From contig BCIN01000001.1 of the NCBI GenBank assembly GCA_039545335.1, positions 922,208 through 986,207 of the forward strand: a stretch of DNA of 64,000 nucleotides. Reading direction: 5' to 3'. This stretch comes from Kondoa subrosea. Its lineage: Eukaryota. Positions within the stretch are counted from its first letter, which is position 1; the number at the start of each line of letters is the position of its first letter. The notes beneath the pieces are model-generated. The model ran no database searches. It saw nothing but the letters and a program-made list of their open reading frames with translations, and had not been told where the DNA came from. This document shows, in pieces, positions 1 through 64,000 of this stretch. Position numbers and translations under genes: made by a program.

Positions 1-345
1 AAACAAGATGTTCTCTGGTGTATCCAAAACAAAATCTTGAGCTTGAAGAGCATGATACTGAGCTGCAGAGAGGACTTTGATGTCTGGATTAGATGGATGG
101 GAAGGATAGGTAGCGTCTTGCGGGTGCTGTAGGCCATGTATGTGAGATTTTGATACACGGTGTGATGAAGGACTTGGACGAATTGCTGGAATGTGAGCAG
201 TGATGGCAGCGGACTCTTTTGCTGCCTGGCAAGTAGAGGAACGCAATTGCTCGGACGCTGCTAGTGATGCTTTTTGAACGGTAGAAGTGTGACCTGCAGC
301 TGCGCTTGATCGCAGAGCCAAGGGATGCATAGTAGTTGTGGCCAT
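1..345 (-). CDS. 5' part of a gene running off the window; possibly a Pps1-like dual-specificity phosphatase
   Basis: ATG at 345, open to base 1: MATTTMHPLALRSS...DIKVLSAAQYHALQAQDFVLDTPENILF. The end resembles the lead-in to the LFP(F/W)LHG motif of fungal Pps1. Preceded by a CT-rich leader. Not in the ORF track because the stop lies outside the window. Confidence 0.45.
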   Translation of the reverse strand, partial: MATTTMHPLALRSSAAAGHTSTVQKASLAASEQLRSSTCQAAKESAAITAHIPAIRPSPSSHRVSKSHIHGLQHPQDATYPSHPSNPDIKVLSAAQYHALQAQDFVLDTPENILF

Positions 346-1103
346 GATGGAAGGAAGTGAGTGTGAGGATGAGTGAGAAAGACCAGCTTGAAGCTTGTGA
401 AGATTGTGTTGCAGAAATAGGAGAAGAAAGTTCCCACTCGAATGTGATGGAATTTGGTTCGGGATGTCTGACCGGAGGACTTGGACTTTGGCTAGAACTC
501 AGTAGCAACCAGTGCAAGTGAGATGAGAGGGAGCGAAAGAGAGAGAGAGAGAGGGAGATTTACTTTCGGCGAGCGTCTGTTCGAAATATGTCTCTGCGCT
601 TGTCGCGTCCCGCGTTTTCATGGATTGCCGTTGGCAACTCACCACTAGCACAACGAGTCTACTGTATTCAGAGATAGAAAGCCTATCCATGATGTATACA
701 AGCTTCCCATGCCGACAAAAAGTAACGCGCTCAACCCTCTTCTTCACCCACGCGACTTATCGCTTTGTGTACGTCATGACAGCAATTGATACCTGTACAC
801 AAAACACGTTGTAAGTGTGCACTGTGATAATGTCGTGACATTCTTGAATAAAGAAGACGGAACGGGAACACGAGGTCAGAAGCTGATAAATGAAACAAGA
901 TAAATGCAATCTAGATTATGAGCCCAAGATCTGCCGGTATTCCTACCAAATATCTGGAGAGAGATCGTGAAGCAGCAGAGTCTCGAGCATTAGAGGGAGA
1001 TGAGTATACAGAGTAGGAGGAAAGGAAGACTGGCAAGCTTAAAGAACTGACGAAAGTGGAAAAAAAGGGCGATACGCATAAGTTTGGATAACATGCTAAC
1101 ATA

Positions 1104-2097
1104 CTACTGGAACATGTTACTATGAGCCCAATGGTTGTCATTTGCTAAATGAGCTGCCTGCACTGCTGGGTGATTGGTATGAGCTTGAGGATTGGCTAGA
1201 ACTTCAACATGGTGCCCTTCGATAGCTTGCAAACAGCTCCTGATATTGGTCGCGTTGGACAGATTATTGAAATGTGCGCCCTGAGGTAAGATCAATCGAT
1301 AACTATATTGCGTGCACTCAGTATTTATTCGCGGGAAGGAATAAAGTCACTCACGCGAAGCTTTTGAAGGATCGCAGTAAAGGTTCTCCAAATCGCACGT
1401 TAGTACTGTTATTGATGTCCACAATTGGTTTGATCAAATAGCGAGATTGCGCAAAGTTGTCTATGATAGGCTTGAGCGTGAATGAGCCGTCGGGATTCGT
1501 AGATTTTTGGACCATAACGCTGTACGGTAAGCCATCGTGTCTGATCCCGCGCCAAAGCAACATCTCTAAGGCTGTACCCAAGTCGTTGACGAATTTGAAT
1601 CTCGAAGCAAGCGAATGAAAAGGAGACTGTGGATCATTGAGAAAGCCCTTGACAGCTACCTCCATGGGCTTGCGTTGGAACATCAGTATGATCAACTCAG
1701 GAAGAGATGAGCACAGCCTCACTATCGCGCCCGCAACTCTCTCCATCACTAAGACCTGATAGTGCACGAGTCCAATTTGCAACGAATAGTGTATGATTAC
1801 TTCAGGTACTTTGACGTGAACTTCTTTGAGATGAATGGCTGCTCGAGCTTGATTCATGCCTTCTTCTGGAAAGGTTTCTGTAGAGACTTTGATGCACAGA
1901 AACCCACAGTCCGACGCTTTAGCTAAGAAGAACTTGCCGAATCCTCCGTCATTGCCCGTCGCGATTGGTTTCTGGATATCGCAAGCGAGATGCAGGTAGA
2001 TATCGTTCTGGCGACATTGATTTAAACAGTCTTGAAGGATCTGAGTGTATATGTCTTGCAGCCCGCCCGTAATAGCTACTGCTTCGGTTGTCCTCAT
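1104..2097 (-). CDS. Divergent protein-kinase-like (probable pseudokinase) protein
   Basis: Ordered kinase-like motifs: GNDGGFGKFF, LCIK, LVMERVAG, IRHDGLPYSVMV, IIDNFAQSR. One GT-AG intron near 1307-1354. Ends uncertain. Confidence 0.5.
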
Positions 2098-2322
2098 GAT
2101 GTTGAACGAGAAAGAGCGACAGTAAGGAACAGCGATCAAGCATTGAAACAAATTATGCAGACAAAGGGAGTCTTAGGCGAGGTAAATGAACGAAAGAGAA
2201 GCAACGGAGAAAACGCGAAGAGCTACAGGCAGAGTGTGTAAACGCAGTGGAAGGAGCAGCGCAGGAGCCGGAAGGTCGCAGTAGGAAGCAAAGCTAAAAT
2301 AGCTGTCTTGTCCGAAAACAAT

Positions 2323-3207
2323 GATATGACCAATTCACAGGAGACCCCTGCCTTGCAGCCAGCATTGCATCGGTCTTCGTCTACATACCTTCTCTTGACG
2401 CAGAAAGACTTAGCAGAATCCTACGATGTCGCATTTCCAAGACCAGCACTATGGTTTCTCATTCCTTCTCTAGCTGTCTGTGATCTGGTAGCTGCTATCA
2501 TTTTCTCTGTATTACTGTCCAAGATAGAGCAAGGCAAAGAAGCGGCTTACCTGTTGGCCTGGAATTACACCCGAGCTTTGATCTTGCTTTATGTTGGCTT
2601 AAGCAGGAGGATACGGGAACGAGGTTGGATAGTTGGCACCTTGAGTATCGTATGTTCTTCCCTCGATGGCGTTAATAAGTATTAATGACTTGCTTAGATT
2701 ACCCTTCTACTGCTACTCTTCTACTCAAACGCTTTAGTCCAACACCTTCGTAGCGACATGACTCTACCGAATTCTCATCGCCGCTCTACTCTCTTCCCTC
2801 TCTATCTACTCATTCAACTGATATTCGCCGTCATGCATTGGCTCTGCTTCGTTGGTGCAATAGGCGTTAGACGCGCTCAGAACCCTTTCGGACTAGGTTA
2901 TGCGTCCTATCACTATCGAGAACGAGCAGTAGACGTGGACGAAGAACAAATCGAAGATCGTTTGGGCGTGAATTCGGAAGATGAGGATGAAGAGCAAGAT
3001 TTGGATTCAGAAGAAGATGAAAATGATATCATTGATATAGAACCTGTGGTCACTCCTGCTAATGGTTTGGATGTGGGTCATATGGGCACGATTAGAAGCA
3101 GGATATCGTCGAGAAGTTTGCAAAGGGACAGTTTGGGTAGTCCAACCAAAACAGGTAGAAGACCGCCTGTTGCTGCAAGTAACAGTTACGATACCTTTGG
3201 AGTTTGA
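2323..3207 (+). CDS. Hypothetical multi-pass membrane protein with acidic C-terminal tail
   Basis: Two exons joined by a GTATGT...TTAG intron (~2650-2697); about four hydrophobic segments followed by a D/E-rich stretch. Confidence 0.7.
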
Positions 3208-3425
3208 AGAGGGAGTTTTGGAATGATTTGATGGTAGTGATTTGAGCATGCGAAGATACCTGGCATTGAATTGGATGGATCGGATCTGTTATTATCATGC
3301 TGAGATTGGCTCAGAACTGCTAGAAAATCGTCGTACGAATGCATATTGTCGTGTTGACCATGGCATCTAGCAGAAGATTGTCCTTTATCAGAACTTAGCC
3401 TCAAGTCGGTCGCTATTATACAGCG

Positions 3426-4857
3426 ATGCACTTCACTACCGTATCATTCTTAGTCCTGGTGGCCTCGGTCTGTGCTAAAGTAACTGAATTACAGATCAGT
3501 CTGTGCCTACCTTAAGCTGCCCTTCACGCTTTGAGCTGATTTCATCATCAAATAGAAACCGTGAATAAGCCTTCAGAATGCTCTATACAGAGTCAGAATG
3601 GCGATAAATTGTCTATGCGTGTGTACAAATTGCGTACTGGAGCGAGTAAAAGGGCTGACATGTTCATGGGAAGACTACACCGGAACATTGGAAAGCGGCA
3701 GCGTTTTCGACTCGTCACGAACTCGTGGAGATCCCTTCCAGTTCACGATTGGTAGCGGAGTATGTCTTATCGCCCTATATAACATATATTGCTGATTGAA
3801 TGTCCAGCAAGTAATACAGATGAGTCGCTTTGGAGACTTGCAGGATTCTGTCTGATGCATCTCTTTACGGATGGGAGAAGGGTCTATTGAATATGTGTGT
3901 AAGTGCTATTGCTGGAAGCCCCAAGTTCTCAGCTGATAGATTAATAGATCGGCGAAGTTCGCGTATTGACAATCCCTGCAAGCATGGGTTAGTAACTGTT
4001 GTTTCATTGCTCGAATATCAGCTGAAAGTATCGTAGGCTATGGCGCGTCAGGCTACCCGCCAGTGTGAGCAGCTTGTGTTTTCATTACTCGCGCATCTGA
4101 TTATGCGCAGCATACCCGGTGATTCTACCTTGATCTTCGATGTCGAGCTCCTGGATATCCTCGTATGCTGTCCAGCCTATGATTTTTCGGTTGCTGACTA
4201 GTGACAATAGAACCGGAAGGCGCCCTCATCTGTCGACGGGCCCGATGTCAAGAAGGAAGTAGAGGTACGTTGAATCTTGCCCTTTTTGTTGTAGAGCTAA
4301 ACAAGGATCCAGGACGCTATTGCTCAAAATCACATTGTCATCTTCAGCAAAAGTTATTGCCCGTGTAGGCTTCACTCTCGTTTGTGCTTGACCTTTCTAA
4401 TATGTCAATGCAGGGTCGAAGAAGGCCAAATCAGCTATAGCAGCCGTACCAAACAAGAAGTCAGAGCCAAAGATCTTTGAGCTCGATCTGCTAGGTGAAG
4501 AAGGGCAGCAAATGCAAGCATACTTGCTACAGAAGAGTGGGCAGCGGACTGTACCTAATGTTTGGATCGGTCAGAAGCATATTGGAGGTGCGTTGGTCGT
4601 CTTGTGCCTGGTTCTAGCTGATCTTGGAACAGGTTCCGATGCGGTATCTGCTCTGGTCGAGAATGATCAACTAGCTAAACTGTGCCAAGGGTGAGCCGTG
4701 TCCATGAGATGATGTAATTTCGCTGAAGTCACGTAACAGTTCATCTGGTTCGTACGGCATGCTGCATTATGGAGCTGGAGCTGCTCTTTTGCTTGCTGTC
4801 GGTTTGGGCATTCGCGCGCTCGGTGGTAGTAAAGGAAGAGCTGGTAAAGAGCCTTGA
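3426..4857 (+). CDS. Secretory-pathway FKBP-type PPIase fused to a monothiol glutaredoxin and a C-terminal TM segment
   Basis: 13 hand-spliced exons. Signal peptide [80 protein letters not shown]. Grx: [47 protein letters not shown]. Confidence 0.85.
3820..3868 (+). other. AT-AC intron with U2-type signals (FKBP-Grx gene)
   Basis: CAG|ATGAGT...CTGATGCATCTCTTTAC|GGATGG, 49 nt; removal gives QVIQ-GWEKGLL. Confidence 0.85.
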
Positions 4858-5002
4858 TCATGTACGACTATGCTCTAGTCGGTCAGCTGATCTGACTCAC
4901 GGCGGATAGCAGAATCATTGAAATTGCATTTACTTACCAGATGTTTGTTAGCAAGACACGACTTTTTCGAGCCTTGGTCTGATTCGGTCTATGGCAAGCT
5001 GA

Positions 5003-6280
5003 CTAGACTCGTGTCATCGCTGTTCTTCCACCTCGAACGGTTATATTCTTGTCGCAGCACTCGCAGCAGATTGACCTTGTCACCTGTTTTGTCGATTGCA
5101 TCGGACTGGACTTGCTCAGGACCATCGTTGAGGGCGGGCTGTCACGATGCTTTTTTACCGCTGTTTCCCTTATGTCTTTCAATTTCTCGTTTTGTTTCTT
5201 CACCTTAATTGACCGACTCTATTTCTCGTTTTCTTTGCCCTTGGTTGACTTACGCCAGCTCCAGTCATTGGCGCAGCTTCACGATGTGCTAACGAGGTCG
5301 GGTCGCTTAATTGCTTACTAGCATTTCATTTCATTCGCAACGGACGTGCGATATGTGCTGATACGTTGCTACGAGCATGGTCGCGTGGAAAAAAGACGCT
5401 CGCACCTCAGCGAGGAGCAAAAAAAAAAGACAACCGACGTGAGCAGGATTTGAGCCTGCGCTCCCAGAAGGAAACAGCTAATTCATTCGAGGCTGCCGCG
5501 TTAACCACTGCAAAGGATGTTAGAACAAATCGGGTGTCTAAAGGAGAAAGCACTTGCCTCCGCCATCACGCCTCTTACGCCACCGGAGCATAATGACCCC
5601 GGTGAAATTGAGATTTTTGCACAGAATGCTCTAAACAAATCTATAAACATAGGTTGAATTTTGTAGGACATACTGACAAGCCCAGTGGGCGACCGTACTT
5701 GCAGCACTGTCCGAAGGATGTTGAGGCTGAGGCTAAAGTGCGGCGGAACCAGCGCACTCAGCCAGTGCATCTTGGCGCAACTGGGCACTCCTCCTCACGA
5801 TTCGAAAACGCGTCGCGGTATCAGTGCCCTGTCTGTAACAGGTAGAGTCTGTTGGGGAAAGGCATTGACAGATGACTCACGGGTATGTGTTGTTCTAAAG
5901 TTGACCTCCAGACCATCCCAAAGCAACACGAAAAGGGCTTCGCTTCACTTGTCTGAAATAAGAAGTCTTTATCGTAACCGCTTGATTTAACGAGGGAGAG
6001 AGTCCAAAGAGAAGTCTATCAAGAGTTGCCAGTGCAAAGGGAAAGATACTCGCAGTCGCGGTTGGAAGAAACGTCGACCAAAATGCAGTTTGGAAAGACG
6101 TGCTGGCCAAAGTCGAGCGTCAAGGCTTCAGTACACCTATGTTCGACCTTTCAAACGGCAACAAGACCTCATGTTGTCAACCTTCCTGTTCTGTGATCTT
6201 GCATCTCATATTTGAAGGCAATCTACGTTGTTCGCATGACCTTGTAATACATCTGGAGCCTGCAAATGCACTATCATGCA
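5003..6280 (-). other. Unresolved locus, possible lineage-specific spliced gene
   Basis: Minus-strand splice-like signals (e.g. GTGAGT at 5880) and short ORFs (5003-5203, K/R-rich), but I could not build a consistent model. Confidence 0.2.
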
Positions 6281-6401
6281 TCAGATCTTCCCCGACGCGC
6301 AACTTAGACTCTTCATCCGAGTCGGACTCTAACACGCGTAATGTATTCTCGAATTCCCCAGTCAACAAATAATGCAGCTATGGCTTGTCTACCGACTCAA
6401 T

Positions 6402-8468
6402 ATGGGAAAGAAACTAGAAGCGCGGCCCTATACAGGAATCAAAGTCTATATCGTCGGAGCTGGCGTATGAACAAAACTCCCCTTGTTGATTCGGGCTCAT
6501 TGCGATACAGTTCGCCGGACTCGGCTGCGCTCTAGAATGCTATCTGCAAGGACATGAAGTGGTCGTGCTCGAATCATTCCCTGAACTGAAAGTATTGCAA
6601 GTAGTCCATCAGCTGTGCTAGCCCGCACTTACTTTTATAACAGAGGAGATATCTTGTCCTTTGGCCCCAATGCAGGACGTATCTTTGATCGCTGGCAAAT
6701 TGGTTTGTAGAAGGATCCTCCGCCTTCAGGACTAGCTGATCTTGTACTAGGCGATGAAATGTGGGAGGTTTGTGCGAAACTTACCCACTGGCCAATTGTA
6801 GCCTGGGACGGGAGAACGATCCTCAATGAAGAGCGTCCTCAAATAGAGTTTGGGCACAGGTCGTATAATGGACATAGAGGCGAAGTGAGTACAAAGGAGA
6901 TTCCCTGTGGTCTATTGCTGACCTTCCTGTTCCGTAGCTTCATTCTATCCTTTGGCACCATGTCTTAGATCAAGGAATCGAGATCAGATGCAACTCGAAA
7001 GTTTCAGAGGTGAGCCAACAAGGGCCTGTGAAGCGCCTCTTACACCTGAATTGACTGGTCGAAACAGTACTGGGAAACAGAAACAGAAGCGGGAGTGATC
7101 TGCAACGGAGAGAAGTTGACAGCAGACGTAGTCGTTCGTATTCTGCAATTCTATGCAGAGGGAAAGCTTACAAGCCGTATAGGTTGGTGCAGATGGTGTT
7201 CGATCGAAAGCAAGGACTTTGGTTCTGGTGAGAGACTTGCCCTCTCTCTCATTATCCATCTGCTGATAGACTCTACTCAGGGCTACGAGGGTAGGACATT
7301 TTGCCGAATCACAAACCTCGTATTGACACAATGAATAGACGCTTCGAAGAGTTCAGGATATGGTAAATCGCTACCATCTACCTCACTGCCTAGCTCACAT
7401 CTATACAGCAATCTATCGAACTTGGTTTAAAGCGGAAGGAACTGGCTTTGCAGAAGATCCACTCACTAACTGGCTTGTCAAAGACGAAGATCAATTCTGC
7501 ATGTGGTTCGGAACAGACATCCACTTTATTGTCAATGTACTCAATAAAGGCAAAGGTTGGTCGCTTCTGAACCATGCTCGAATCCGACTAATGACCTCTT
7601 AGATGTGTGCTGGGTTATGACGCACAAGGTGTGAATATTGTCCTCCATCTGATTCCGGAAGCTCAAACCATCACTAGGATGAGCATGAAATAAAGGAAAG
7701 CTGGAGTCTGCCTGGATCTGTGGAAGAAGCAGCGAAACTACTTGAAGGCTGGGACCCTCGTACACTTGCGATCGTTCGCAAAGCACCGCGTGTCTTTGAC
7801 TGGAAGGTAAGACGCGAGTCAGCTAGCCAGAGCTATATACTTATTTCGTGACATGTATCTATCTACTCTCAGCTGGTCTATAGAGATCCTTTGCCTACAT
7901 GGATCTCCAAGCAAGGTCGCCTCGTACTGATTGGGGATTCCGCTGTAAGTGTCTTTCGCAAGCCTTTATCTACTCTTCCTCATTAGAACGAAGCATCCTT
8001 TCCTACCTACGAGCATTCAGGGCGCTAGTCAAGCCATAGAAGATGGTGTAACGCTCGCAGCGACCTTACGTTTGGCAGGCAAGAAGAATGTACCTTTAGC
8101 AGCTCAAGCCTTCGAGAAGATTCGCTATCCACGAGTCAGGCGTGCGCAGAAAGGAGGAGAAACAAACAGGTGGGTCTCACTCGCTTTCGCATCTGTTGAT
8201 TGCTTAACTGAATACGTGATGAAAAGGGATACATGGCATAAAGCTGATGTGGAATTTGCCGTTAAGAATCCCGAATCAGTCAAGATTCCGCGAGAAGAAT
8301 GGCTTTTGGGCTTTGAGTAAGTGCTCCTCGTATGAGCTGTTATTCCCACGCTGACGTGTTCTTAGCGCTCTGAAACACACTTACGAAGTTTTCGATTCCG
8401 TCAAGCAGGATATTGAGACGAATGGTTATCAGCTACCGACATTGCCTCCAATAGTCGAACCCTCGTAG
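6402..8468 (+). CDS. FAD-dependent monooxygenase (salicylate hydroxylase/MAK1-like)
   Basis: IVGAGFAGL Rossmann motif, VGADGVRS, LIGDSAHPFLPTSIQGASQAIEDG; about 15 introns, including a GC-AG intron at 6597-6643. Confidence 0.92.
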
Positions 8469-8573
8469 CAGTCTCGTCGAGTATAAAGGCCTGTGTGACG
8501 TGTCATGCTTTGTATCATCATTTTTGTACACTTGGGATGGGCGTGGAAGGGGGACTAGGGACTGGTTTTCATT

Positions 8574-9425
8574 TCATTTTGCTTCATTTGCATCATAACC
8601 CGGCTCATCTTGTAATTGACCGTCGATCACGTTCTCGCCCGAGTCCTGTGTCACTGTAATGAGTTTTATCACTTGAGTTGCGATTACACAGGTACTCACA
8701 TCGAATTTGATGTTCTTGCCATGCTCGTTCTTTAGCGCATTGGCAATGTATTTCGTATGCGTGCCAGTAGCGACCAGTTTGTCAGTCTTTTCGCTAAAGA
8801 TGTCGATACGAGTGAATGCTAATGTCTTGCCTGCGTTCAGCAGATGGCCTTCACACTATCATCCCAAATCAACGCCATATACAACTAGGAATGGTGAGGA
8901 AAGACTTACGCGAATTGAGTCTCCGGGACTGCCAGCACCACGAATGAAGCTGATCCGGAAATCAGTCTTACTACGCATTCGATTTGACAAGACCTACGTG
9001 ATTGACATATCAGTGCTTCTGTAGGTTCCATCAGCAAGAGAGTAGTGACACGACAGCGGAAACGTACACTCCTGTCATCCATAACCCCTGACTGGACAAA
9101 GCTAATGAACCCATAGTGTCGACGAGACTTGAAATAAGACCTCCATGCAATCCATTCAGGCGATTCACTAATCATCAAATGAGCGATCGAGAGAAGAAGA
9201 TATGCTTAGACTTACCATTGTGCTTTTGAATTTCCATGCTTGCAATCACTTTGCCCGGTCTGGCTTTTGTAATGACAAGATTCTTCATACAGACTGCATC
9301 GTGACCGCCTTTGTTGACGAAATCACGAAAGACCTGCAGCAATAGCAGGTTGAGAGAGGGATCTGAAGGCAAATCCAAACAAATGAAGTCACTTGTTGAA
9401 CAAATCGCAGAGAAGCACCAGACAT
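8574..9425 (-). CDS. PaaI/ACOT13-like hotdog-fold thioesterase
   Basis: Spliced: MSGASLRFVQQVFRDFVNKGG..NRLNGLHGGLISSLVDTMGS..TGVSTDMSITF..GKTLAFTRIDIF..ATGTHTKY; 6 introns. Confidence 0.9.
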
Positions 9426-9851
9426 GATAGAATTCCACTACAGCAGTAGCAGGATAGATGGAAACTAAAGAGAAGAGTGGCTAGTGAGCGTCTGTCCTCG
9501 GAAATAGAAAGATCACGGTTAACCTCGAACCAAGCTTTCATCGAAAGTAGCGAAAGGGCAGGCAGCTCGCCTGCTTCACCACCAAGCACAGATACCTGAG
9601 CATCTGATAGAGAGATCTGCGCTGGCGCTTTGAGATACCAGGTCCTGCTCGCTGCGAAGTGTATTGGGCGTACATACACCAAGCTGGACGCAGCACTTTC
9701 CCGCATACTGTGATCTGCAGCTGCTGCTCTTCGGATGTCTGCTGTTGCAACGCAAACTCAACATGTACATAGCAAGGCTCGCAACATGACCAGGACTTCC
9801 AGAACATCTTTGATCTTAGAGGAGAAAGGGCCGCTCAGCAGAGATAGATCA

Positions 9852-11551
9852 ATGCCAATGTTGGAAGATCACATGGAAGATCTAGTCAAGTGAGCGGAGG
9901 TATAGATGAATGTCTGTGCTTTGGGTTGACTCTCATTTTGCAGACTACCCATTTCTGACGAATTACGCTCAAGTCGACTCAAAGGCAAAGGTCCAGCATA
10001 TCAGAGTCGTACACCAGAATACTTCTTGCCATCTACCGCGCGAAGACCTTCACATCATGCAGAAGAATCGCTTGGTCGCGCTATTCCTGGCTCTGTCGCT
10101 TATTCGCCAGGTCTGACGCGAACAATGTCAAATTCCTCTGTCAGCTCAATTCCAAGACCCACAGTATCTGCATCACCAAGAAGACCTTCAGATAGCTACC
10201 CAGAGAACGAGCTTTCGTATCACCCAAACGAATTTGATTCGGAAACCTTATCCAGCCCAGCTATCAGAGCATCTAAGATCCCGCGCTATGGCAATCACAC
10301 ATTCAGCTCCCCGTATACCCAAACTTCATCTTCATCTAATTCATCACTTCATACTGTACATTCCGACTCTGGAAATATGTCTCCTCCTGCTCTGCCTCTG
10401 ACTAAATCGCGGCCATCGTCAGTCAACTCTGTAGCAGGGTCTGCAAATATCTCCTTCCCTACTCACGAGCAAGCTTCTGCTCCAAGCACGCCTAGACACA
10501 GTGAAGAACGAAAACGTCAACCACTCAGTTCAACACAAGGCAATTCCAAGACTAGGTGTTTATCTCGAGATCTGGACTCTTTATCTCAAGCTTCACCTGT
10601 AAATGGAGTCAAGCGAACTCCATCAAAATCGACTCATTTCCCACCGCAACGTAAATCTTCTCTTTCTCGCTCTACTCCCGCTTCTTCATCTACCGAACCA
10701 GTAACTCCCAGGAATGAAACTCGAACAAGAGCTGTGACGGGAAACTTGACATCTAGAAAACGACCGGGAATCAACAAACCTTCTACTCCTTCTTCTGCTA
10801 CTTCTACTGGCGGCAAATCAAGACCTAGATCTATCTCTACTTCTTTACTCAGCGATTCCGATTCACCTGCACCTAAAGCACCTTGGGAAAGAAACGCTTC
10901 GCCCTTACTGTATAAGTCGGACAGGGAAGCTGATTTGGGATTGGTTGAACATGAGGGTTTTGAAAGTCCAATACCTAGATCAAGCTCTAGAACATGGGAT
11001 GAGTATGTCGAAACCTTGTCTATTGTAGCAGACAGTATTCTGACGGTGGGTCTGACAGCGTCATCATTCCTACTGTAGCAAAACAGATACATCAAAAGAT
11101 GTTAATGGATCAACCGGAATCGGATGACTTGATTGAAGAATACACTCGAGATGGGATGCCCGTTCGATCAGTCACTATGCCGAGTCTACTTTCTTCTCGT
11201 TCCATTAACACTCAAGCAGAACCTCTTCAACAAAAGACAGAAGATGCACCTTTTCCTTCTCCTCAGCCTATTCCTTTACCTCCGTCATCTAGTGGAGTTC
11301 AAGAAGATATCGAATTGCAAAGGCCTTCCCCTCCTCCTCCTCAATTGAAACGAACTGCTACTTTACCAGAACCGATTCAACCGAATCATGTTGAAGCATG
11401 GCAACAACCTGATTTAGCCAGTCCTAGGGTAGCTAAACGGACTATGGAGCGCCAACAAGGTCCGTCCGCGCTGGGGCAGAATGCGCAAGCGAAGAAGGCG
11501 AAGGAGGAGAAAGATGGTCATTCCGGTGGTTGTAGATGCGTCATCAGTTAA
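9852..11551 (+). CDS. Ser/Pro-rich disordered protein with C-terminal CaaX box
   Basis: Three exons; low-complexity S/P/T; ends GGCRCVIS*. Confidence 0.7.
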
Positions 11552-12037
11552 GGAGGGAGGAGTGAGGGTGAGCAATTCCATCCTTGACGATACTCTTGAC
11601 TGATTCTCGCTCAGATTTTTATAGTAGTTCCATTCATGAGAAGTCGTTCAAGCACATCATTAGTAGTAGTCATTGCGTTCACTTTAATCCACTGCGAGAC
11701 TCAAGTCATGTTAGCATTTTCTGGTGTGCTTGACTCGCAGATCCCGTTGTTGTCCCTCTATCTTTCCGTCTGTCGTGCTGTTCTCTCTTGGAGTCCTTTA
11801 GCAACTTGGACTGCAACTAGTGTTTGATTTCGTGCTATCGTGCTGAGGCAGTACGAAAGCACCGCTGCTATCGATCAATCAATATAATTAGATTACGCAG
11901 ACCACTTGAAGATCTAAGTCTATCATGAAACATGCAATGCAATGGACACAAGCGATATACCATGACCACAACAGCCTGATAAGCTTCTCTGCCGAACCCG
12001 TAGACTCGAGCACCCCAAGTTGCTCTTTCGTGAAACA

Positions 12038-14140
12038 TCACATGAACTGAAAATGAAAATCAGCGGTCGTTAAATTGCAGCAGGTAACAGGACAAACTCG
12101 TCCAGCTTTGCTACCGAACCCTAATCCCTCTCCACCATCTCCGCCCTTGATCTTGCTTCGACCGACGTAGACGAGCGAATCCTTCGGACGGGCAATCAGC
12201 ACAAATATTTCCGGCGTGACAAAAGTACTCACGACAAGGCCAGCAACAGTCAATACACCTCCGACGATAGCCAATGTATCAGTCAAGAAGTGAGCCAAGC
12301 TTTGTCTAGTCTCCTTTTGGATAACCAGCATAGGTGAAATTTCGTAAGAGAAGAAAAGACCAGGTACGCCGGAGAAGCCATGCCTGTACATAGATCGCTA
12401 TCCCTAAGTAAAAAATGTACTTTAGAAGACTGCTACACACGATGTTTGATGACCTTGATCATCTTTTCCTGGTTTGTTCCCTTGCGATAGATCCCGCTCA
12501 TACTCAGTTACAGAGTACTGATGCGTGTTCAGTTGATCGCCAGAAAGAGTGACGAATTGAGTGGACACGACTTTGAGGAAATATTGAAACATGTAGTTCG
12601 CTGTGTGATCAAATAGGCATTGAATCAGCACAAGACTGATGTTGGTGATTCGAACGCACATTCTTCAGTATGTGCTCGCACTCCATCCAACGGGTTGACT
12701 ATTCCCAAAGCCTTCTTCAGTCGATCAGCTTCTTTCGGCGCTAACTCTTCGTTCTCTGATCCGAAAGAGAATTTGTGGATGCTGTAAGCGTGACGAAGAA
12801 GAATCCATCAGTGCCACACTGAGAACGCTGAACATCGCTTACATATGCCCAAAGTCATGATTGTTACCTCCCTGCAAGTAAGGTACCAAATCGTGAACGT
12901 GCATAGCATTAGATTGGAACGATCGCCCTGGCGAAAGATGGAAGTTGCCAATACTGTAAGCGAGAGATGGACTAAGCATACAGATGCGGCGCAGCCCTTC
13001 TCTACATACACTTTGTTGACTCTTACTCGACCAGCGATGTTGCAACCTTCTGTAGCTTGTTCCGCAATCTTTTCTGACCATCCTTCTTTAACGCACTGTA
13101 ATATTCGCGACCATGTTAACTCAGACTGAGCAAGGAGATCGTGTTCTTACCTGATCTATCGTATCTGGATTCGTAAAACTCCATCCCCTTCTGACATAGG
13201 CTTCTCGTACTTCCTCTGTTGAGATGCAGTGACCAAATCAGGTTTGTGTAATCCTAAATGAGCAAGCACACTGACCGCAGGTATTGCAGCAGCCGCTCGG
13301 AGGGGGCGTGCCGCCATAACAAGACCCACAGACTGTAAGTGTCTGTTTCAGGACTCATCACTCTATGAAGGCTTGAAAAACGACCTACAATTCTCATCTT
13401 GCGAAGACACAGAGGCCACTCGTTCCAATTCTCCTTTCAGCTCTGTTTGATAGGGCCAACGTTAATAAGCTGTACACTCATAGGACGAATGCCTCAGCAA
13501 ACCTTTGCCAGTTGGCGCATCGAGCAGATTACCAGTCTTATCTAGTCTGGTCTTGGTCATATCATGATTGACATCTAGACGACTGTTACACAAAGAAGAC
13601 AAGGTACTAGAGCCGTGGACGAACCATTCTGATGTTCGCCTGAAATGTCCATGATATCCACGCTGAGAACTGTCAAAAGATTGGATGGCCTGATCAGTTG
13701 AAGTCTGACCAGAGCATTCCTTCCACCGACGATAGCAAGGCACTCTTGGGAAAGTGACATTGAGGTTGACGACTAATTTCTCGCCTCTTGATTTATCTAC
13801 TACTATCGAAGGTTTCATTCGTACTTGACGATACTCAAGGAATTCGGCTAGTGTGAGTGAAGCGATGAGGAAGAAGGAAACTAGGGAGACTGTTTATACA
13901 GCAGCTTGAATCACTGGATTTGCGCAAGCGAAAGTAGACGAACGCATTCCGCCAAAGCCTGTCTTGACTTTGACATCGTCCATTGTCTGTCAGAGAGTGA
14001 TTCCTAAGCTGCTGCTATACAGCTAACGAGGCCAATCTCTGACCTTGCCAAACGCATCGAGACCTCTCAATCTAAATGCGGTTAATCATCAGCTACGTGT
14101 CTATAGCAATCAGATGTAATGCTGACCCTCCGCGACCCAT
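12038..14140 (-). CDS. ERV46: ER-Golgi vesicle protein Erv46/ERGIC3
   Basis: LRGLDAFGKTMDDVKVKT, CGSCYGG, CCNTCEEVREAY, GNFHLSPGRSF, YMFQYFLKVVST, GVPGLFFSYEISPM, LAIVGGVLTVAG. Confidence 0.95.
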
Positions 14141-14515
14141 TTTGAAGCTAGCACTTGGGCTTGGACGAAAGATTCAAAGTAAATTCACGACGACCAAGTC
14201 TCGACAAAAGCTGTAGCTATCACGGCAAATCTGGTATCAATACAGCACACAGCTTGTTCTTCCAAAGAGCCAGTCTAGAGCTTCGGTAGTTAGAGAAAGG
14301 CGCGAAACCTCAGAATCTTGCTAGAGTTAGCAAAAGCTACAAATTTTGGCACGTGCTGCTGAACTTCCCCTCAAAGATTCGCTTCATCTCTTCTCTTCAC
14401 TCATCGACTTCTCTGCTTGAGATCCCCTTACATCCTACCTCGTACTTTCCATTCTTCTTTCTTCTCCGTGCTCAGCTTAGCCAGTCTCGTAGTCCGGCAA
14501 TCTAAAATTCTGAAT

Positions 14516-16507
14516 ATGCCTTCTTCACCGGATCACCCAATCGTGAGCTACATAGGCAAAGGAACATGGAGCTTGATAGAAGACAAGTAAGCCTTGCTCT
14601 GCTCGAAATTTGAAGCCCAAAGCATCAAATCTGGCCGAGATCGGTATCACATGTGAATAGCGGCTGACCGAGGTTCATTTCTGCTCTACAGGTTCTCAGA
14701 CTATGGTAAAGAGACTCTAACGAAAGTCATCAACTTCGTAGAGAACGAGTGCATTCCTGCAGAAGCCACTGTAAGTTTTTCTGCGCTAATTTTGGAGCCG
14801 CGTGTCCGATCGCTTGACTTTGGAAATATTGCAGTTCCACGCTCAAGTACCTCATGATAAAGAGCAAAGATGGAAAGTCATTCCATCCGTGATTGAGGAT
14901 CTGAAGAAGAAAGCCAAGGCTCAAGGATTATGGAACTTGTTCTTGAGCAAGAAACACTACCCTAAGCATGGTGTACCTCTGAGCAATTTAGAATACGGTG
15001 TCATGTGTGAGATCATGGGAAGATGCATCACGCTTGCGCCTCAGGCAATGAACTGCTCGGCACCGTGAGTTTCGATCGCAATATTGGTCATCATCTTCTG
15101 ATAAATTCCTGCAGTGATACTGGGAACATGGGTGTGTTGTTTGTTTGCGTATATTGTATCGTTGCTGACATTACGTTAAAGAGGTGTTTGCCAAATATGG
15201 AGTGAGCACACTACAACATATATTGGACCTGATGCTTATATCTCGCATAGACGGAAGCTCAACAGAAGCGCTGGCTCGAACCTCTCCTCAGAGGAGAGAT
15301 CCGGTCTTCCTTCGCGATGACCGAGAAGGGCATTTCTTCATCAGACGCAAAGAACATTTCTGGTTCGATTGTTCAAGATGGCGACGACATCATCATCAAT
15401 GCCCACAAGCAATGGATCTCTGGCGCTGGTGATCCAAGAAATGGTATTCATGTATGTCGAATTATCGATTTACTTGCCGCTTGCGACTAACTTATCGATA
15501 TCATACAGATTGTTGTTGGCAAGAGGTAAATCGACTGATCGATTGCTTTGCCTCGATCTTACAATGACATAGTGATCCAAATAACAAAAATTCCTACTTG
15601 CAGCAATCCATCGTTCTCGTTCCTGCAAAAACACCTGGTGTCAAACTGGTTCGACCAATGACTGTCTTTGGCTACGATGACGCACCAGAAGGTCACTTCG
15701 AAGTCAAGTACGAGAATGTGCGCGTACCGAAAGAGAACTTGGTTGCTGGTTGGGGACGAGGTTTCGAAGTTTTGCAAGGTCGTCTAGGTCCTGGTCGATT
15801 GCACCACTGGTCAGTTCAGTCTAACCCCAAAACACGTTTTTGCTGATTCATAGTAATAGCATGAGAGGTATCGGTGTAGCGGGAAGAGCTTTGGATGCTA
15901 TGATTGAACGTGCCACCGACCCTAAGAGGAAGACTTTCGGCAAACAAATGTATGAACATGGGACAGTCATTGCCGATATTGCGCACGCTCGAATTGCTAT
16001 CGATCAATGCAGATGGTTGGTACTCAGTGCAGCCAATCAGGTCGATGCCGGTGATGCAAAGAGTGCCCTCAAGGAGATCAGTGAAGCCAAGGTCAGTATA
16101 GCTCTCAATGCACTGGTCTCTAGGCTGATCAAGCCATCTAGATCGCTGTATTCACCGCTGTGCAACATGTCATCGATCGAGCTATGCAAGTTCACGGTGG
16201 TGAGGGTATCGATGGAGCTCTACCTTTGGCCTATCTTTGGGCCATGAACAGGACATTAAGGTGCGTTTGTAATGCTTTGAGCTATTGCCTTGCTAATTGT
16301 GTTTCAAAGATATGCCGATGGGCCAGATGAAGTTCACATTGTATGTTTTTTCGCCTGCTACGGCTCTTCGCATGCTGATCTGCCAAACAGATGCAACTCG
16401 GCAAGAGCGAGCTCAAGAACTCAAAGGCAATTCATGAAAAGGCAGCCAAGACTCGCGAGCTCACTCAAAAGTCTTTGAACCAATACGGAGTCAAGCTTCA
16501 TCTGTAG
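14516..16507 (+). CDS. Acyl-CoA dehydrogenase (ACAD10/11-like)
   Basis: [59 protein letters not shown]. Confidence 0.95.
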
Positions 16508-16877
16508 AATCCGTTTGTAGCATGCGCGCATATGTCCAATAGCTGTTGTGTAACGTTGCAAGAATCTGTCTCCTTTTTTTTTTTTTGCACAAAGTGTGTT
16601 TGATCAAGCTAAGTTTGACCTTGTCATCAGATATGATACAGCAGAACAGTATGGTGACATGATGGTGTCCAAGGCACACCACCTGCGCTTGCTGTGTGCG
16701 CCAAGGGATTCACAGAGATATGGAGCGGGAAAACTCAAACATGGTTGAACAAAAGCTGAGCCAGTCAAAGACAGTGTGACACAGAAGCATCATCGCACGA
16801 GAGCAGCAGCTCTTTATGAGCATTGCATTGTCTGTGTCATTCACGGTTTTTCAAAATACTTCGATAATGACCAGAAT

Positions 16878-18333
<1,456 letters not shown>

Positions 18334-18628
18334 CTTTGTATATGGAAGAGAGTAAGGAAAACTGCAAAGGTTGCGAATAACTTATATGCTCGGTCTCACG
18401 CGGTGGGCGACTTCTCGCTCTCTTCGGATGTACTACGATGTCTCGTTCTTTCAGAAGTGGACTTCTAGCAATGCGGCAGCCTTCCGCAACTTTGCTTACA
18501 ATCCATGACGCGCTATGAGCTTTCATTATATATATGTTTAATGGTATGACAATGGAAGCACGATAAAATGACCCAAAACTGAACAAACTCAACGAAGCAG
18601 AACTTGCATAAAACCTGTCTTCTGCCTT

Positions 18629-20898
18629 TCACTTCGCTTCATCTTCTTTCTTGGATATAGGTTCCACATCAAACAATCCAGCTACGCTCAAAGCGCTAGC
18701 TTCTACTCCACTTTTTCTACCTACTGTTCCTTTCCCATTCAACAAACGTAGGCTAGCCTTCCCGCTCGTCGCGCCGAAACTGAGTACCGAATGAGTTGAA
18801 GGTGAGATGGATTTAGCTGATGTGAGTTGAGATGATTTAGTCATTGTTCTCGCTCGAGGAGATCTACGATATTCTGAAGGAGATGCTGGAGGAGAGAACG
18901 AGACAGAAGAATGTTCCGCTAAGACAGGCATGGTTTGAGGCGGCGAGGAAGAAGAAGTTTCGGTTGTTGTGGTCGAGGAAGAGAGTTCTGGCGTGTGTAA
19001 AGGCGTATGAGGTAAAGATAAAGGAGCGAGTACCCGGGGTGTAGTTTCGACAGAAGGGAATATTTCATGGTATCTGTCAGGCACGAAGAGAAAGGCTCAG
19101 CGCGATGTTCGCTGTGCTTCCCAAGTGACTGACCTTGAAATCATCACACGCAACATCGAACCGAAAGTTGGTCGGTCCGAACTGAGCAAATCAGACCATT
19201 TCGAACTGCTTTTGCTAGCTTTATGTTTATGACCGCGAAATTTCGCAGGCGAGGATGTCTTGGAGGCGAAAGGATTGCTTCCGACTACATGACATAGAGA
19301 AACATCTCTTGCTAAATCATCTGACCGAAGAAAGACTGGCGCCATACAGACGGCAAGATTGTACGAATCCATCTTGTTTGTATCTAGTTCACCATCAGCC
19401 TAATTCGCTTTGCAAAATGTAACGACGCTGACCTGAGCGTAAAGAAATCTCATGCAGCAATTCAAGTACAGCAGTCATCAGCACAACTTCACATTGACCC
19501 GTTTCTCTCTCAGCCAATTCGACCAAGAATCGATCTCGAATATAGTCAACCACATCCATAGCCGTGCCATCGAAATCAGCATCTTTTATTATCGGACATC
19601 GATCAATCAGAGCATAATCTTGCAAAGTAATCAGAGGTGAAGGTAATTCGCGCAAGAAGGTTTTCAGTAGGGAAGCAGCAAGGGCATGAGCGCTTTCTGA
19701 TCCTCCTTGATCATATCGAGCTAGGTTCACTGGATGACCTCGATCATAGGCTTCTTTGATTGTTCTCAGTGTTGTAGCGGAGGGGGAAACACGAAAGATG
19801 CCCTCAGTTGCGAGGCCTGTAAATGATACTACTATTCAAGCTCTGCAGAGCAATCCAACTGGATCACTCACCTTCCTGCCGTAGTAGTCTGATACAGTCT
19901 TTGACGACATTCGGTAAACCCGCTTCTCCGTCGGAACCCATAACCTGGTCACACATCTGTAAGTAAAGCATTTACAACTCAGTGAAGTACTCACGTCAAC
20001 TAGCGACACTCCGAAACACAGGTCTTTGGCTGCTCGATCAAGCGGTAAAGAGATAGTCTGCTCGACTTTGAGATTATGCTCGTATACCAGTGGAGGGATT
20101 TCGATCCTGGTCTTAAATTCAGTTTCGGTCTTCGCGGTGTTGAGATACTAACAGAGTGATATCCACTTCCTTTGCCAGTTCCGATAGATTGGGAACAGCT
20201 TTCAATTTGCCTTTCTTGTTGACCTGTCGACACAACCGAATGTTAAATTAGGTACTATCCTGTGAACGCAAGGTAATATCGACCTTATTGCTGACTATCC
20301 CATTCAGAAAGACTTTCATGATCATCCTGGTCCAGAAACCCGGGTGCACGACAAACAGACGCTGAACATTCTTTCGAGCATTCCTTGAGAGATTGAGGTA
20401 TCTTGATATAAGCATAGGTGTACTGAGATTAGCAGAAGTAGGAGAAGCGAAGAAGACGAGCTCGTAAGGCGTTGAAACGTATTGCTCCAGTCGGAAGTCA
20501 TACAGTCTGTCCAGCAATTGATTCACGTTGCTTTCTTTTGGTAGATTGCATGGACAGAGTACTAATAGAGGTAGACCTGAAGCTGTTGTTCCCGCTTGAA
20601 AAAATACAGAAGCGAGAATGGCATCAAGTGCTTCAATCTCTTCTATTGTGACAGCTGAAGTTGAGGCTGTAGGTGACTGCGGCTCTTCTGGAGCAGCTGC
20701 AAACGGATCTTGCCATTCTTCTAAAGCCTCTTCTTTACGATTAGAACCAAAGACAGAGCTCAGCGCAGGCCGCTTTGAACTCGCTTTCCTGGAATTGGTA
20801 TAGCGATGTGTTGGGAATGCTCCAGGCAGTCGCGGGCTGGTATCTGTGTCCACCAGCAAGGACTGCAGGTTTCTGATAGTGCTGGAAACCTTGGTCAT
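18629..20898 (-). CDS. CRAL-TRIO/BCH domain + RhoGAP protein (ARHGAP1-like)
   Basis: FFQAG..YELVFFA..KNVQRLFVVHPGFWTR; EGIFRVSP; ASLLKTFLRELPSPL; NKMDSYNLAVCMAPVFLR. Confidence 0.9.
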
Positions 20899-21306
20899 GG
20901 TCTCGAGTCAACAAGCAAAGCGTATACGAGAGTGAGAAGTTGGACAGCGACTGCCACCGCGATTATAGACCGATACAGAGCAACTTAGAACTGCCCGGAT
21001 CCCTGCGCGACTAGAGAAGCTGCTTCAATTCGAAATTGGATGCGAAAGTCACATGTCCATTCAAGTTGGCAAGCCAGGGAAGCGTCTGCATTGCTGTAAA
21101 TCCTCATTGGTCTCTTCGCTGAGCTATTGCTTGTCGAACACCACCTCAGATGCTCGAGTCAGACTCACTGACACAGCTTCGGCCTTAACCTAGTCATTCC
21201 TGACTATCTTTCTAATCTCTCCATTCGGCTTCTCTCTTTCATACAATCATCTCCTAGTCTTATCCCTCATCTATATTCCACTGTGTCCTCTACATTCCCC
21301 TCGTCA

Positions 21307-23819
21307 ATGAGCGAACTCGTCTGTACTTCTCAGCAAAGCCGATATCACGTTGATACGCTCGATACCTCTCAAGATATAGATCTGCACGATGTCTGTATCA
21401 CTCTCGGTCGAAGAGAACTGATACAACATAGTCGGTTAAAGATTAAGGAAGGTGTTCGGTATGCTTTAGTAGCTCGAAATGGCGCTGGTCAGTCCATACT
21501 TTGGCTCCATACATAGGGCCTATGTGAATTTCTGTATACAGGAAAGAGTACTCTGCTGAAAGCCCTGGCGGAAAAAGCGATTCCAGGCCTTTCGAACACC
21601 TTACGAATCTTGTTGCTTTCTCAAATAGAAGATGGTCTACGAGACACAACCAAGTCTTCCGCAGCTGATATCTCAGTTTTACAACACGTACTTCAGGGAG
21701 ATGAGAAGCGTACTAATCTACTTCATAAGGAATCTGGTTGGTTTGTATTTCTGCGCACACCTCGTATCTGATCATTCTTATACTGCAGTACTTCAGCAAG
21801 CAATAGAAAGCTCTGATCCTCAAGAAACATATCGAATCATCGCACGTCTTGAAGTAGCTCAACGAGAAGAAGATCTTCAGCTCGCGCAAAAGATTGCTGC
21901 AAGGAGATCAGGAGCCAGAGGGAAAGCTGCTCGGGAGAAAGAGATCACTGCCGAAGTCGAATTTAAAGAAGCAGACTTTGCGTGAGTACGAATTCGTCAA
22001 GTGGAGAGTAATGCTCATCATATAAATTCCGTTCTGCTTGTTTAGTTTGGAGCACCTGCATATGACAGATGGATCTCTTTTGGCGGTCACGAAAGCTACA
22101 GAGATGCTGGAAGAAGTTCAACTCGAGCTAAGCATGGTGTGTCCATTGTTGTGTAAAGCTATTATGTCTGATGGGATTAGCAGCTCGATTCGGAAACGGC
22201 TGAATCAAGGGCAGCAGCTATCTTGATTGGCTTGGGATTCAGTCAAGATATGATGAAAGGAGCTTACAGCTCGCTCTCAGGTGGTTGGCGATCAAGATGT
22301 CCTTTAGCTATAGCTTTACTAGTTCAGAGTGATATTCTTTGTTTGGACGAACCTTCTAATTTCCTCGTATGTCAAAATTTCCTTCAACGCATTGAAGATA
22401 TTCATTTGTCACCAGGATCTTGAAGCGATTCTTTGGCTCGAAACCTATCTTTGTCATTCGACCAGGACTCTCATCATCACTTCGCACGACCAAGTCTTTC
22501 TCAACAAAGTCTCTGAAGAAACGATTATCCTGCGGAACAAGTTGCTCAGCTATTTCGAAGGAACACCCGAGGCGTTTGAGGTTAACGAAGCGAAAGAAGC
22601 GAAAAGGAAATTCACCGCTAAAGAAGCGCTTGATCGCAAGAAGGAGCATATTGAAAAATCGATACAGCAAGGTCGAGCTGCTGCAAAAAGCTCTGGTGAC
22701 GAGAATCGAATGCGTATGGTGAAATCAAGGCAGAAGAAGTAGCTCTTCTGCCCCGATTAGCTCTTCCATGAGACTGATCATCTATTCACAGATTGGAAGA
22801 GCGATGGGGAGTAGAGACCAGCGCGAAGGGCGGCAAATTCAAACTGAACAGAGATTTAGCAGGTTGGCGTCGACCAAGCAGATTGATAATTCCACTGATT
22901 GCTTAATACAGGCTATCATCTAAGTATGCGAGCGGAAGTCGAGATTGATCAAGCAGAACCACCTGTCAAGATTACAATATCCGATGCTGAACCTCTTCGA
23001 AGTCGCGGCAATTTAGTTCATTTTGACAACGTTTCCTTTCTGTACAAAGGAGCAAGAAAGCCTCTTCTGCAAGGTGTAACTTTCACTGTGCCCGAGAATG
23101 GTCGATGTGCTTTCCTTGGAGCAAATGGGCAAGGCAAGAGTACTCTTGCTAAACTCATTTTGGGAGAATTGGCTCCCACTTCTGGTTCGATAACAAGGCA
23201 TCCCCTGATGAAGATCGGTTACTTCTCGCAACATTCAGTCGAAGACCTCGCTCAGAATTTCGCAAACATTAGTGCTCTGCAATACTTCGTCAGACATTTT
23301 AACCAGCTTAATGTTCAAGTTCAAGAAAGCGATGCTAGAGCTTGCCTTGGATCTTTCGGGCTTTCAGGAAAGCTGGCTGTAGAGGTACCGATTGTCAAGC
23401 TTTCAGGTGGACAAAGAGTTCGGCTAGCTTTGGCCTTAATCGTCTTTCGACCGCCTCATCTGTTGCTATTGGATGAAGTCACCACCCATCTGGATCAGCA
23501 GACTATTCGCGCTTTAGGTAAGGCATTACGAAATTTCAATGGTGCAATCATTCTCATCACTCACGATCGGTTAGTACCGCTCTTCTGCCTAAAAACGTTC
23601 GCTGAGTAGTCTCACCTGTATAGATGGTTCTCTCGAGTCGTGGTGGAAGGCCATTGTTATGAAGAGGAAGACGAAGCGAGCGACGAGGAAGAGGCACAAG
23701 TCGGTTCGACGTACAAAGTAGGCGGCGGAAAAGTGAGATTGCTGCAAGGCGGTATGTCAGAGTACATTTCGTTTGTTGAGCGGAAAATTGCAAGGCGCAA
23801 ATACCCTCCAATAAGCTAA
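21307..23819 (+). CDS. Soluble twin-ABC ATPase, ABCF (Gcn20/Arb1-like) family
   Basis: Two cassettes: ARNGAGKST/LSGGWRSR/LDEPSNFLD/TSHD and GANGQGKST/LSGGQRVR/LDEVTTHLD/ITHD; no TM domain. Confidence 0.93.
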
Positions 23820-23881
23820 GGTTGTATACTACAATGTATCAACAAGAGAAGCTATTCTACAATCATGGGTGAAATTTGGCA

Positions 23882-26800
23882 TTACTCCGACAAGTCATCT
23901 AAGTCCTCTTCTTTATACGAAACCGCGGCTTTAGTTGCCCGAGTAGACCTGCTTGCTCGGGCGGGAGATGCTCTCCTTTGCGATTTGGCTGCAGCCCGAG
24001 TGGTTCTTGTCCTTTTCTTCGGTGCTTCATCAGGCGAGAAGTCGTCGCTATCGTCCATCTTTTCTTCCTCTTCATCGCTTACTTCTTGACGAGATCGTTT
24101 GCGAGGTGAAGAAGCAGATTTGCTCTTTGCAGCAGAGCTTCGACCATTCTTTTGAGGTGAAGAAGAGGTTTTCGCAATGACAGGCTTTACATCCTCTTCT
24201 TCTGAGTCGCTTGACAATGTAGTGACATCGTTCCGGGATCGATGCTTAGTCTTAGATGTTCCATTTGTTTCTGGGAAAGAAGGTAAAGCATTGTGAACTG
24301 GAGCTGGGCCAGAAATTTTGGCTGATGGTGCAGCTTTGGCCTCGTCTTCTTCTGCATCCTGATCGACTTCATGAAACTCCAATGTCTTCTGAGCATCATT
24401 TCTATTCAACTGTTGAAGCAGACTTACCTGACTTTGTTGAGCTTCAACGGGATTGGCCATGTCTCTTGCTTTGACAATAGGCTGTTTACTTTTGCTGCTA
24501 CTAGGAACTGGCTTGCCGGCAGAGGTAGCTGGACCATAGTCTTTCTGCAAACGGTTTCGGATCGAAAGACCAACGATAAGCTTTTTCCATCGCTTCAAAG
24601 CACGTTCTTGTTTCTTTGTGAAGGCTCTCTCGACTGCTGCATGTTCAGAAGCCCAGTATGCCTATGTATCAAAAGGTCAGGTCGTCTTAAGTTAAACGAT
24701 AGACGTGCTCACATCTAAAACAAGCTCCTGACTCTCGATGGGTACTATAATACCTTCTACAGCTGGAACAGCTCTGCGTTTGTGGAACTCGAAACCGGTC
24801 TGTTTTCCGACTCAGTTGCTACAGGGGTTGCATGGGCGAACAGCAGACTTACAACAGCGTCAGCATAGCTGACATCCAGCTTCTTTGCTATCTTCGCGAT
24901 GCCTTTGTCTGTCAGCAGAATACCCCTGTTAGCTTTACTGTTCAGCTCTTAGAAGCATTACTTTACATGGTAGATGTACGCCACCAGGCGGTAACATATG
25001 AGGAGCGAAAAGATCGACATTGCCATAACTGTTTCTCGGTACTTTGCCCTGTGAAAGAGGTCAGCCATTCCATACGTGTGATACGTTGGTGTAAAACGCA
25101 CATCCACAACAGGCTCTGGCACGACTTGCTTGGTCTGCCAATTCGCATAGAGGCCTTGAAGTGTATCCTCTTCTCGACCTTCCTGAATAGCCAATTCATG
25201 TGCTCTTCGCTTATTGATGGTTGCAGCACGACCTTTGACCATCTTCATCGGCTGTTCGCCTTCTTTGATCTGCAGACCGTCTCGCATATACTGCTCAGAG
25301 CTCTTCAAGCTAATCACATCGCAGCGACGATAGACTGGTTCTTCTCGAATAACTCCTAGTTGTTTCTTTGGGAAGATGACTTCATCACGAAGCAAATGTC
25401 GCTCGAGCGCGTATCTGTAGCAAAACATCAGCTGTACATCAAGCTGGAAATGCGGAACTACACATACAAGGGATGATTCTTGAAGGCAGAAATTGACGTA
25501 GGCATAGCTTCGTGTGTTTGATTTTGGTTGAGCTGATTCATTTCGACTTCATCTCGGGCCTATGCGATATTGTCTCAGAACAGGATTTTAGCAGAAGATT
25601 GATAAGCTTACCAGAGCAAAGCGACGCTTGAAGGGAGCAAGAGCGGTTTCCCACCAATCACCTTGACCGCCGGTCGAAGGAGCTCGAAGTTTCATGGTTG
25701 CTGTATACGCCTTGGTGTAGCGGGCAGTGACATCGCGTATCGAACCATCTGTGAGAGCAGGCTGCTATATTAACATCTTTAAGAGGCATATGGACAGCAT
25801 CATTCACCTTCTTCAATAGCAATAACATAGGACATCTTGTTCCACTTGCAAGTCTTCGCAGGCTCCATTTTGTCTGCGCACCGCATTTTCTTTCGGGTCA
25901 CGTCCACCACTACCCATTCTTTGTTTGCGCGATTGTAAACTTCCGCCCAGTAAACAGGACAGACCGATTCCTCAGAAGCATCTATAAGCCAAATTAGCCA
26001 AGCTTAAAACCCTCGATGAAGATAAAGTCATACCCGGAGATGGTGACCGCTCAGGATCTACTTGCTTGGTACTCTTAGTCTTCCGCAAGCGTACAGCAGG
26101 AACGAAAGGCTTTTTCCCCTTCTCATCTTCATCTGTAGTACCTTTGACAAATCCACCACCAATACTTTCGCCATCGCTAGCAATAGAGACAGGTCTTGAG
26201 CTACTTCCTTGATTAAGTGCTTTGCCCTTTCCTTTGACGTTTGAAGGTAAAACAGGTTCCATTTCTACTTCTTCGCTCTCTTCAGTAGCCGTAGCAGTAG
26301 TGGATCTAGTTCCTCCAGTAGGTATTCGACGTTGATTATCCCATTTGAAATCGCTAGTTGCTATACCAGCTCTTTTGGCTAATTTTGATATCCCAGTTTT
26401 GGGTTTCTTTGGTACTTTAGGTTTAGTTGGACCATCTTTCTTCTTGCCTTTACCCTTCTTATCGCTCTTCTTCTTCTTCTTCTTCTTCTCCTCTTCATCT
26501 TCCTCGTCTTCAGTAGGATCAGTCATTAAAGAATTCCCAGCTGCTCTCCAATTTAACGGTTGTAAGCTAACTACCAATCTCGCACCAATTCCTAAAGCTC
26601 TACAAAGACTAACAAACAATTGAGGTGAAAGATCTTTACTTGCAGACATGTTTAGAGCTCTCTTCATCAAACTTTGAGCAGATCGAATAGTTTCTCCTGG
26701 TGTTGGTCCTTTACCCGTATGGATTTCACCAGAAGCTTTAGGATCTTCAGCTAATGAGTAAATCCCATCGGCTATTGCTTCTGCGTAGGTTTTGCTGACT

Positions 26801-27598
26801 AGAGTAGCGATGGAAGGATTGATTTGAAAAGAGGTGTACCAGTAGGAAATGAGGTTCTTTAGTGCTGTTTCGAATAACCGAGATCGTTCGACAGCTTTGG
26901 CATGAGTGGTAGGAGAGAAAGAATGAAAGGCTTGAATTAGGTGCAGAGGTGTTTTCGAGAGTAGCCGAGCCTGTGCGAAAGAAGTCATAAGCTATCTGTC
27001 CTAAGGTATGATATATAATATTATAAAGACGAAAGCAAGAAGAAGAGCTGCATGTCGTGAACCTGACAAGCTGCGGCGTGAAACTGCAAGTGAGCAGAGA
27101 CACCCGTATAAACAGAAATGCTTCAGCACGCAGCAGAAGAAGGAGATGAGGCGATGAGGAAAAGAGAGAAGCAAACGATAATCACCTTGAGCAGATCATC
27201 ATTGAGTAGATCGTTTCTGATCTTGGTCGCGACAAGCAAGCAATAGACGTGCAATCGATGTGTTTCCGATCGTAACTTGCGTTCTATGCCAGAGATACCT
27301 TTTCGCCTTCAGATGCAAGATCAGCTTCCAATCACAATAACTTGGCTATGACGATCGTAAGTTTCACATACTTTGGTTTCTTGGATTTCGTGAATTGTCC
27401 AGCCGTGCCATTTTCCAAGACGATTTCAATACCTTCAGCTTGACCATCAGCAGCTTCTGGGTCGATGACTTTCTTCTTTGGTGCATTCGAATCTTGATCA
27501 GGTAAACCAACTTCCTCAAACTCCATTTCCTCATCCTCTTCATCATCCTCATCCTGTGCACCTAATCTCAAAGCAGCTGGGATCTCTTGCCCGCTCAT
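23882..27598 (-). CDS. RAD4: Nucleotide excision repair protein Rad4/XPC
   Basis: QLFVSLCRALGIGARLVVSLQP, YWAEVY, DVTARY, FKNHPLYALERHL, GLYANWQT, AVTGFEFHKRRAVP; acidic N-terminus. Confidence 0.93.
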
Positions 27599-27671
27599 TC
27601 CTATCCTGGTCCCAGTCTGGGGTATATTTTTCGAATCAAGTGCTTGTTCCAGTTCAACGAGTGCGAGCAAA

Positions 27672-28551
27672 ATGTCAAACGCGATTGTCAATGGTACGGC
27701 TCAAGGGCAAGCGAAGAAGAAGCGAAGGAGAAAGAAGCGCAGGCTATCCATTTCCAGTTCCAGCTCGTCCAGTTCCTCAGAGGAAGAAAATATTGTAAGT
27801 TCCATTTCAATTTTGCTATGAAGGTGTGCCGTATGCTTACATTAATGACAGCCTACAATAACAACAGCAAAAGAAGCAAGCTCGAGTGAAGAGGACTCTT
27901 CTTCTTCTTCTGAATCTTCATCTTCTTCATCTTCCTCATCTGATTCTGAACCTGATATTACATTACCCTCTTCTAACATCCCTACTGCTTCCACTTCCCT
28001 CTTAACTCCTTTTGAAAGACCAGAATTGAAGAACCGTCAAAGAAGTCCTTCACCACCTTATTTCGGTTTCCCTGATTTCTCTTCTTCTTCGACTAAAAGA
28101 TCAAAACCTATTTTATGGGGTGAATTACCAGAAGACAACAACCCTAAAGAACCTACTGAGGAATTAAAGAAACAATGGGCTGAGGAACAAGAAAGTTTAA
28201 AGAAACATTACCTTGAAGTAGTAGTTAATCGGTTTGGGAAAGAATTGGATGATATGCGTAAAGTAAGTTTTCATCACTCTTACTGATCTACCTACCTGTA
28301 TACTGATGGTATTGTAGGAACCTGGTGTAGCGGATCGATTAGGCCTGTTGATCTCCAGTCTCAGTCAGGGAGCGAGTCTCATGGAAACGGCTCAATTAGC
28401 GGAAGAGATGTCAAAGGATATTTGGAGTACGGATAAGAGCAAAGGAACGGCTAGAGAAGTTGGTCTGGAAGCGCTCAAAGGGAAAAAGTCGGAAGAAGTC
28501 ACACAAAATGGAACGCAACAGCAGCAGCAAGACGTAGACATGGAGTCATAA
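27672..28551 (+). CDS. RSA3: Rsa3-domain ribosome assembly protein
   Basis: Basic NLS-like KKKRRRKKRR, Ser/Glu tract, then HYLEVVVNRFGKELDDMRKEP..LLISSLSQGA matching the Rsa3 pattern; 2 introns. Confidence 0.7.
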
Positions 28552-29201
28552 AGCAAACACTTCGATGACTTACAGACTGAGCGGGCAAGCGAGGCGGAAA
28601 GATATGATGCCCTAGCGCTTGAATACTCGTCAGATGTGAAGATCGAAGCTGTCAATACTGGCCTGGCTTATTCAATAGCTCAAACTCCGAGACTACCAAG
28701 CCCAAACACTTCTGTTCGCTTCACCTCCATTCTTCTTGCTCGACTACTTTCGCGCAACGAATCTTCAGTATAACCACCTTTAGCATTGATATCGTGCTTC
28801 TCATCTATCTACCTCACCACGCTTGATACTCAGCTATGTACACCATCAAGATCTTACCTTCTCCAATCTTCTAAAGCGTTTGTTAAAAGTAGTCTAGTAA
28901 AGCGGTGATTGAACGATTTACGTATAACTTAGAGACTATAGATTAAGGATAGATTGAGATTCCAAAAAGCCCTGTGTGCCCGAGATCATACTGTGCCGTT
29001 GCTTCCGAGTCTGTCCTATGCATTATTTCGGACTTGTCACTGTAATACTTTGATCACGAACCGTTCAAGATTTCGCTCTTCAGGTCACAAGTCGGTTCTC
29101 CCAGAGCTGCACTATCGCATAATCAATGCTTATTCAATTGCTGGAAACGACAGCAGGTCTTACGAGCTTCTTTTAGACAATTCTCAAGCACATCAATAAA
29201 A

Positions 29202-30128
29202 ATGGGTGTTGAAGTGCGTCTGGTTGATCTTGAGCTGGCACCTGAGCCTCAGGTGAGAACCATAATGTACAGGTCGAATCTCTATCTGCCGGTGATGGCA
29301 AGAGTGAGTCTCATGTTTAGCGATTTATCGTGAATTGGATTTCTGACGTGCTTTTGTGATAGATTTCCCAAAGAAGGGCGATACGTACGTCTGGATCATT
29401 GCTTTCTCGATACAGAGCTCTAGCGTCATTCTGCACGTACAGCGTCTCTATGGTGAGCTATTGTCATATTAGATCAGCCGAATCGAGACTGATCACTTTG
29501 ATTGGTAGCACTATGTTGGCACTCTTCTAGATGGATCAAAGTTCGATAGCTCCAGAGACAGAGGTACTCCTTTCGTCACTCAGATCGGTCTGTCCCTTTT
29601 TCGCTTAAGATCTGAAACTTGACTGAATACCGAATCGAAAGGTGTTGGACGAGTCATCAGAGGTCAGTCGGCAGCTCCAAATGTGTACAATATAGCTGAG
29701 AATCCTAACATAGGTTGGGATGAGGGCGTTCCCCAGCTTTCAGTTGGTCAAAAGGCAGTCTTGACCTGCTCACCTGATTAGTGAGTTCTTCTGTCCAAAA
29801 ATCGCCGAATCTATGCTTATTGCGTTTTTGCAGCGCTGTATGCTTATTCTCTTGACATTGGATCGCGAACTTATCATGCTCTACAGTATGATAAGTTTTG
29901 CTTATGTTCCGGAAGTTGTGATCTGACCTTACCGTGTGATAATTACGCGCTCGCGGATTTCCCCCTGTAATTCCGTAAGCGTGCTCTGATTGTACTGATT
30001 GGCAGCTCATGTTGATTTCAAATGTATAGCGCCAATGCTACGTATGTCATAATTTGGAAGTGTTCACCTTTCGTGCTGATTTCATCTGCAGCCTCAAGTT
30101 CGAAGTCGAGCTACTCAAGATCAACTAA
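29202..30128 (+). CDS. FPR1: FKBP12 peptidyl-prolyl isomerase, 108 aa, 12 coding exons
   Basis: Exons of 12,31,22,10,79,21,67,4,4,28,12,37 nt sum to 327 nt: [108 protein letters not shown]. Confidence 0.95.
29891..29946 (+). other. AT-AC intron with U2-type signals (FKBP12)
   Basis: TATG|ATAAGT...CTGACC...ATTAC|GCGCTCGCGGA, 56 nt; removal gives YG-ARGFPP. Confidence 0.9.
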
Positions 30129-30817
30129 ATGTCGAAAATATCAACTTCTGCAAAGGGAAAAGCATGATTGCATTCACATTAGAGAGTATTGGCGAGCATA
30201 TAAGGGCTGTCGATTGAATATTGTGTCTCTATGCAATCTTACATTAGACCGTTTCATATGCATGCAATTCAAGTGATCGGAACGGTTACGATCATCTAGC
30301 TTATTCTTCTAGTCAATGACCAAGCAAACCATATAACTCGCAAGTAGACTTAGACACGGCGTCAGAATATCGGAAGTTTGGAGTGGGTAAAAAATCTTCC
30401 TAAATTTTTCGCTTGTTTGCCGCATCGATGACATTCAAGCAAATGAGGCAGTCAAAGAGAGAGAGAACAGCATGGTCATAGCGATGAGTTCAGAAGGCGA
30501 TGGATTCAGGAAAGAGACGGTGACAACTAGCTCTGTCGAGCGAAACGAAAACGCAAAAGTAAAAATCTCTTGCTCGCTCTGCCATATGCACTCGAGCAAG
30601 CAGAAGCACAATGCCGTAAGCATGGAAGAAGATGTAGATGGGCTGGCTAAGAGAACCAAATTCCACCTCCACTGTACATTGTTGCTATTCAAAGAGAGAA
30701 CTGAAGAAGGAAAGGAAGGTGTCGGACTGGCGAATGTACTGCTACTTGTGATTGTGGAAATCTGATAATGCAAGTCCCAAGCCTGGCCAGAAATACAAAT
30801 CAACTCCAGCCAAGCGT

Positions 30818-31886
30818 TTCTGCAATCCGGATCAATATTGAACAAGCCAAATGAAGCCCAAAAGCACTGACACTTCTTCTTTGCAACGCCGACAGTCTTT
30901 CCTCTGCGTCCAGTGGTACAGGTGTGTTGACCTCTGACTCTGAGACCCCAGTAGTGACGAAGACCACGATGGTTGCGGATCTTCTTGAGTCTTTCTAGAT
31001 CTTCACGCATCTTGGAGTCAAGACCGTTTGATAGAACTTGGTAGTCTTTGCCATCGACGATATCCTTTTGTCTGTTCAAGAACCATTTAGGAATCTTGAA
31101 TTGAGCAGGGTTTTGCATAATGGTGACAATTCGTTCAAGTTCATCTGAGTTGAGCTGACCAGCACTGTGATAAGCAAAAGGGTACGGATCAGAATCGTTC
31201 TGATGAGCCATCCTTTGCCCTCACCGCTTGTTGAGATCTACATCGGCCTTGCGGCAGACAGTGCACGCATAACGACGTCCAACACCCTTGATTTCAGTCA
31301 AGGCGAACCTGTTGACGGCGTCAGCCTGAATCTATTGGCAGCTGTTCAAAGACTTGCATGATCTTCCTTCGTCCATCGACGCTATCTCAAAGGTCAGCAT
31401 ACGAATCGACCTGGGACGTTTAGAATGTGCGTACTTTGTGTTGAGAAGTCGGAGGATGTGTTGGAACGGTGCATTTCTTTCTCTCCTTTTTTCATTTCTC
31501 TCCTCAAAATAGTAAGCAATCTGACTTACGGGTCGGGCGCTACCTGTTAACAAGAATCAAACTAGTCAGCATATATCCTGACAGGTGAGGAATGTATATG
31601 TAAAGGCTTTGATGCCGGGCAGATGAAATTATGCAGGAGCAGAGGTTTGGCGACAAAAGCTAGCAGATTTGACAATCCCACCACTTGCGAGCTCGGCATA
31701 TGTAGCGGGCGGGCTACTGCAGGCAAGAGCTGGGCTGCAGACTCCATGCAGGCCGAAATGGGTATATGCAAGTATTTTGACATTCGACATGCCAAATTCT
31801 GCTAAGTCGGGTCGAAAGCACTTGCAGAGCCTGACTATCTTGCGTGCAGAGCCATAGAAAGGTGCATGGAGACTCACGAGACTCAT
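30818..31886 (-). CDS. RPS18: 40S ribosomal protein uS13 (S18)
   Basis: [66 protein letters not shown]; 6 introns including a GC-AG (31309-31357); stop split T|AA. Confidence 0.97.
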
Positions 31887-32027
31887 GTTGGCGATGGACG
31901 TTCAAAAAGGTCAAAATCGCTCAATCCAACCGAAAATTTCCGCCACCACTTTACTTTTCGCGCAGAGATGAAGCACTCAAATTGGACATAGGTAATATAC
32001 TGCATACTTCTGTCCAAACGTTGCATG

Positions 32028-33760
32028 CTATTGCTGCCTCAATTTAATCGGCACAGCAGCGCTAACAGGCAAAGCAGCCAGTTCCTTCTCAAACTCATCT
32101 TCCCCTTCCGCTTTCCCAGCAAGCAACACTTCCAACTGACCGAGCATCGTTTCCCCGTTATCCAAGAACGTTTGCAAGCGATTCATCTGATCTCGTCCTT
32201 GAGCTAAAGAAGCAGTCAATTGATCTCGGAATTGAACGAGATCCGTGATTTCTTGCGAAGGTAGGTTGCTGTAAGATGAAGGTACAGGAGAAGATTGAGA
32301 ATAAGTAGAAGGTGCTTGACTTGGGTTGCGAGCAGAGTTATCAACTTGCGGTGATGGATCTTCTCCTATAGCTGCCGCTGCTAAAAGAGCATCCATTCCC
32401 GTTTCGCCTGCTGCTGAGTTTTGGCTGCGCATACGCTTGAGAGCTGGAGTTTGTACTTCTTCATCTGGAATAGGTGAAGCTCGCTTTTTCTCTGCTTTAG
32501 GCGCACTCGCTTCGGCTTCAGCTGCTGCTTTATTCTGTGCTTTCACCTGTACAAGGCGCTTTCAATTCATCTGATATACAGATATGTACAGCGCACGTAC
32601 ACTAGCCGGCAAACGCTTCCGTCGCTTGATCGTAGGCTTTTTCAGACCATTCGGTCGATGTTGATTGTGCAACTTGAAGTACAAACCTGTCTAAAGTATT
32701 AGCTTAGAAAACGCTCCTAAGCAACCAGTACTGACCACAAGCCTGTGAAACCCCAGCAATTGTTCAGTCAAATTACACGACTGAAATCAACAGGGCTCAC
32801 ATTACAGCAAGTATTGCCATCTGAATCTCTTCTCCAAAGGGGTGTAGTCCCCGTTCCACAATTAGTACAAACCATAGCCGAAACAGCACCTTCTTCTCCG
32901 TTTTCCAAATTCGCCCAAGCAGGAACTGGTGCTTTTCCTTTCGCAGTAGCACTACCACGATCGTTCGACGACATCGAATTTTTGTCCTCAACTTGTTGTT
33001 GCTGTTGATGATTAGGACGTGCAGTCTTGGAAGAAGCGTTGTGCTTGTTGTTGTAAGCTGGACAACCAGTGCAAACGTTTTTCCCTCCTTGACCATTGCA
33101 ATGTCCATCACCCGGACAAGAACCAACTGGAGGTTCTGCTTCTCTCTTCTTCGAAACAGGTTTCGATGATGATGAAGTTGAGGAAGAAAGATAAGGACTG
33201 GGAGGTTGATTAGCTGAATTTGGTTGACGAGGTGGAACAATTGGAGCTGAGAAAGCTTGCATAGATCCAGCCGAAGTGGATGGCAATTGAGTAGGTGTAT
33301 ACCTGGGCGAGAGCTGCCTAGCCATGTTCTGCTCTTGAGTAGCTATGCAAAGATATACTGTCAGGTAAAGTCAAAAGACCAATCAACTGGGAAACCCACA
33401 ACAACCCTGAATGACAACAAGTCAGTAGTGATCAATGTAAATACGAGAAAAACTGACAAGACATAAAGGTCTGTCATGATTGCCTTTATGCGCTTGAAGC
33501 ATACCAGTCAAACCGCAACGACTGCATTGTGAGCCATGTGTAGCAGGTGATGCCGCGGCTGAGCTAGCAGACAAGTAGTAGTTACTGTTCGCGTTGGGAG
33601 AAGAGCCCAAGACTTGGCCGTCATGCGTTAGGCGAGGTAAAGATAGAGGTGCAAATGAAGAAGCAGGAGACAGCGAGGGCAGATAATTCAGACCTTGGTT
33701 ATTGCTATGAGCTGTACTGAGCTGAGCCCACAGGCCAGGCATAGATTGAGAGTTATCCAT
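32028..33760 (-). CDS. Iron-responsive GATA transcription factor (SreA/Urbs1/Cir1 type)
   Basis: Cys-rich GSCPGDGHCNGQGGKNVCTGCPAYNN, then GATA finger [38 protein letters not shown]; C-terminal coiled coil. Confidence 0.9.
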
Positions 33761-34005
33761 GGTTTTGAGGCTGCTGACCAAATGGGTTGTTTGACCAATA
33801 AAGTGCACTATCAGCTGATCAGACTCCTCGATACTGTAGCTATACGTGATCGGACACACGGTAGCGGTTTATCTGAGCGCTTGAGCTTTTGGTTGTTGGC
33901 AGATAGCGGACAGAAGTCAGCTCGGCAGATGGCCAATCACATTTCGACTAGATGATAAAGTGAAGATATGCAGCTCATGAGTGTGTACAATAGTGTTACA
34001 TTTGA

Positions 34006-37000
34006 TTACCAAGTCCCATCAAACCTTTCAAGGGTCGCTTGCGCTTCAGATGCATCTTTCTGCAAACGCCGGCACGTTCAGCTTGCGATCAAACAGCTTT
34101 TGAATGAGCTTACCTTCGCTCGCACACGTTGATAGAAGATAGGACAATCTTTACTCGTGCATAGAACATCCTGAAGCAGAAGAGGTTAGGCACCAATTGA
34201 TGGTAAAGCAGGTCGGACTAACATTATGCAGCGAGCCTTGGCAACGTTGACAGCAAACCCAGAGTCGGGAATAGGCAGTCTCGTAGCCAGTTGTCGAGAT
34301 CATCTATGAAACGTTCATTAACCACCGTTAAAGAGCTAGATCAGGCGGCTAACCTGTTTCTGATATAATTCTGCAGTTCTTGGCTGACAGTTCTTGCAGA
34401 TAGCAGTATCTACTCTCCGCTCAGCACCAATCAGTATCATACTCTGATTGAACATACTATGTCCTTTCTTGTTTGAGCTCGGTAAAGGTGATTTGCAGCC
34501 GAGACAAGTCAACGTCTTCTTGACGAAACCCATCAAACCGCCTGTAGTCGGTGTTGCGATGGATACAGTACGGGTGTGAGCACCTCCAACTACCGAAATT
34601 GTCAGTACAACACAAGCGCACTCTTAGAACGCCAACATACGCAGAGAATTGGCTTTATCGCCCAAGATAGGTTCAAAGATTCTAAGTAGAGGTTTCGAGA
34701 GCTGGTTATCGAGATAGTAGCGCGTATCAATAGGCAAGTTGTTTTCCAGTACATAGAGCGGATCTTCAGACTTCTCGTATGCTTTGGCGTCTTTTGTGCC
34801 TTTGATGATCACATAGGCCACACGATCTCCCAGTGCAGGTGCAGAACCTGTGAATTATGAAGCTGAGAAAGTGCTTCAACACATAATCGCCCGTCCACTC
34901 ACCGGCATCACGAGTTTTCATTCGTTCTGCCAATTCTACGTGAGCTTGTTTTGCAGCGTAATCAGTCTTGGCTAGAGCTTTAGTGATGACAAGCTGAGAC
35001 AAATCGATCTTGTTCTGCAGTAGATCCGAAATGACTTGTTTCGTGTATCTGGACAGATATGAGTACTGGCCTCTGTAAAATCACGAAAGACTAACTCTTC
35101 AGCTGCCTTGACATCTCTGTCAATCAACATCTTCTTGAGGCAAGTCTCGATGACAGTCACTACAAGTCGACAATTATCACGTCGTACAGTCTTGGCGAGC
35201 AATTAGCTTGAGGAAATGCGAAGAGGAATGGGCTTTACCTCGATACCCTTGGCATCCATTTTGTCATACTTCTCTGGCTTTGTCCAATACAGACCAGCAT
35301 AACGCTTCTTGCTAATGAGGAGATATGGGAAGTAGACTTTCTCAAACTCCAGCTTGATAGGCTTAACGAAACCAGCTGTGACTTTTTCTGCTGCTTGTGC
35401 ACCTGTCGGTAAAAGCTTTCATCAGATGACGCCCATCTCAAAAGGCATCAATCCCAACCGAGTTCCATAGCTTGAGCGAGATCTTTGCACCCAAACTTGA
35501 CCATGACTGAATCGGTATCACCATAAATGACTTCCGCATCGTGATCATATCCATTGTCGGTGTTGAAAGTACTCTCGACTTGCTGTTTAGTGTACTCAAT
35601 CATTTGACGACCGAAAGCAGTAACACTAGTCGAGATAGGTAGACAAGGAAGTTTGCCGATAGTTGCTCCAGTGAAACCGTATACGGAGTTGGCACTGATC
35701 TGTGCGCATGAAGAAATTAGAACCAAGCATTGTACTTGCATAGTGTGACTCTCACGCACCTTCAAAGCCAATTGACGGCCGTCCAACACAGCTCTTTTGA
35801 AAGGATCGGTCTCGACTTTCAGATCAGCTCGAGCACGTTTACGAGCCGCCAGTAGATCCTCGAGTACAGTTGGCAAAAGACCTTTTCGCTTTGTAGACTT
35901 GACAAAATAATCTATACCACATTTCAGCAAAGACTTCTTGTATCGCGCGAAGGAAGCACACCATTGTTCGGCGTGACAATGTAATCGACATCTTTGACCA
36001 GTTTGAGTGGCTCGACGGACTTAGCATCCAACAAAGTAGTGTAGCAAAGATTATGAGCCATCATAATGGAAGGGTATAGCGAAGCGAAATCGAGCGTAGC
36101 AATAGGCACATCGTAGTAGCCTTTGGTCGGTTCAATAACAGTAGCACCTTCGTATTGTTCGTCGGATCCTGTCAGTTGCACATTTATGACACAGCTCTAG
36201 CAAGCAGCATCAAAGGTTCACTGACCTTCGCTCTTCAGTGCTGGTACAAGATAGCCCTGCTCTTTGGCTTTACGGAATAGCTGAGAAACGACCTTGATCT
36301 GTTGACCACGAGACAAGAGGTAATTGAACGGAACGCCAGTCACACGAGCCATTTCTGTGTAATTGATGAAGCACATAAGCTTGTCGAGCAGTCTTTGAGG
36401 CAGGTAAGCGTCCTGATGAATCATATCAGCCTGGTCGACTGTGTATTGAACTTGCCGTTACCTTCAAGCAGTAAACAGCCAAACGGCGACGAGATTCAGG
36501 TCCACCATTCTGCAATTCTGTGATGATAGAATGATGTACATCTTCCTTCTGCTCTCCTGTTCAGACGAAATCGAACTGACATCAGCTACATGCTGATACA
36601 TCTTGATTCCACGAACCTAAGAAATGTGCACAGACGGAATTGAGGGTATAACTTCTAAGCTTATAATCACGATGCATGACTTGAAGCAGATCCAGCTGTA
36701 ATCTTCCATCCATCTTGGTTTCTTTAGAATCTCGATTTCCGTAAGCTTTACTTGAGAAATGCGTGTCTTTAACTTCAGTCTTAACTCGTTTCAATCGACC
36801 AAGGTAAGGGAATTCGGAATTTGCTTTCAAAGCTTTGGCTCGATCCATTAAATAGGGTAAATCGAAATTGGCAATATTGTAACCAATAACCAAATCTGGA
36901 TCAACTTCTTCAATGAACTTGCGCCATTCGAGCAACATTTTCTTCTCATCGTCAAATTCGAGTACTTGTGATCCGACGATATGAGCACAGGTGTTAAGGG

Positions 37001-38432
37001 TAAAGACATTTCGAATGAAAGGTTTGGTTTCGCCTGTTGGTGGCACGTCTAAGCCATGCTCTGACGCAAAGCTTCAGACTTCACTGACCTTGCCTAGTGA
37101 CCATATTGGCGATTTGAATGACAGGATCTATTTCGGCTTCCGGGAAAATGCCTTTGCGTCCAGCGCATTCCAAATCGAAGCTCAAAATACGTAATGGAGC
37201 AATCTTGCCCCATTCTCCATCAGGTGCATGAGATACGACATCTTCTGAGCTGTTACACGGGAGTCAGATTATATGTATAATTATTTACTTCAGGTGCACG
37301 CTTACGAGCAATCCATTTCGATTTGACAAAGCGAGATCTTGGAAGCTTCTGATCGTAAAGTATACTTGCCAGCAGGTATTTCGATCCAATTCATGCCCAC
37401 GACCTGTGAGAAATAGGGCTCTTTGAATACTGAATTTGTAAGCAAACACGAGCTGTTCTCACATCTTTATCAATCATAAATCGCAACAGGTAGGCGATGT
37501 TGGACTCATAAGTCAAGAATTCTCCCTTGAAGAGATCTCTGAAAGAGCATTCGCCTCGTTCAAACAAATGTGCAAAGATCACACAAGATAAGTAAAGCTC
37601 CTTTTCAACAGGCAGAGGAAGACTCATTTCGAACTCTGGGTAGATTCTTCTGGTCTGTGACCGTGACCTTGAGAAAAGGAACTTTGTCGTCCCCTTTGAA
37701 ACCCCAAAGCGAGAGTTTGTTGGCTACGGTTACTGATCGAACTGAAACTCCTCCTCCGACACCAGAAGCGGCACCCTGTGGACAGCAAACAACTAATTGA
37801 CATACGTACGTACGAGGAACACTCTTGCTACCCACATTGAGATAGTTCACAAAGTCTTTGCAATCCTCATTTCTGAAACCTTTAGGTGCAGCAACCCAGA
37901 AATAGGGAAGAAAGTCTTTGACATGGCAGAGTAACGAATGACCAGCTTCAGTAACACCAAACATGCGTAAAACAGGACCTTTGTTTGGTTCAGAGTGTTC
38001 TTCTATATCAATTTGCTGGAATACTGTTCCCAAGCCTTTAGCTATGATATATTGAAACACATAGACGCGTACTAAGCTTATCTGTGTTTGCATTGATCTT
38101 CCCCAGTGCAGGACGAGCCCATGCTTGCTTTTCTACCGAAGCTAAGAGAACACATTACAAGCATGAGTCTTCTGAATTATAGACAAACAGGAACAGGGAC
38201 ACAGCTTACTACCAGATTCACCACCGCTAATGCGAGCTAAAACGGATTCGAAGCTGCTTGGCTGGACTTGATCCATTCCTCCTCCTTTAGCTTTACCTTT
38301 GCCTTTGTTTTTACTTGCAGTCTGAGGTACACTTTCAGCAGTCTCCAGTTTCCTCCTCTTCGCGCTTGGAGGTGACAAGACTTCAGTTTGGCCATCTATG
38401 GGTGCGTTCTCTTTTGATCCTGGCGACACCAT
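34006..38432 (-). CDS. POL3: DNA polymerase delta catalytic subunit
   Basis: [50 protein letters not shown]-terminal CLGC..CKNC and CQRC..C..DCPIFY; about 21 introns. Confidence 0.98.
37570..37627 (-). other. AT-AC intron with U2-type signals (POL3)
   Basis: CGAA|ATGAGT...CTTTGCAC|ATTTGTTTGAA, 58 nt; removal gives LPRVRN-LFERGEC. Confidence 0.75.
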
Positions 38433-38514
38433 GATTGCAATACAATGTCCAGATCAGGTCAGGTATGCCTTGATCTCGATGGGCCACAAGGTGCGAAGTG
38501 TCTTGATCAAAAAC

Positions 38515-38550
38515 TCGCGTGAAATGGTAGATTGAGCGAGAAAGTCGCGT
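38515..38550 (-). promoter_or_regulatory. Two ACGCGA (MCB-like) elements upstream of POL3
   Basis: TCGCGT at 38515-38520 and 38545-38550, about 85 and 115 nt upstream of the POL3 ATG. Confidence 0.4.
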
Positions 38551-38637
38551 TAGACTATTTGTTATGTTTTCTCATATGCGACACTCAGCTACACGCTTCG
38601 CTATACACACATCTAGATTTCGTTATGTCTGCTACAT

Positions 38638-39504
38638 TCACGTTAGGTTTCTCAGAAAGGCATCTGTCGCTTTACATGCAGCGATGATTGTTCCAGTGGG
38701 ATCATGATGATCTTCCGTTAGCTGTACAGTCAACACATTCTCTTCTCCTTCCGGGCTGATGCTTCCAGATCAGTCTTGCTCTTAACGAAAGGCGTCGGAA
38801 GTGCAAACTTACTCTTCCAATGTATCCATTTGACCCTTCAGCATGCCTGATGAGATGACATGAGCTAATGCAGTGCATATTACATGATCAATCTTACTAG
38901 TCTTCATGAAATGTCCTGTTCTTTCCTTCATTCTTTCCGAAAGCAACTCAAACGATCCTTTCACTGCAGATCGATTCTTCAGCAATATACCTGCATAATC
39001 ACAGAACAGGGACATACGGAATACGAACACAACAGTCGTCGGTCCGTCCCGCAATAAATCCCTGTATGATTTCTTCAAAGCCGAACAAGCAGTAACAATC
39101 ATAGGTCTATCAGTCAAATCCGTTTTCCCTCTTGTTGCATTGTGATGAGCGTAATCTCTAACAGCTTTCAACCAAGGCCAGCGATCGTCATCCGTTAAAG
39201 CGTGTCCGTTGCTCATCTTGTCTATATTGGCTTGAGGCTGTCAGTTCAAAAGAACCACTTAGTTGTCTAACGCAGCTAAATAGACTCATGAGGACTGACA
39301 TGTAACGCATCTCCATCTTTCCAAGTACATTGATACTGTATCCAACAACTTCACATGAGTAAGAAACTCGGAGTGAGAGGTCTACAGACTGACATGTTTG
39401 GCTAGACTATCGCCTATTGTACTCTTACCACACCCCGAGACGCCCATGACGATGAATGCTATAGGTTTGTCTTGAGCTGCATTACTGGATTCATTTGAAG
39501 GCAT
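38638..39504 (-). CDS. Gluconokinase (GntK/IdnK)
   Basis: IVMGVSGCGKSTIG, DGDALHPQANIDKMSNGHALTDDDRWPWL, ACSALKKSYRDLLR, RTGHFMK. Confidence 0.95.
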
Positions 39505-39684
39505 CTTGCAGGGGCCAGCAAGTCTGGTATCCGCAGCACAGGTATCCTCTCTCTCACACCAAACGGTGGTGTCAGATGTAGTGACTTCTTTACAGCCCAG
39601 CTGATTGTCGGGGAACAAACCTTGTCATCATGCAATTTGGACATTTCGGTTTCTTGATTCATTACAGCCTATAAGAGTAGCAAA

Positions 39685-41659
39685 ATGGCCGATCCACCTG
39701 TTAAGAAGAAGCGAACACCTCTACCTGTTTCACAGATTGCTGTTCTTCTCTTGATCCAGACTTGCGAACCTATAGCCTATACTTCAGTTTTCCCTTTCAT
39801 TAATCAGCAATTGCAAGGACTTGGTACTAAAGTCGATGAAGTTGGTTACTATGTTGGTCTGATGTGCGTCCTTTCCAACTCGCGGGTTGTGAAAGCTTCT
39901 TCAGTTACTGAAATGCGGCGATGATGTACGTAGAGAATCTCTCTTCTTTGTAACTGAAGCGCTATTCGTCCTCAATTGGTCGAGATTGAGTGATCGTATT
40001 GGACGAAAACCGGTCCTCATGACGGGATTATTGGGTGTAGCGATTTCAAGTGGGTTGGCACAGTAGTCAATCGCACCTTATGCTGAGATATATTACAGTC
40101 AATCTCTTTGGTATAAGTACAAGCTTTCTTGCTTTAATGTTTAGCAGAGCACTGTCGGGAGCTTTGAATGGCAGTCAGTACTTTACGCAGTGATTCCCCT
40201 TCGTCTCATCAATGTCCCTGATAGATATTGGAGTGTGGGCTTGCATTTGCTTTTGTTTTATACTGAAGTAAAGCTAAATTGCTACAACTACAGATGCAAA
40301 GCCACTATGGCCGAATTGACAGACGAAACAAATCGTGCAAAAGCATTCAGTTTCGTTGCTCTGACTTGGTCTGCCGGTTCCAGTATCGGTCCGATGTAAG
40401 AGTGACGGGTCAATTATGAGCTTGCACAGCTCATGATTTGTTTTTGTAATCTTACAGGCTTGGAGGAATGCTAGCGGGCCAAACATTCCCTTCTGTGCTA
40501 CCATTTATGCAAGACTTTCTCAAGCGACATCCTTACTACCTTTCCTGCGGTGCAGCTGGAGCCTTTCCACTCCTATGTACTCTCATAGTACTGTTCGTAC
40601 TAAAGGAGGTAAGTCTCAATCGAGCCAATTGTAATACCCAGCTCTGAACAATTTTGACAGACCCGCAAATCCACACGATACAGTGCATATCTCCCTCTAG
40701 GCGAAGCTCAACCAGAAGCTGCATCACCTACCTTACCAGATTCGCAAGCTAGTGTTGCTTCACCTCGATTTTCCAAAGAAGAGCAAGATAGCAGCAAGTC
40801 TGAAAACTTTCTGTCGCATGCAGAAGATGATCGGATCGTCCCGCTCATGCAACTCATAACAAACACAAAAGTACAAGCAGCTGTACTCAATTATGCTGTT
40901 CTGGCATTAGTTAGCCTTTTCCGTCCCCCAAATTTGTACATTTGAAGCTGACACCATCAATCTAGGTCGATATCGCTTTCGGAGCCTGTTTCAACCTCTT
41001 TCTCTTCACCCCCGTCGATTTAGGAGGATTAGGTCTCGTACCCAAACAAATCGGCTTTGTTATGGCACTTCAAGGGATCGTAGGCGGAGTTTCCTCTCTT
41101 TTCGTCTTTGCGCCTTTGGAGAAAAGATTAGGCACTACTCGACTTTTCAGATTATCCCTACCTTCTTACGCTTTGTTGACATTGATGATGCCTTTACTCA
41201 ATATGGCAGCTAAAAGCGCTGGAATGGCGTCTGTTTGGACTGCATGGTTCTTGATGGGCTTGGTACTGCTATTTACATGCTTTGGCTGCATTGCTTATGG
41301 TTGCACTGTAAGCATTATTCTTGCTGTTCAGACTGAGTGACTGATTTGAGCAGTTTGTCTTCATTACCGCTTCCGCGCCGAACAGTAGCAGTCTAGGCGG
41401 CACCAACGGTCTCGCACAGACCGTCATAGTAAGCGCATCGCTCCTAATTCACCGTTGCTTGCTGATTTGCGCCATCAAGTCTTTGATTCGAGCTATCGGA
41501 CCTGCATGCTTTACTGCCCTCTTTGCGGCAACTATACAGCATCAACTCCTTTACAGCAAGTTGGTCTATGTTGTGCTGATAGGCCTCGTTGCTGCTGGGT
41601 GGGTATGCAGTTTCTTGTTGCCTAAGCAGAAGAGATCGATCCAGGGTCATTGGGTATAG
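39685..41659 (+). CDS. Major facilitator superfamily transporter (DHA1-like)
   Basis: LSDRIGRKPVLMTGL motif A, AELTDETNRAKAF, GPMLGG, SLGGTNGLAQT; many TM segments; 9 introns. Confidence 0.93.
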
Positions 41660-41937
41660 TAGCATGAGAGATTTATTCAGCATTGCATATAGGATGTAAA
41701 ATAGATTAGATACTTCAAGAAAATGTACAGTATGCGTGTCATTGGGAACTGAAACTTATCGAGAGAATCAACAAGGATATTTAGGGCGACACAGGCACGT
41801 GGAAGACAGGAGCTGTAAGCGAGCACAGCGAGTCGGTGGAACAACAACAGTATCATTAGAGTCAGACCGAATCTTACAGATCTTTGCGTTATAAAAGTTC
41901 CGACTTTTGCTCATGTCTAAACTGTTATGATCCTCCT

Positions 41938-44042
41938 CTACTTGTTGAGGAAGGCCTTGAGTGCTTCCATACTGCCTGACCATCAGCTTGTTCAGCGGTA
42001 ACCAAGAAAATGCAAACCTCATGGATTTTGGTCGTTCGATTGACTAATGAGATCATCAGAACATGCTCAGCGATGTCAGAGCATGCGCAACGCACTAATC
42101 CCAACGCCCTCGACCAGACAAGCTACGCAAAGAGTCCCGCTGTCATTTATACTTCACACTAAGAAATGAAAATACTTACCTGACCAACGCATCCCATAGC
42201 TGAACGAAAGAAACATCAGCATAGATCTGATATCAACAGATTGTACGCACCTCTGCTGCAACCGAATACGACAGCTGCGATGACATACTGCTCAGCGAAA
42301 CATTCCGATTCACGCAACTTGAAAAATCACTCACTGTAGAACTGTTGCTGAGTCATACCATAGTGATATAGCAAGCATCCAGAAGCGGCATCAACGTTAG
42401 GGAAAGGGTTCTTGGTCTTTCCGTGTTCGGTCAAAACACCAGGAGCGATCTTGTAAAGCTTGTCGACGATCTTGAAGATGGGGTCTTCAAGAAGTTCAGG
42501 GTTGCGATGACCGAATTCACGAAGAGCAGCGAATCGAGGGTCCTGTGAATACCAACCAGCATATGAAGGCGAATCCCTTTCATCGCTCAAGACGACTTAC
42601 AGGCTTGCGCAAGACAGCATGACCGTATCCTGGAACAACGCGGCCGCTCTTTAGGACTTTCCACAAGGCTTCCTTGATTTGTTCATCTGAAGCGTTCTCG
42701 CCAACATCCTTGACCATTTCGAGAATGAAGGAAAGCACTTCTTGGTTGGCTAGACCGTGCAGAGGACCAGCTAGACCAGCGAGAGCGGCGGAGTATGAAA
42801 GGAAAGGATCCGACAGGGCAGATCCGACGAGGTCTGCTTGAAGTATTAGTATTGGGCATTCAATGTGATGTAAGGAACCGCACGGGAAGTGTGAGCAGAG
42901 ACATTACCACCTTCGTGATCGGTATGAAGAGCGTTGTACAGTCGGATCAATTCAATGAAAGCTGGTTTGTCACCGAAACCGGTAGCATTAGCAAAGTTGT
43001 AAGACAAATCTTTAGATTTGTCAATGGATGCTCCTTGTTCTCCGTTTCTGTATACGTTGTTGTAGATTCTTCCGGCGATGGTGTAGACTTTGGCGCAAAG
43101 ATCCAATGAATCTTCAAGAACTGGTTTCCAGTATTCTGACTTCTTGATACCAGTAGAGTAGGCCTTGGCGAAAGCAGAGTCGTGGCTAGTGAAAGTCAGA
43201 ATGGCCAAACAACAGAACTTTCAACTCACTTGAGAGCGGCAGTCGCAGCGACGAATTGGGTCATTGGGTGAAGAGTTTTAGCTGGTAAGTTGTTTAGTAA
43301 ATGCATTAATAAATGTCTGATGACTCACGGAAAGAGTCGATAATCTTCTCAATGTGAGAAGGGAGAGTGGATCGTTCGGCGAGATCTGAGGTGAATTCCT
43401 TGGCTTGTTCGGCTGAAGGAACTTGACCAGTCAAAAGGTACCAAAGCATGCTTTCAGGAAGCATCTCTTTGCCTCCTGGAGCAGCAGGAAGGACTTCTTG
43501 GCATTCCTATAGAGCAGCGTGATCAGGAAATACTGTCATCTGTATTTTGACCTTCAGCTTACTGGAATAGTGCGGCCCCAGAAACGAATGCCCTCGTTAG
43601 CGTCGAGCACTGAAGGATCCCAGAGCATGACTTTCAATCCTCTCATGCCTCCTGCAGGACGATAGCCCAAAAGTATCAATGCACTGTTCGTGCTTCTAGC
43701 CCAGGGAAAGTCAAACGAACCAATCAAGTTTTCCACTTTGATGTCTCCCAAGCTTCGGTCTCCATAGTTGGTTTTGAGTTCTTTGAGAAGTTCTTGTCGC
43801 TGAGGAACAAGTTCCGCGAAAGTATCTTGCAGAGTCTGTGTGCCCGATCCATTGTGAGATCCCTGACGGATCACTCCTCGACCATGACACACCTTGCTTG
43901 AAGCGAAACGAACAGCAGTAGGCTTGCTCAGACGTGCCAACTATTATTTCAACAAGTTCAGCCTTTCCCTGTTTCTGGCTTTGCTTGCGACAGAACTGAC
44001 TCTGGCAGTCTGCAATGCAGATCTAGATACTGAGAAGCTCAT
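41938..44042 (-). CDS. Mitochondrial citrate synthase family enzyme, likely 2-methylcitrate synthase type
   Basis: Arg/Ser-rich presequence; [77 protein letters not shown]. Confidence 0.92.
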
Positions 44043-44143
44043 CTTTCAGACACAAGGAAGTTGACGGAACCGAAAGACAGCGTTGTTCGGTTATTCCAGC
44101 GAGCGAAGGTGTCACCGGCTACCAAGACAGCAGTCAATCTGGA

Positions 44144-45112
44144 ATGCTCTGTGTTCACTGCGGCTCTTCTGTGCAGTCCCTTTTGACACATTTCAGTCCG
44201 AAGAACTATGCTTTGGCTCAATGCCAGAATTGCAACGAGCTTTCCGACCCTTATATCGAGCATGGCTTTGCATTGAAGCTTGTAGACTTGCTTCTACTTA
44301 AGCAAAGCATCTTCAGGCATCTTCTTTTCAATCAGACTGGTCTTTCCTCGCCCAGGCTAGTCCTGAGATTAGCAGTTTCAACCCTACTACTCGATGCTTG
44401 TCCGCTTATTCTGTCTCTCTCATTCTCTTCGTCTGACTTGCTTGAGTAGATACTCGCTGGTCGGAAAGAGCGCTGAGCAAGACCATTCAACCGAGAGATA
44501 GTGATCTACTATATGCCTTTGGACAGGCAGTAATTAGACAGCTTTTCGGTCAGTAACTCTAGCCTCTCCTTCTGCTGCTACGCTCATAATAGTACAGAGA
44601 CTTTAACTTTACATCTCCTGGTTAATTTGACTTGCTATATCTACCACCGAGCTCGAAGTCGGCAAACCCATTAGTACCGTCTTAGCATCTTTGCGTCTTT
44701 GAAAGCTGATCCTTTGGCTAGTTCACCTCGAGTCGTCTCTTTGGCACTGTTCTACTCCTCTTTAGCAAAACTCTTCGTACTCTTTATCCTTCTCATCTTC
44801 CGATCAGAATACTCAACTTCACCTATTCTTGGTCTGCCTTTTGACCTGCAAGATCGCATAACGACTTTATTTCCTTATATACTGCAAGAGAAACAAGATG
44901 CACGATTATGGCTTATTAGACAGATATTGGGTACAAGTTCTGCAATAGTGGGTATTTCAGGTCAGTGCTAGCTTGCTTTCAGATGTGATATCATCTAAAG
45001 GTAAGATTGGCCGACAGTCATCTTACAGACAAACACTTTGGGTACTTTAATGGTTTTGACGCCCGCTTGGGCTTTGCAAGCTGGATTCTGGACATACGCG
45101 AATCTTCAGTGA
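44144..45112 (+). CDS. ARV1: Arv1 lipid/sterol homeostasis ER protein
   Basis: MLCVHCG..QCQNCNELSDPYIEH..VDLLLLKQSIFRHLLFN (Arv1 homology domain); TM segments. Confidence 0.9.
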
Positions 45113-45260
45113 CATACAGCAGATAGGGAATCGCATCCTGGTATATCCAAGCGTTACAGCGTTACATTGTACAGTAGATAACCTTTCATCTATATTGAAT
45201 ATGATGTGCTTTCGTCTTAGAACAAATTGATGTACATTTGGGTATCCTGTATATAGTACA

Positions 45261-46610
45261 CTACAGCTTAGCAGCAGGTGGTCGCTATAGGGTCCTACGC
45301 ATCAGCATATCGCCGCAGAATTCAACAATAACCAGACTCACGATAATGCCCTGCTGAGTCATGGTCGCAATACATGTTCCAGACCTATCCCAAGTCCTAA
45401 AAGTACCGTTCGATCGACCAACACCTGCAACTTCGACGAATTGCTCGCTCAACATCCATTCATCCGCTTTCCAGTCATTTCGATGAAAACGTAAAGTCAT
45501 TTCCAGTGAACTGCATGCTCCTGCAGCAGTGACGAACTTATGATCGAACATAAGTGGTAGGAAAGCGACTGCGCCATCGAGGATGAAAGCCATCATGCTG
45601 AGCAGCAGACCAGATTAAGATTTGACATGATAGTTGAGAATGAGATAGGTCTCACCCTGCTCGCTCTCCTTGTGTTTTCAGTGGCCTGGAAGCTTTATGC
45701 CAGGTTGCGCTGGTCTTTTCCGTTATCTTCCAGTCATCTTGTGTTGTCTTCTTCTCTGTATCAACTCCATACCTGTAATGGGCAAAAGGCATGAGACTGC
45801 GGAGTACGGGTTTGACATAGAGACGTACAGAGTTTGGAATCCTAGACCTGCAAGGTGTATGCTTAGTCGAAGTCAAGCTGAATCCAGCGAACGAAATCCT
45901 ACCTTCTGGACAGTTCCTGACCTCGTAATCATGAAATGATGGAAGAATAGGAAACACTGCTTTGTAAATATCCCTCTTCTTCTTCGCTAACCTCCCTTCC
46001 CTGACTTCTTTTTCGATATGATCTTCAAATTTGGGAATATTTTCTGGAAGCGAATACTTCACTCGAGGTTCAGGAGAGAAATCAAACATAGCTGCTTCCG
46101 CTATCTGGAAGTCCACGAGCATGACTGTGGGTAAGGCCCACCTGCATATCAGCTTGGAGCTGATGGTGCAGATGATATTCCCCACTCATAGTCTTCCGGA
46201 CCTGACCATTCTGCTCTTGCGAAGCTGTGACTAGACGAGTAGCGAATGTCCTTGTTGTCCGAACATCTTCTACGACAAAAGTGACAGGGGGTTTAGTCAG
46301 AGTTGGTCCCAGCCAAGTTGCGGTAGCAACGTCTGCACGCAGAAATAAGACATGGAATGATCCGAAACGGCTGTGACCAACAGATATGTAGCGAGTCCGG
46401 CACAGTCTGACAAGCTGAGTTAATGCACTGCGCGAGCGAATATCCTCCATATGCAATTTCCTTGATGTTACCATTCTTCTTGCTCGGATGACTGTCAGTA
46501 GAAGAAGAATCGAACAAGCTTGGACGCGGCCAAGGAGTGACGAACACATTTTGGAAGGTATTGTGTCCTATTTTCTTCACTTGCAAGATTGTGTCAATAG
46601 ATGTAGTCAT
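45261..46610 (-). CDS. Acyl-CoA thioesterase II (TesB/Tes1-like) with PTS1
   Basis: AYGGYSLAQ, VRTTRTFATRLV, SSLEMTLRFH, IATMTQQGII; ends PAAKL*. Confidence 0.9.
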
Positions 46611-46743
46611 TGCGTTCGACAAGTGGAACACAGATGTACAGCAGTCACACTCGCCCAGACAGGGGTAGGAAGAACGATACAATATGGCTGAAGCGAAAGT
46701 AAGATGCTTTCACATGCATATGCTACAAAAATCAACAGGCGCA

Positions 46744-49400
46744 TCATACGCGTGCCTCGCTATTCGCGAATTTCAATGCAGCCTTTCCGAATAATCTTGG
46801 GGCCTTTGATTGTATCCAATGAGGAGGTATAGATGAAACAGTCCGAATATATGTTTGAGTTGTAAGAATCTGCATCGCATTTCAACGCCGACAAGATCAC
46901 GCCTCATATGAAGACTCACCAGCTCATGATACATGACAGCTTGAGCTTTCTTTTGATGCAATATAGAACTAGGGTGGACCTTGACCGGCTGCATCCTGAT
47001 ATGAGCTTCATCTTATAGACACGGAAACAACTCACCAATCTACCGACGACCTTCTGATATTTCCCGTCCGCAAACCTGAGCGCCGTATTCTGATGAAATC
47101 CAGCCATACAAGCTTCTAAGATCATAGACAGATCATCACCGCAAGAAACTTTCCAATCCATTCCTAAACGTTCACAACGTTCTCTCAACTGTTTCCTCGC
47201 TTCCAGTACATTGGCCATTGTTTTGACATTGATGAAGTTTTCCTTCAGCCAAGCAGTTCGATCTGATTTGGTTGCTGATGGTTCTATAGAATCGTAAGCT
47301 GCTAAAACGTTGAACAGCGTAAGGTGATCTCCATCTCGGTGAACGAATTTCGAGTGTGCTTCTTGAGCTTGTTCTCTTATATTTGTAGAAGTGATGAGAA
47401 GGTTATCGGAGTAGGATAAGAGAGAAACGAGGGAAACGACTTCCGATGGACAACCGATATCGAAGGAAGCAATCAGAGCTCGAGCAGAAGTCGGTTCGAG
47501 AGGAAAAGCCGCCATCAGTTTGCCAATCTCGGAGATCCCTTGCTTGTTATCGACTGCGCCTAGTGCGTATAAATGTAGCATAGCTTCCGTCACTACCAAT
47601 CTGTCAGTTTGTGCCGATGTTGAGCTGAGCTTGGGCTCACTAGCGTCTGCTTCCGGCGGATCCATGAATTCGAAAGTGAAGACATTATCCTGTCCACTAG
47701 CTAAAAGATGAAGAAGGGCGAATTGCAGACTACATCGCTGAATTTCCGGTATTTGCGATTGAGGTAGATCCAAATAGTCTTGTTCACGATAGAGTCTAAA
47801 GCAGGTACCACTTGACTGTCCAAGATATGATAATGTTAGCTGCTGCAAGAAGCAAAATGCGATCAGCTCTCGAACCTCTCGACCTGCTCTACCAGCCCTT
47901 TGCATGGCACTAGACTTGCTGATAGGTTTCACCAAAAGCGAGTCCATGCCTGTCAGTCCTTCGTTCAAAGACAGCCATGTGGCCAAGTCTGAATAGAAGG
48001 CTGACCATTCAAAGCATGATAAGTTTTCTCTTTCATCATCCCGCAATCGATGACATATTTCACGCCAGGTATAGTGACTGAAGTTTCAGCTACATTAGTC
48101 GAGAGGATGACTTTCCGAGTACCCGGTGCAGCCTTCTGAAAAGCTTTGGCTTGCTGGGCAGGTGGTAACTTGGCAAATAATGGACATATTTCGATCTGTT
48201 CGAATTTGCCCTTATCAGCTGACAGTCAGCGGAAGGAAGTGTAATTCGAACCTTGCTCTTATCTGATTTTAGATTCTTCGAGTAGAATTGTATCGACGAA
48301 GATATGTTCTCGATATCTTCTTCACCGGTGAGAAAGATGAGCACATCACCCGGCGGCTGCTCAACATGTGTAACAAAGAAGGTTTTGAGTGCTGCGTCTA
48401 GGTAATCTGTTTGTGCTTCTATTGCATACTGAATCTTGACTTTATGTTGTCGACCTTGCACATATAGAATTTGCGCACTGTACACAAATGAAGTCCCTAG
48501 TCAGTGGCTGAGTCGACAAGCACAAACAAGTTGCGCACTTATCAAAGTAGGCTGAGAAACGCTCTGCATCCAAAGTAGCGCTCATTACTATAATCTTGAG
48601 TTCCGTTTGATCTTTGTTCGGATCCTCTTTTGCTCTAGCTTTCCTAGCTCTTTGTACTTTCTTCAGGAAGCCGAGCACCATATCCGTTCTTAGCGTCCGT
48701 TCATGCGCTTCATCTACTATAACTACATCATACCGATCCAGCAATGAATCCGCTAGCAATTCTTGTAAGAGTGTACCATCGGTGACGAACTTGCATTTCG
48801 TTTGAGGCGAAGAACAATCGTCGAATCGGACAGTATAACCAACTGTTCCTCCTAGTTTGGAAGCGACTTCTTGAGCAACTCGAGTTGCTAAAGAAATAGC
48901 TGCTACTCTTCTTGGTTGGGTCACACAGATGCGATTAGATGAAGAAGCATCCAGTAGGAATTGTGGGACTTGTGTAGTCTTGCCTGAACCAGTTTCGCCC
49001 AAGATGACTATCGTGTCGTTTTCTTTCACAGCTTGTACAATAGCATCTTTTCCTGGCAATCATTCGGATCACTATCAGATACGGAGCCTGACAGCTGCGA
49101 TCCCTCTGGCTGACCTTGCCAGATAGGTAGTTGCATTCGAGCTGGTAATAAGCCAGCAGCTCTCTCTGCTCGGTCTTTCTGACTCTTCTTGTTATCCAAT
49201 TTGACAGGATGCGTTTCTTGCTCATCTCCGGAAACTGGCTCATCATTCAGTCTCACTCGTTTGGCTGGTGAATTCGGTTTTGTTGATGCAGGTCTTTTAG
49301 CATTGTTGCGAGCTGGAGAGACGGGAGAAGGAGGTAGTACGCTTGTAGATGCTATGGGAACACCTGAATCCTCTTGCTTCTCTGGGAAATAAGTCTTCAT
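46744..49400 (-). CDS. DEAH-box RNA helicase (Dhr2/DHX33-like)
   Basis: GETGSGKTTQVPQ, TQPRRVAA, DEAHER, MSATL, STNVAETSVTIPG, QRAGRAGRE, HA2 region. Confidence 0.93.
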
Positions 49401-49685
49401 TCTCGCTGTCGAAAACAGAGGATGATCGGAAAGAAATTGTCAAGAGTGAAAGTCAAAGTCAAAGTCACGCGAGAGCTGATACTGATGATACTGATACATT
49501 CCACTCCATTGCTACCGAATCTCAAGAAAGAAAGAACTTGAACAAGTGAATCACAATGTATTCCCCTTCCTGGCCTTGCCAAAAACTAGACTTCCGGGCA
49601 GATCAAATCAGATACTGCAGCTAGACGCAACCAATGAGCAAAATGAACAATCAGCCAGTGAGAAGAATGACTCACATGTTGAATC

Positions 49686-50438
49686 CTACTCTGGTTGAAC
49701 TTCCCAATCCTCTTCAAATTCTCCATTCCGTTCTTCTTCATGATGACGAGGAGGGCCACCTCTGTGCATCCGATGATGTGGTGGTGGTGATCCATGTCTG
49801 CCTGGACTACCGTGTCTTCTTCCTCTTGGATGTCTATGATGATGAGGAGGTGAAGGTGGACCGTGATGAGGGAATCCGGGCATATCATCGCAAGGAGGAG
49901 TAGGGAAATGTGGATGTCCATATGATGGTGGCTAAGCATGAATACAATCAGTGAACACAGCACCAACGAGAAAGGGCAGAGAAGCATACTGGAGGTGGTC
50001 CATAGTGATGCATATGATGGTGCATTCTCATATGGGGTGGCATATGTCTTCCATGATGCATGCCAGGACCTGGAAGATGAGGTGGCTAAGAGACATTAAT
50101 TAGTGCTTGTCAACTTTGTCTGTAAATATGCAGCTTACGGGAGGAGGGAACATCCCATGAGATCCATATCTACCTCTTACGCCTTGTGGCGGACCAGGAC
50201 GAGAAGCAGAAAGGTATTCCGCAAGTAAAGCAGCAGCTTCTTTCTGCACTTCAGGGTCAACCTCACGAGAGGAACGACTTGCTTGGGTGACAGCCGTTTC
50301 CGCAGCAATAACGAGCTTATCGAGAGCTTTGTAGAGAGTGTTGGCGTCAGAGGGTGCAGATAAGGCCACTGTGAGAGACTCAAAGGAAGTTTTGAGTTCT
50401 TCAATAGAAGATATAGATTCTGGAGGTGTGCAAGACAT
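49686..50438 (-). CDS. Hypothetical protein with helical N-terminus and His/Pro/Gly/Arg-rich C-terminus
   Basis: Three exons splice in frame; tail includes PHHGPPSPPHHHRHPRGRRHGSPGRHGSPPPHHRMH. Confidence 0.7.
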
Positions 50439-50704
50439 AGCTGAATCAGAACAAGAAGAGAAGGGAGATTCCTCTAGCTCATATACACGACATCGGTGGC
50501 GTATCCGCAGTGACCGCGCAGTCGTGCGCAGTCATGCGCAGCACATCACGTGCGCTGACTGAAGTAGCCTCTGACGCTATTCAGGCGAAGGGGAGATAAC
50601 TTCAGTGTTGTCATCAACAGCAGGAACAACAGCAGAAAGAGCAGAGAGAAAACATGGATGAAATCGATGATATTGTACGAACACAGACAGAGGTGAATTT
50701 ATAT

Positions 50705-51979
50705 CTACGTAAAGACCGTTTCATACACGGTCAGAATACGAAACCGCTGCCCCGTGCTGAGCGGAGCCGGTGTCTCCACCGAGTGAAATGTTGCGGTGCT
50801 GAGAACAGTGTTCACAATATTGCCACCAGCTTGATTCACGGTTGCTTCAGATGAAAGTGTAGAGATTTTGGATGGGCTTGGATTCTTGTTAGTATTCGTG
50901 GCTGTTCCTGCGACTTGCGTATTCATCGAAGTTGATGTTGCCTGGTCAGGTTTGGTTGTCTGTGTGCTAGCAGGGTCTGACGATGCATCGCTGTTGGAAA
51001 TATCGCTGCCTGTAAGCATGACATAGCTGCGAGAAATCAAAACCTACTTATACGGCCTGATCATGATGTCCTGGTCTGTAGCTTTGCCCCGAATAGTAGC
51101 TTCGCTTGCACTCGAAAGAGCATTCCCTTTGCTGTCTTTCATGGTGTAATGAAAGTAGTCTGAATTGCCTGCCGCAGGAACGCAGTACGCCTAATGAAAA
51201 TATCAGGTCGTGAGCTTCAGCGCCTGAAAAAGCACAAGCTTACCGCATTCGGTACATCTGGGTCAGATTTACAGTCGACCAGTTTCTTCCCTGTACCATC
51301 AGCGATGATGGCGGTATAAGGGCCTGTTGATTAGACATTCAGCTTCCCCTTACACAAGAAAACAATAAAAAGCATACCATGTCCACCTGCCATCAAAAAT
51401 CGAGAAGGCTGACCAGCGACCCAGCCCAAAGATCCAAATTCGCCCAAATTAATACAAAGCTTGTTGCTTTCCGTCACTTCGATAGCTTGGGACCAAATAT
51501 AATCAGGCCAAAGCGTCCCGATAGCCTGACAAGTTGTATATATTTCTTAGCAAAGGATGTGCCGGATGATATTTGAGACGAACATCAGTCAATCCAATGT
51601 ACAGCTTTGCTCCAGGCGGCGCAATTGCGGGAATTGTGACTGAAGAACCGGTTACTGGCGCAAAGAGACGCTCGCCAGAAGTAGCTTCATTCCATCTGAT
51701 TACCACCTGGCCGCACATCCTAATCTCAGCTCCGCCGGGTGTTAAGGGAAGGGGGAACTCACTTCGAAATATGAGTCTGATGGCAGACGATCCCAAGTTA
51801 TAGTCAATGGAGAGCAGGCTATTCGTTATATCAGCTTGTGAGCTATAATACAAGGAGATCTCACCCTCGACCGAACCCGTTGGCGAGACAACGAGATTGG
51901 TGATGTTGTTCTTCTGTACTTGCGCGGATACCGCTGTATAAGGCAGGAGAATCAGGAAGTAGAGCACAGCGGATATCAT
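50705..51979 (-). CDS. Hypothetical secreted protein with Ser/Thr-rich C-terminal region
   Basis: Signal peptide MISAVLYFLILLPYTAVSA; about 5 introns; S/T-rich final exon. Confidence 0.65.
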
Positions 51980-52304
51980 TCTTGTATATAAATGATGAGC
52001 AAGACTCAACGTGTACAGAACAAGATTGCTGAGACAAATGAAACCGCGGAACATAATACCGCGGAGTAACGAGAAGCAGAAACCAGAAAGTCCGAGGAAA
52101 CGAATATGCGACCAGACGCAACAAGAAGACGCATGAGTTGGCGGTTACGCTTGCTAGTACTACTTGCAATACTTGCTTAAATTAAGGAAGTTCATGTGCA
52201 TAAATTCTCGCCAAACGGAGTGTAACGGTACGAAGCTCCAAAAGAGACTGCTACCTGGTTGTCACACAGTGCAGCAGACCCTGCAGTCAACCGCGAAAAG
52301 CAAG

Positions 52305-53805
52305 ATGCAGCGACGGCGCTCGTCAAGAAACAACCTGCATGGATTTGGTGACGCTCATAATCGAGTGGGAATCTGAACCGGATAGTGAAATAGCAATCAG
52401 CAAAGGAGATCTGCAGTCGGGCAAGCTCATCTCTCTGATATTGGAAGGCAGGCTAGCTTCTCCGCGCTCGAAATCAAAATACTGAGTAATGCACAGATCT
52501 GGAGCTCAATGGAAGCCCGTCAGACTACGTGTTGATGCGGAATAGCAGTGGCTCGACACTCCAAGTCAGAGCTAGCGCGCAAAACGGGCTGCAGGACAAT
52601 GCACGACTCACTTTAGTAAGGAAGGGCAAGTCGAGTACTCCTGCTTCTGTTTCTACTTCTGTACCGCCTGTTTCTATTCTTTCTCCTGCTTCTACACCAC
52701 ATACACCTGTTCTTGAAGAAGAAACTCTTGAAGACGATGAACTTCCACCTCCGCTAGTCGAGACCTACTCTGTTCCCTCACCTGTAGATCTGCCTGCTCT
52801 TGATTCGAAACCTCCTATATCACAAAGATCAACATCCCCAAACGCAACTTCTCCTCCTTCGATAGTGGAACAGCAGTCGAAACCACACAACAAATCAGAA
52901 CCAGCTCGAGCTAAATCTAAGTTCACTTCATCTACTGGCAACGATTGTCTTCGAGTTCGAGAATACGTGAAACCAATACCGAACAAAGTCAGCAATGCTT
53001 TTGCTTTGGGTTCTAGAACGAAACCTCCAGTAGCTAGTACTTCCCAATTACCTCCACTTCCTTCTACAAACACATTGACAAGTTCTTCTACGAAATCTAT
53101 AGTAAGGGGAAGAACTCCCTTGACAATAGAAAATATATCTTTACCGTGTCCGGAACAAAGTGATCCTTCTTCATCAGAAGAGTCAGAACATAGATCAGCT
53201 AAACGGAAACGCAAGAGAAAATCTGTCAAGGAAGAGGAAGATGAAGAAGGAGAAGACAGGCAGCCTCGGAGGCACAGCTCAAGACATGAAACCAATCATC
53301 AGAAAGAGAGATTGGATAAGCTCATCAAGAAACATCAATTGAAATCTTTGTCCGATTTACAAGTAGGTAGAAGGGTTTGGGTTCCGTGGCACGGGCACCA
53401 AACTATGTACCCTGTTTGCAGTGAGAAATACTTTGACTGTTCGGAGATTTCAGCTGAGAGTGTTTGTGGTAGTCAAACGAGAAGCTCCAGACTGGGTTTG
53501 TCAGACTGACGAACCGCTGTTGCTGGAGAATCACCCAGTTAACTCAGTAATGGTGCAATTCTCGGGAGAAGATAAATGGTCAGTACTCTTGCTCGCTAAT
53601 TTAGCAGCGGAGGCTGAAGCCATACAATAGGAGCTGGTATACGCCCAAACAAATGTTGAAACCTGTTCCCTTGGGCGAAGTAGCTGAACTTGACGACTTG
53701 CTGCTCAACATAGAGCATGCAGATTACTTCAGAATGGGCGAGCGATACGGAGCTGCGATGGGAAAGCCGGAGAGTGTGGATTTGAGCAACCCAGAGTGGA
53801 ATTAG
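52305..53805 (+). CDS. Hypothetical nuclear protein with PWWP/Tudor-like domain
   Basis: Disordered S/P region, KRKRKRK, then LQVGRRVWVPWHGHQTMYP..VMVQFSGEDKWSWY. Ends uncertain. Confidence 0.55.
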
Positions 53806-54299
53806 ATACACAATCTGCAGCAAAGATTTCGGCAGGTACGCCTAAATGTGCTGCTGGATTAGTTTTGCTCATATAGTGTGTGCAGTCTTGTTCTGTCGCT
53901 CTAAAGACAACTTTGTGGCGGGATGTATACTCTTGCATCGGGTCACGGAATCGAAGACAGGGCAGGTCCTGCTAGAGGGAGGCAAAGGGTCGGAGTGAGC
54001 TTTGATCTTAATCTAGCAACGTATCGCATCGAGATTGACTGTCATCTAGCTTCAGTGAATAATCCTATCTTCATCCGATGGAAGCTGGCAACCGCATGTC
54101 TCTATATTTGCCTTGGCGGAAATGCATAGCCTGTTCTATTGCTGGCTTTCCATGCTACAGGATAGCTGCCATTCGCTTCTGTGCTTGTTCGTCATTCTGA
54201 CTCTCTTTGCTGTCCCTTTGATCGCCCGAATGCTTCTTCCGTCAGAATCCGTCTTGCTGACTTTCCGCTTGTCTTGATCTCTTTCGTCTCTTGGTACTC

Positions 54300-55727
54300 A
54301 TGCTGTATCATTTTCTTGGTCTCCTGATTCTCACCTCGGTCCTCGCCTGTCCGGAAGGATCTGGCCCTGCATCAACTCGATATGGAGGCACAGCTTCACC
54401 CTTCAAATCGGATGACTGGACAGGAAGCGCTTTAATCGACGGCACGGACAACTCACTATCCGTCGGTCTAAATCCTACAACGGATTCGAGTGGATATGCG
54501 GAGAATGAGTTCAGTTCTACCAATTCGAAGGAATACAAACCCGACCCGGAGACGCCTATCGTCTGACAGTTTATACTGAACCGGTGTTGCCCTGATTCTA
54601 AGAATGCTCTGGACGTACTGGAGCACGAGGGTCAAGATCTAGCAAATATCGGCATTTCTACTCCGAGCGGTTTACTATGGAATCTGAGCTTCGTGCATGA
54701 GATAGCTGGCGGTCATGTGAGTCGCATGCTATCAGTACTCTAGATGTGCTTTTCACAATCTGGAAAGCATGTCCTTCTTCGTCCTAGTACTCCCATTGCC
54801 GACTACAAGATGGATCTTCCTGATCCGAATTCACTGGTACCGTACAGTTCTGCAGCACCAGAGGTATCCTCAGATCTCAACAGCGCAACGGACGCTTTCA
54901 GAGCTACATTTACTCTGGCCAATGACATTTTATGTAACAAAGGTGAGAAGCGTTTCTTTCGTCGGATTTCTTTTAATGCTAGACTATCGAATAGACCATA
55001 CATGGTCAATCTCACTAACGCCAAAACTCTTCCAGCTTTCAGGAGGAGTAGCGGACACGCTCAAAACGATTCTCAGCATTTCACCGACGGGTGACTCTTT
55101 ACCTGGCTCGGACCAGCCTTTGGTAATATCACTAGGAGCTATATATGATGCAAAGAATGGAGCGGAAACTTTCAAAGCAACCTATAAGCAACTGAACATT
55201 GACGGATGTCAAGGTGAATAAATATCTTGCTTTGCATACAGAACTCTGCTAATTAGATGCAAAGTTGGTGCCGCTGCGGCTGTAACTGATGTAAGAACAA
55301 GAAATGGTGCTCGTTCAATCTCTATTGCGCGCTGATATTGCTGCCTGACAGAAAAGAGCTTCAGTTTCTGTACAAGCTAGTAGTGATTTAGCTCCCGCTA
55401 GTTAGCAGCAGTACACAAAGAGCGAGTTTTTGAGTGCTGACACTGTTGCGTAGGTGCCACTGCCATGCAAGATGGATTGGGTATAGTCATCCCTAAAAAG
55501 GACGACGATAGAGTAAAGACCGTTACAGCGTATGTCCTTTGAAGTTCACATCGGCACTCCAGAGCGGTACTGAGAGCTTACACCGATGGAACAGTACAAC
55601 AAAAGCATCCAAGCCGTCACAAACATCAAACAACTTATCAAGTGCAGCAGGAGAAAGAGCAGGGAGGATGCAAAAAAAGTACTGGTTGTTTCTGGCGGGA
55701 GTATTCATATGTTCAGCCAGAGCTTGA
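54300..55727 (+). CDS. Hypothetical secreted, possibly GPI-anchored protein
   Basis: Signal peptide MLYHFLGLLILTSVLA; about 7 GT-AG introns; S/T spacer then hydrophobic C-terminus YWLFLAGVFICSARA. Confidence 0.65.
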
Positions 55728-55982
55728 AAAGCATCGTAGCTTTCATCTGAAGAAACTTGCCACCAACTTATGCGCAGATGCGGCCAATGAAAGATGGAGT
55801 ATTGACAGCTGGAAGGAACAATTAACATCGCGGAACAGAGGCAAGTCGAGGGGACCTGAGTGAAATCAAAATCTGGAATAGCACACAAAACGGCAATGAC
55901 AAGCCGAGAAACCCGATGCTCTGCGACCGATAGCGATGAGACGGATGCTGCGTCAACTGGTGATTGTAGAAGGTGCAGTGAT

Positions 55983-57124
55983 CTACTCCTACAATCGAAG
56001 AAGTAATACATCAGCTCTAGCCAAAGGTCAGGGGAAGAAGCAAACCTTTTGCTCCTCCTTTTCGATCTCTGCAATAGCACCTCTCTTCTCTGCCAGTCTC
56101 TGTTGACGTCTGTCGCGCATAGCCTTGTTCCTGCAGGCAAAATCGCTATTTAGCATTGAAAATACTTTCAGGTGAAATCGACCCACTTGACACGGCGAAC
56201 CTCCATCTGGTCTGAAAGGTTCTTGGTTCGGGTAGCTTCAGCCTTGAGCTTGTGAATGGCATCGACTAATTGACGCTTGTTCTTGTAGACGTTACCCTTG
56301 GATTTTAGGTAGAGGGAGTGGTAACTGCAGGTGTCCCGCAAACCCATGTCAACAAATATACATGTACGCAAAGGTTGAACGCACAGGTGCTTGTCGATCT
56401 TTCCGGCTTCACGGTATTTGCGTAGTAGACGACGGAGAACTCGCTGTCTTCGCATCCAGAGTACCTTGGTTGGCATACGGGCTTCAGATGTACCCTTCCT
56501 GTACGATGGAAAAGCAGGATTACTATCATACTGTACCAATCTGGCCAGAATCGCACCTTTTACCGGTTCCGGTGTGTCGTCCTTTTGATTTGGCATCGTG
56601 CAGATCACGAACTCTTGCGCGAGAGTGAACTTTGGCAGGTCGGCTGTGATGGAGAAGATTTGCCATGAGACAGAAACCTCTTGCTGGCATGGATCTCGCA
56701 CGCACATAGTAATGTAACCATCTTTCTTCAATTTGCGGATACCTTGACGGGAGTTGGCTTGAGCGATGTCAGTGATTCTGTTAGGGTCGAAGTTGATCTG
56801 TAGGACAGGACAAAGGCAGTATTAGTGCCTTGTTCATGCAGCAATATAGGTCGATTCGGATAAAATTGAAGATCTTGCTATGACAGTGGCCCGAGCAGAC
56901 GTTTTGCGTCTCTTGCTGTCGAGTACATGTGTACGGGTATATAGCACAAGGCAGAGACAGCTGGAAGGGGTATGCACAGCGATATTGCAGGAGACTTGCC
57001 TTTCTTTTTCCAACTGTTGACGGGAGATCAGTAATATTCATCAAGTCTGTTGGAGATAGGGACCTTTCAGGACAGAGGCCGCAAGCCTCTTCTGGAAGAG
57101 CAGATTGCTGACGCTGGAGGACAT
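55983..57124 (-). CDS. RPL19: 60S ribosomal protein eL19
   Basis: [79 protein letters not shown]; 7 introns. Confidence 0.96.
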
Positions 57125-57251
57125 GCTGATGGTCTACGAGAGGGGAAACCTCCTTCACACAAAAAAGGTTTCCGGCTGTTAAGTGGTTAAGTTTAAGTCG
57201 TGTGCCACCTCTCGAGCAAGGATATTGCAGGCTACTAGATCGTTATGCATT

Positions 57252-59623
57252 TTAACGCACTAGTCTTACAGCATAAGTTAGAATACTCAGATCCTCCTGA
57301 ATCTGATTTTAGCTCATGTCCATATAGCATCGTATAAGCTTACCTCTGAATCGCAATAGAAATAGCAGCTGTCAGCGCCTCGGAAACTGTTACAGACATT
57401 AGCGCACTAAATAAACCCTAAAAAGACGACTTTACCTCAAAGTGAAAGAATTGGGCAAAGTAGTTTCATCCTCTATGCCTTCCGTGAGACGAGGACCGCT
57501 TTGCGAATCAAGTGACACAACTTGTATCGGTTTTGTATCCTGTCATTTTGAAAGCTCATAAGCTAAAGCTAGCAAATCCGCTTGCGACTGACCGTTTGAC
57601 TCTTGTATAGATCCATTTTCGTTGCGCTCAATCTGAAGTATCTTCTCCTCCATATCTACCTCAACCAGTGAGTAAAGAATGACACAACAGTCTTCAACTC
57701 ACTATTGAATTGGAAGCCTGCGCATTCACCCAACCTTCAAGCATTACTTCCCCGGTCGATTGTTTCCTCTTGATCCTGGCTTGCAACTCTTCATGGGCTC
57801 TCAACTTCTCTTTCCTTTCATTCTCTTGCATCTCGCGTACTTTTCTTTCCTCCTCTTCTTTCACTCTCTGCCTCTCAAGTTCTTCTTCCCTCTTTCGAGC
57901 TTCTGCCGCTTCTTGAACTAATCGTTTCTCTTCAGCTATCTTTTCTTCTCTTTCCACTAAAGCTAATCGTTCAGCTTCCAACCTCATCCTCTCAGCAGCT
58001 ATTCTTTGTTCTTGCTCTTCTTTCGCTAACCGGTCCAATTCCGCTTGATCGACTCTAGGACTGACTGGTGATTTAGGTGAAGTAGGTGAAGTAGGTTGAG
58101 ATATTTCATTCAAAGAAGATAAAGAAGGTTTACCATTCCTTTTCACACCAGGTTCAGAAGAAGAAGATCTTCTACTTCTACCTCCTCCTCCTGATTGTGA
58201 CCGAGGCGAAGAATTTCGATCTGGTTGTTCTTCACGTGTGAAAACAGCAGGTAAAGAGATTTTCGATTGATTGGAAACAGTACGTTGTCGAACTTGTGGA
58301 TCTTTACCTAAAGAAGATTGTCTAGGTGAATGAGGTGGTTGATAGTCCTCGTTACTTTGCTGAACAGGTGATGAGTAAGGAATAGGTTCATGTTCGCCAA
58401 GATGGGTTGCTTGATAAGCATTTTTGATATTTTCTGCTTCGGATCCTGATTGAGCCAGAGTTTCCCTTGGTTGTGCAGGAGTGACTGGTCGACTATTCTG
58501 GACCGGAGGAGTCGGAGCAGGTTCGTGAAAGATTCCTACGTGCGAAGCGGCAGCTGAAGCAGGTGCTCGAGGTAAAATGCCATCAAAAGTCGACGGCATT
58601 GCTATAGGTGATGGAAGAGGAGCATTACCGCTCACAGGCGTTTGGTCTGGCATGTTGTCGATCTTGAGACCATTATTCTGGATTTGAGGGACATTGATCG
58701 ATCTTGAAAGAGGCATATCATCTTCATCGTCTGATTGATGGGATGTCATAGTCGAGAATATAGGACTATCATGACTCAGACCAGATATTCTTCTAGGCTG
58801 CTGCTGCTGTTGTTGCTGCTGTTGGAAGGACTGCTCTGGAGCTAGATGAGTAGGCGAGGAAGCAGCCGAAGAAGTGCTTGACTTCAGACTGTGCACGTCT
58901 TTCACGGGTACAGAGGGAGGAAGATGTGATCCTTCTCTAGCTTGATAAGCAGGCGAGACGGGTCGAGATGAAGAAGAAGATTGTTGGAAGTGGGTTTGCT
59001 GTACATTCGGGGATGGAGGCAGAGATCCAGAGCCGGTGCCATCCAAGCGCAATTTCGATCGAACAATATTGTGAGAGAAAGAGTCGACATTAGATATGGT
59101 TAGAGAAGCGAAATGCTTGAGATTAGAGCCCAGTGTCCTTTGATGTACCAGTGATCTGGCTCTTTTGACACCGCTGAGTGAGTCTTCAGGCATGAAGGAC
59201 CATAAGAGTAGACGATTCTCTACGTTCAAAAGACCAAAGCGAGCATCTGGACTTGGTTTGCTCAGGTGTACTTTCATGGCTTCCAACCCTCCTGGTCCAG
59301 ACGCAGCGACATGTAGCGTATCTCTCGAGCCGAAGTAGTCGAGGATCAGAAAGTCTGTTGAGTGCGAAGCAGAAGAGACTTCATTGTATGCTGCAGAAGG
59401 CAAGATGCATTAGTAAAGCAATGAAAGACAGAGACAGGCGTCTTGAAGCCAAATGGAGAGCTCATGATAGCTCATGAGTAGCATAGAACACCAGGGTTGG
59501 CTGAAGGAAGACCAAGCACAAGCAGAGCACACTCGAGCCAAAGTCCCAAACAACAAGGCACGCTGAACAGCACAATGATGGCTTACCTGCTGCTATAGCT
59601 GGATCTTGTAAGTTCAAGCTCAT
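57252..59623 (-). CDS. ADF-H-like domain + disordered linker + coiled coil + PH domain protein
   Basis: DPAIAAAYNEV..FLILDY..GPGGLEAM..RFGLL..SGVKRARSLVH (coactosin/drebrin-like); E/R coil; MLEGWVNAQ..IWRRRYFRL..PNSFTL. Confidence 0.75.
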
Positions 59624-59929
59624 CTTGCTCACATGCGCATGACCGTTCTGGAAGAGAACTGCACGCACCGCAACGCTCGAGTTTGCAGCTGGTCTTCAGC
59701 AGACCGCGACTGACTGGCTGTAGAACGATATCCAGCTTGAAGATTATACCCTGTTTGACGAATGCCGCACGTCTAGAGCCCTGTATCTGCCCAATACTGG
59801 ACACTTGATCGAATTCCTCAAGTTGTTTCCATCTACTATTGCACCCTCTTTGGCTCTCCCGTCTGCTCTGCATACATCGATCTAAGTACACCTCATCTAC
59901 GCTTGAGGCATTCGTGCAATTGGCACGCA

Positions 59930-61643
59930 ATGGCAGCCTTTCTCACTCGACTTTCACCTTCGCGGTTGATTCTTCTCGCTATTCCTCTAATTCTCGCTTT
60001 CCTCTACTTAACAGCAACCAATATTGATCAAGAACGAGCTTTGCAAGTTTTGAAGAACCCAGTAGCTTATGTGAAAGAGGATTCTCACGCAGCCAAAATA
60101 TGGGATTATCTACCTACAACGCCGAATCAAGCAAAGGAGATTCTGAATGTCGATCTACCGTTAGAACCAAAACGACCATCTTTTGAAGAAGAGGTTGCCA
60201 GTGATACGGAAATTTATGCGGAATTGGCAAAAGAGGAAGCTTTGGAGTCGAATATCCTTGACCTGGAAGCAGTGCAACGAGTGAAGCCTGTTGTGCAAGA
60301 AGGGATAGTGGATGATGTGATTATTGAAGATGAGGACGACGAGATAGCCACGCCTACAATAGAAGAAGACGACGAGACGATTCAAGCTGCTGCTCCTGCT
60401 TTACCTACTAAAGCACCCAAAGCGGATGCCTACCCTGAAGTGAAATTGGATTCAAGTAGACCTGTTCTGGTAACAGCTACAGATCAGACCCATTTCTGTT
60501 CGTTCAATTAAGTACTTGGCACCCAAAATATACTAATGATATTTCGTCTTTAGGCCAATTGACGAACCTTATAGCCAACTTACATTCAAACTCTCTTCTG
60601 CTCTCAGAAAAAGATCGACCTCAGTTGATCTTTTACGACTTAGGTCTAACATCAGATCAAAGGAGTTACATTCATCGCTTAGTCCGCTCTCACCCTGAAC
60701 ATCTGTCCGGAGCAAGAGAATTTAACTGGGATAAGTACCCGGAGTTTTGGAGGATGAAAGATGGTGATGGAAAAGCTAGACCAGAGCACGGTCAATATGC
60801 ATGGAAGGTCTGCTCAGTTATTATCTACTAGTCACAGCTTTGTTGATCATCAGGATAACATTGACAGGCTGGAGCGACGCACGAAGTCTGGACTGAAGTC
60901 ATGGCTTTGAGAGAACAAGAAGGATTGCAAGATATACTTTCGCCTGTAGTTTGGATCGATAGTGGAACTTACGTAGATCCTACCAAACCGGATGCTTTTC
61001 AGGTATTAGCACAACAAGCGAAAGTGGATGGAGGATTCTTCGCTGCTCAATCTGGTTTGAAGTGAGTCATCAATTATTATGAACATACAGAGGAGCTGAT
61101 GAGTGATATTTGCGAAGAGGCCCGAACATGGCAAAGTTCCTACATCAAGGAACACTGGACTATTATGGTCTGGCACTAGACAGCATCGTTCCCTCCGACC
61201 CATCAACAACGTTAGCCGAAGTGGATTGTGCAGCGACAGTCATTGCGTTCCTCCCTTTCCATGGAGCTACACCAATAATAGAAGGGTGGCTCGATTGCGC
61301 CATGAATGAAAGTTGTATAGCACCAAAAGGAAGTGACCGAGAGAATTCAAGGCAAGATCAGAGCGCTTTAACTATCTTGTCTGCTACATTGGAAAGAGAT
61401 CAAGAAGCTGGAAACAAGGACAAATGGTACAAGAGTTGTCAATGGAACAATAAGATGCTCAGGGATCAATCTGGAATATCGTTTCACAAGTTCGATTAGT
61501 ACGTGCTGTTATTACTCTGTCTTGTGCCAAAGACTGAGAATTCTTTCGGCTTGTACAGTGTCTGTCGAAGTAATGCTCGCACGAAAGGATTCATGCAGAA
61601 GCTACTACGGACGATGCCACCCAAGCTAAATCCTGACATCTGA
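59930..61643 (+). CDS. Type II membrane protein with DUF1647-like (putative glycosyltransferase) domain
   Basis: N-terminal TM, acidic stem, VLVTAT..HF, FYDLGLT, FNWDKYP, YAWK, VWIDSG, WLDCA..CIAPKGS..RQDQSALTIL. Confidence 0.65.
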
Positions 61644-61860
61644 TTTCTTTTGGGCTACAAGCGGTTTAATGTAAGAGGATTGTACAGTAGACATACTAAT
61701 TTCGTCATTTACTTGCATAGCACGTTGAGCGTTTCATTGACTTTCCTTGCGACACGCTCACGAGACTTCTTCTCGCTTCGAGCGCAAACAACATAATAGG
61801 AGTTTCATTCTTGTTCTCATACCGTTCGCCAAAGCGCTGACTTACTAGCACCTCAAAGCA

Positions 61861-62965
61861 ATGGTTTTCCTAAGCTGCATCAGCCCGCAGTCAAGTGGCT
61901 ATGATGCGACACTTCCTCGTTCAGCTGGCAAGCGATATTCATCAACTCCTACCCCTGCGCTAGCTGCTCGCTCGCCTAACAAGCTTCAAAGCAGGCGGCA
62001 GTCTCACGATGCTCCTACAAAGCGGAAGGTGTGCTTCTCTGGTTGGACACATGTATCGTCAAGCTGATTTTGAGGCATATGAAAGGTCACGAAGCTTGCT
62101 ATTTCTCAGCCTAGGGACTTCAAACAGTGAGCATATCATCTCACTGGATCTTTTCCAGCTGCCGAGTAGCTTGAAATCCATCCACAGCCTCAATTCTGGC
62201 GCTGGAACCGATATAGCAGTTTGTTTCCCTTCGCGTTACGTCAGCTTCCTCGCTAAACTTTCCGTGAGTAGAAAGTCAACTTGGACGAAATTATAGAAGC
62301 TCTCTCTTCACCTCTCAACACTTCCGTCGCACCTTTAAGTACGACGCTTCGCATTCCAACAGCACCTCAACTTAATCCTATCCAACCTTCTTCTCCTCTT
62401 TCCCTTTCTCGTACTCTATCACCTCCTGCTTCTTCTTCTTATCCACCTCCGCAACCTTCGCCCATTCCGTACAGTGAGAATATCACCGTAATTGAGAATT
62501 CGGGTAGAGGAGCGAAATTAGAGAAGAGGCAATCAAGAAAACCTGCTCCAATGGTCACACCGAGTGCGTCGACTGTTAAATGAATATCCATACGAGTTAT
62601 TCATTCTTCACTACTCAACGTACAGGCGTAATACGAAGCGTTCCGATCGGTTCACCGGATAGGCATCAACTTCCTACCCAACCTCTCAATCTTAATCATT
62701 CTGTATCAGCTAGAGGAATACCTTCTACTTGGACTGCTTCTACACCCAGTACCACAACAGCTTTGGAACCGCCGAACAGTAATACTAGTCAAGAAACCAC
62801 GAGTTCTGCGAATACGCTAAAATTCAACAAGGCAATGGACGAGGTCAGTTTCGGTTGTGATTTCGCCCTACAAAGCAATTGAGCATCTACTTCTGTTATA
62901 TATAGGTACAAGAAGCTCTTCGATTAGACTTGGATGATCCGACTCTTTCCAAACCAACAGCATGA
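61861..62965 (+). CDS. Hypothetical Ser/Pro-rich protein
   Basis: In-frame exons 62281-62563, 62626-62843 and ~62906-62965 joined by GT-AG introns; 5' structure uncertain. Confidence 0.45.
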
Positions 62966-63504
62966 TTTCGTCGGCCTTTCTTCAATTCCTTTTCACGTAG
63001 CATCTTTATCATTCTTGTACAGTACTATTATGTTTGCATAATATGAACTTGGGTCATCAGCAATTTGGGGGATCGGGTGTCATTCTTCATAATGCATTGC
63101 CGATGAACAAGCCTTCCCGATATGAAAACTACAAGCATACGATTTGTTCTGTCCCGCCCGCAATTAAGAGTCCGTTTCCTGCGCAGGTGTGTCATTTGCT
63201 TGCCTCTTGCTTCGTATTATTTACAGGTCTAAGGATTTGAAAGATCGAAGTGGTTTGCTGAGCGAGAGAGAGAAATTCATGTTGAGTTCGGCAAAGAAAG
63301 CATGTTGTAGAGCGGTGTACTGCTAATTAAGGTGTAGGAGTTAATAAAATTGAGTCGTCTATGGAATTGAAAATGCCGGGTACTTGAATTGTTGCGAAAA
63401 CGAAGTGAAAAAGGTGTGCATAGAATAGATAGACAGCGTCCTAAAAGAACGACAGATCAACTCCACGACCTGAAATTAGTTATGCAGCCCAACACACATT
63501 GCAA

Positions 63505-64000
63505 TCAATTCGAGTCCATCGGTGTCATCGAGAAACCTTTCGATGCCCATCCACTGCCATTACTTCCTGATCTTCTACTCGGATTTGAGGTAGGTGGACC
63601 CCATACTGAACTTGATCCCGTTCCAGCACCACCCAAAAGAGAAGGCAAATGAGTCTCACTCTTTCCAGAGGCATTGCCCAACAAACTTTCACCTCCGTCT
63701 TCACCATCAGCTTCTGGAGAACCGGCTCTTGAAGCAGGTGCTGATCGGGTATGAGAAACTCTGGAATAATTGGCTAGACTGGTACTTGTTGGAGAACCTT
63801 CAAGGGAAGAAACAGGCGGTAAAGAACTTGGTTGTTGAGCTGAAGGTTGCAGAATATCATTCAAATGTCCATGTAAGCCTCGAGAAAGAAGTTTGTCGTC
63901 CCCTTCCGTGATGTACGAGACTGTGCCATGGATATCGGAGGGCGTGCTGAAAGGCGTGCTGTTCTCACTTGAACCGTTTGATCCTTGATTGGAAGAAGTT
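63505..64000 (-). CDS. 3' end of a Ser-rich protein; weak resemblance to a basidiomycete CreA/Mig1 C-terminus
   Basis: Open from the window edge to the stop at 63505; RSAPASRAGSP and GFSMTPM motifs; no zinc finger inside the window. Confidence 0.45.
   Translation of the reverse strand, partial: TSSNQGSNGSSENSTPFSTPSDIHGTVSYITEGDDKLLSRGLHGHLNDILQPSAQQPSSLPPVSSLEGSPTSTSLANYSRVSHTRSAPASRAGSPEADGEDGGESLLGNASGKSETHLPSLLGGAGTGSSSVWGPPTSNPSRRSGSNGSGWASKGFSMTPMDSN

Follow-up and report, generated by a model that had tools for sequence, protein, structure and literature searches.

U2-type AT-AC introns are a known but very rare kind of intron. The human set comprises 15 introns (0.008%) in the part of Sheth et al. 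(2006, PMC1557818) available to us, which also cites the yeast actin intron, where a G-to-A change at +1 is rescued by a G-to-C change of the last base. Caenorhabditis elegans has no U12 snRNAs and, in the accessible text of Iwata and Gotoh (2011, PMC3033335), retains at least 42 AT-AC introns. For Basidiomycota, the available portions of two surveys report the absence of minor introns and minor snRNAs (PMC10639083, PMC11347168), in agreement with the first-pass annotation of the DNA studied here, which had noted a general view that Dikarya lack the U12 spliceosome. In the same phylum, an AT-AC intron of Ganoderma lingzhi gene chr6g0094801, which encodes a polymerase-delta zinc-finger domain, has been confirmed by RT-PCR and Sanger sequencing, according to the retrieved text of PMC11590231.

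We analyzed a 64-kb stretch of Kondoa subrosea DNA (the window) for which the first-pass annotation had described three introns with AT...AC ends in conserved genes. All three sequences do start with AT and end with AC at the positions given below; their borders are set by gap-free protein alignments, and the spliced products match FKBP and POL3 homologues without gaps. Our main reading is that the three elements are genuine U2-type ("type II") AT-AC introns and that the one in POL3 is ancient and most likely of U12-type origin; judged from sequence, we give this joint reading a probability of roughly 0.8.

Three AT-AC introns in FKBP and POL3 genes

The first intron (3820-3868, plus strand; 49 nt, ATGAGT...CTGAT...TTTAC, phase 0) lies at the QVIQ/GWEKG boundary of an FKBP2-like gene (3426..4264, plus strand) with a signal-peptide-like N terminus and an FKBP domain. 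This gene was delimited with the gene-finder model, alignment, and Pfam; its 3' end is approximate, the gene finder having joined a downstream glutaredoxin-like gene to the model. We call the gene FKBP2-like because Pfam FKBP_C matches the flanking exon 3640-3792 (E = 6e-7) and because the first 130 residues align without gaps through GSGQVIQ|GWEKG to FKBP12-family proteins (10 FKBP-family proteins); a homologue search with a 51-residue stop-free FKBP2-like query gave no match at E <= 10. Directly upstream of the intron is a 12-nt micro-exon encoding QVIQ (3808..3819, plus strand). Reading through the intron leads to a stop codon, and manual inspection turned up a single GT-AG alternative that keeps the frame, a 25-nt intron that breaks the conserved QVI.GW motif.

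The second intron (29891-29946, plus strand; 56 nt, ATAAGT...CTGACCTTACC...ATTAC, phase 1) interrupts the Gly codon of AYG in an FKBP12 gene (29202..30128, plus strand). The 327-nt coding sequence of this gene specifies 108 residues and is divided into 12 exons (12, 31, 22, 10, 79, 21, 67, 4, 4, 28, 12, and 37 nt, in order) by 11 introns of 49-59 nt; the model is gap-free through PDYAYG|ARGFPP against 49 homologues. It includes two 4-nt micro-exons, one (29834..29837, plus strand) needed for the open frame and DYAYGARG and the other (29887..29890, plus strand) directly upstream of the AT-AC intron. The conserved DYAYGARG and an open frame are obtained only via the path micro-exon, GT-AG intron, micro-exon, AT-AC intron. 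A single long intron across this region would run into an in-frame stop or shift the frame, and a nested intron (stwintron) cannot generate a non-AG acceptor. The stretch separating the last in-frame stop from the conserved exon that follows contains no AG, so the acceptor must be something other than AG.

The third intron (37570-37627, minus strand; 58 nt, ATGAGT...ACTTATC..GTGAT...TTGCAC, phase 1) falls in the Asn codon after a conserved VR in the gene for the DNA polymerase delta catalytic subunit (POL3; 34114..38432, minus strand, ends approximate), which was assigned by homology. Spliced POL3 is gap-free through LPRVRN|LFERGEC against 109 homologues, and the sole in-frame GT-AG alternative, of 34 nt, adds 8 residues found in 0 of the 109. 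Taken by itself, the window junction can also be written 1 nt rightward (TG...CA) with the same mRNA; the orthologues described below are unambiguously AT-AC. A FastTree phylogeny of POL3 (77 sequences, 596 columns) places the window protein beside Microbotryomycetes and Cystobasidium, and the host appears to be an intron-rich, Pucciniomycotina-like basidiomycete.

At none of the three sites does a GT-AG alternative yield a gap-free homologue match, and homology predicts that K. subrosea splices at these borders. Except at +1, the donors (ATGAGT, ATAAGT, and ATGAGT in introns 1, 2, and 3) agree with the major-type consensus. The first-pass annotation had pointed to a perfect TRAGT at +2 to +6; this feature is indeed distinctive, with ATRAGT in 3 of 3 introns against GTRAGT in only 4 of the 32 GT-AG introns that were checked by homology in these three genes (Fisher p = 0.005) and 31 of 148 gene-finder introns. 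It was also right that the lengths are ordinary, since 49-58 nt compares with a median of 53.5 nt (range, 46-68 nt) in the 32 reference introns, and that a U12 donor is lacking: in a regex test, RTATCC and the branch motif TCCTTRAY were absent from all three. The ATRAGT donors, YAC ends, ordinary lengths, and lack of U12 motifs therefore point to the U2-type class. We infer dependence on the major spliceosome from these motifs together with the published lack of minor snRNAs in Basidiomycota; a search of the 64-kb window with Rfam models gave no match at the gathering score, hence no snRNA gene in the window.

In the mechanism that we propose, ATRAGT would act as an ordinary major-type donor with A for G at +1, pairing with U1 and U6, the branch region would be of the ordinary kind, and AC would take the place of AG at the 3' end. 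In the second catalytic step, an A(+1)/C(-1) pair would substitute for the non-Watson-Crick G(+1)/G(-1) pair, so that both intron ends would have to change together, and the perfect match at +2 to +6 may compensate for the weak +1.

The POL3 intron across Basidiomycota

The suggestion that AT-AC introns are peculiar to this lineage fails for POL3. An ATRAGT...YAC intron is present at the same POL3 site and phase in 20 metagenomic loci, comprising all 19 of the split loci found first (17 distinct intron sequences) and locus L073; in 48 of 80 POL3 loci the site lacks an intron. These introns end in TAC or CAC, and splicing restores [KR][VI][RK]|G.FE in all 20 loci; one further contig (L020) starts inside the intron, which ends in TAC. 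Donors among the 19 orthologues are ATAAGT (10) or ATGAGT (9), and no RTATCC donor or TCCTTRAY branch box was found by regex in the 19 checked. ATRAGT occurs in 18 of 18, against GTRAGT in only 7 of 65 GT-AG POL3 introns of the same loci. The closest named proteins come from Tremella, Cryptococcus, Filobasidium, Trametes, Russula, Suillus, and Termitomyces, and the AT-AC loci are Tremellomycete-like and Agaricomycete-like. Orthologous introns in relatives, which the first-pass annotation had named as a check, thus have the AT-AC state in common at the POL3 site. Because this state extends across 20 loci from these groups, the POL3 AT-AC intron is, by its sequence distribution, old and present across the phylum rather than specific to one lineage, and this is new here. 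Since an AT-AC intron occupies the POL3 site in Agaricomycete loci, Polyporales-like ones among them, the intron of G. lingzhi chr6g0094801 very likely corresponds to 37570-37627.

That predictors restricted to GT-AG would mis-annotate such genes is borne out for POL3. Of the public basidiomycete models examined, roughly one in three (34 of 109) is anomalous precisely at the junction of this conserved AT-AC intron, in an essential and widely used gene, and 17 of the 34 carry the "VRD" read-through signature expected from G|AT... Pipelines that accept no introns other than GT-AG and GC-AG will go on producing wrong models of POL3 and, in the present fungus, of both FKBP genes. Unlike the POL3 models, the 20-odd database models of basidiomycete FKBP12 show no anomaly at the AYG|ARG site, which looks canonical or intron-free; the FKBP12 AT-AC state is therefore probably not widely shared.

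These comparisons bear on whether the three introns could be artefacts, that is, assembly errors at their ends, pseudogenes, or mis-traced junctions. The junctions come only from homology, and the two 4-nt exons that the FKBP12 model requires are unusual. However, both ends are altered in concert in 3 of 3 introns, splicing yields complete open frames that match homologues without gaps, and the FKBP12 intron is without any usable AG acceptor. The same AT...AC ends of POL3 recur in independent metagenome assemblies, and the Ganoderma case is described as Sanger verified in the available part of PMC11590231. We regard an artefact as highly improbable.

At the identical POL3 codon position and phase, one metagenomic contig (L031; 1.1 kb) carries an intron of 76 nt whose donor is ATATCCTTT and in which CCTTGAC lies 10 nt from the AC end. 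The contig is AT-rich (35% GC) and non-basidiomycete-like, and its POL3 is otherwise intron-poor. This is the only POL3-site intron with an RTATCCTT donor and is a textbook U12-type AT-AC intron; no second U12-type intron was found at the site among 80 loci, and human and mouse POLD1 are absent from the minor-intron tables searched. Minor-to-major conversion is presented as an accepted route in the accessible text of PMC10639083. The U12-type intron at the same POL3 site in L031 suggests such a conversion with frozen termini, and this single contig is the basis on which we suggest descent of the POL3 intron from a U12-type intron. The POL3 intron, now found in Agaricomycetes, Tremellomycetes, and a Pucciniomycotina-like fungus, most likely would have begun as a U12-type AT-AC intron and would have been remodelled to major-type signals at about the time that Dikarya lost the minor spliceosome. 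Its AT-AC ends may have been frozen because changing one end alone would block splicing. With a U12-type intron in one non-basidiomycete-like contig and U2-type introns across Basidiomycota at a single POL3 site, the conversion idea, according to which minor introns outlive the minor spliceosome and keep their ends because the first and last bases have to match each other, becomes directly testable in fungi.

The same observations could point to a surviving minor (U12-type) spliceosome that removes these introns. AT-AC termini are typical of U12-type introns, L031 has one at this very site, and CTTAY or CCTTAC, which recalls the U12 branch consensus, is present in 2 of 3 window introns; in the FKBP12 AT-AC intron, CCTTAC lies 15 nt from the 3' end, a partial resemblance to the U12 branch. 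CTTAY, rather than the usual CTRAY, is also the branch-like motif in 14 of 18 POL3 AT-AC loci, compared with 12 of 65 GT-AG introns. Nevertheless, we consider removal by a minor spliceosome very unlikely: RTATCC and TCCTTRAY occur in 0 of 3 window introns and 0 of 19 orthologues, all donors are ATRAGT and complementary to U1, and the two surveys, in the portions available, detected neither minor snRNAs nor convincing minor introns in Basidiomycota (PMC10639083, PMC11347168). The CTTAY excess is unexplained by a plain reading of these introns as ordinary major introns.

Frequency of AT-AC introns in the window

The denominator of about 220 introns used in the first-pass annotation is roughly right, as a self-trained, crude gene finder counted 210 introns in 34 gene models (186 GT-AG, 6 GC-AG, 4 AT-AC, and 14 in decoy classes). 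This census is not sharp, because each decoy class of terminal pairs itself drew about 0.8 calls. The gene finder also misread the FKBP12 AT-AC intron as AT-AA, cut POL3 into two models, and merged the FKBP2-like gene with its neighbor. At least one of its 6 GC-AG introns is an artefact: for 36413-36455 in POL3, alignment to P0091 shows that the intron is GT-AG and that its donor lies 6 nt farther upstream. It proposed two additional AT-AC candidates, both doubtful; an internal ATG accounts for the call at 50428-50482 (minus strand), and 52385-52430 (minus strand) is within a weak antisense-like model.

The motif by itself is uninformative in number. The string ATGAGT/ATAAGT-N37-52-YAC has 11 + 7 = 18 matches in the window, against approximately 16.6 + 9.4 expected from shuffles, which is not above chance, and only 3 of the 18, the three introns themselves, have coding or homology support. 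At one further match (46131-46189, minus strand), in a thioesterase-like gene, the frame-correct intron is GT-AG with a weak GTGGGG donor. An open-frame test on the 18 matches did not discriminate, because exons are short. The significance of the three introns comes from the proteins that they restore and the existence of orthologues, not from the motif.

Three AT-AC introns among about 200-220 in 64 kb amount to 1.4-1.5% (Poisson 95% interval, 0.3-4.4%), some 75 times the 0.014-0.024% of curated relatives, in one window that was chosen because of these introns. The AT-AC share is 0.019% in fungal annotations (Table 1 in the available text of PMC7072748), 13 of 92,107 introns in curated Ganoderma (from the retrieved part of PMC11590231), and 0.0235% in curated Coriolopsis trogii. 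At a rate of about 0.02%, approximately 0.04 AT-AC introns would be expected per window and P(>=3) is about 1e-5; given that the POL3 intron is present, P(>=2 more) is about 8e-4.

As an addition to the main reading, not a replacement for it, this lineage may have an unusually high genome-wide rate of major-spliceosome AT-AC introns, on the order of 0.3-4%, either because its spliceosome tolerates A(+1)/C(-1) better or because ancestral minor introns were converted rather than deleted. We place this just short of even odds. The probability of about 1e-5 at published rates speaks for it, as does the probably restricted distribution of the FKBP12 AT-AC state. On the other side, the evidence comes from one window and is subject to selection, as the window was flagged for these very introns; the POL3 intron is phylum-wide; the gene finder adds just the two doubtful candidates against its decoy background; and no lineage with such a rate was found in the literature searched. 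Among the papers listed from that literature, none joined AT-AC introns with Pucciniomycotina, Puccinia, Rhodotorula, Melampsora, or Microbotryum, and the accessible portion of a Cryptococcus transcriptome paper (PMC3990503) gave no splice-class numbers.

Alternatively, the genome-wide rate may be ordinary, with no more than a few dozen AT-AC introns, and three old ones may lie within 34 kb of one another by chance. The POL3 intron is demonstrably old and shared, curated relatives contain only 13-20 AT-AC introns, and very many windows were scanned, so that rare coincidences were bound to surface; we find such a coincidence plausible, at somewhat less than an even chance. It is made harder to accept by the two further AT-AC introns in one window, which have a probability of about 1e-3 or less at published rates, and by an FKBP12 site that is canonical or intron-free in other basidiomycete models. 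A bolder proposal seems doubtful to us: a lineage at about 1% AT-AC introns, 50-100 times any surveyed eukaryote, in which these would be "fossil" minor introns, converted when Dikarya lost the U12 spliceosome and marked by frozen ends, perfect TRAGT, and U12-like CTTAY. If the local density does hold for the whole genome, this fungus would be a natural model in which to study the handling of A(+1)/C(-1) by the major spliceosome.

Comparison with known systems

Human SCN4A and SCN5A and the SpliceRack U2-type set, as described in the available part of PMC1557818, are like the window introns in having AT...AC ends, a donor of major type at every position but +1, neither a U12 donor nor a U12 branch box, and long-conserved borders. 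They differ in abundance, at 0.003-0.008% of introns in animals compared with 3 in about 200 in one window here, and in form, the window introns being of fungal length (49-58 nt) and two of them adjoining micro-exons of 4-12 nt. Splicing of SCN4A and SCN5A is known to depend on U1, U2, U4, and U6; for the window introns such dependence is predicted from motifs and from the reported lack of minor snRNAs in Basidiomycota. U12-type AT-AC introns have the same terminal dinucleotides and similarly strong positional conservation, and the one in L031 shares the POL3 site; in contrast, the window donors are ATRAGT rather than ATATCC, no TCCTTAAC branch box lies at 10-15 nt, and the host phylum is reportedly without the machinery. 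C. elegans, described in the accessible text of PMC3033335, is a lineage without U11, U12, and U4atac but, unlike the host, is an animal. Suppression in the yeast actin intron, as cited in PMC1557818, supplies a mechanism for the joint A(+1) and C(-1) in a major-type intron, although it concerns an engineered double mutant and here the intron is natural and conserved. G. lingzhi chr6g0094801 likewise has AT-AC ends in a polymerase-delta-type gene of a basidiomycete; the available text of PMC11590231 treats this intron as an annotation curiosity of one species and not as one that is found phylum-wide.

Three AT-AC introns with major-type signals

Introns that begin with AT and end with AC interrupt three conserved genes. 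The sequence reads directly as ATGAGT...TTTAC over 49 nt at 3820-3868 (+) in an FKBP2-like gene, as ATAAGT...ATTAC over 56 nt at 29891-29946 (+) in the FKBP12 gene, and, on the minus strand, as ATGAGT...TTGCAC over 58 nt at 37570-37627 (-) in POL3, the gene for the catalytic subunit of DNA polymerase delta. The first-pass annotation had reported AT...AC introns at these coordinates, and its observation is correct: the sequence matches, and removal of each intron restores a conserved protein. It was also right to place them in a major-type class that lacks the minor-spliceosome donor. In motif tests, all three introns lack both the U12 donor RTATCC and the U12 branch box TCCTTRAY, and all three carry an ATRAGT donor. 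Two surveys found neither minor snRNAs nor any convincing minor intron in Basidiomycota (PMC10639083; PMC11347168). Major-type AT-AC introns are a class already known, which Sheth et al. define under the names U2-type and "type II"; the same paper notes that a yeast G1A mutation is rescued by a change of the last G to C (PMC1557818).

The 32 GT-AG introns of these genes that were checked by homology have a median length of 53.5 nt and span 46-68 nt, a range that includes all three AT-AC introns. A perfect GTRAGT donor is present in just 4 of the 32, versus an ATRAGT donor in all three AT-AC introns (Fisher p = 0.005), which supports the earlier proposal that a perfect match at +2..+6 offsets the A at +1; among GT-AG introns called by the gene finder in the window, GTRAGT occurs in only 31 of 148. 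By itself, the pattern ATRAGT-N37-52-YAC does not exceed chance in the window (45.8% G+C, zero N), with 18 matches versus ~26 expected from shuffles; the other 15 lie between genes, lie on the strand opposite a gene, or overlap exons or canonical introns of gene models. What is beyond chance is the combination of concerted changes at both ends, restoration of conserved proteins, and recurrence of the same ends in orthologues.

Other AT-AC-like strings were considered individually. Two further gene-finder candidates with ATGAGC donors are doubtful: the call at 50428-50482 (-), in a Pro/His-rich protein, is explained equally well by a start codon within the "intron", and the one at 52385-52430 (-) belongs to a weak model with a stronger gene on the opposite (plus) strand. 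An ATGAGT...TTAC string within 46125-46189 (-) was rejected as an intron because it is out of frame; the thioesterase-like gene there requires a GT-AG intron of 61 nt whose donor, GTGGGG, is weak. Finally, an ATAAGT...ATAC string at 18338-18385 (-) has a TTCCTTAC motif and a tail rich in pyrimidines. Its end lies 5 nt before the start codon predicted for the gene at 16878-18333; it may be an intron in the 5' UTR or a chance match.

Two FKBP genes

Our hand model of the FKBP12 gene (29202-30128, +) has 12 exons (12, 31, 22, 10, 79, 21, 67, 4, 4, 28, 12, and 37 nt) and 11 introns of 49-59 nt; its 327-nt CDS encodes a protein of 108 aa. This protein aligns end to end with 49 homologues, gathered by a search with one exon as reference, and its conserved core is gap-free. 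The segment ..PDYAYG/ARGFPP.. (slash, splice junction) can be reached by one path only: a 4-nt exon (29834-29837, +), a GT-AG intron, a second, consecutive 4-nt exon (29887-29890, +), and the AT-AC intron. Two alternatives were rejected: one long intron, for its in-frame stop, and skipping of the first micro-exon, for its frameshift. There is no AG in the AT-AC intron from the last in-frame stop to the downstream exon. P0157, a Mucoromycota-like FKBP12 from the database, keeps a 51-nt in-frame insertion at the AYG/ARG site; the intron there looks GT-AG-like, since translation of the insertion needs G at both ends.

The FKBP2-like gene (from 3426, +) has a signal-peptide-like start and was recognized by alignment to the FKBP family, with which its product aligns gap-free once the AT-AC intron is removed; the flanking exon matches Pfam FKBP_C (E = 6e-7). 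A glutaredoxin-like frame (..VIFSKSYCP..) lies closely 3' at 4313-4857 (+), and the gene finder merged the two. Both FKBP AT-AC introns sit directly 3' of a micro-exon (12 nt at 3808-3819 and 4 nt at 29887-29890, +), which is not so in POL3. At the ..VI[QR]-G-W.. site, the introns of the two paralogues lie 1 nt apart (3819/3869 versus 29662/29714), that of the FKBP2-like gene being AT-AC and phase 0, before the Gly codon, and that of FKBP12 GT-AG and phase 1, inside it.

The POL3 intron across basidiomycetes and a U12-type counterpart

The POL3 gene (~34.1-38.4 kb, -) was located by Pfam and by a protein search with a 143-aa exon, which matches DNA_pol_B_exo1 (3e-38) and 2,074 proteins (best, 83-84% identical; among the matches listed, all basidiomycete POL3). 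Splicing at the AT-AC borders yields ..LPRVRN/LFERGEC.., gap-free against 109 homologues; the sole in-frame GT-AG alternative, of 34 nt, was rejected, as it inserts eight residues found in 0 of the 109. Elsewhere in the gene, a gene-finder GC-AG intron at 36413-36461 (-) with donor GCAAGT was rejected: it leaves two surplus residues relative to a homologue, which places the true donor 6 nt further upstream, at GTAACG, and makes the intron GT-AG.

Scanning metagenome contigs with the 143-aa exon gave 80 loci. The coding sequence is split exactly at the POL3 site in 19 of these (17 distinct intron sequences, 44-82 nt), and L073 adds one, seen as an in-frame read-through; the intron is absent in 48, and the site lies outside the contig in 10. 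In all 20 loci, the intron starts with ATAAGT or ATGAGT, ends with TAC or CAC, and is in phase 1 in the codon after a conserved [VI][RK], and its removal gives ..G.FE[RK]..; the contig of L020 begins within the intron, which ends ..TAC. For 12 of the 19 split loci, the closest named protein comes from Tremella, Cryptococcus, or Filobasidium; for the other 7, it comes from Trametes, Russula, Suillus, Termitomyces, or similar fungi. In a midpoint-rooted, single-gene FastTree phylogeny (77 sequences, 596 columns), the window POL3 adjoins Microbotryomycetes and Cystobasidium and is thus Pucciniomycotina-like. Taken with the same-site introns in 20 loci, this position suggests that the POL3 AT-AC intron is older than the Pucciniomycotina/Agaricomycotina split. 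Precisely at the junction, 34 of 109 database POL3 models (P0001-P0120) have inserted, deleted, or divergent residues, and 17 of the 34 show the "VRD" signature expected from reading through G/AT.... Unlike at the POL3 junction, basidiomycete database models look clean at the FKBP12 site, so the AT-AC state there is probably not widely shared.

One further locus, L031 (a 1,117-nt contig, 35% G+C), encodes POL3 otherwise without interruption over 834 nt and contains a 76-nt intron (L031:112-187) with donor ATATCCTTT and CCTTGAC 10 nt before its AC end. Judged by sequence, these signals are those of a textbook minor intron, and its codon position and phase are identical to those of the basidiomycete POL3 AT-AC introns. 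One site is therefore occupied by a U12-type AT-AC intron in a non-basidiomycete-like organism and by a U2-type AT-AC intron in basidiomycetes. The simplest reading, drawn from this single locus, would be a minor-to-major conversion of the POL3 intron; its AT-AC ends would have been retained since altering one of them alone would disrupt the pairing of first and last base. The minor-intron tables searched do not list human or mouse POLD1; they do list FKBP3.

Close to the 3' end, 14 of 18 POL3 AT-AC introns of relatives (L004-L008, L013-L019, L021, and L073) carry CTTAY as their branch-like motif instead of CTRAY. Among GT-AG introns of this gene in these loci, the count is 12 of 65 (Fisher p = 5e-6, with phylogenetic non-independence between loci); in the window, CTTAY occurs in 14 of 148 GT-AG introns. 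The window POL3 intron has CTTAT and the FKBP12 intron CCTTAC, 15 nt from its end; the FKBP2-like intron has CTGAT only and no CTTAY. CTTAY may be left over from the U12 branch box, or it may be needed for function.

Frequency and comparison with known AT-AC introns

The first-pass annotation had further suggested an unusually high AT-AC rate in this lineage. Set against the ~210 introns in 34 models called by our self-written gene finder (14 calls over 18 decoy classes), the three AT-AC introns make up about 1.4-1.5% (Poisson 95% interval, 0.3-4.4%). Published shares are 0.019% of introns in fungal annotations (PMC7072748, Table 1) and 0.0235% in curated Coriolopsis trogii (PMC13395996). If such rates applied, the probability of three in a single window would be ~1e-5, and that of two more beside POL3 ~8e-4; these figures and the clean FKBP12 site, unlike POL3, argue for a genuinely raised rate. 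Several points weigh against it: these introns are what led to the window being flagged, one of the three occurs throughout the phylum, and the census is crude, both extra gene-finder calls being doubtful. We put a raised rate at slightly under an even chance (roughly 0.45).

Human U2-type AT-AC introns number 15, or 0.008% (PMC1557818); minor-to-major conversion as such is accepted (PMC10639083); and C. elegans, which is without U12, has kept at least 42 AT-AC introns (PMC3033335). A curated Ganoderma lingzhi annotation lists 13 AT-AC introns among 92,107 (0.014%), one of them Sanger-verified in a gene with a polymerase-delta zinc-finger domain (PMC11590231), which we infer to be at the same site as the window POL3 intron. 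An AT-AC intron in a basidiomycete polymerase-delta gene is thus already in print; what appears to be new, from sequence comparison, is that the POL3 intron is phylum-wide, widely misannotated, and matched by a U12-type counterpart at the same site.

Follow-up and report, generated by a model that had tools for sequence, protein, structure and literature searches.

A predicted U2-type AT-AC intron in an FKBP-glutaredoxin gene of Kondoa subrosea and a small class of similar introns in its genome

A U2-type intron with AT-AC ends needs two changes, each of which is harmful alone, and the catalogued natural cases are few. In human, such introns make up 15 of 185,295 U2 introns (0.008%), e.g., in SCN4A/SCN5A and TAF2 (Sheth 2006, PMC1557818). 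In the basidiomycete Ganoderma lingzhi 13 of about 92,100 introns (0.014%) are AT-AC, and the intron of chr6g0094801 was confirmed by Sanger sequencing (PMC11590231); the fungal mean is 0.019% (PMC7072748). In two further fungi, EST mapping yielded “other AT-AC” introns, namely 2 among about 573 introns for Phakopsora and 31 among about 14,000 for Phycomyces (PMC2846911). In Saccharomyces cerevisiae, a nested AT-AC intron was described in RPL30 (PMC5029451) and rescue by an engineered A1-C(-1) combination was reported (PMC11585973). According to one survey, Basidiomycota lack convincing minor introns (PMC10639083), and a second survey likewise finds none there (PMC11347168).

The intron described here, located in the FKBP-glutaredoxin (FKBP-Grx) gene of K. 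subrosea, is of this rare, already known kind. It lies in a stretch of 64,000 nucleotides (positions 922208-986207 of the first contig), called the window below, of a genome of 18.9 Mb in 27 contigs. Like human type II AT-AC introns, it begins with a strong U2-type donor (ATRAGT), ends in AC and is devoid of U12 signals. Unlike the human introns, it belongs to a short-intron basidiomycete in which a minor spliceosome was not found and in which predicted AT-AC introns are spread over many housekeeping genes unrelated to one another and exceed the human rate of 0.008%. As in Ganoderma, these are basidiomycete AT-AC introns overlooked by gene predictors, and one of them is in POL3. With RPL30 the locus would share AT-AC splicing without the minor spliceosome, for which pairing of the first and last nucleotides offers an explanation; however, AT-AC splicing of RPL30 uses a poor donor and yields a by-product of 1-2%, whereas the FKBP-Grx intron must be removed for the protein to form.

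Spliced alignment of the FKBP-Grx gene (Table 1) to the relative P0002 gives 11 GT-AG introns and one AT-AC intron. The reading frame is open through all 13 exons, and 246 of the 279 residues are the same as in P0002. The protein matches FKBP_C and Glutaredoxin in Pfam, its signal peptide and C-terminal hydrophobic tail were called by reading the sequence, and it may be a membrane-anchored folding catalyst of the ER. The nearest named homologues belong to Cyphobasidiales, Cystobasidiomycetes and Phenoliferia, and homologue matches show that the fusion of FKBP with glutaredoxin occurs in the last two; a limited literature search found no published account of it in basidiomycetes. The glutaredoxin part carries the motif CPWS.

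Table 1. Features of the FKBP-Grx gene and predicted AT-AC introns elsewhere. Positions without a prefix are those of the window; the L numbers listed here denote other loci of the genome.
Feature	Position	Strand	Remarks
FKBP-Grx coding span	3426..4857	+	signal peptide, FKBP, glutaredoxin, C-terminal hydrophobic tail; 13 exons, 279 aa
Upstream GT-AG intron	3760..3807	+	48 nt, phase 0; spliced alignment
Micro-exon QVIQ	3808..3819	+	12 nt, CAAGTAATACAG
AT-AC intron, U2-type	3820..3868	+	49 nt, phase 0; splits VIQ|GW between Q and G
5' splice site CAG|ATGAGT	3817..3825	+	U2 consensus except +1
Internal CAG	3841..3843	+	as acceptor runs into stop 3853-3855
Branch-point motif CTGAT	3852..3856	+	A at 3855, 13 nt before intron end
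3' splice site TAC	3866..3868	+	parse and spliced alignment
Downstream exon	3869..3898	+	starts GGATGG (GW); spliced alignment
FKBP12 AT-AC intron, U2-type	29891..29946	+	second in window; phase 1 in Gly of AYG; after 4-nt exon
POL3 (DNA polymerase delta) AT-AC intron, U2-type	37570..37627	-	third in window; phase 1
CCT AT-AC intron	L011:1501-1553	+	blind scan
LplA (lipoate ligase) AT-AC intron	L152:716-772	+	blind scan
MND1 AT-AC intron	L162:762-811	+	blind scan
RTA1-like gene AT-AC intron	L147:723-773	+	blind scan
GHNH-motif gene AT-AC intron	L104 donor 772	-	blind scan
Unnamed gene AT-AC intron	L017 donor 1564	-	blind scan, 7.2

The original prediction, made from the letters of the window, had a QVIQ exon followed by an intron that begins with ATGAGT, contains CTGAT and ends with TTTAC before GGATGG, and every one of these coordinates and motifs holds. 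The AT-AC parse alone yields QVIQ|GWEKG; the V and I of the micro-exon are V55/I56 in FKBP12 numbering. It had further been stated that the internal CAG leads to a stop and that no GT-AG parse rebuilding the VIxGW motif had been found. Used as an acceptor, this CAG gives D-S-V-stop, the stop being the TGA at 3853-3855 that intron retention also runs into, and none of the enumerated one- and two-intron GT/GC-AG parses restores the motif, which bears out both statements. Spliced alignment to P0002 scores 1233 when AT-AC is permitted and 1187, with the motif lost, when only GT/GC-AG is. Two close relatives, P0001 and P0002 (83% and 88% identical), both read GQVIQGWEKG; they are probably transcript products because their contigs (919 and 945 nt) are too short for introns. 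QVIxGW is kept in all nine aligned orthologues, and a self-trained gene model from which the intron ends are hidden places 3820-3868 first among the non-canonical candidates of the window (score 15.2). These comparisons confirm 3820-3868 as a real AT-AC intron at the level of sequence; its splicing is predicted. A nested (twin) intron was rejected, as 49 nt leave no space for it and the inner GT...CAG spans only 20 nt. For this gene, predictors limited to GT-AG will yield a model with a broken FKBP active site.

That a decaying gene acquired mutations at both splice sites, or that an error in base calling mimics them, is a very improbable explanation of these ends. Contigs from two DNA runs with depths of 143 and 54 (possibly the assembly's own source and thus not independent) have no differing letters over 3400-4900, and no damage is seen elsewhere in the gene. 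The two changes are precisely those known for mutual rescue, and the same AT-AC pair is found in CCT, LplA, MND1 and POL3.

The donor can form six Watson-Crick pairs and one wobble pair with the genome's own U1 over positions -2 to +6, which equals or beats 10 of the 11 GT donors of the same gene over these positions, and it matches the U12 consensus RTATCCTT at two of eight positions. The distance from the branch A to the intron end is within the genome mode of 12-14 nt, and the U12 branch site CCTTRAC is absent from 3820-3868. Searches of the genome for U11, U12, U4atac and U6atac found none of them, while the positive controls U6 (85.8 bits) and U1 were recovered; the U6atac search returned three weak matches, one of which is U6 itself. 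This absence of minor snRNAs agrees with the two surveys of Basidiomycota mentioned above (PMC10639083, PMC11347168). A special U1 for AT donors was rejected, since all four copies of U1 found in the genome have an ordinary 5' end. With its U2-like donor and branch point, and with minor snRNAs not found, the intron is U2-type on every feature examined, its dependence on U1, U2 and U6 being predicted from the signals. The probability that it is instead U12-dependent is practically negligible: its AT-AC ends, and nothing else, would suggest this, against the poor match of the donor, the missing branch site and minor snRNAs, and the finding of PMC10639083 on Basidiomycota.

Very probably, then, we are dealing with a constitutive U2-type (“type II”) AT-AC intron whose excision is the work of the standard major spliceosome. 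The donor would be recognised by U1 and U6 through its near-perfect remaining consensus, offsetting the missing G at +1, and the CTGAT motif by U2. In the second step, a non-Watson-Crick pair between A(+1) and C(-1) may replace the usual G-G pair, so that TAC would be preferred to the neighbouring AGs; this first-last pair is proposed by analogy with the yeast work (PMC11585973). Joining of QVIQ to GW would complete the FKBP active site, and the micro-exon would be a mere neighbour with no role in the mechanism. A G at exon position -1 is found in 7 of 10 AT-AC introns versus 64 of 279 GTRAGT introns (p=0.002; the donor matrix used biases the selection mildly), and AG at the exon end in 5 of 10 versus 27 of 279 (p about 0.002; slightly favoured by the same matrix). 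This stronger exon side of AT-AC donors fits compensation for the lost G at +1.

For the AT-AC introns of FKBP-Grx and FKBP12, two independent origins had been proposed, and this fits with what was found: the sites are some 25 codons apart, the phases are 0 and 1, and at each site another FKBP gene has a GT-AG intron. Because the sites and phases differ, the two introns are not homologous, and their separate origins are likely. Exactly where FKBP-Grx has its AT-AC intron, and likewise in phase 0, a GT-AG intron lies in the ER-type paralogue (L001); at the FKBP12 site a GT-AG intron of phase 1 is present in L098, an FKBP from a metagenome. The simplest reading of GT-AG introns facing both AT-AC introns is conversion of ends, and we consider it somewhat more likely than not that the FKBP-Grx intron arose in this way from an older GT-AG intron and was then trapped, since going back takes two changes. 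One base downstream of the FKBP-Grx AT-AC site, GT-AG introns are seen in FKBP12 and in the nucleolar FKBP. Homology of the L001 intron is putative, as the tree of FKBPs has no starred branches and the identity of FKBP-Grx to L001 (59/101) is barely above that to FKBP12 (49/88). No orthologous locus of FKBP-Grx was present among the three loci obtained in one metagenome pattern scan, these being L098, L099 (phase-2 GT-AG) and the intronless L100, a false match. Around the VIx-G motif, introns of FKBP genes occupy three adjacent bases (phases 2, 0 and 1; window positions 3820 and 29663, L001, L003, L098 and L099), possibly through intron sliding or repeated (parallel) gain.

A different origin with the same present-day splicing was put forward in PMC2831892, namely that such introns are relics of ancestral U12 AT-AC introns, the inner signals of which became U2-type upon loss of the minor spliceosome while the ends were trapped. 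That the confirmed AT-AC intron of Ganoderma POL3 lies within the same 1-kb span as that of the window hints at a great age for this intron at least, and the POL3 intron may be a single intron conserved between two subphyla. For the FKBP-Grx intron we nevertheless find a U12 relic unlikely, given that other FKBP genes have GT-AG U2 introns at either of the two sites and that a CCTTRAC remnant is absent. In addition, U12 AT-AC flanks of Phytophthora, Rhizopus and Phycomyces, a small sample compared by eye, match none of these junctions, and one AT-AC intron sits in an RTA1-like gene, which belongs to a fungal family. The U12 AT-AC intron of a Phytophthora “PPIase” was dismissed as an FKBP counterpart, its 20-nt flank giving no FKBP motif by eye, and a limited literature search on a U12 or minor intron in FKBP3 returned nothing. 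The primers used for the confirmed Ganoderma intron, read by eye, encode HITDF and GEQKED, which flank the POL3 site of the window, and both spans hold about six introns.

We scanned for AT-AC introns using a candidate score defined as the gain of the gene model when an intron is permitted, with the end bases hidden and a threshold of 7.5. The self-trained model predicted 1,157 introns (median 53 nt) in a 600-kb sample, i.e., about 36,000 genome-wide, and a simulation put the sensitivity of the scan at 22/38. In the window, AT-AC accounts for four of the top five candidates (FKBP-Grx, FKBP12, POL3 and a doubtful one), and three AT-AC introns in about 120 are far over the genome average. A GT donor lying 4 nt upstream, or translation starting at a later ATG, accounts just as well for the doubtful candidate (50428-50482 on the minus strand, score 7.9), which was left uncounted. 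In a cross-validated random 600-kb sample (~1,157 predicted introns), none of 27,659 candidates, including 2,618 AT-AC ones, exceeded 7.5, which argues against a rate above about 0.5%. Plain motif counts revealed no excess of A..C in 600 kb, and genome-wide 237 A..C were observed versus 230 expected (Y..C 370, A..W 587, Y..W 944; odds ratio 1.03, p=0.77), which excludes a large AT-AC class and means that the class is small.

Scoring was applied to the first 100 of 237 strict pattern hits (6.9 Mb covered) and to the first 100 of 636 loose ones. Among the matches listed, 7 of 104 strict AT-AC candidates passed, compared with 0 of 102 matched controls (p=0.014), as did 1 of 69 further A..W candidates, which has the same donor as a true case. 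Besides the FKBP-Grx intron, the seven comprise introns of CCT, LplA, MND1 and PAQR and of two genes putatively labelled GHNH-motif (L104) and RTA1-like (L147). The FKBP12 intron passed as a loose-pattern hit, and L017 fell just below the threshold. An AT-AC intron in a GH3 gene scored just 4.5, so the scan misses true cases. Among single-end mutants, A..G (0/3,580) and G..C (0/2,364) candidates never exceeded 7.5. For G..A, 2 of 2,941 candidates did; these GT-AA candidates (L073, donor 9700, plus strand, 12.0; L085, donor 5148, minus strand, 7.7) are possibly broken acceptors or model noise.

By this count AT-AC introns form 0.6-0.7% of the introns that fit the strict pattern, with a 95% range of 0.2-1.4%. 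As a share of all introns, counted in DNA, the floor lies between 0.045% (with the window left out) and 0.07%. Assuming that the strict pattern captures about one in three AT-AC introns, as it does in the window (1/3), the rate would be roughly 0.1-0.3% of introns. Both this DNA-derived floor and the estimate appear raised above the curated figures, such as the 0.014% of Ganoderma. They are, however, not without precedent, since the data on Phakopsora and Phycomyces correspond to non-U12 AT-AC introns at 0.2-0.35%, mapping errors possibly included. No published rate for related basidiomycete yeasts was found in a limited literature search, and one may exist. The scan with matched controls provides a new count of AT-AC introns in this genome.

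The original prediction also saw in FKBP-Grx a repeat, elsewhere in the protein, of the FKBP12 arrangement of a micro-exon with an AT-AC intron. Both arrangements are real and at different sites; the implication that the arrangement is special found no support, as an exon of 15 nt or less adjoins one of eight non-FKBP AT-AC introns versus a background of 107 of 833 internal introns (13%). With the FKBPs included, three of ten AT-AC introns have such a neighbour (p=0.13), and a tie between AT-AC introns and micro-exons is not supported. Both FKBP genes are split into very short exons, and since AT-AC introns recur genome-wide, the two FKBP cases require no common cause. Micro-exons are frequent in basidiomycetes, occurring in 9% of Coprinopsis gene models (PMC12230235). 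One could imagine that selection favoured AT-AC ends because they keep the 12-nt exon from being skipped, as skipping would join a GT donor to an AC acceptor, and a micro-exon does precede the AT-AC intron in both FKBP genes and a 12-nt exon follows that of L104. We find this quite improbable in view of the background frequency just given, and skipping to the AGs at 3877 and 3880 would still be possible as GT-AG.

The AT-AC introns in CCT, LplA, MND1 and the RTA1-like gene are newly found. The LplA exons on either side of the intron match two directly adjoining stretches of the Pfam family, positions 71-125 and 126-159; CCT, MND1 and PAQR have a family match in one flank, and a Pfam search of the flanking exons of L104, L017 and POL3 gave no match. 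More important than the single FKBP-Grx intron are the excess of AT-AC introns across the genome and the chance that the POL3 intron is shared with Ganoderma. As a tentative proposal, which we judge possible rather than probable, a yeast without a minor spliceosome or a special U1 would keep, in core genes (POL3, CCT, MND1, LplA, FKBPs), some 40-100 U2-type AT-AC introns whose removal is obligatory. This would be about ten times the curated Ganoderma rate, and the introns would have been repeatedly converted from GT-AG ends, at least one (POL3) being common to Agaricomycetes. If this is true, the genome is a natural test set for how a double change is crossed and persists. A compact genome with dozens of AT-AC introns, some opposite GT-AG introns of paralogues, would allow conversion to be tested against a U12 relic origin, and likewise donor compensation (G at -1, 7/10). 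Finally, elsewhere in the window, at 5436-5570 on the minus strand, there is a tRNA-like sequence with an insert of about 55 nt of the GT...AG form, as judged by eye.

Follow-up and report, generated by a model that had tools for sequence, protein, structure and literature searches.

An FKBP12 gene model with two consecutive four-nucleotide exons followed by a putative U2-type AT-AC intron in a basidiomycete-like fungus

FKBP12, the target of FK506 and rapamycin, is encoded on the plus strand at 29202–30128 of the window, i.e., of the whole 64-kb stretch of DNA that was analyzed. The coding region starts with the ATG at 29202, ends with the TAA closing at 30128, and is divided into 12 exons and 11 introns. 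The exons measure, in order, 12, 31, 22, 10, 79, 21, 67, 4, 4, 28, 12, and 37 nt, and joining them by their coordinates gives 327 nt (108 codons and the TAA), whose product is an FKBP12 containing the sequence PDYAYGARG. All 11 introns are 49–59 nt long; ten have GT-AG termini and one, the ninth (29891–29946), has AT-AC termini.

Other genes in the window were recognized from matches of ORF pieces. On the minus strand, these include ribosomal protein uS13 (Ribosomal_S13, 30438–31220), which is convergent with FKBP12, Ribosomal_L19e (56171–56821), a DEAH-box helicase (DEAD and HA2 domains, 46919–49059), a CRAL/TRIO domain (20251–20907), and a weakly matching GATA zinc finger (32771–33370), while an ABC transporter ATPase (22899–23606) lies on the plus strand. 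An antisense ORF at 29708–30037 had no Pfam match. The median exon of the FKBP12 gene is ~21 nt, as against stop-free stretches of up to 571 codons in the other genes of the window, and the crowding with introns is therefore specific to this gene and not genome-wide. The helicase exon at 46919–48085 (minus strand) has its best named matches in Pucciniomycotina (Mixia, Sporobolomyces, Leucosporidium, and Rhodotorula, 45–48%; Puccinia, 42%). For the ORF at 57697–59409 (minus strand) the named matches are basidiomycetes, and the top matches (37–57% identity) are assembly and metagenome proteins. These similarities reveal no close annotated relative and suggest a basidiomycete, a placement drawn from best matches at 42–57% identity only, and the source lineage seems to be poorly sampled.

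Homologues of the FKBP12 product were searched with a 52-aa query, obtained by translating in frame from exon 6 through intron 6 into exon 7. These proteins bear the name FK506-binding protein 1 and have the PF00254 domain. With P0015, the closest database FKBP12, the joined product can be aligned along its full 108 residues, 94 of which are identical, and it shows 70–83% identity to 13 further homologues. P-D-Y-A-Y-G is invariant in all eight aligned homologues, and a profile built from the homologues retrieves solved FKBP12 structures (6tz8, 5hwb, 1yat). Judged by these similarities, the gene product is an FKBP12 of ~108 aa, with a single FKBP domain (FKBP_C, PF00254) and conserved binding-loop residues. 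Three Kwoniella homologues (P0003, P0006, P0014) are annotated with an N-terminal extension of 27–29 residues, rich in S, T, and R, ahead of the customary MGVTV start; the extension could serve as a targeting peptide or result from annotation of an upstream start.

The unusual part of the gene extends from exon 7 to exon 10. Exon 7 (29714–29780, 67 nt) has the final bases ...GATTA, the last two of which open the Tyr codon of PDY. It is followed by intron 7 (29781–29833, GT-AG, 53 nt), which contains a branch-like CTTAT motif and has the 3′ end ...TTTTTGCAG. Micro-exon 8, CGCT (29834–29837), lies between ...TTTTTGCAG and GTATGC, and provides the third base of Tyr and the Ala codon. Intron 8 (29838–29886, GT-AG, 49 nt) is followed by micro-exon 9, TATG (29887–29890), which lies between ...CTCTACAG and ATAAGT and provides the Tyr codon and the first base of Gly. 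Next comes the AT-AC intron 9 (29891–29946, 56 nt), which opens with the donor ATAAGT and closes with ...AATTAC, and then exon 10 (29947–29974, 28 nt), which begins GCGCTCGCGGA. Exons 8 and 9 both qualify as micro-exons, being internal, not longer than 15 nt, flanked by splice signals (CAG/GTATGC and CAG/ATAAGT, respectively), and required for the reading frame. The two four-base exons encode part of the invariant Y-A-Y-G, in the most conserved, drug- and substrate-binding loop of the protein.

The parse of this region is constrained by the coding sequence. Parses were enumerated with the start of exon 7 and the end of exon 10 fixed, allowing up to three introns of 30–250 nt. With GT-AG and GC-AG introns only, none of 1238 paths from exon 7 to exon 10 keeps the frame open. 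Permitting AT-AC introns gives 586 open parses, every one of which uses the AC at 29946, and the parse described above ranks first among them by homologue score (179, with the runner-up at 164). It is the sole parse of the actual 166-nt interval that gives the 8 nt required for Y-A-Y-G, and when the interior of the interval was shuffled, any parse to the required 8 nt was found in 2 of 20000 cases, or in 9 of 20000 with the end set to AG. The AT-AC parse is thus more than chance. The boundaries of intron 9 (29891/29946) are set by the coding sequence, and a one-base slide is excluded since the flanking bases differ. The original prediction, made from the DNA, had proposed the two micro-exons CGCT and TATG followed by an ATAAGT...TTAC intron, the PDYAYGARG motif in a 108-aa protein, and the lack of any AG close to the 3′ terminus of that intron. 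The micro-exons and the intron are found exactly where it placed them, the protein is recovered by exon joining and by alignment with the homologues, and the last internal AG ends at 29915, i.e., 31 nt before the intron end. The first AG downstream of the intron finishes at 29979, 33 nt away. We infer that the gene is spliced according to this model, with both four-base exons retained and the AT-AC intron removed.

A different interpretation would be that this FKBP12 copy is decaying or mis-assembled, both ends of what was once a GT-AG intron having been lost, or that the mRNA is processed differently. The protein of the source organism is absent from the 53 candidates of the protein search, and FKBP12 is dispensable in other fungi; for example, transposon insertions in the Cryptococcus FKBP12 gene FRR1 were recovered as drug-resistant mutants (PMC12810828). 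Both points would fit a decayed copy, but the GT-AG termini of the other ten introns are intact and no stop interrupts the reading frame. Moreover, the two changes at intron 9 are the single combination known to be mutually compensating, the donor otherwise follows the optimal consensus, and no other open parse comes near the homologue. A decayed or mis-assembled copy, or a different processing of the mRNA, is therefore regarded as very improbable. FKBP loci were also collected from metagenomes with the patterns G[QKR]VIKGWD and TC[ST]PDYAY, both of which straddle intron positions of the FKBP12 gene. Of 573 confirmed loci, 80 were kept, and none of these is split at PDY/AYG (tblastn gave multiple matches, or a short one, for 14 of them), a result that is uninformative on intron conservation. 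The 80 loci kept are intron-less or cDNA-like, with 50–67% identity.

AT-AC termini occur in introns of both spliceosomes. Donors of U12-type introns have the consensus /(A or G)TATCCTT, and the U12 branch site, TCCTTAAC, is located ~10–20 nt from the intron 3′ end. Intron 9 has AT and AC termini and a donor reading /ATAAGT rather than /ATATCCTT. This donor agrees with GTAAGT at five of six positions, position 1 alone being different (G to A), whereas ATAAGTTT agrees with ATATCCTT at five of eight positions and misses the TCC core. Two branch-like motifs are found in the intron: the A of CTGAC is at 29926 and that of CTTAC at 29931, which is 20 and 15 nt before the intron end, respectively. 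In the wider context of the latter, ACCTTACC partly resembles TCCTTAAC, and it also fits the ordinary CTNAY. U2-type AT-AC introns are described, in a passage of PMC5029451, as having a “very strong /ATAAGT consensus,” and in PMC10639083 minor introns and minor snRNAs are reported as absent from Ascomycota and Basidiomycota, with no convincing minor intron in either group. On the grounds of the donor consensus and of this reported lack of minor introns in Basidiomycota, intron 9 is filed as a putative U2-type AT-AC intron, probably removed by the major spliceosome. A U12-type intron removed by the minor spliceosome would share the AT-AC termini, and the CCTTAC placed 15 nt from the 3′ end bears a faint likeness to the U12 branch site, but the donor fits the U2-type consensus instead and the same paper, PMC10639083, reports no minor introns or snRNAs for Dikarya as a whole. 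The window, which spans 64 kb only, contains no snRNA or other Rfam family. Assignment to the minor spliceosome is thus extremely improbable.

The combination of termini has consequences for exon skipping. [quoted passage not shown] Because of this interaction, GT..AC and AT..AG pairings are disfavored. Skipping of exon 9 (GT 29838 to AC 29946), of exons 8 and 9 together (GT 29781 to AC 29946), or of exon 10 (AT 29891 to AG 30029) is therefore expected to be hindered, whereas skipping of exon 8 alone (GT 29781 to AG 29885–29886) uses a compatible pair and would remove a 106-nt GT-AG intron. The products of skipping exon 8, exon 9, or both would have 89, 89, and 80 aa, frame-shifted or truncated with respect to the 108 aa of the full product. 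It had been proposed that skipping of the micro-exons requires a disfavored joining of GT to AC. By the known chemistry this holds for exon 9 and for exons 8 and 9 together, but fails for exon 8 alone.

The stronger form of the proposal is an adaptive lock, in which the AT-AC termini were selected as orthogonal to the neighboring GT and AG sites and fix the inclusion of TATG and the junction with exon 10. The logic is sound insofar as the first/last-nucleotide rule does forbid the mixed pairings and blocks two of the three skipping routes for the 4-nt exons. Skipping errors would be costly, each product losing the conserved C-terminal third; a rare intron type (~0.02–0.03% of fungal introns) occupies precisely the most crowded place in the gene; and an analogue is known in the interlocked U2/U12 sites of MAPK8/9 (PMC8329584). 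Enforcement of inclusion is nevertheless only partial, with exon 8 left unprotected, and it is not needed elsewhere in the gene. Exon 8 (4 nt), exon 4 (10 nt), and exon 11 (12 nt) have GT-AG introns on both sides, and swapped termini are therefore unnecessary for the inclusion of tiny exons in FKBP12. Three of the 11 introns adjoin a 4-nt exon, which is the chance for a lone AT-AC intron to do so, and the adjacency of the AT-AC intron to a micro-exon in one gene is without statistical weight. Across the window, the pattern ATAAGT..branch..YAC has five candidates, compared with a mean of 3.15 in 20 shuffles, and is uninformative. The orthogonal termini are a consequence of known chemistry as opposed to a demonstrated adaptation, and selection for a lock appears unlikely.

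An RNA hairpin is predicted over the AT donor at 29865–29901 (plus strand), with a 16-bp stem, one bulge, and the loop CTAC (29881–29884). Its 5′ arm (29865–29880) is the 3′ part of intron 8 and includes a branch-like ACTTATC, and its 3′ arm (29885–29901) includes the AG of intron 8, TATG, and ATAAGTT; the underlying inverted repeat is 13 nt long and 92% complementary. The 46-nt fold has a minimum free energy (MFE) of −17.9 kcal/mol (z −5.30), and none of 200 shuffles was as stable. The stem is retained in both the MFE and the centroid structures of a 206-nt fold. When the ten internal exons were compared, each with 26 nt upstream and 12 nt downstream and 300 shuffles, the context of exon 9 was the only strong outlier (z −6.51, 0/300), followed by those of exon 10 (z −2.49, 6/300) and exon 8 (z −1.42, 26/300), with the remaining internal exons at −1.11 to +1.53. 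On the plus strand of the window, 48 of 21319 46-nt segments (19 loci) fold below −17.9 kcal/mol, the segment of the hairpin itself lying at this threshold and being left out of the 48 through rounding. In the stem, A1 of intron 9 pairs with U29874, where a G would form a wobble pair. An alternative and mutually exclusive pairing, 81% complementary, joins 29861–29876 with the 3′ end of the AT-AC intron (29937–29952).

As modeled, the hairpin would mask the AT donor and also the AG of intron 8, and it could serve in timing, could occlude a cryptic GT at 29886, or could have no role. A structure-based explanation would hold that the stem hides the AT donor, the cryptic GT, and TATG until intron 8 has been handled, the order of removal being set by RNA structure; the A1 change would then have strengthened the stem by an A-U pair in place of a G-U wobble, and the AT-AC termini would be secondary. 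The stability of the fold, its persistence in the longer context, the isolated position of exon 9 among the internal exons, the rarity of equally stable segments, and the existence of a competing pairing all speak for such a role. However, the stem buries the AG of intron 8 together with its best-placed branch-like motif, ACTTATC, and therefore looks inhibitory for the very intron whose removal would have to come first. The hairpin was also a post hoc find, ~1.4% of window positions lie within an equally stable hairpin, and some complementarity is expected because the branch-like CTTAT and the donor ATAAG are reverse complements. Ordering of introns 8 and 9 primarily by RNA structure is considered quite improbable.

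Short repeats are found in the same interval. The hexamer GCTTAT, complementary to the ATAAGT donor and overlapping with the branch-like CTTAT, is present in introns 7, 8, and 9, at 29815, 29842, and 29900 (within the stretches 29812–29824, 29839–29848, and 29899–29906, respectively), and three or more copies occurred in one of 5000 shuffles of the interval. In intron 7, 29812–29824 is an 11/13 near-copy of the mature sequence across both micro-exons, and a near-copy as good was seen in 9 of 5000 shuffles. GCTTAT is not enriched across the window, with 34 matches compared with 29.9 expected. An origin of introns 7–9 by tandem duplication is not supported, as introns 8 and 9 were outside the eight best of 55 intron pairs (best z 3.21). 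The hairpin over the AT donor and the non-random copies of GCTTAT suggest some additional constraint or history beyond what is predicted by a plain neutral account.

The reading favored here, with a probability of about 60%, is that intron 9 is a real and constitutive U2-type AT-AC intron following two real 4-nt exons, that its orthogonal termini are a by-product, and that it probably arose by a compensated double change. The gene would be a genuine and presumably constitutive FKBP12 of a basidiomycete-like fungus, its 327 coding bases broken up by 11 short introns, which is an extreme load. Each of the short introns is most likely recognized singly, by intron definition, and introns 7–9 are probably removed sequentially because splice sites 4 nt apart could hardly be occupied simultaneously. 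The A1/C-1 pair would make the ends of intron 9 usable only with each other and would, as a side effect, forbid two of the three routes for skipping a tiny exon. The most likely origin is a G1 to A change compensated by a G to C change at the 3′ end, a route that may be taken more readily by a dispensable gene. What the favored reading leaves unexplained is the coincidence of an AT-AC intron directly after two 4-nt exons.

A more ambitious idea combines the two features. The swapped termini (A1/C-1) and the local donor hairpin could together be a cis-encoded fidelity and ordering device, in intron-crowded fungal genes, for exons whose shortness leaves no other means of defining them, with the AT-AC pair making the intron orthogonal to its GT-AG neighbors and the stem timing the availability of the donor. 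This is rather unlikely; if such a device were general, U2-type AT-AC introns should be enriched beside ultra-short exons across basidiomycetes. Irrespective of its origin, the locus would, if the splicing is confirmed, offer a natural test bed of <200 nt for the handling of consecutive 4-nt exons by the spliceosome, and it could show whether the first/last-nucleotide rule is exploited to restrict the pairing of sites. FKBP12 would be truncated or mis-framed by gene predictors that disregard exons of 4 nt and introns of the AT-AC type.

Micro-exons and U2-type AT-AC introns are each already known. In three fungi with gene models backed by RNA-seq, 0.03% of the introns are AT-AC (PMC4084796), and fungal annotations contain ~430 AT-AC and ~2.27 million GT-AG introns (our arithmetic from a table of PMC7072748). 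Among the titles, abstracts, and term-matched passages of the literature searched, AT-AC termini were linked neither to micro-exons nor to FKBP12, and no case of two consecutive ultra-short exons followed by a non-GT-AG intron was reported.

Compared with fungal FKBP12 proteins of solved structure (6tz8, 5hwb, 1yat), the protein described here is ordinary, having the same single FKBP domain of 108 aa with the invariant PDYAYG; only the gene structure is unusual. The FKB1 gene of Malassezia, for example, has no introns at all (PMC5654937). The exon sizes have parallels in other basidiomycetes. In Cryptococcus neoformans H99, the shortest exons measure 1 bp, coding-region introns have a median length of 55 nt, and there are 5.7 introns per gene (PMC3990503); in Coprinopsis cinerea exons of 15 nt or less were counted in 1,165 gene models and exons of 3 nt or less in 89, according to the relevant passage of PMC12230235. 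These ultra-short exons resemble the predicted exons 8 and 9 in being constitutive coding exons of a few bases, flanked by introns of ~50–60 nt, whose omission destroys the frame; here, in contrast, two tiny exons are consecutive and are followed by a non-GT-AG intron.

The AT-AC intron itself is best compared with metazoan and yeast examples. U2-type AT-AC introns of metazoans, also called “type II,” were reportedly described by Wu and Krainer in 1997. Such introns, for which PMC5029451 cites Sheth et al. (2006), share with intron 9 the AT..AC termini and the /ATAAGT donor, and they too are otherwise ordinary short introns containing a branch-like CTRAY motif. Unlike these, the putative intron 9 is fungal, is 56 nt long, and directly follows two 4-nt exons. 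In yeast, an engineered A1/C-1 (AT-AC) intron is spliced (Parker and Siliciano, 1993, cited in the same part of PMC5029451), and the RPL30 intron of Saccharomyces cerevisiae has a natural minor AT-AC isoform, a side product of 1–2% with a non-consensus donor (passage on RPL30 in PMC5029451). As presented in these passages, the yeast cases show that the major spliceosome alone can splice AT-AC introns, the A-C pair substituting for the G-G contact. In contrast to the RPL30 side product, AT-AC removal in FKBP12 would be required for the only functional protein.

The closest parallel to a restriction of splice-site pairing is found in MAPK8/9 and TMEM87a/b, in which interlocked U2- and U12-type sites enforce the splicing pattern (PMC8329584). 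The likeness consists in donors and acceptors that are not combinable and thereby limit which exons can be joined. In these genes, the incompatibility is between two spliceosomes and results in mutually exclusive alternative exons, whereas the hypothetical incompatibility in FKBP12 would act in the second catalytic step of a single spliceosome, the major one, and would protect a constitutive exon.
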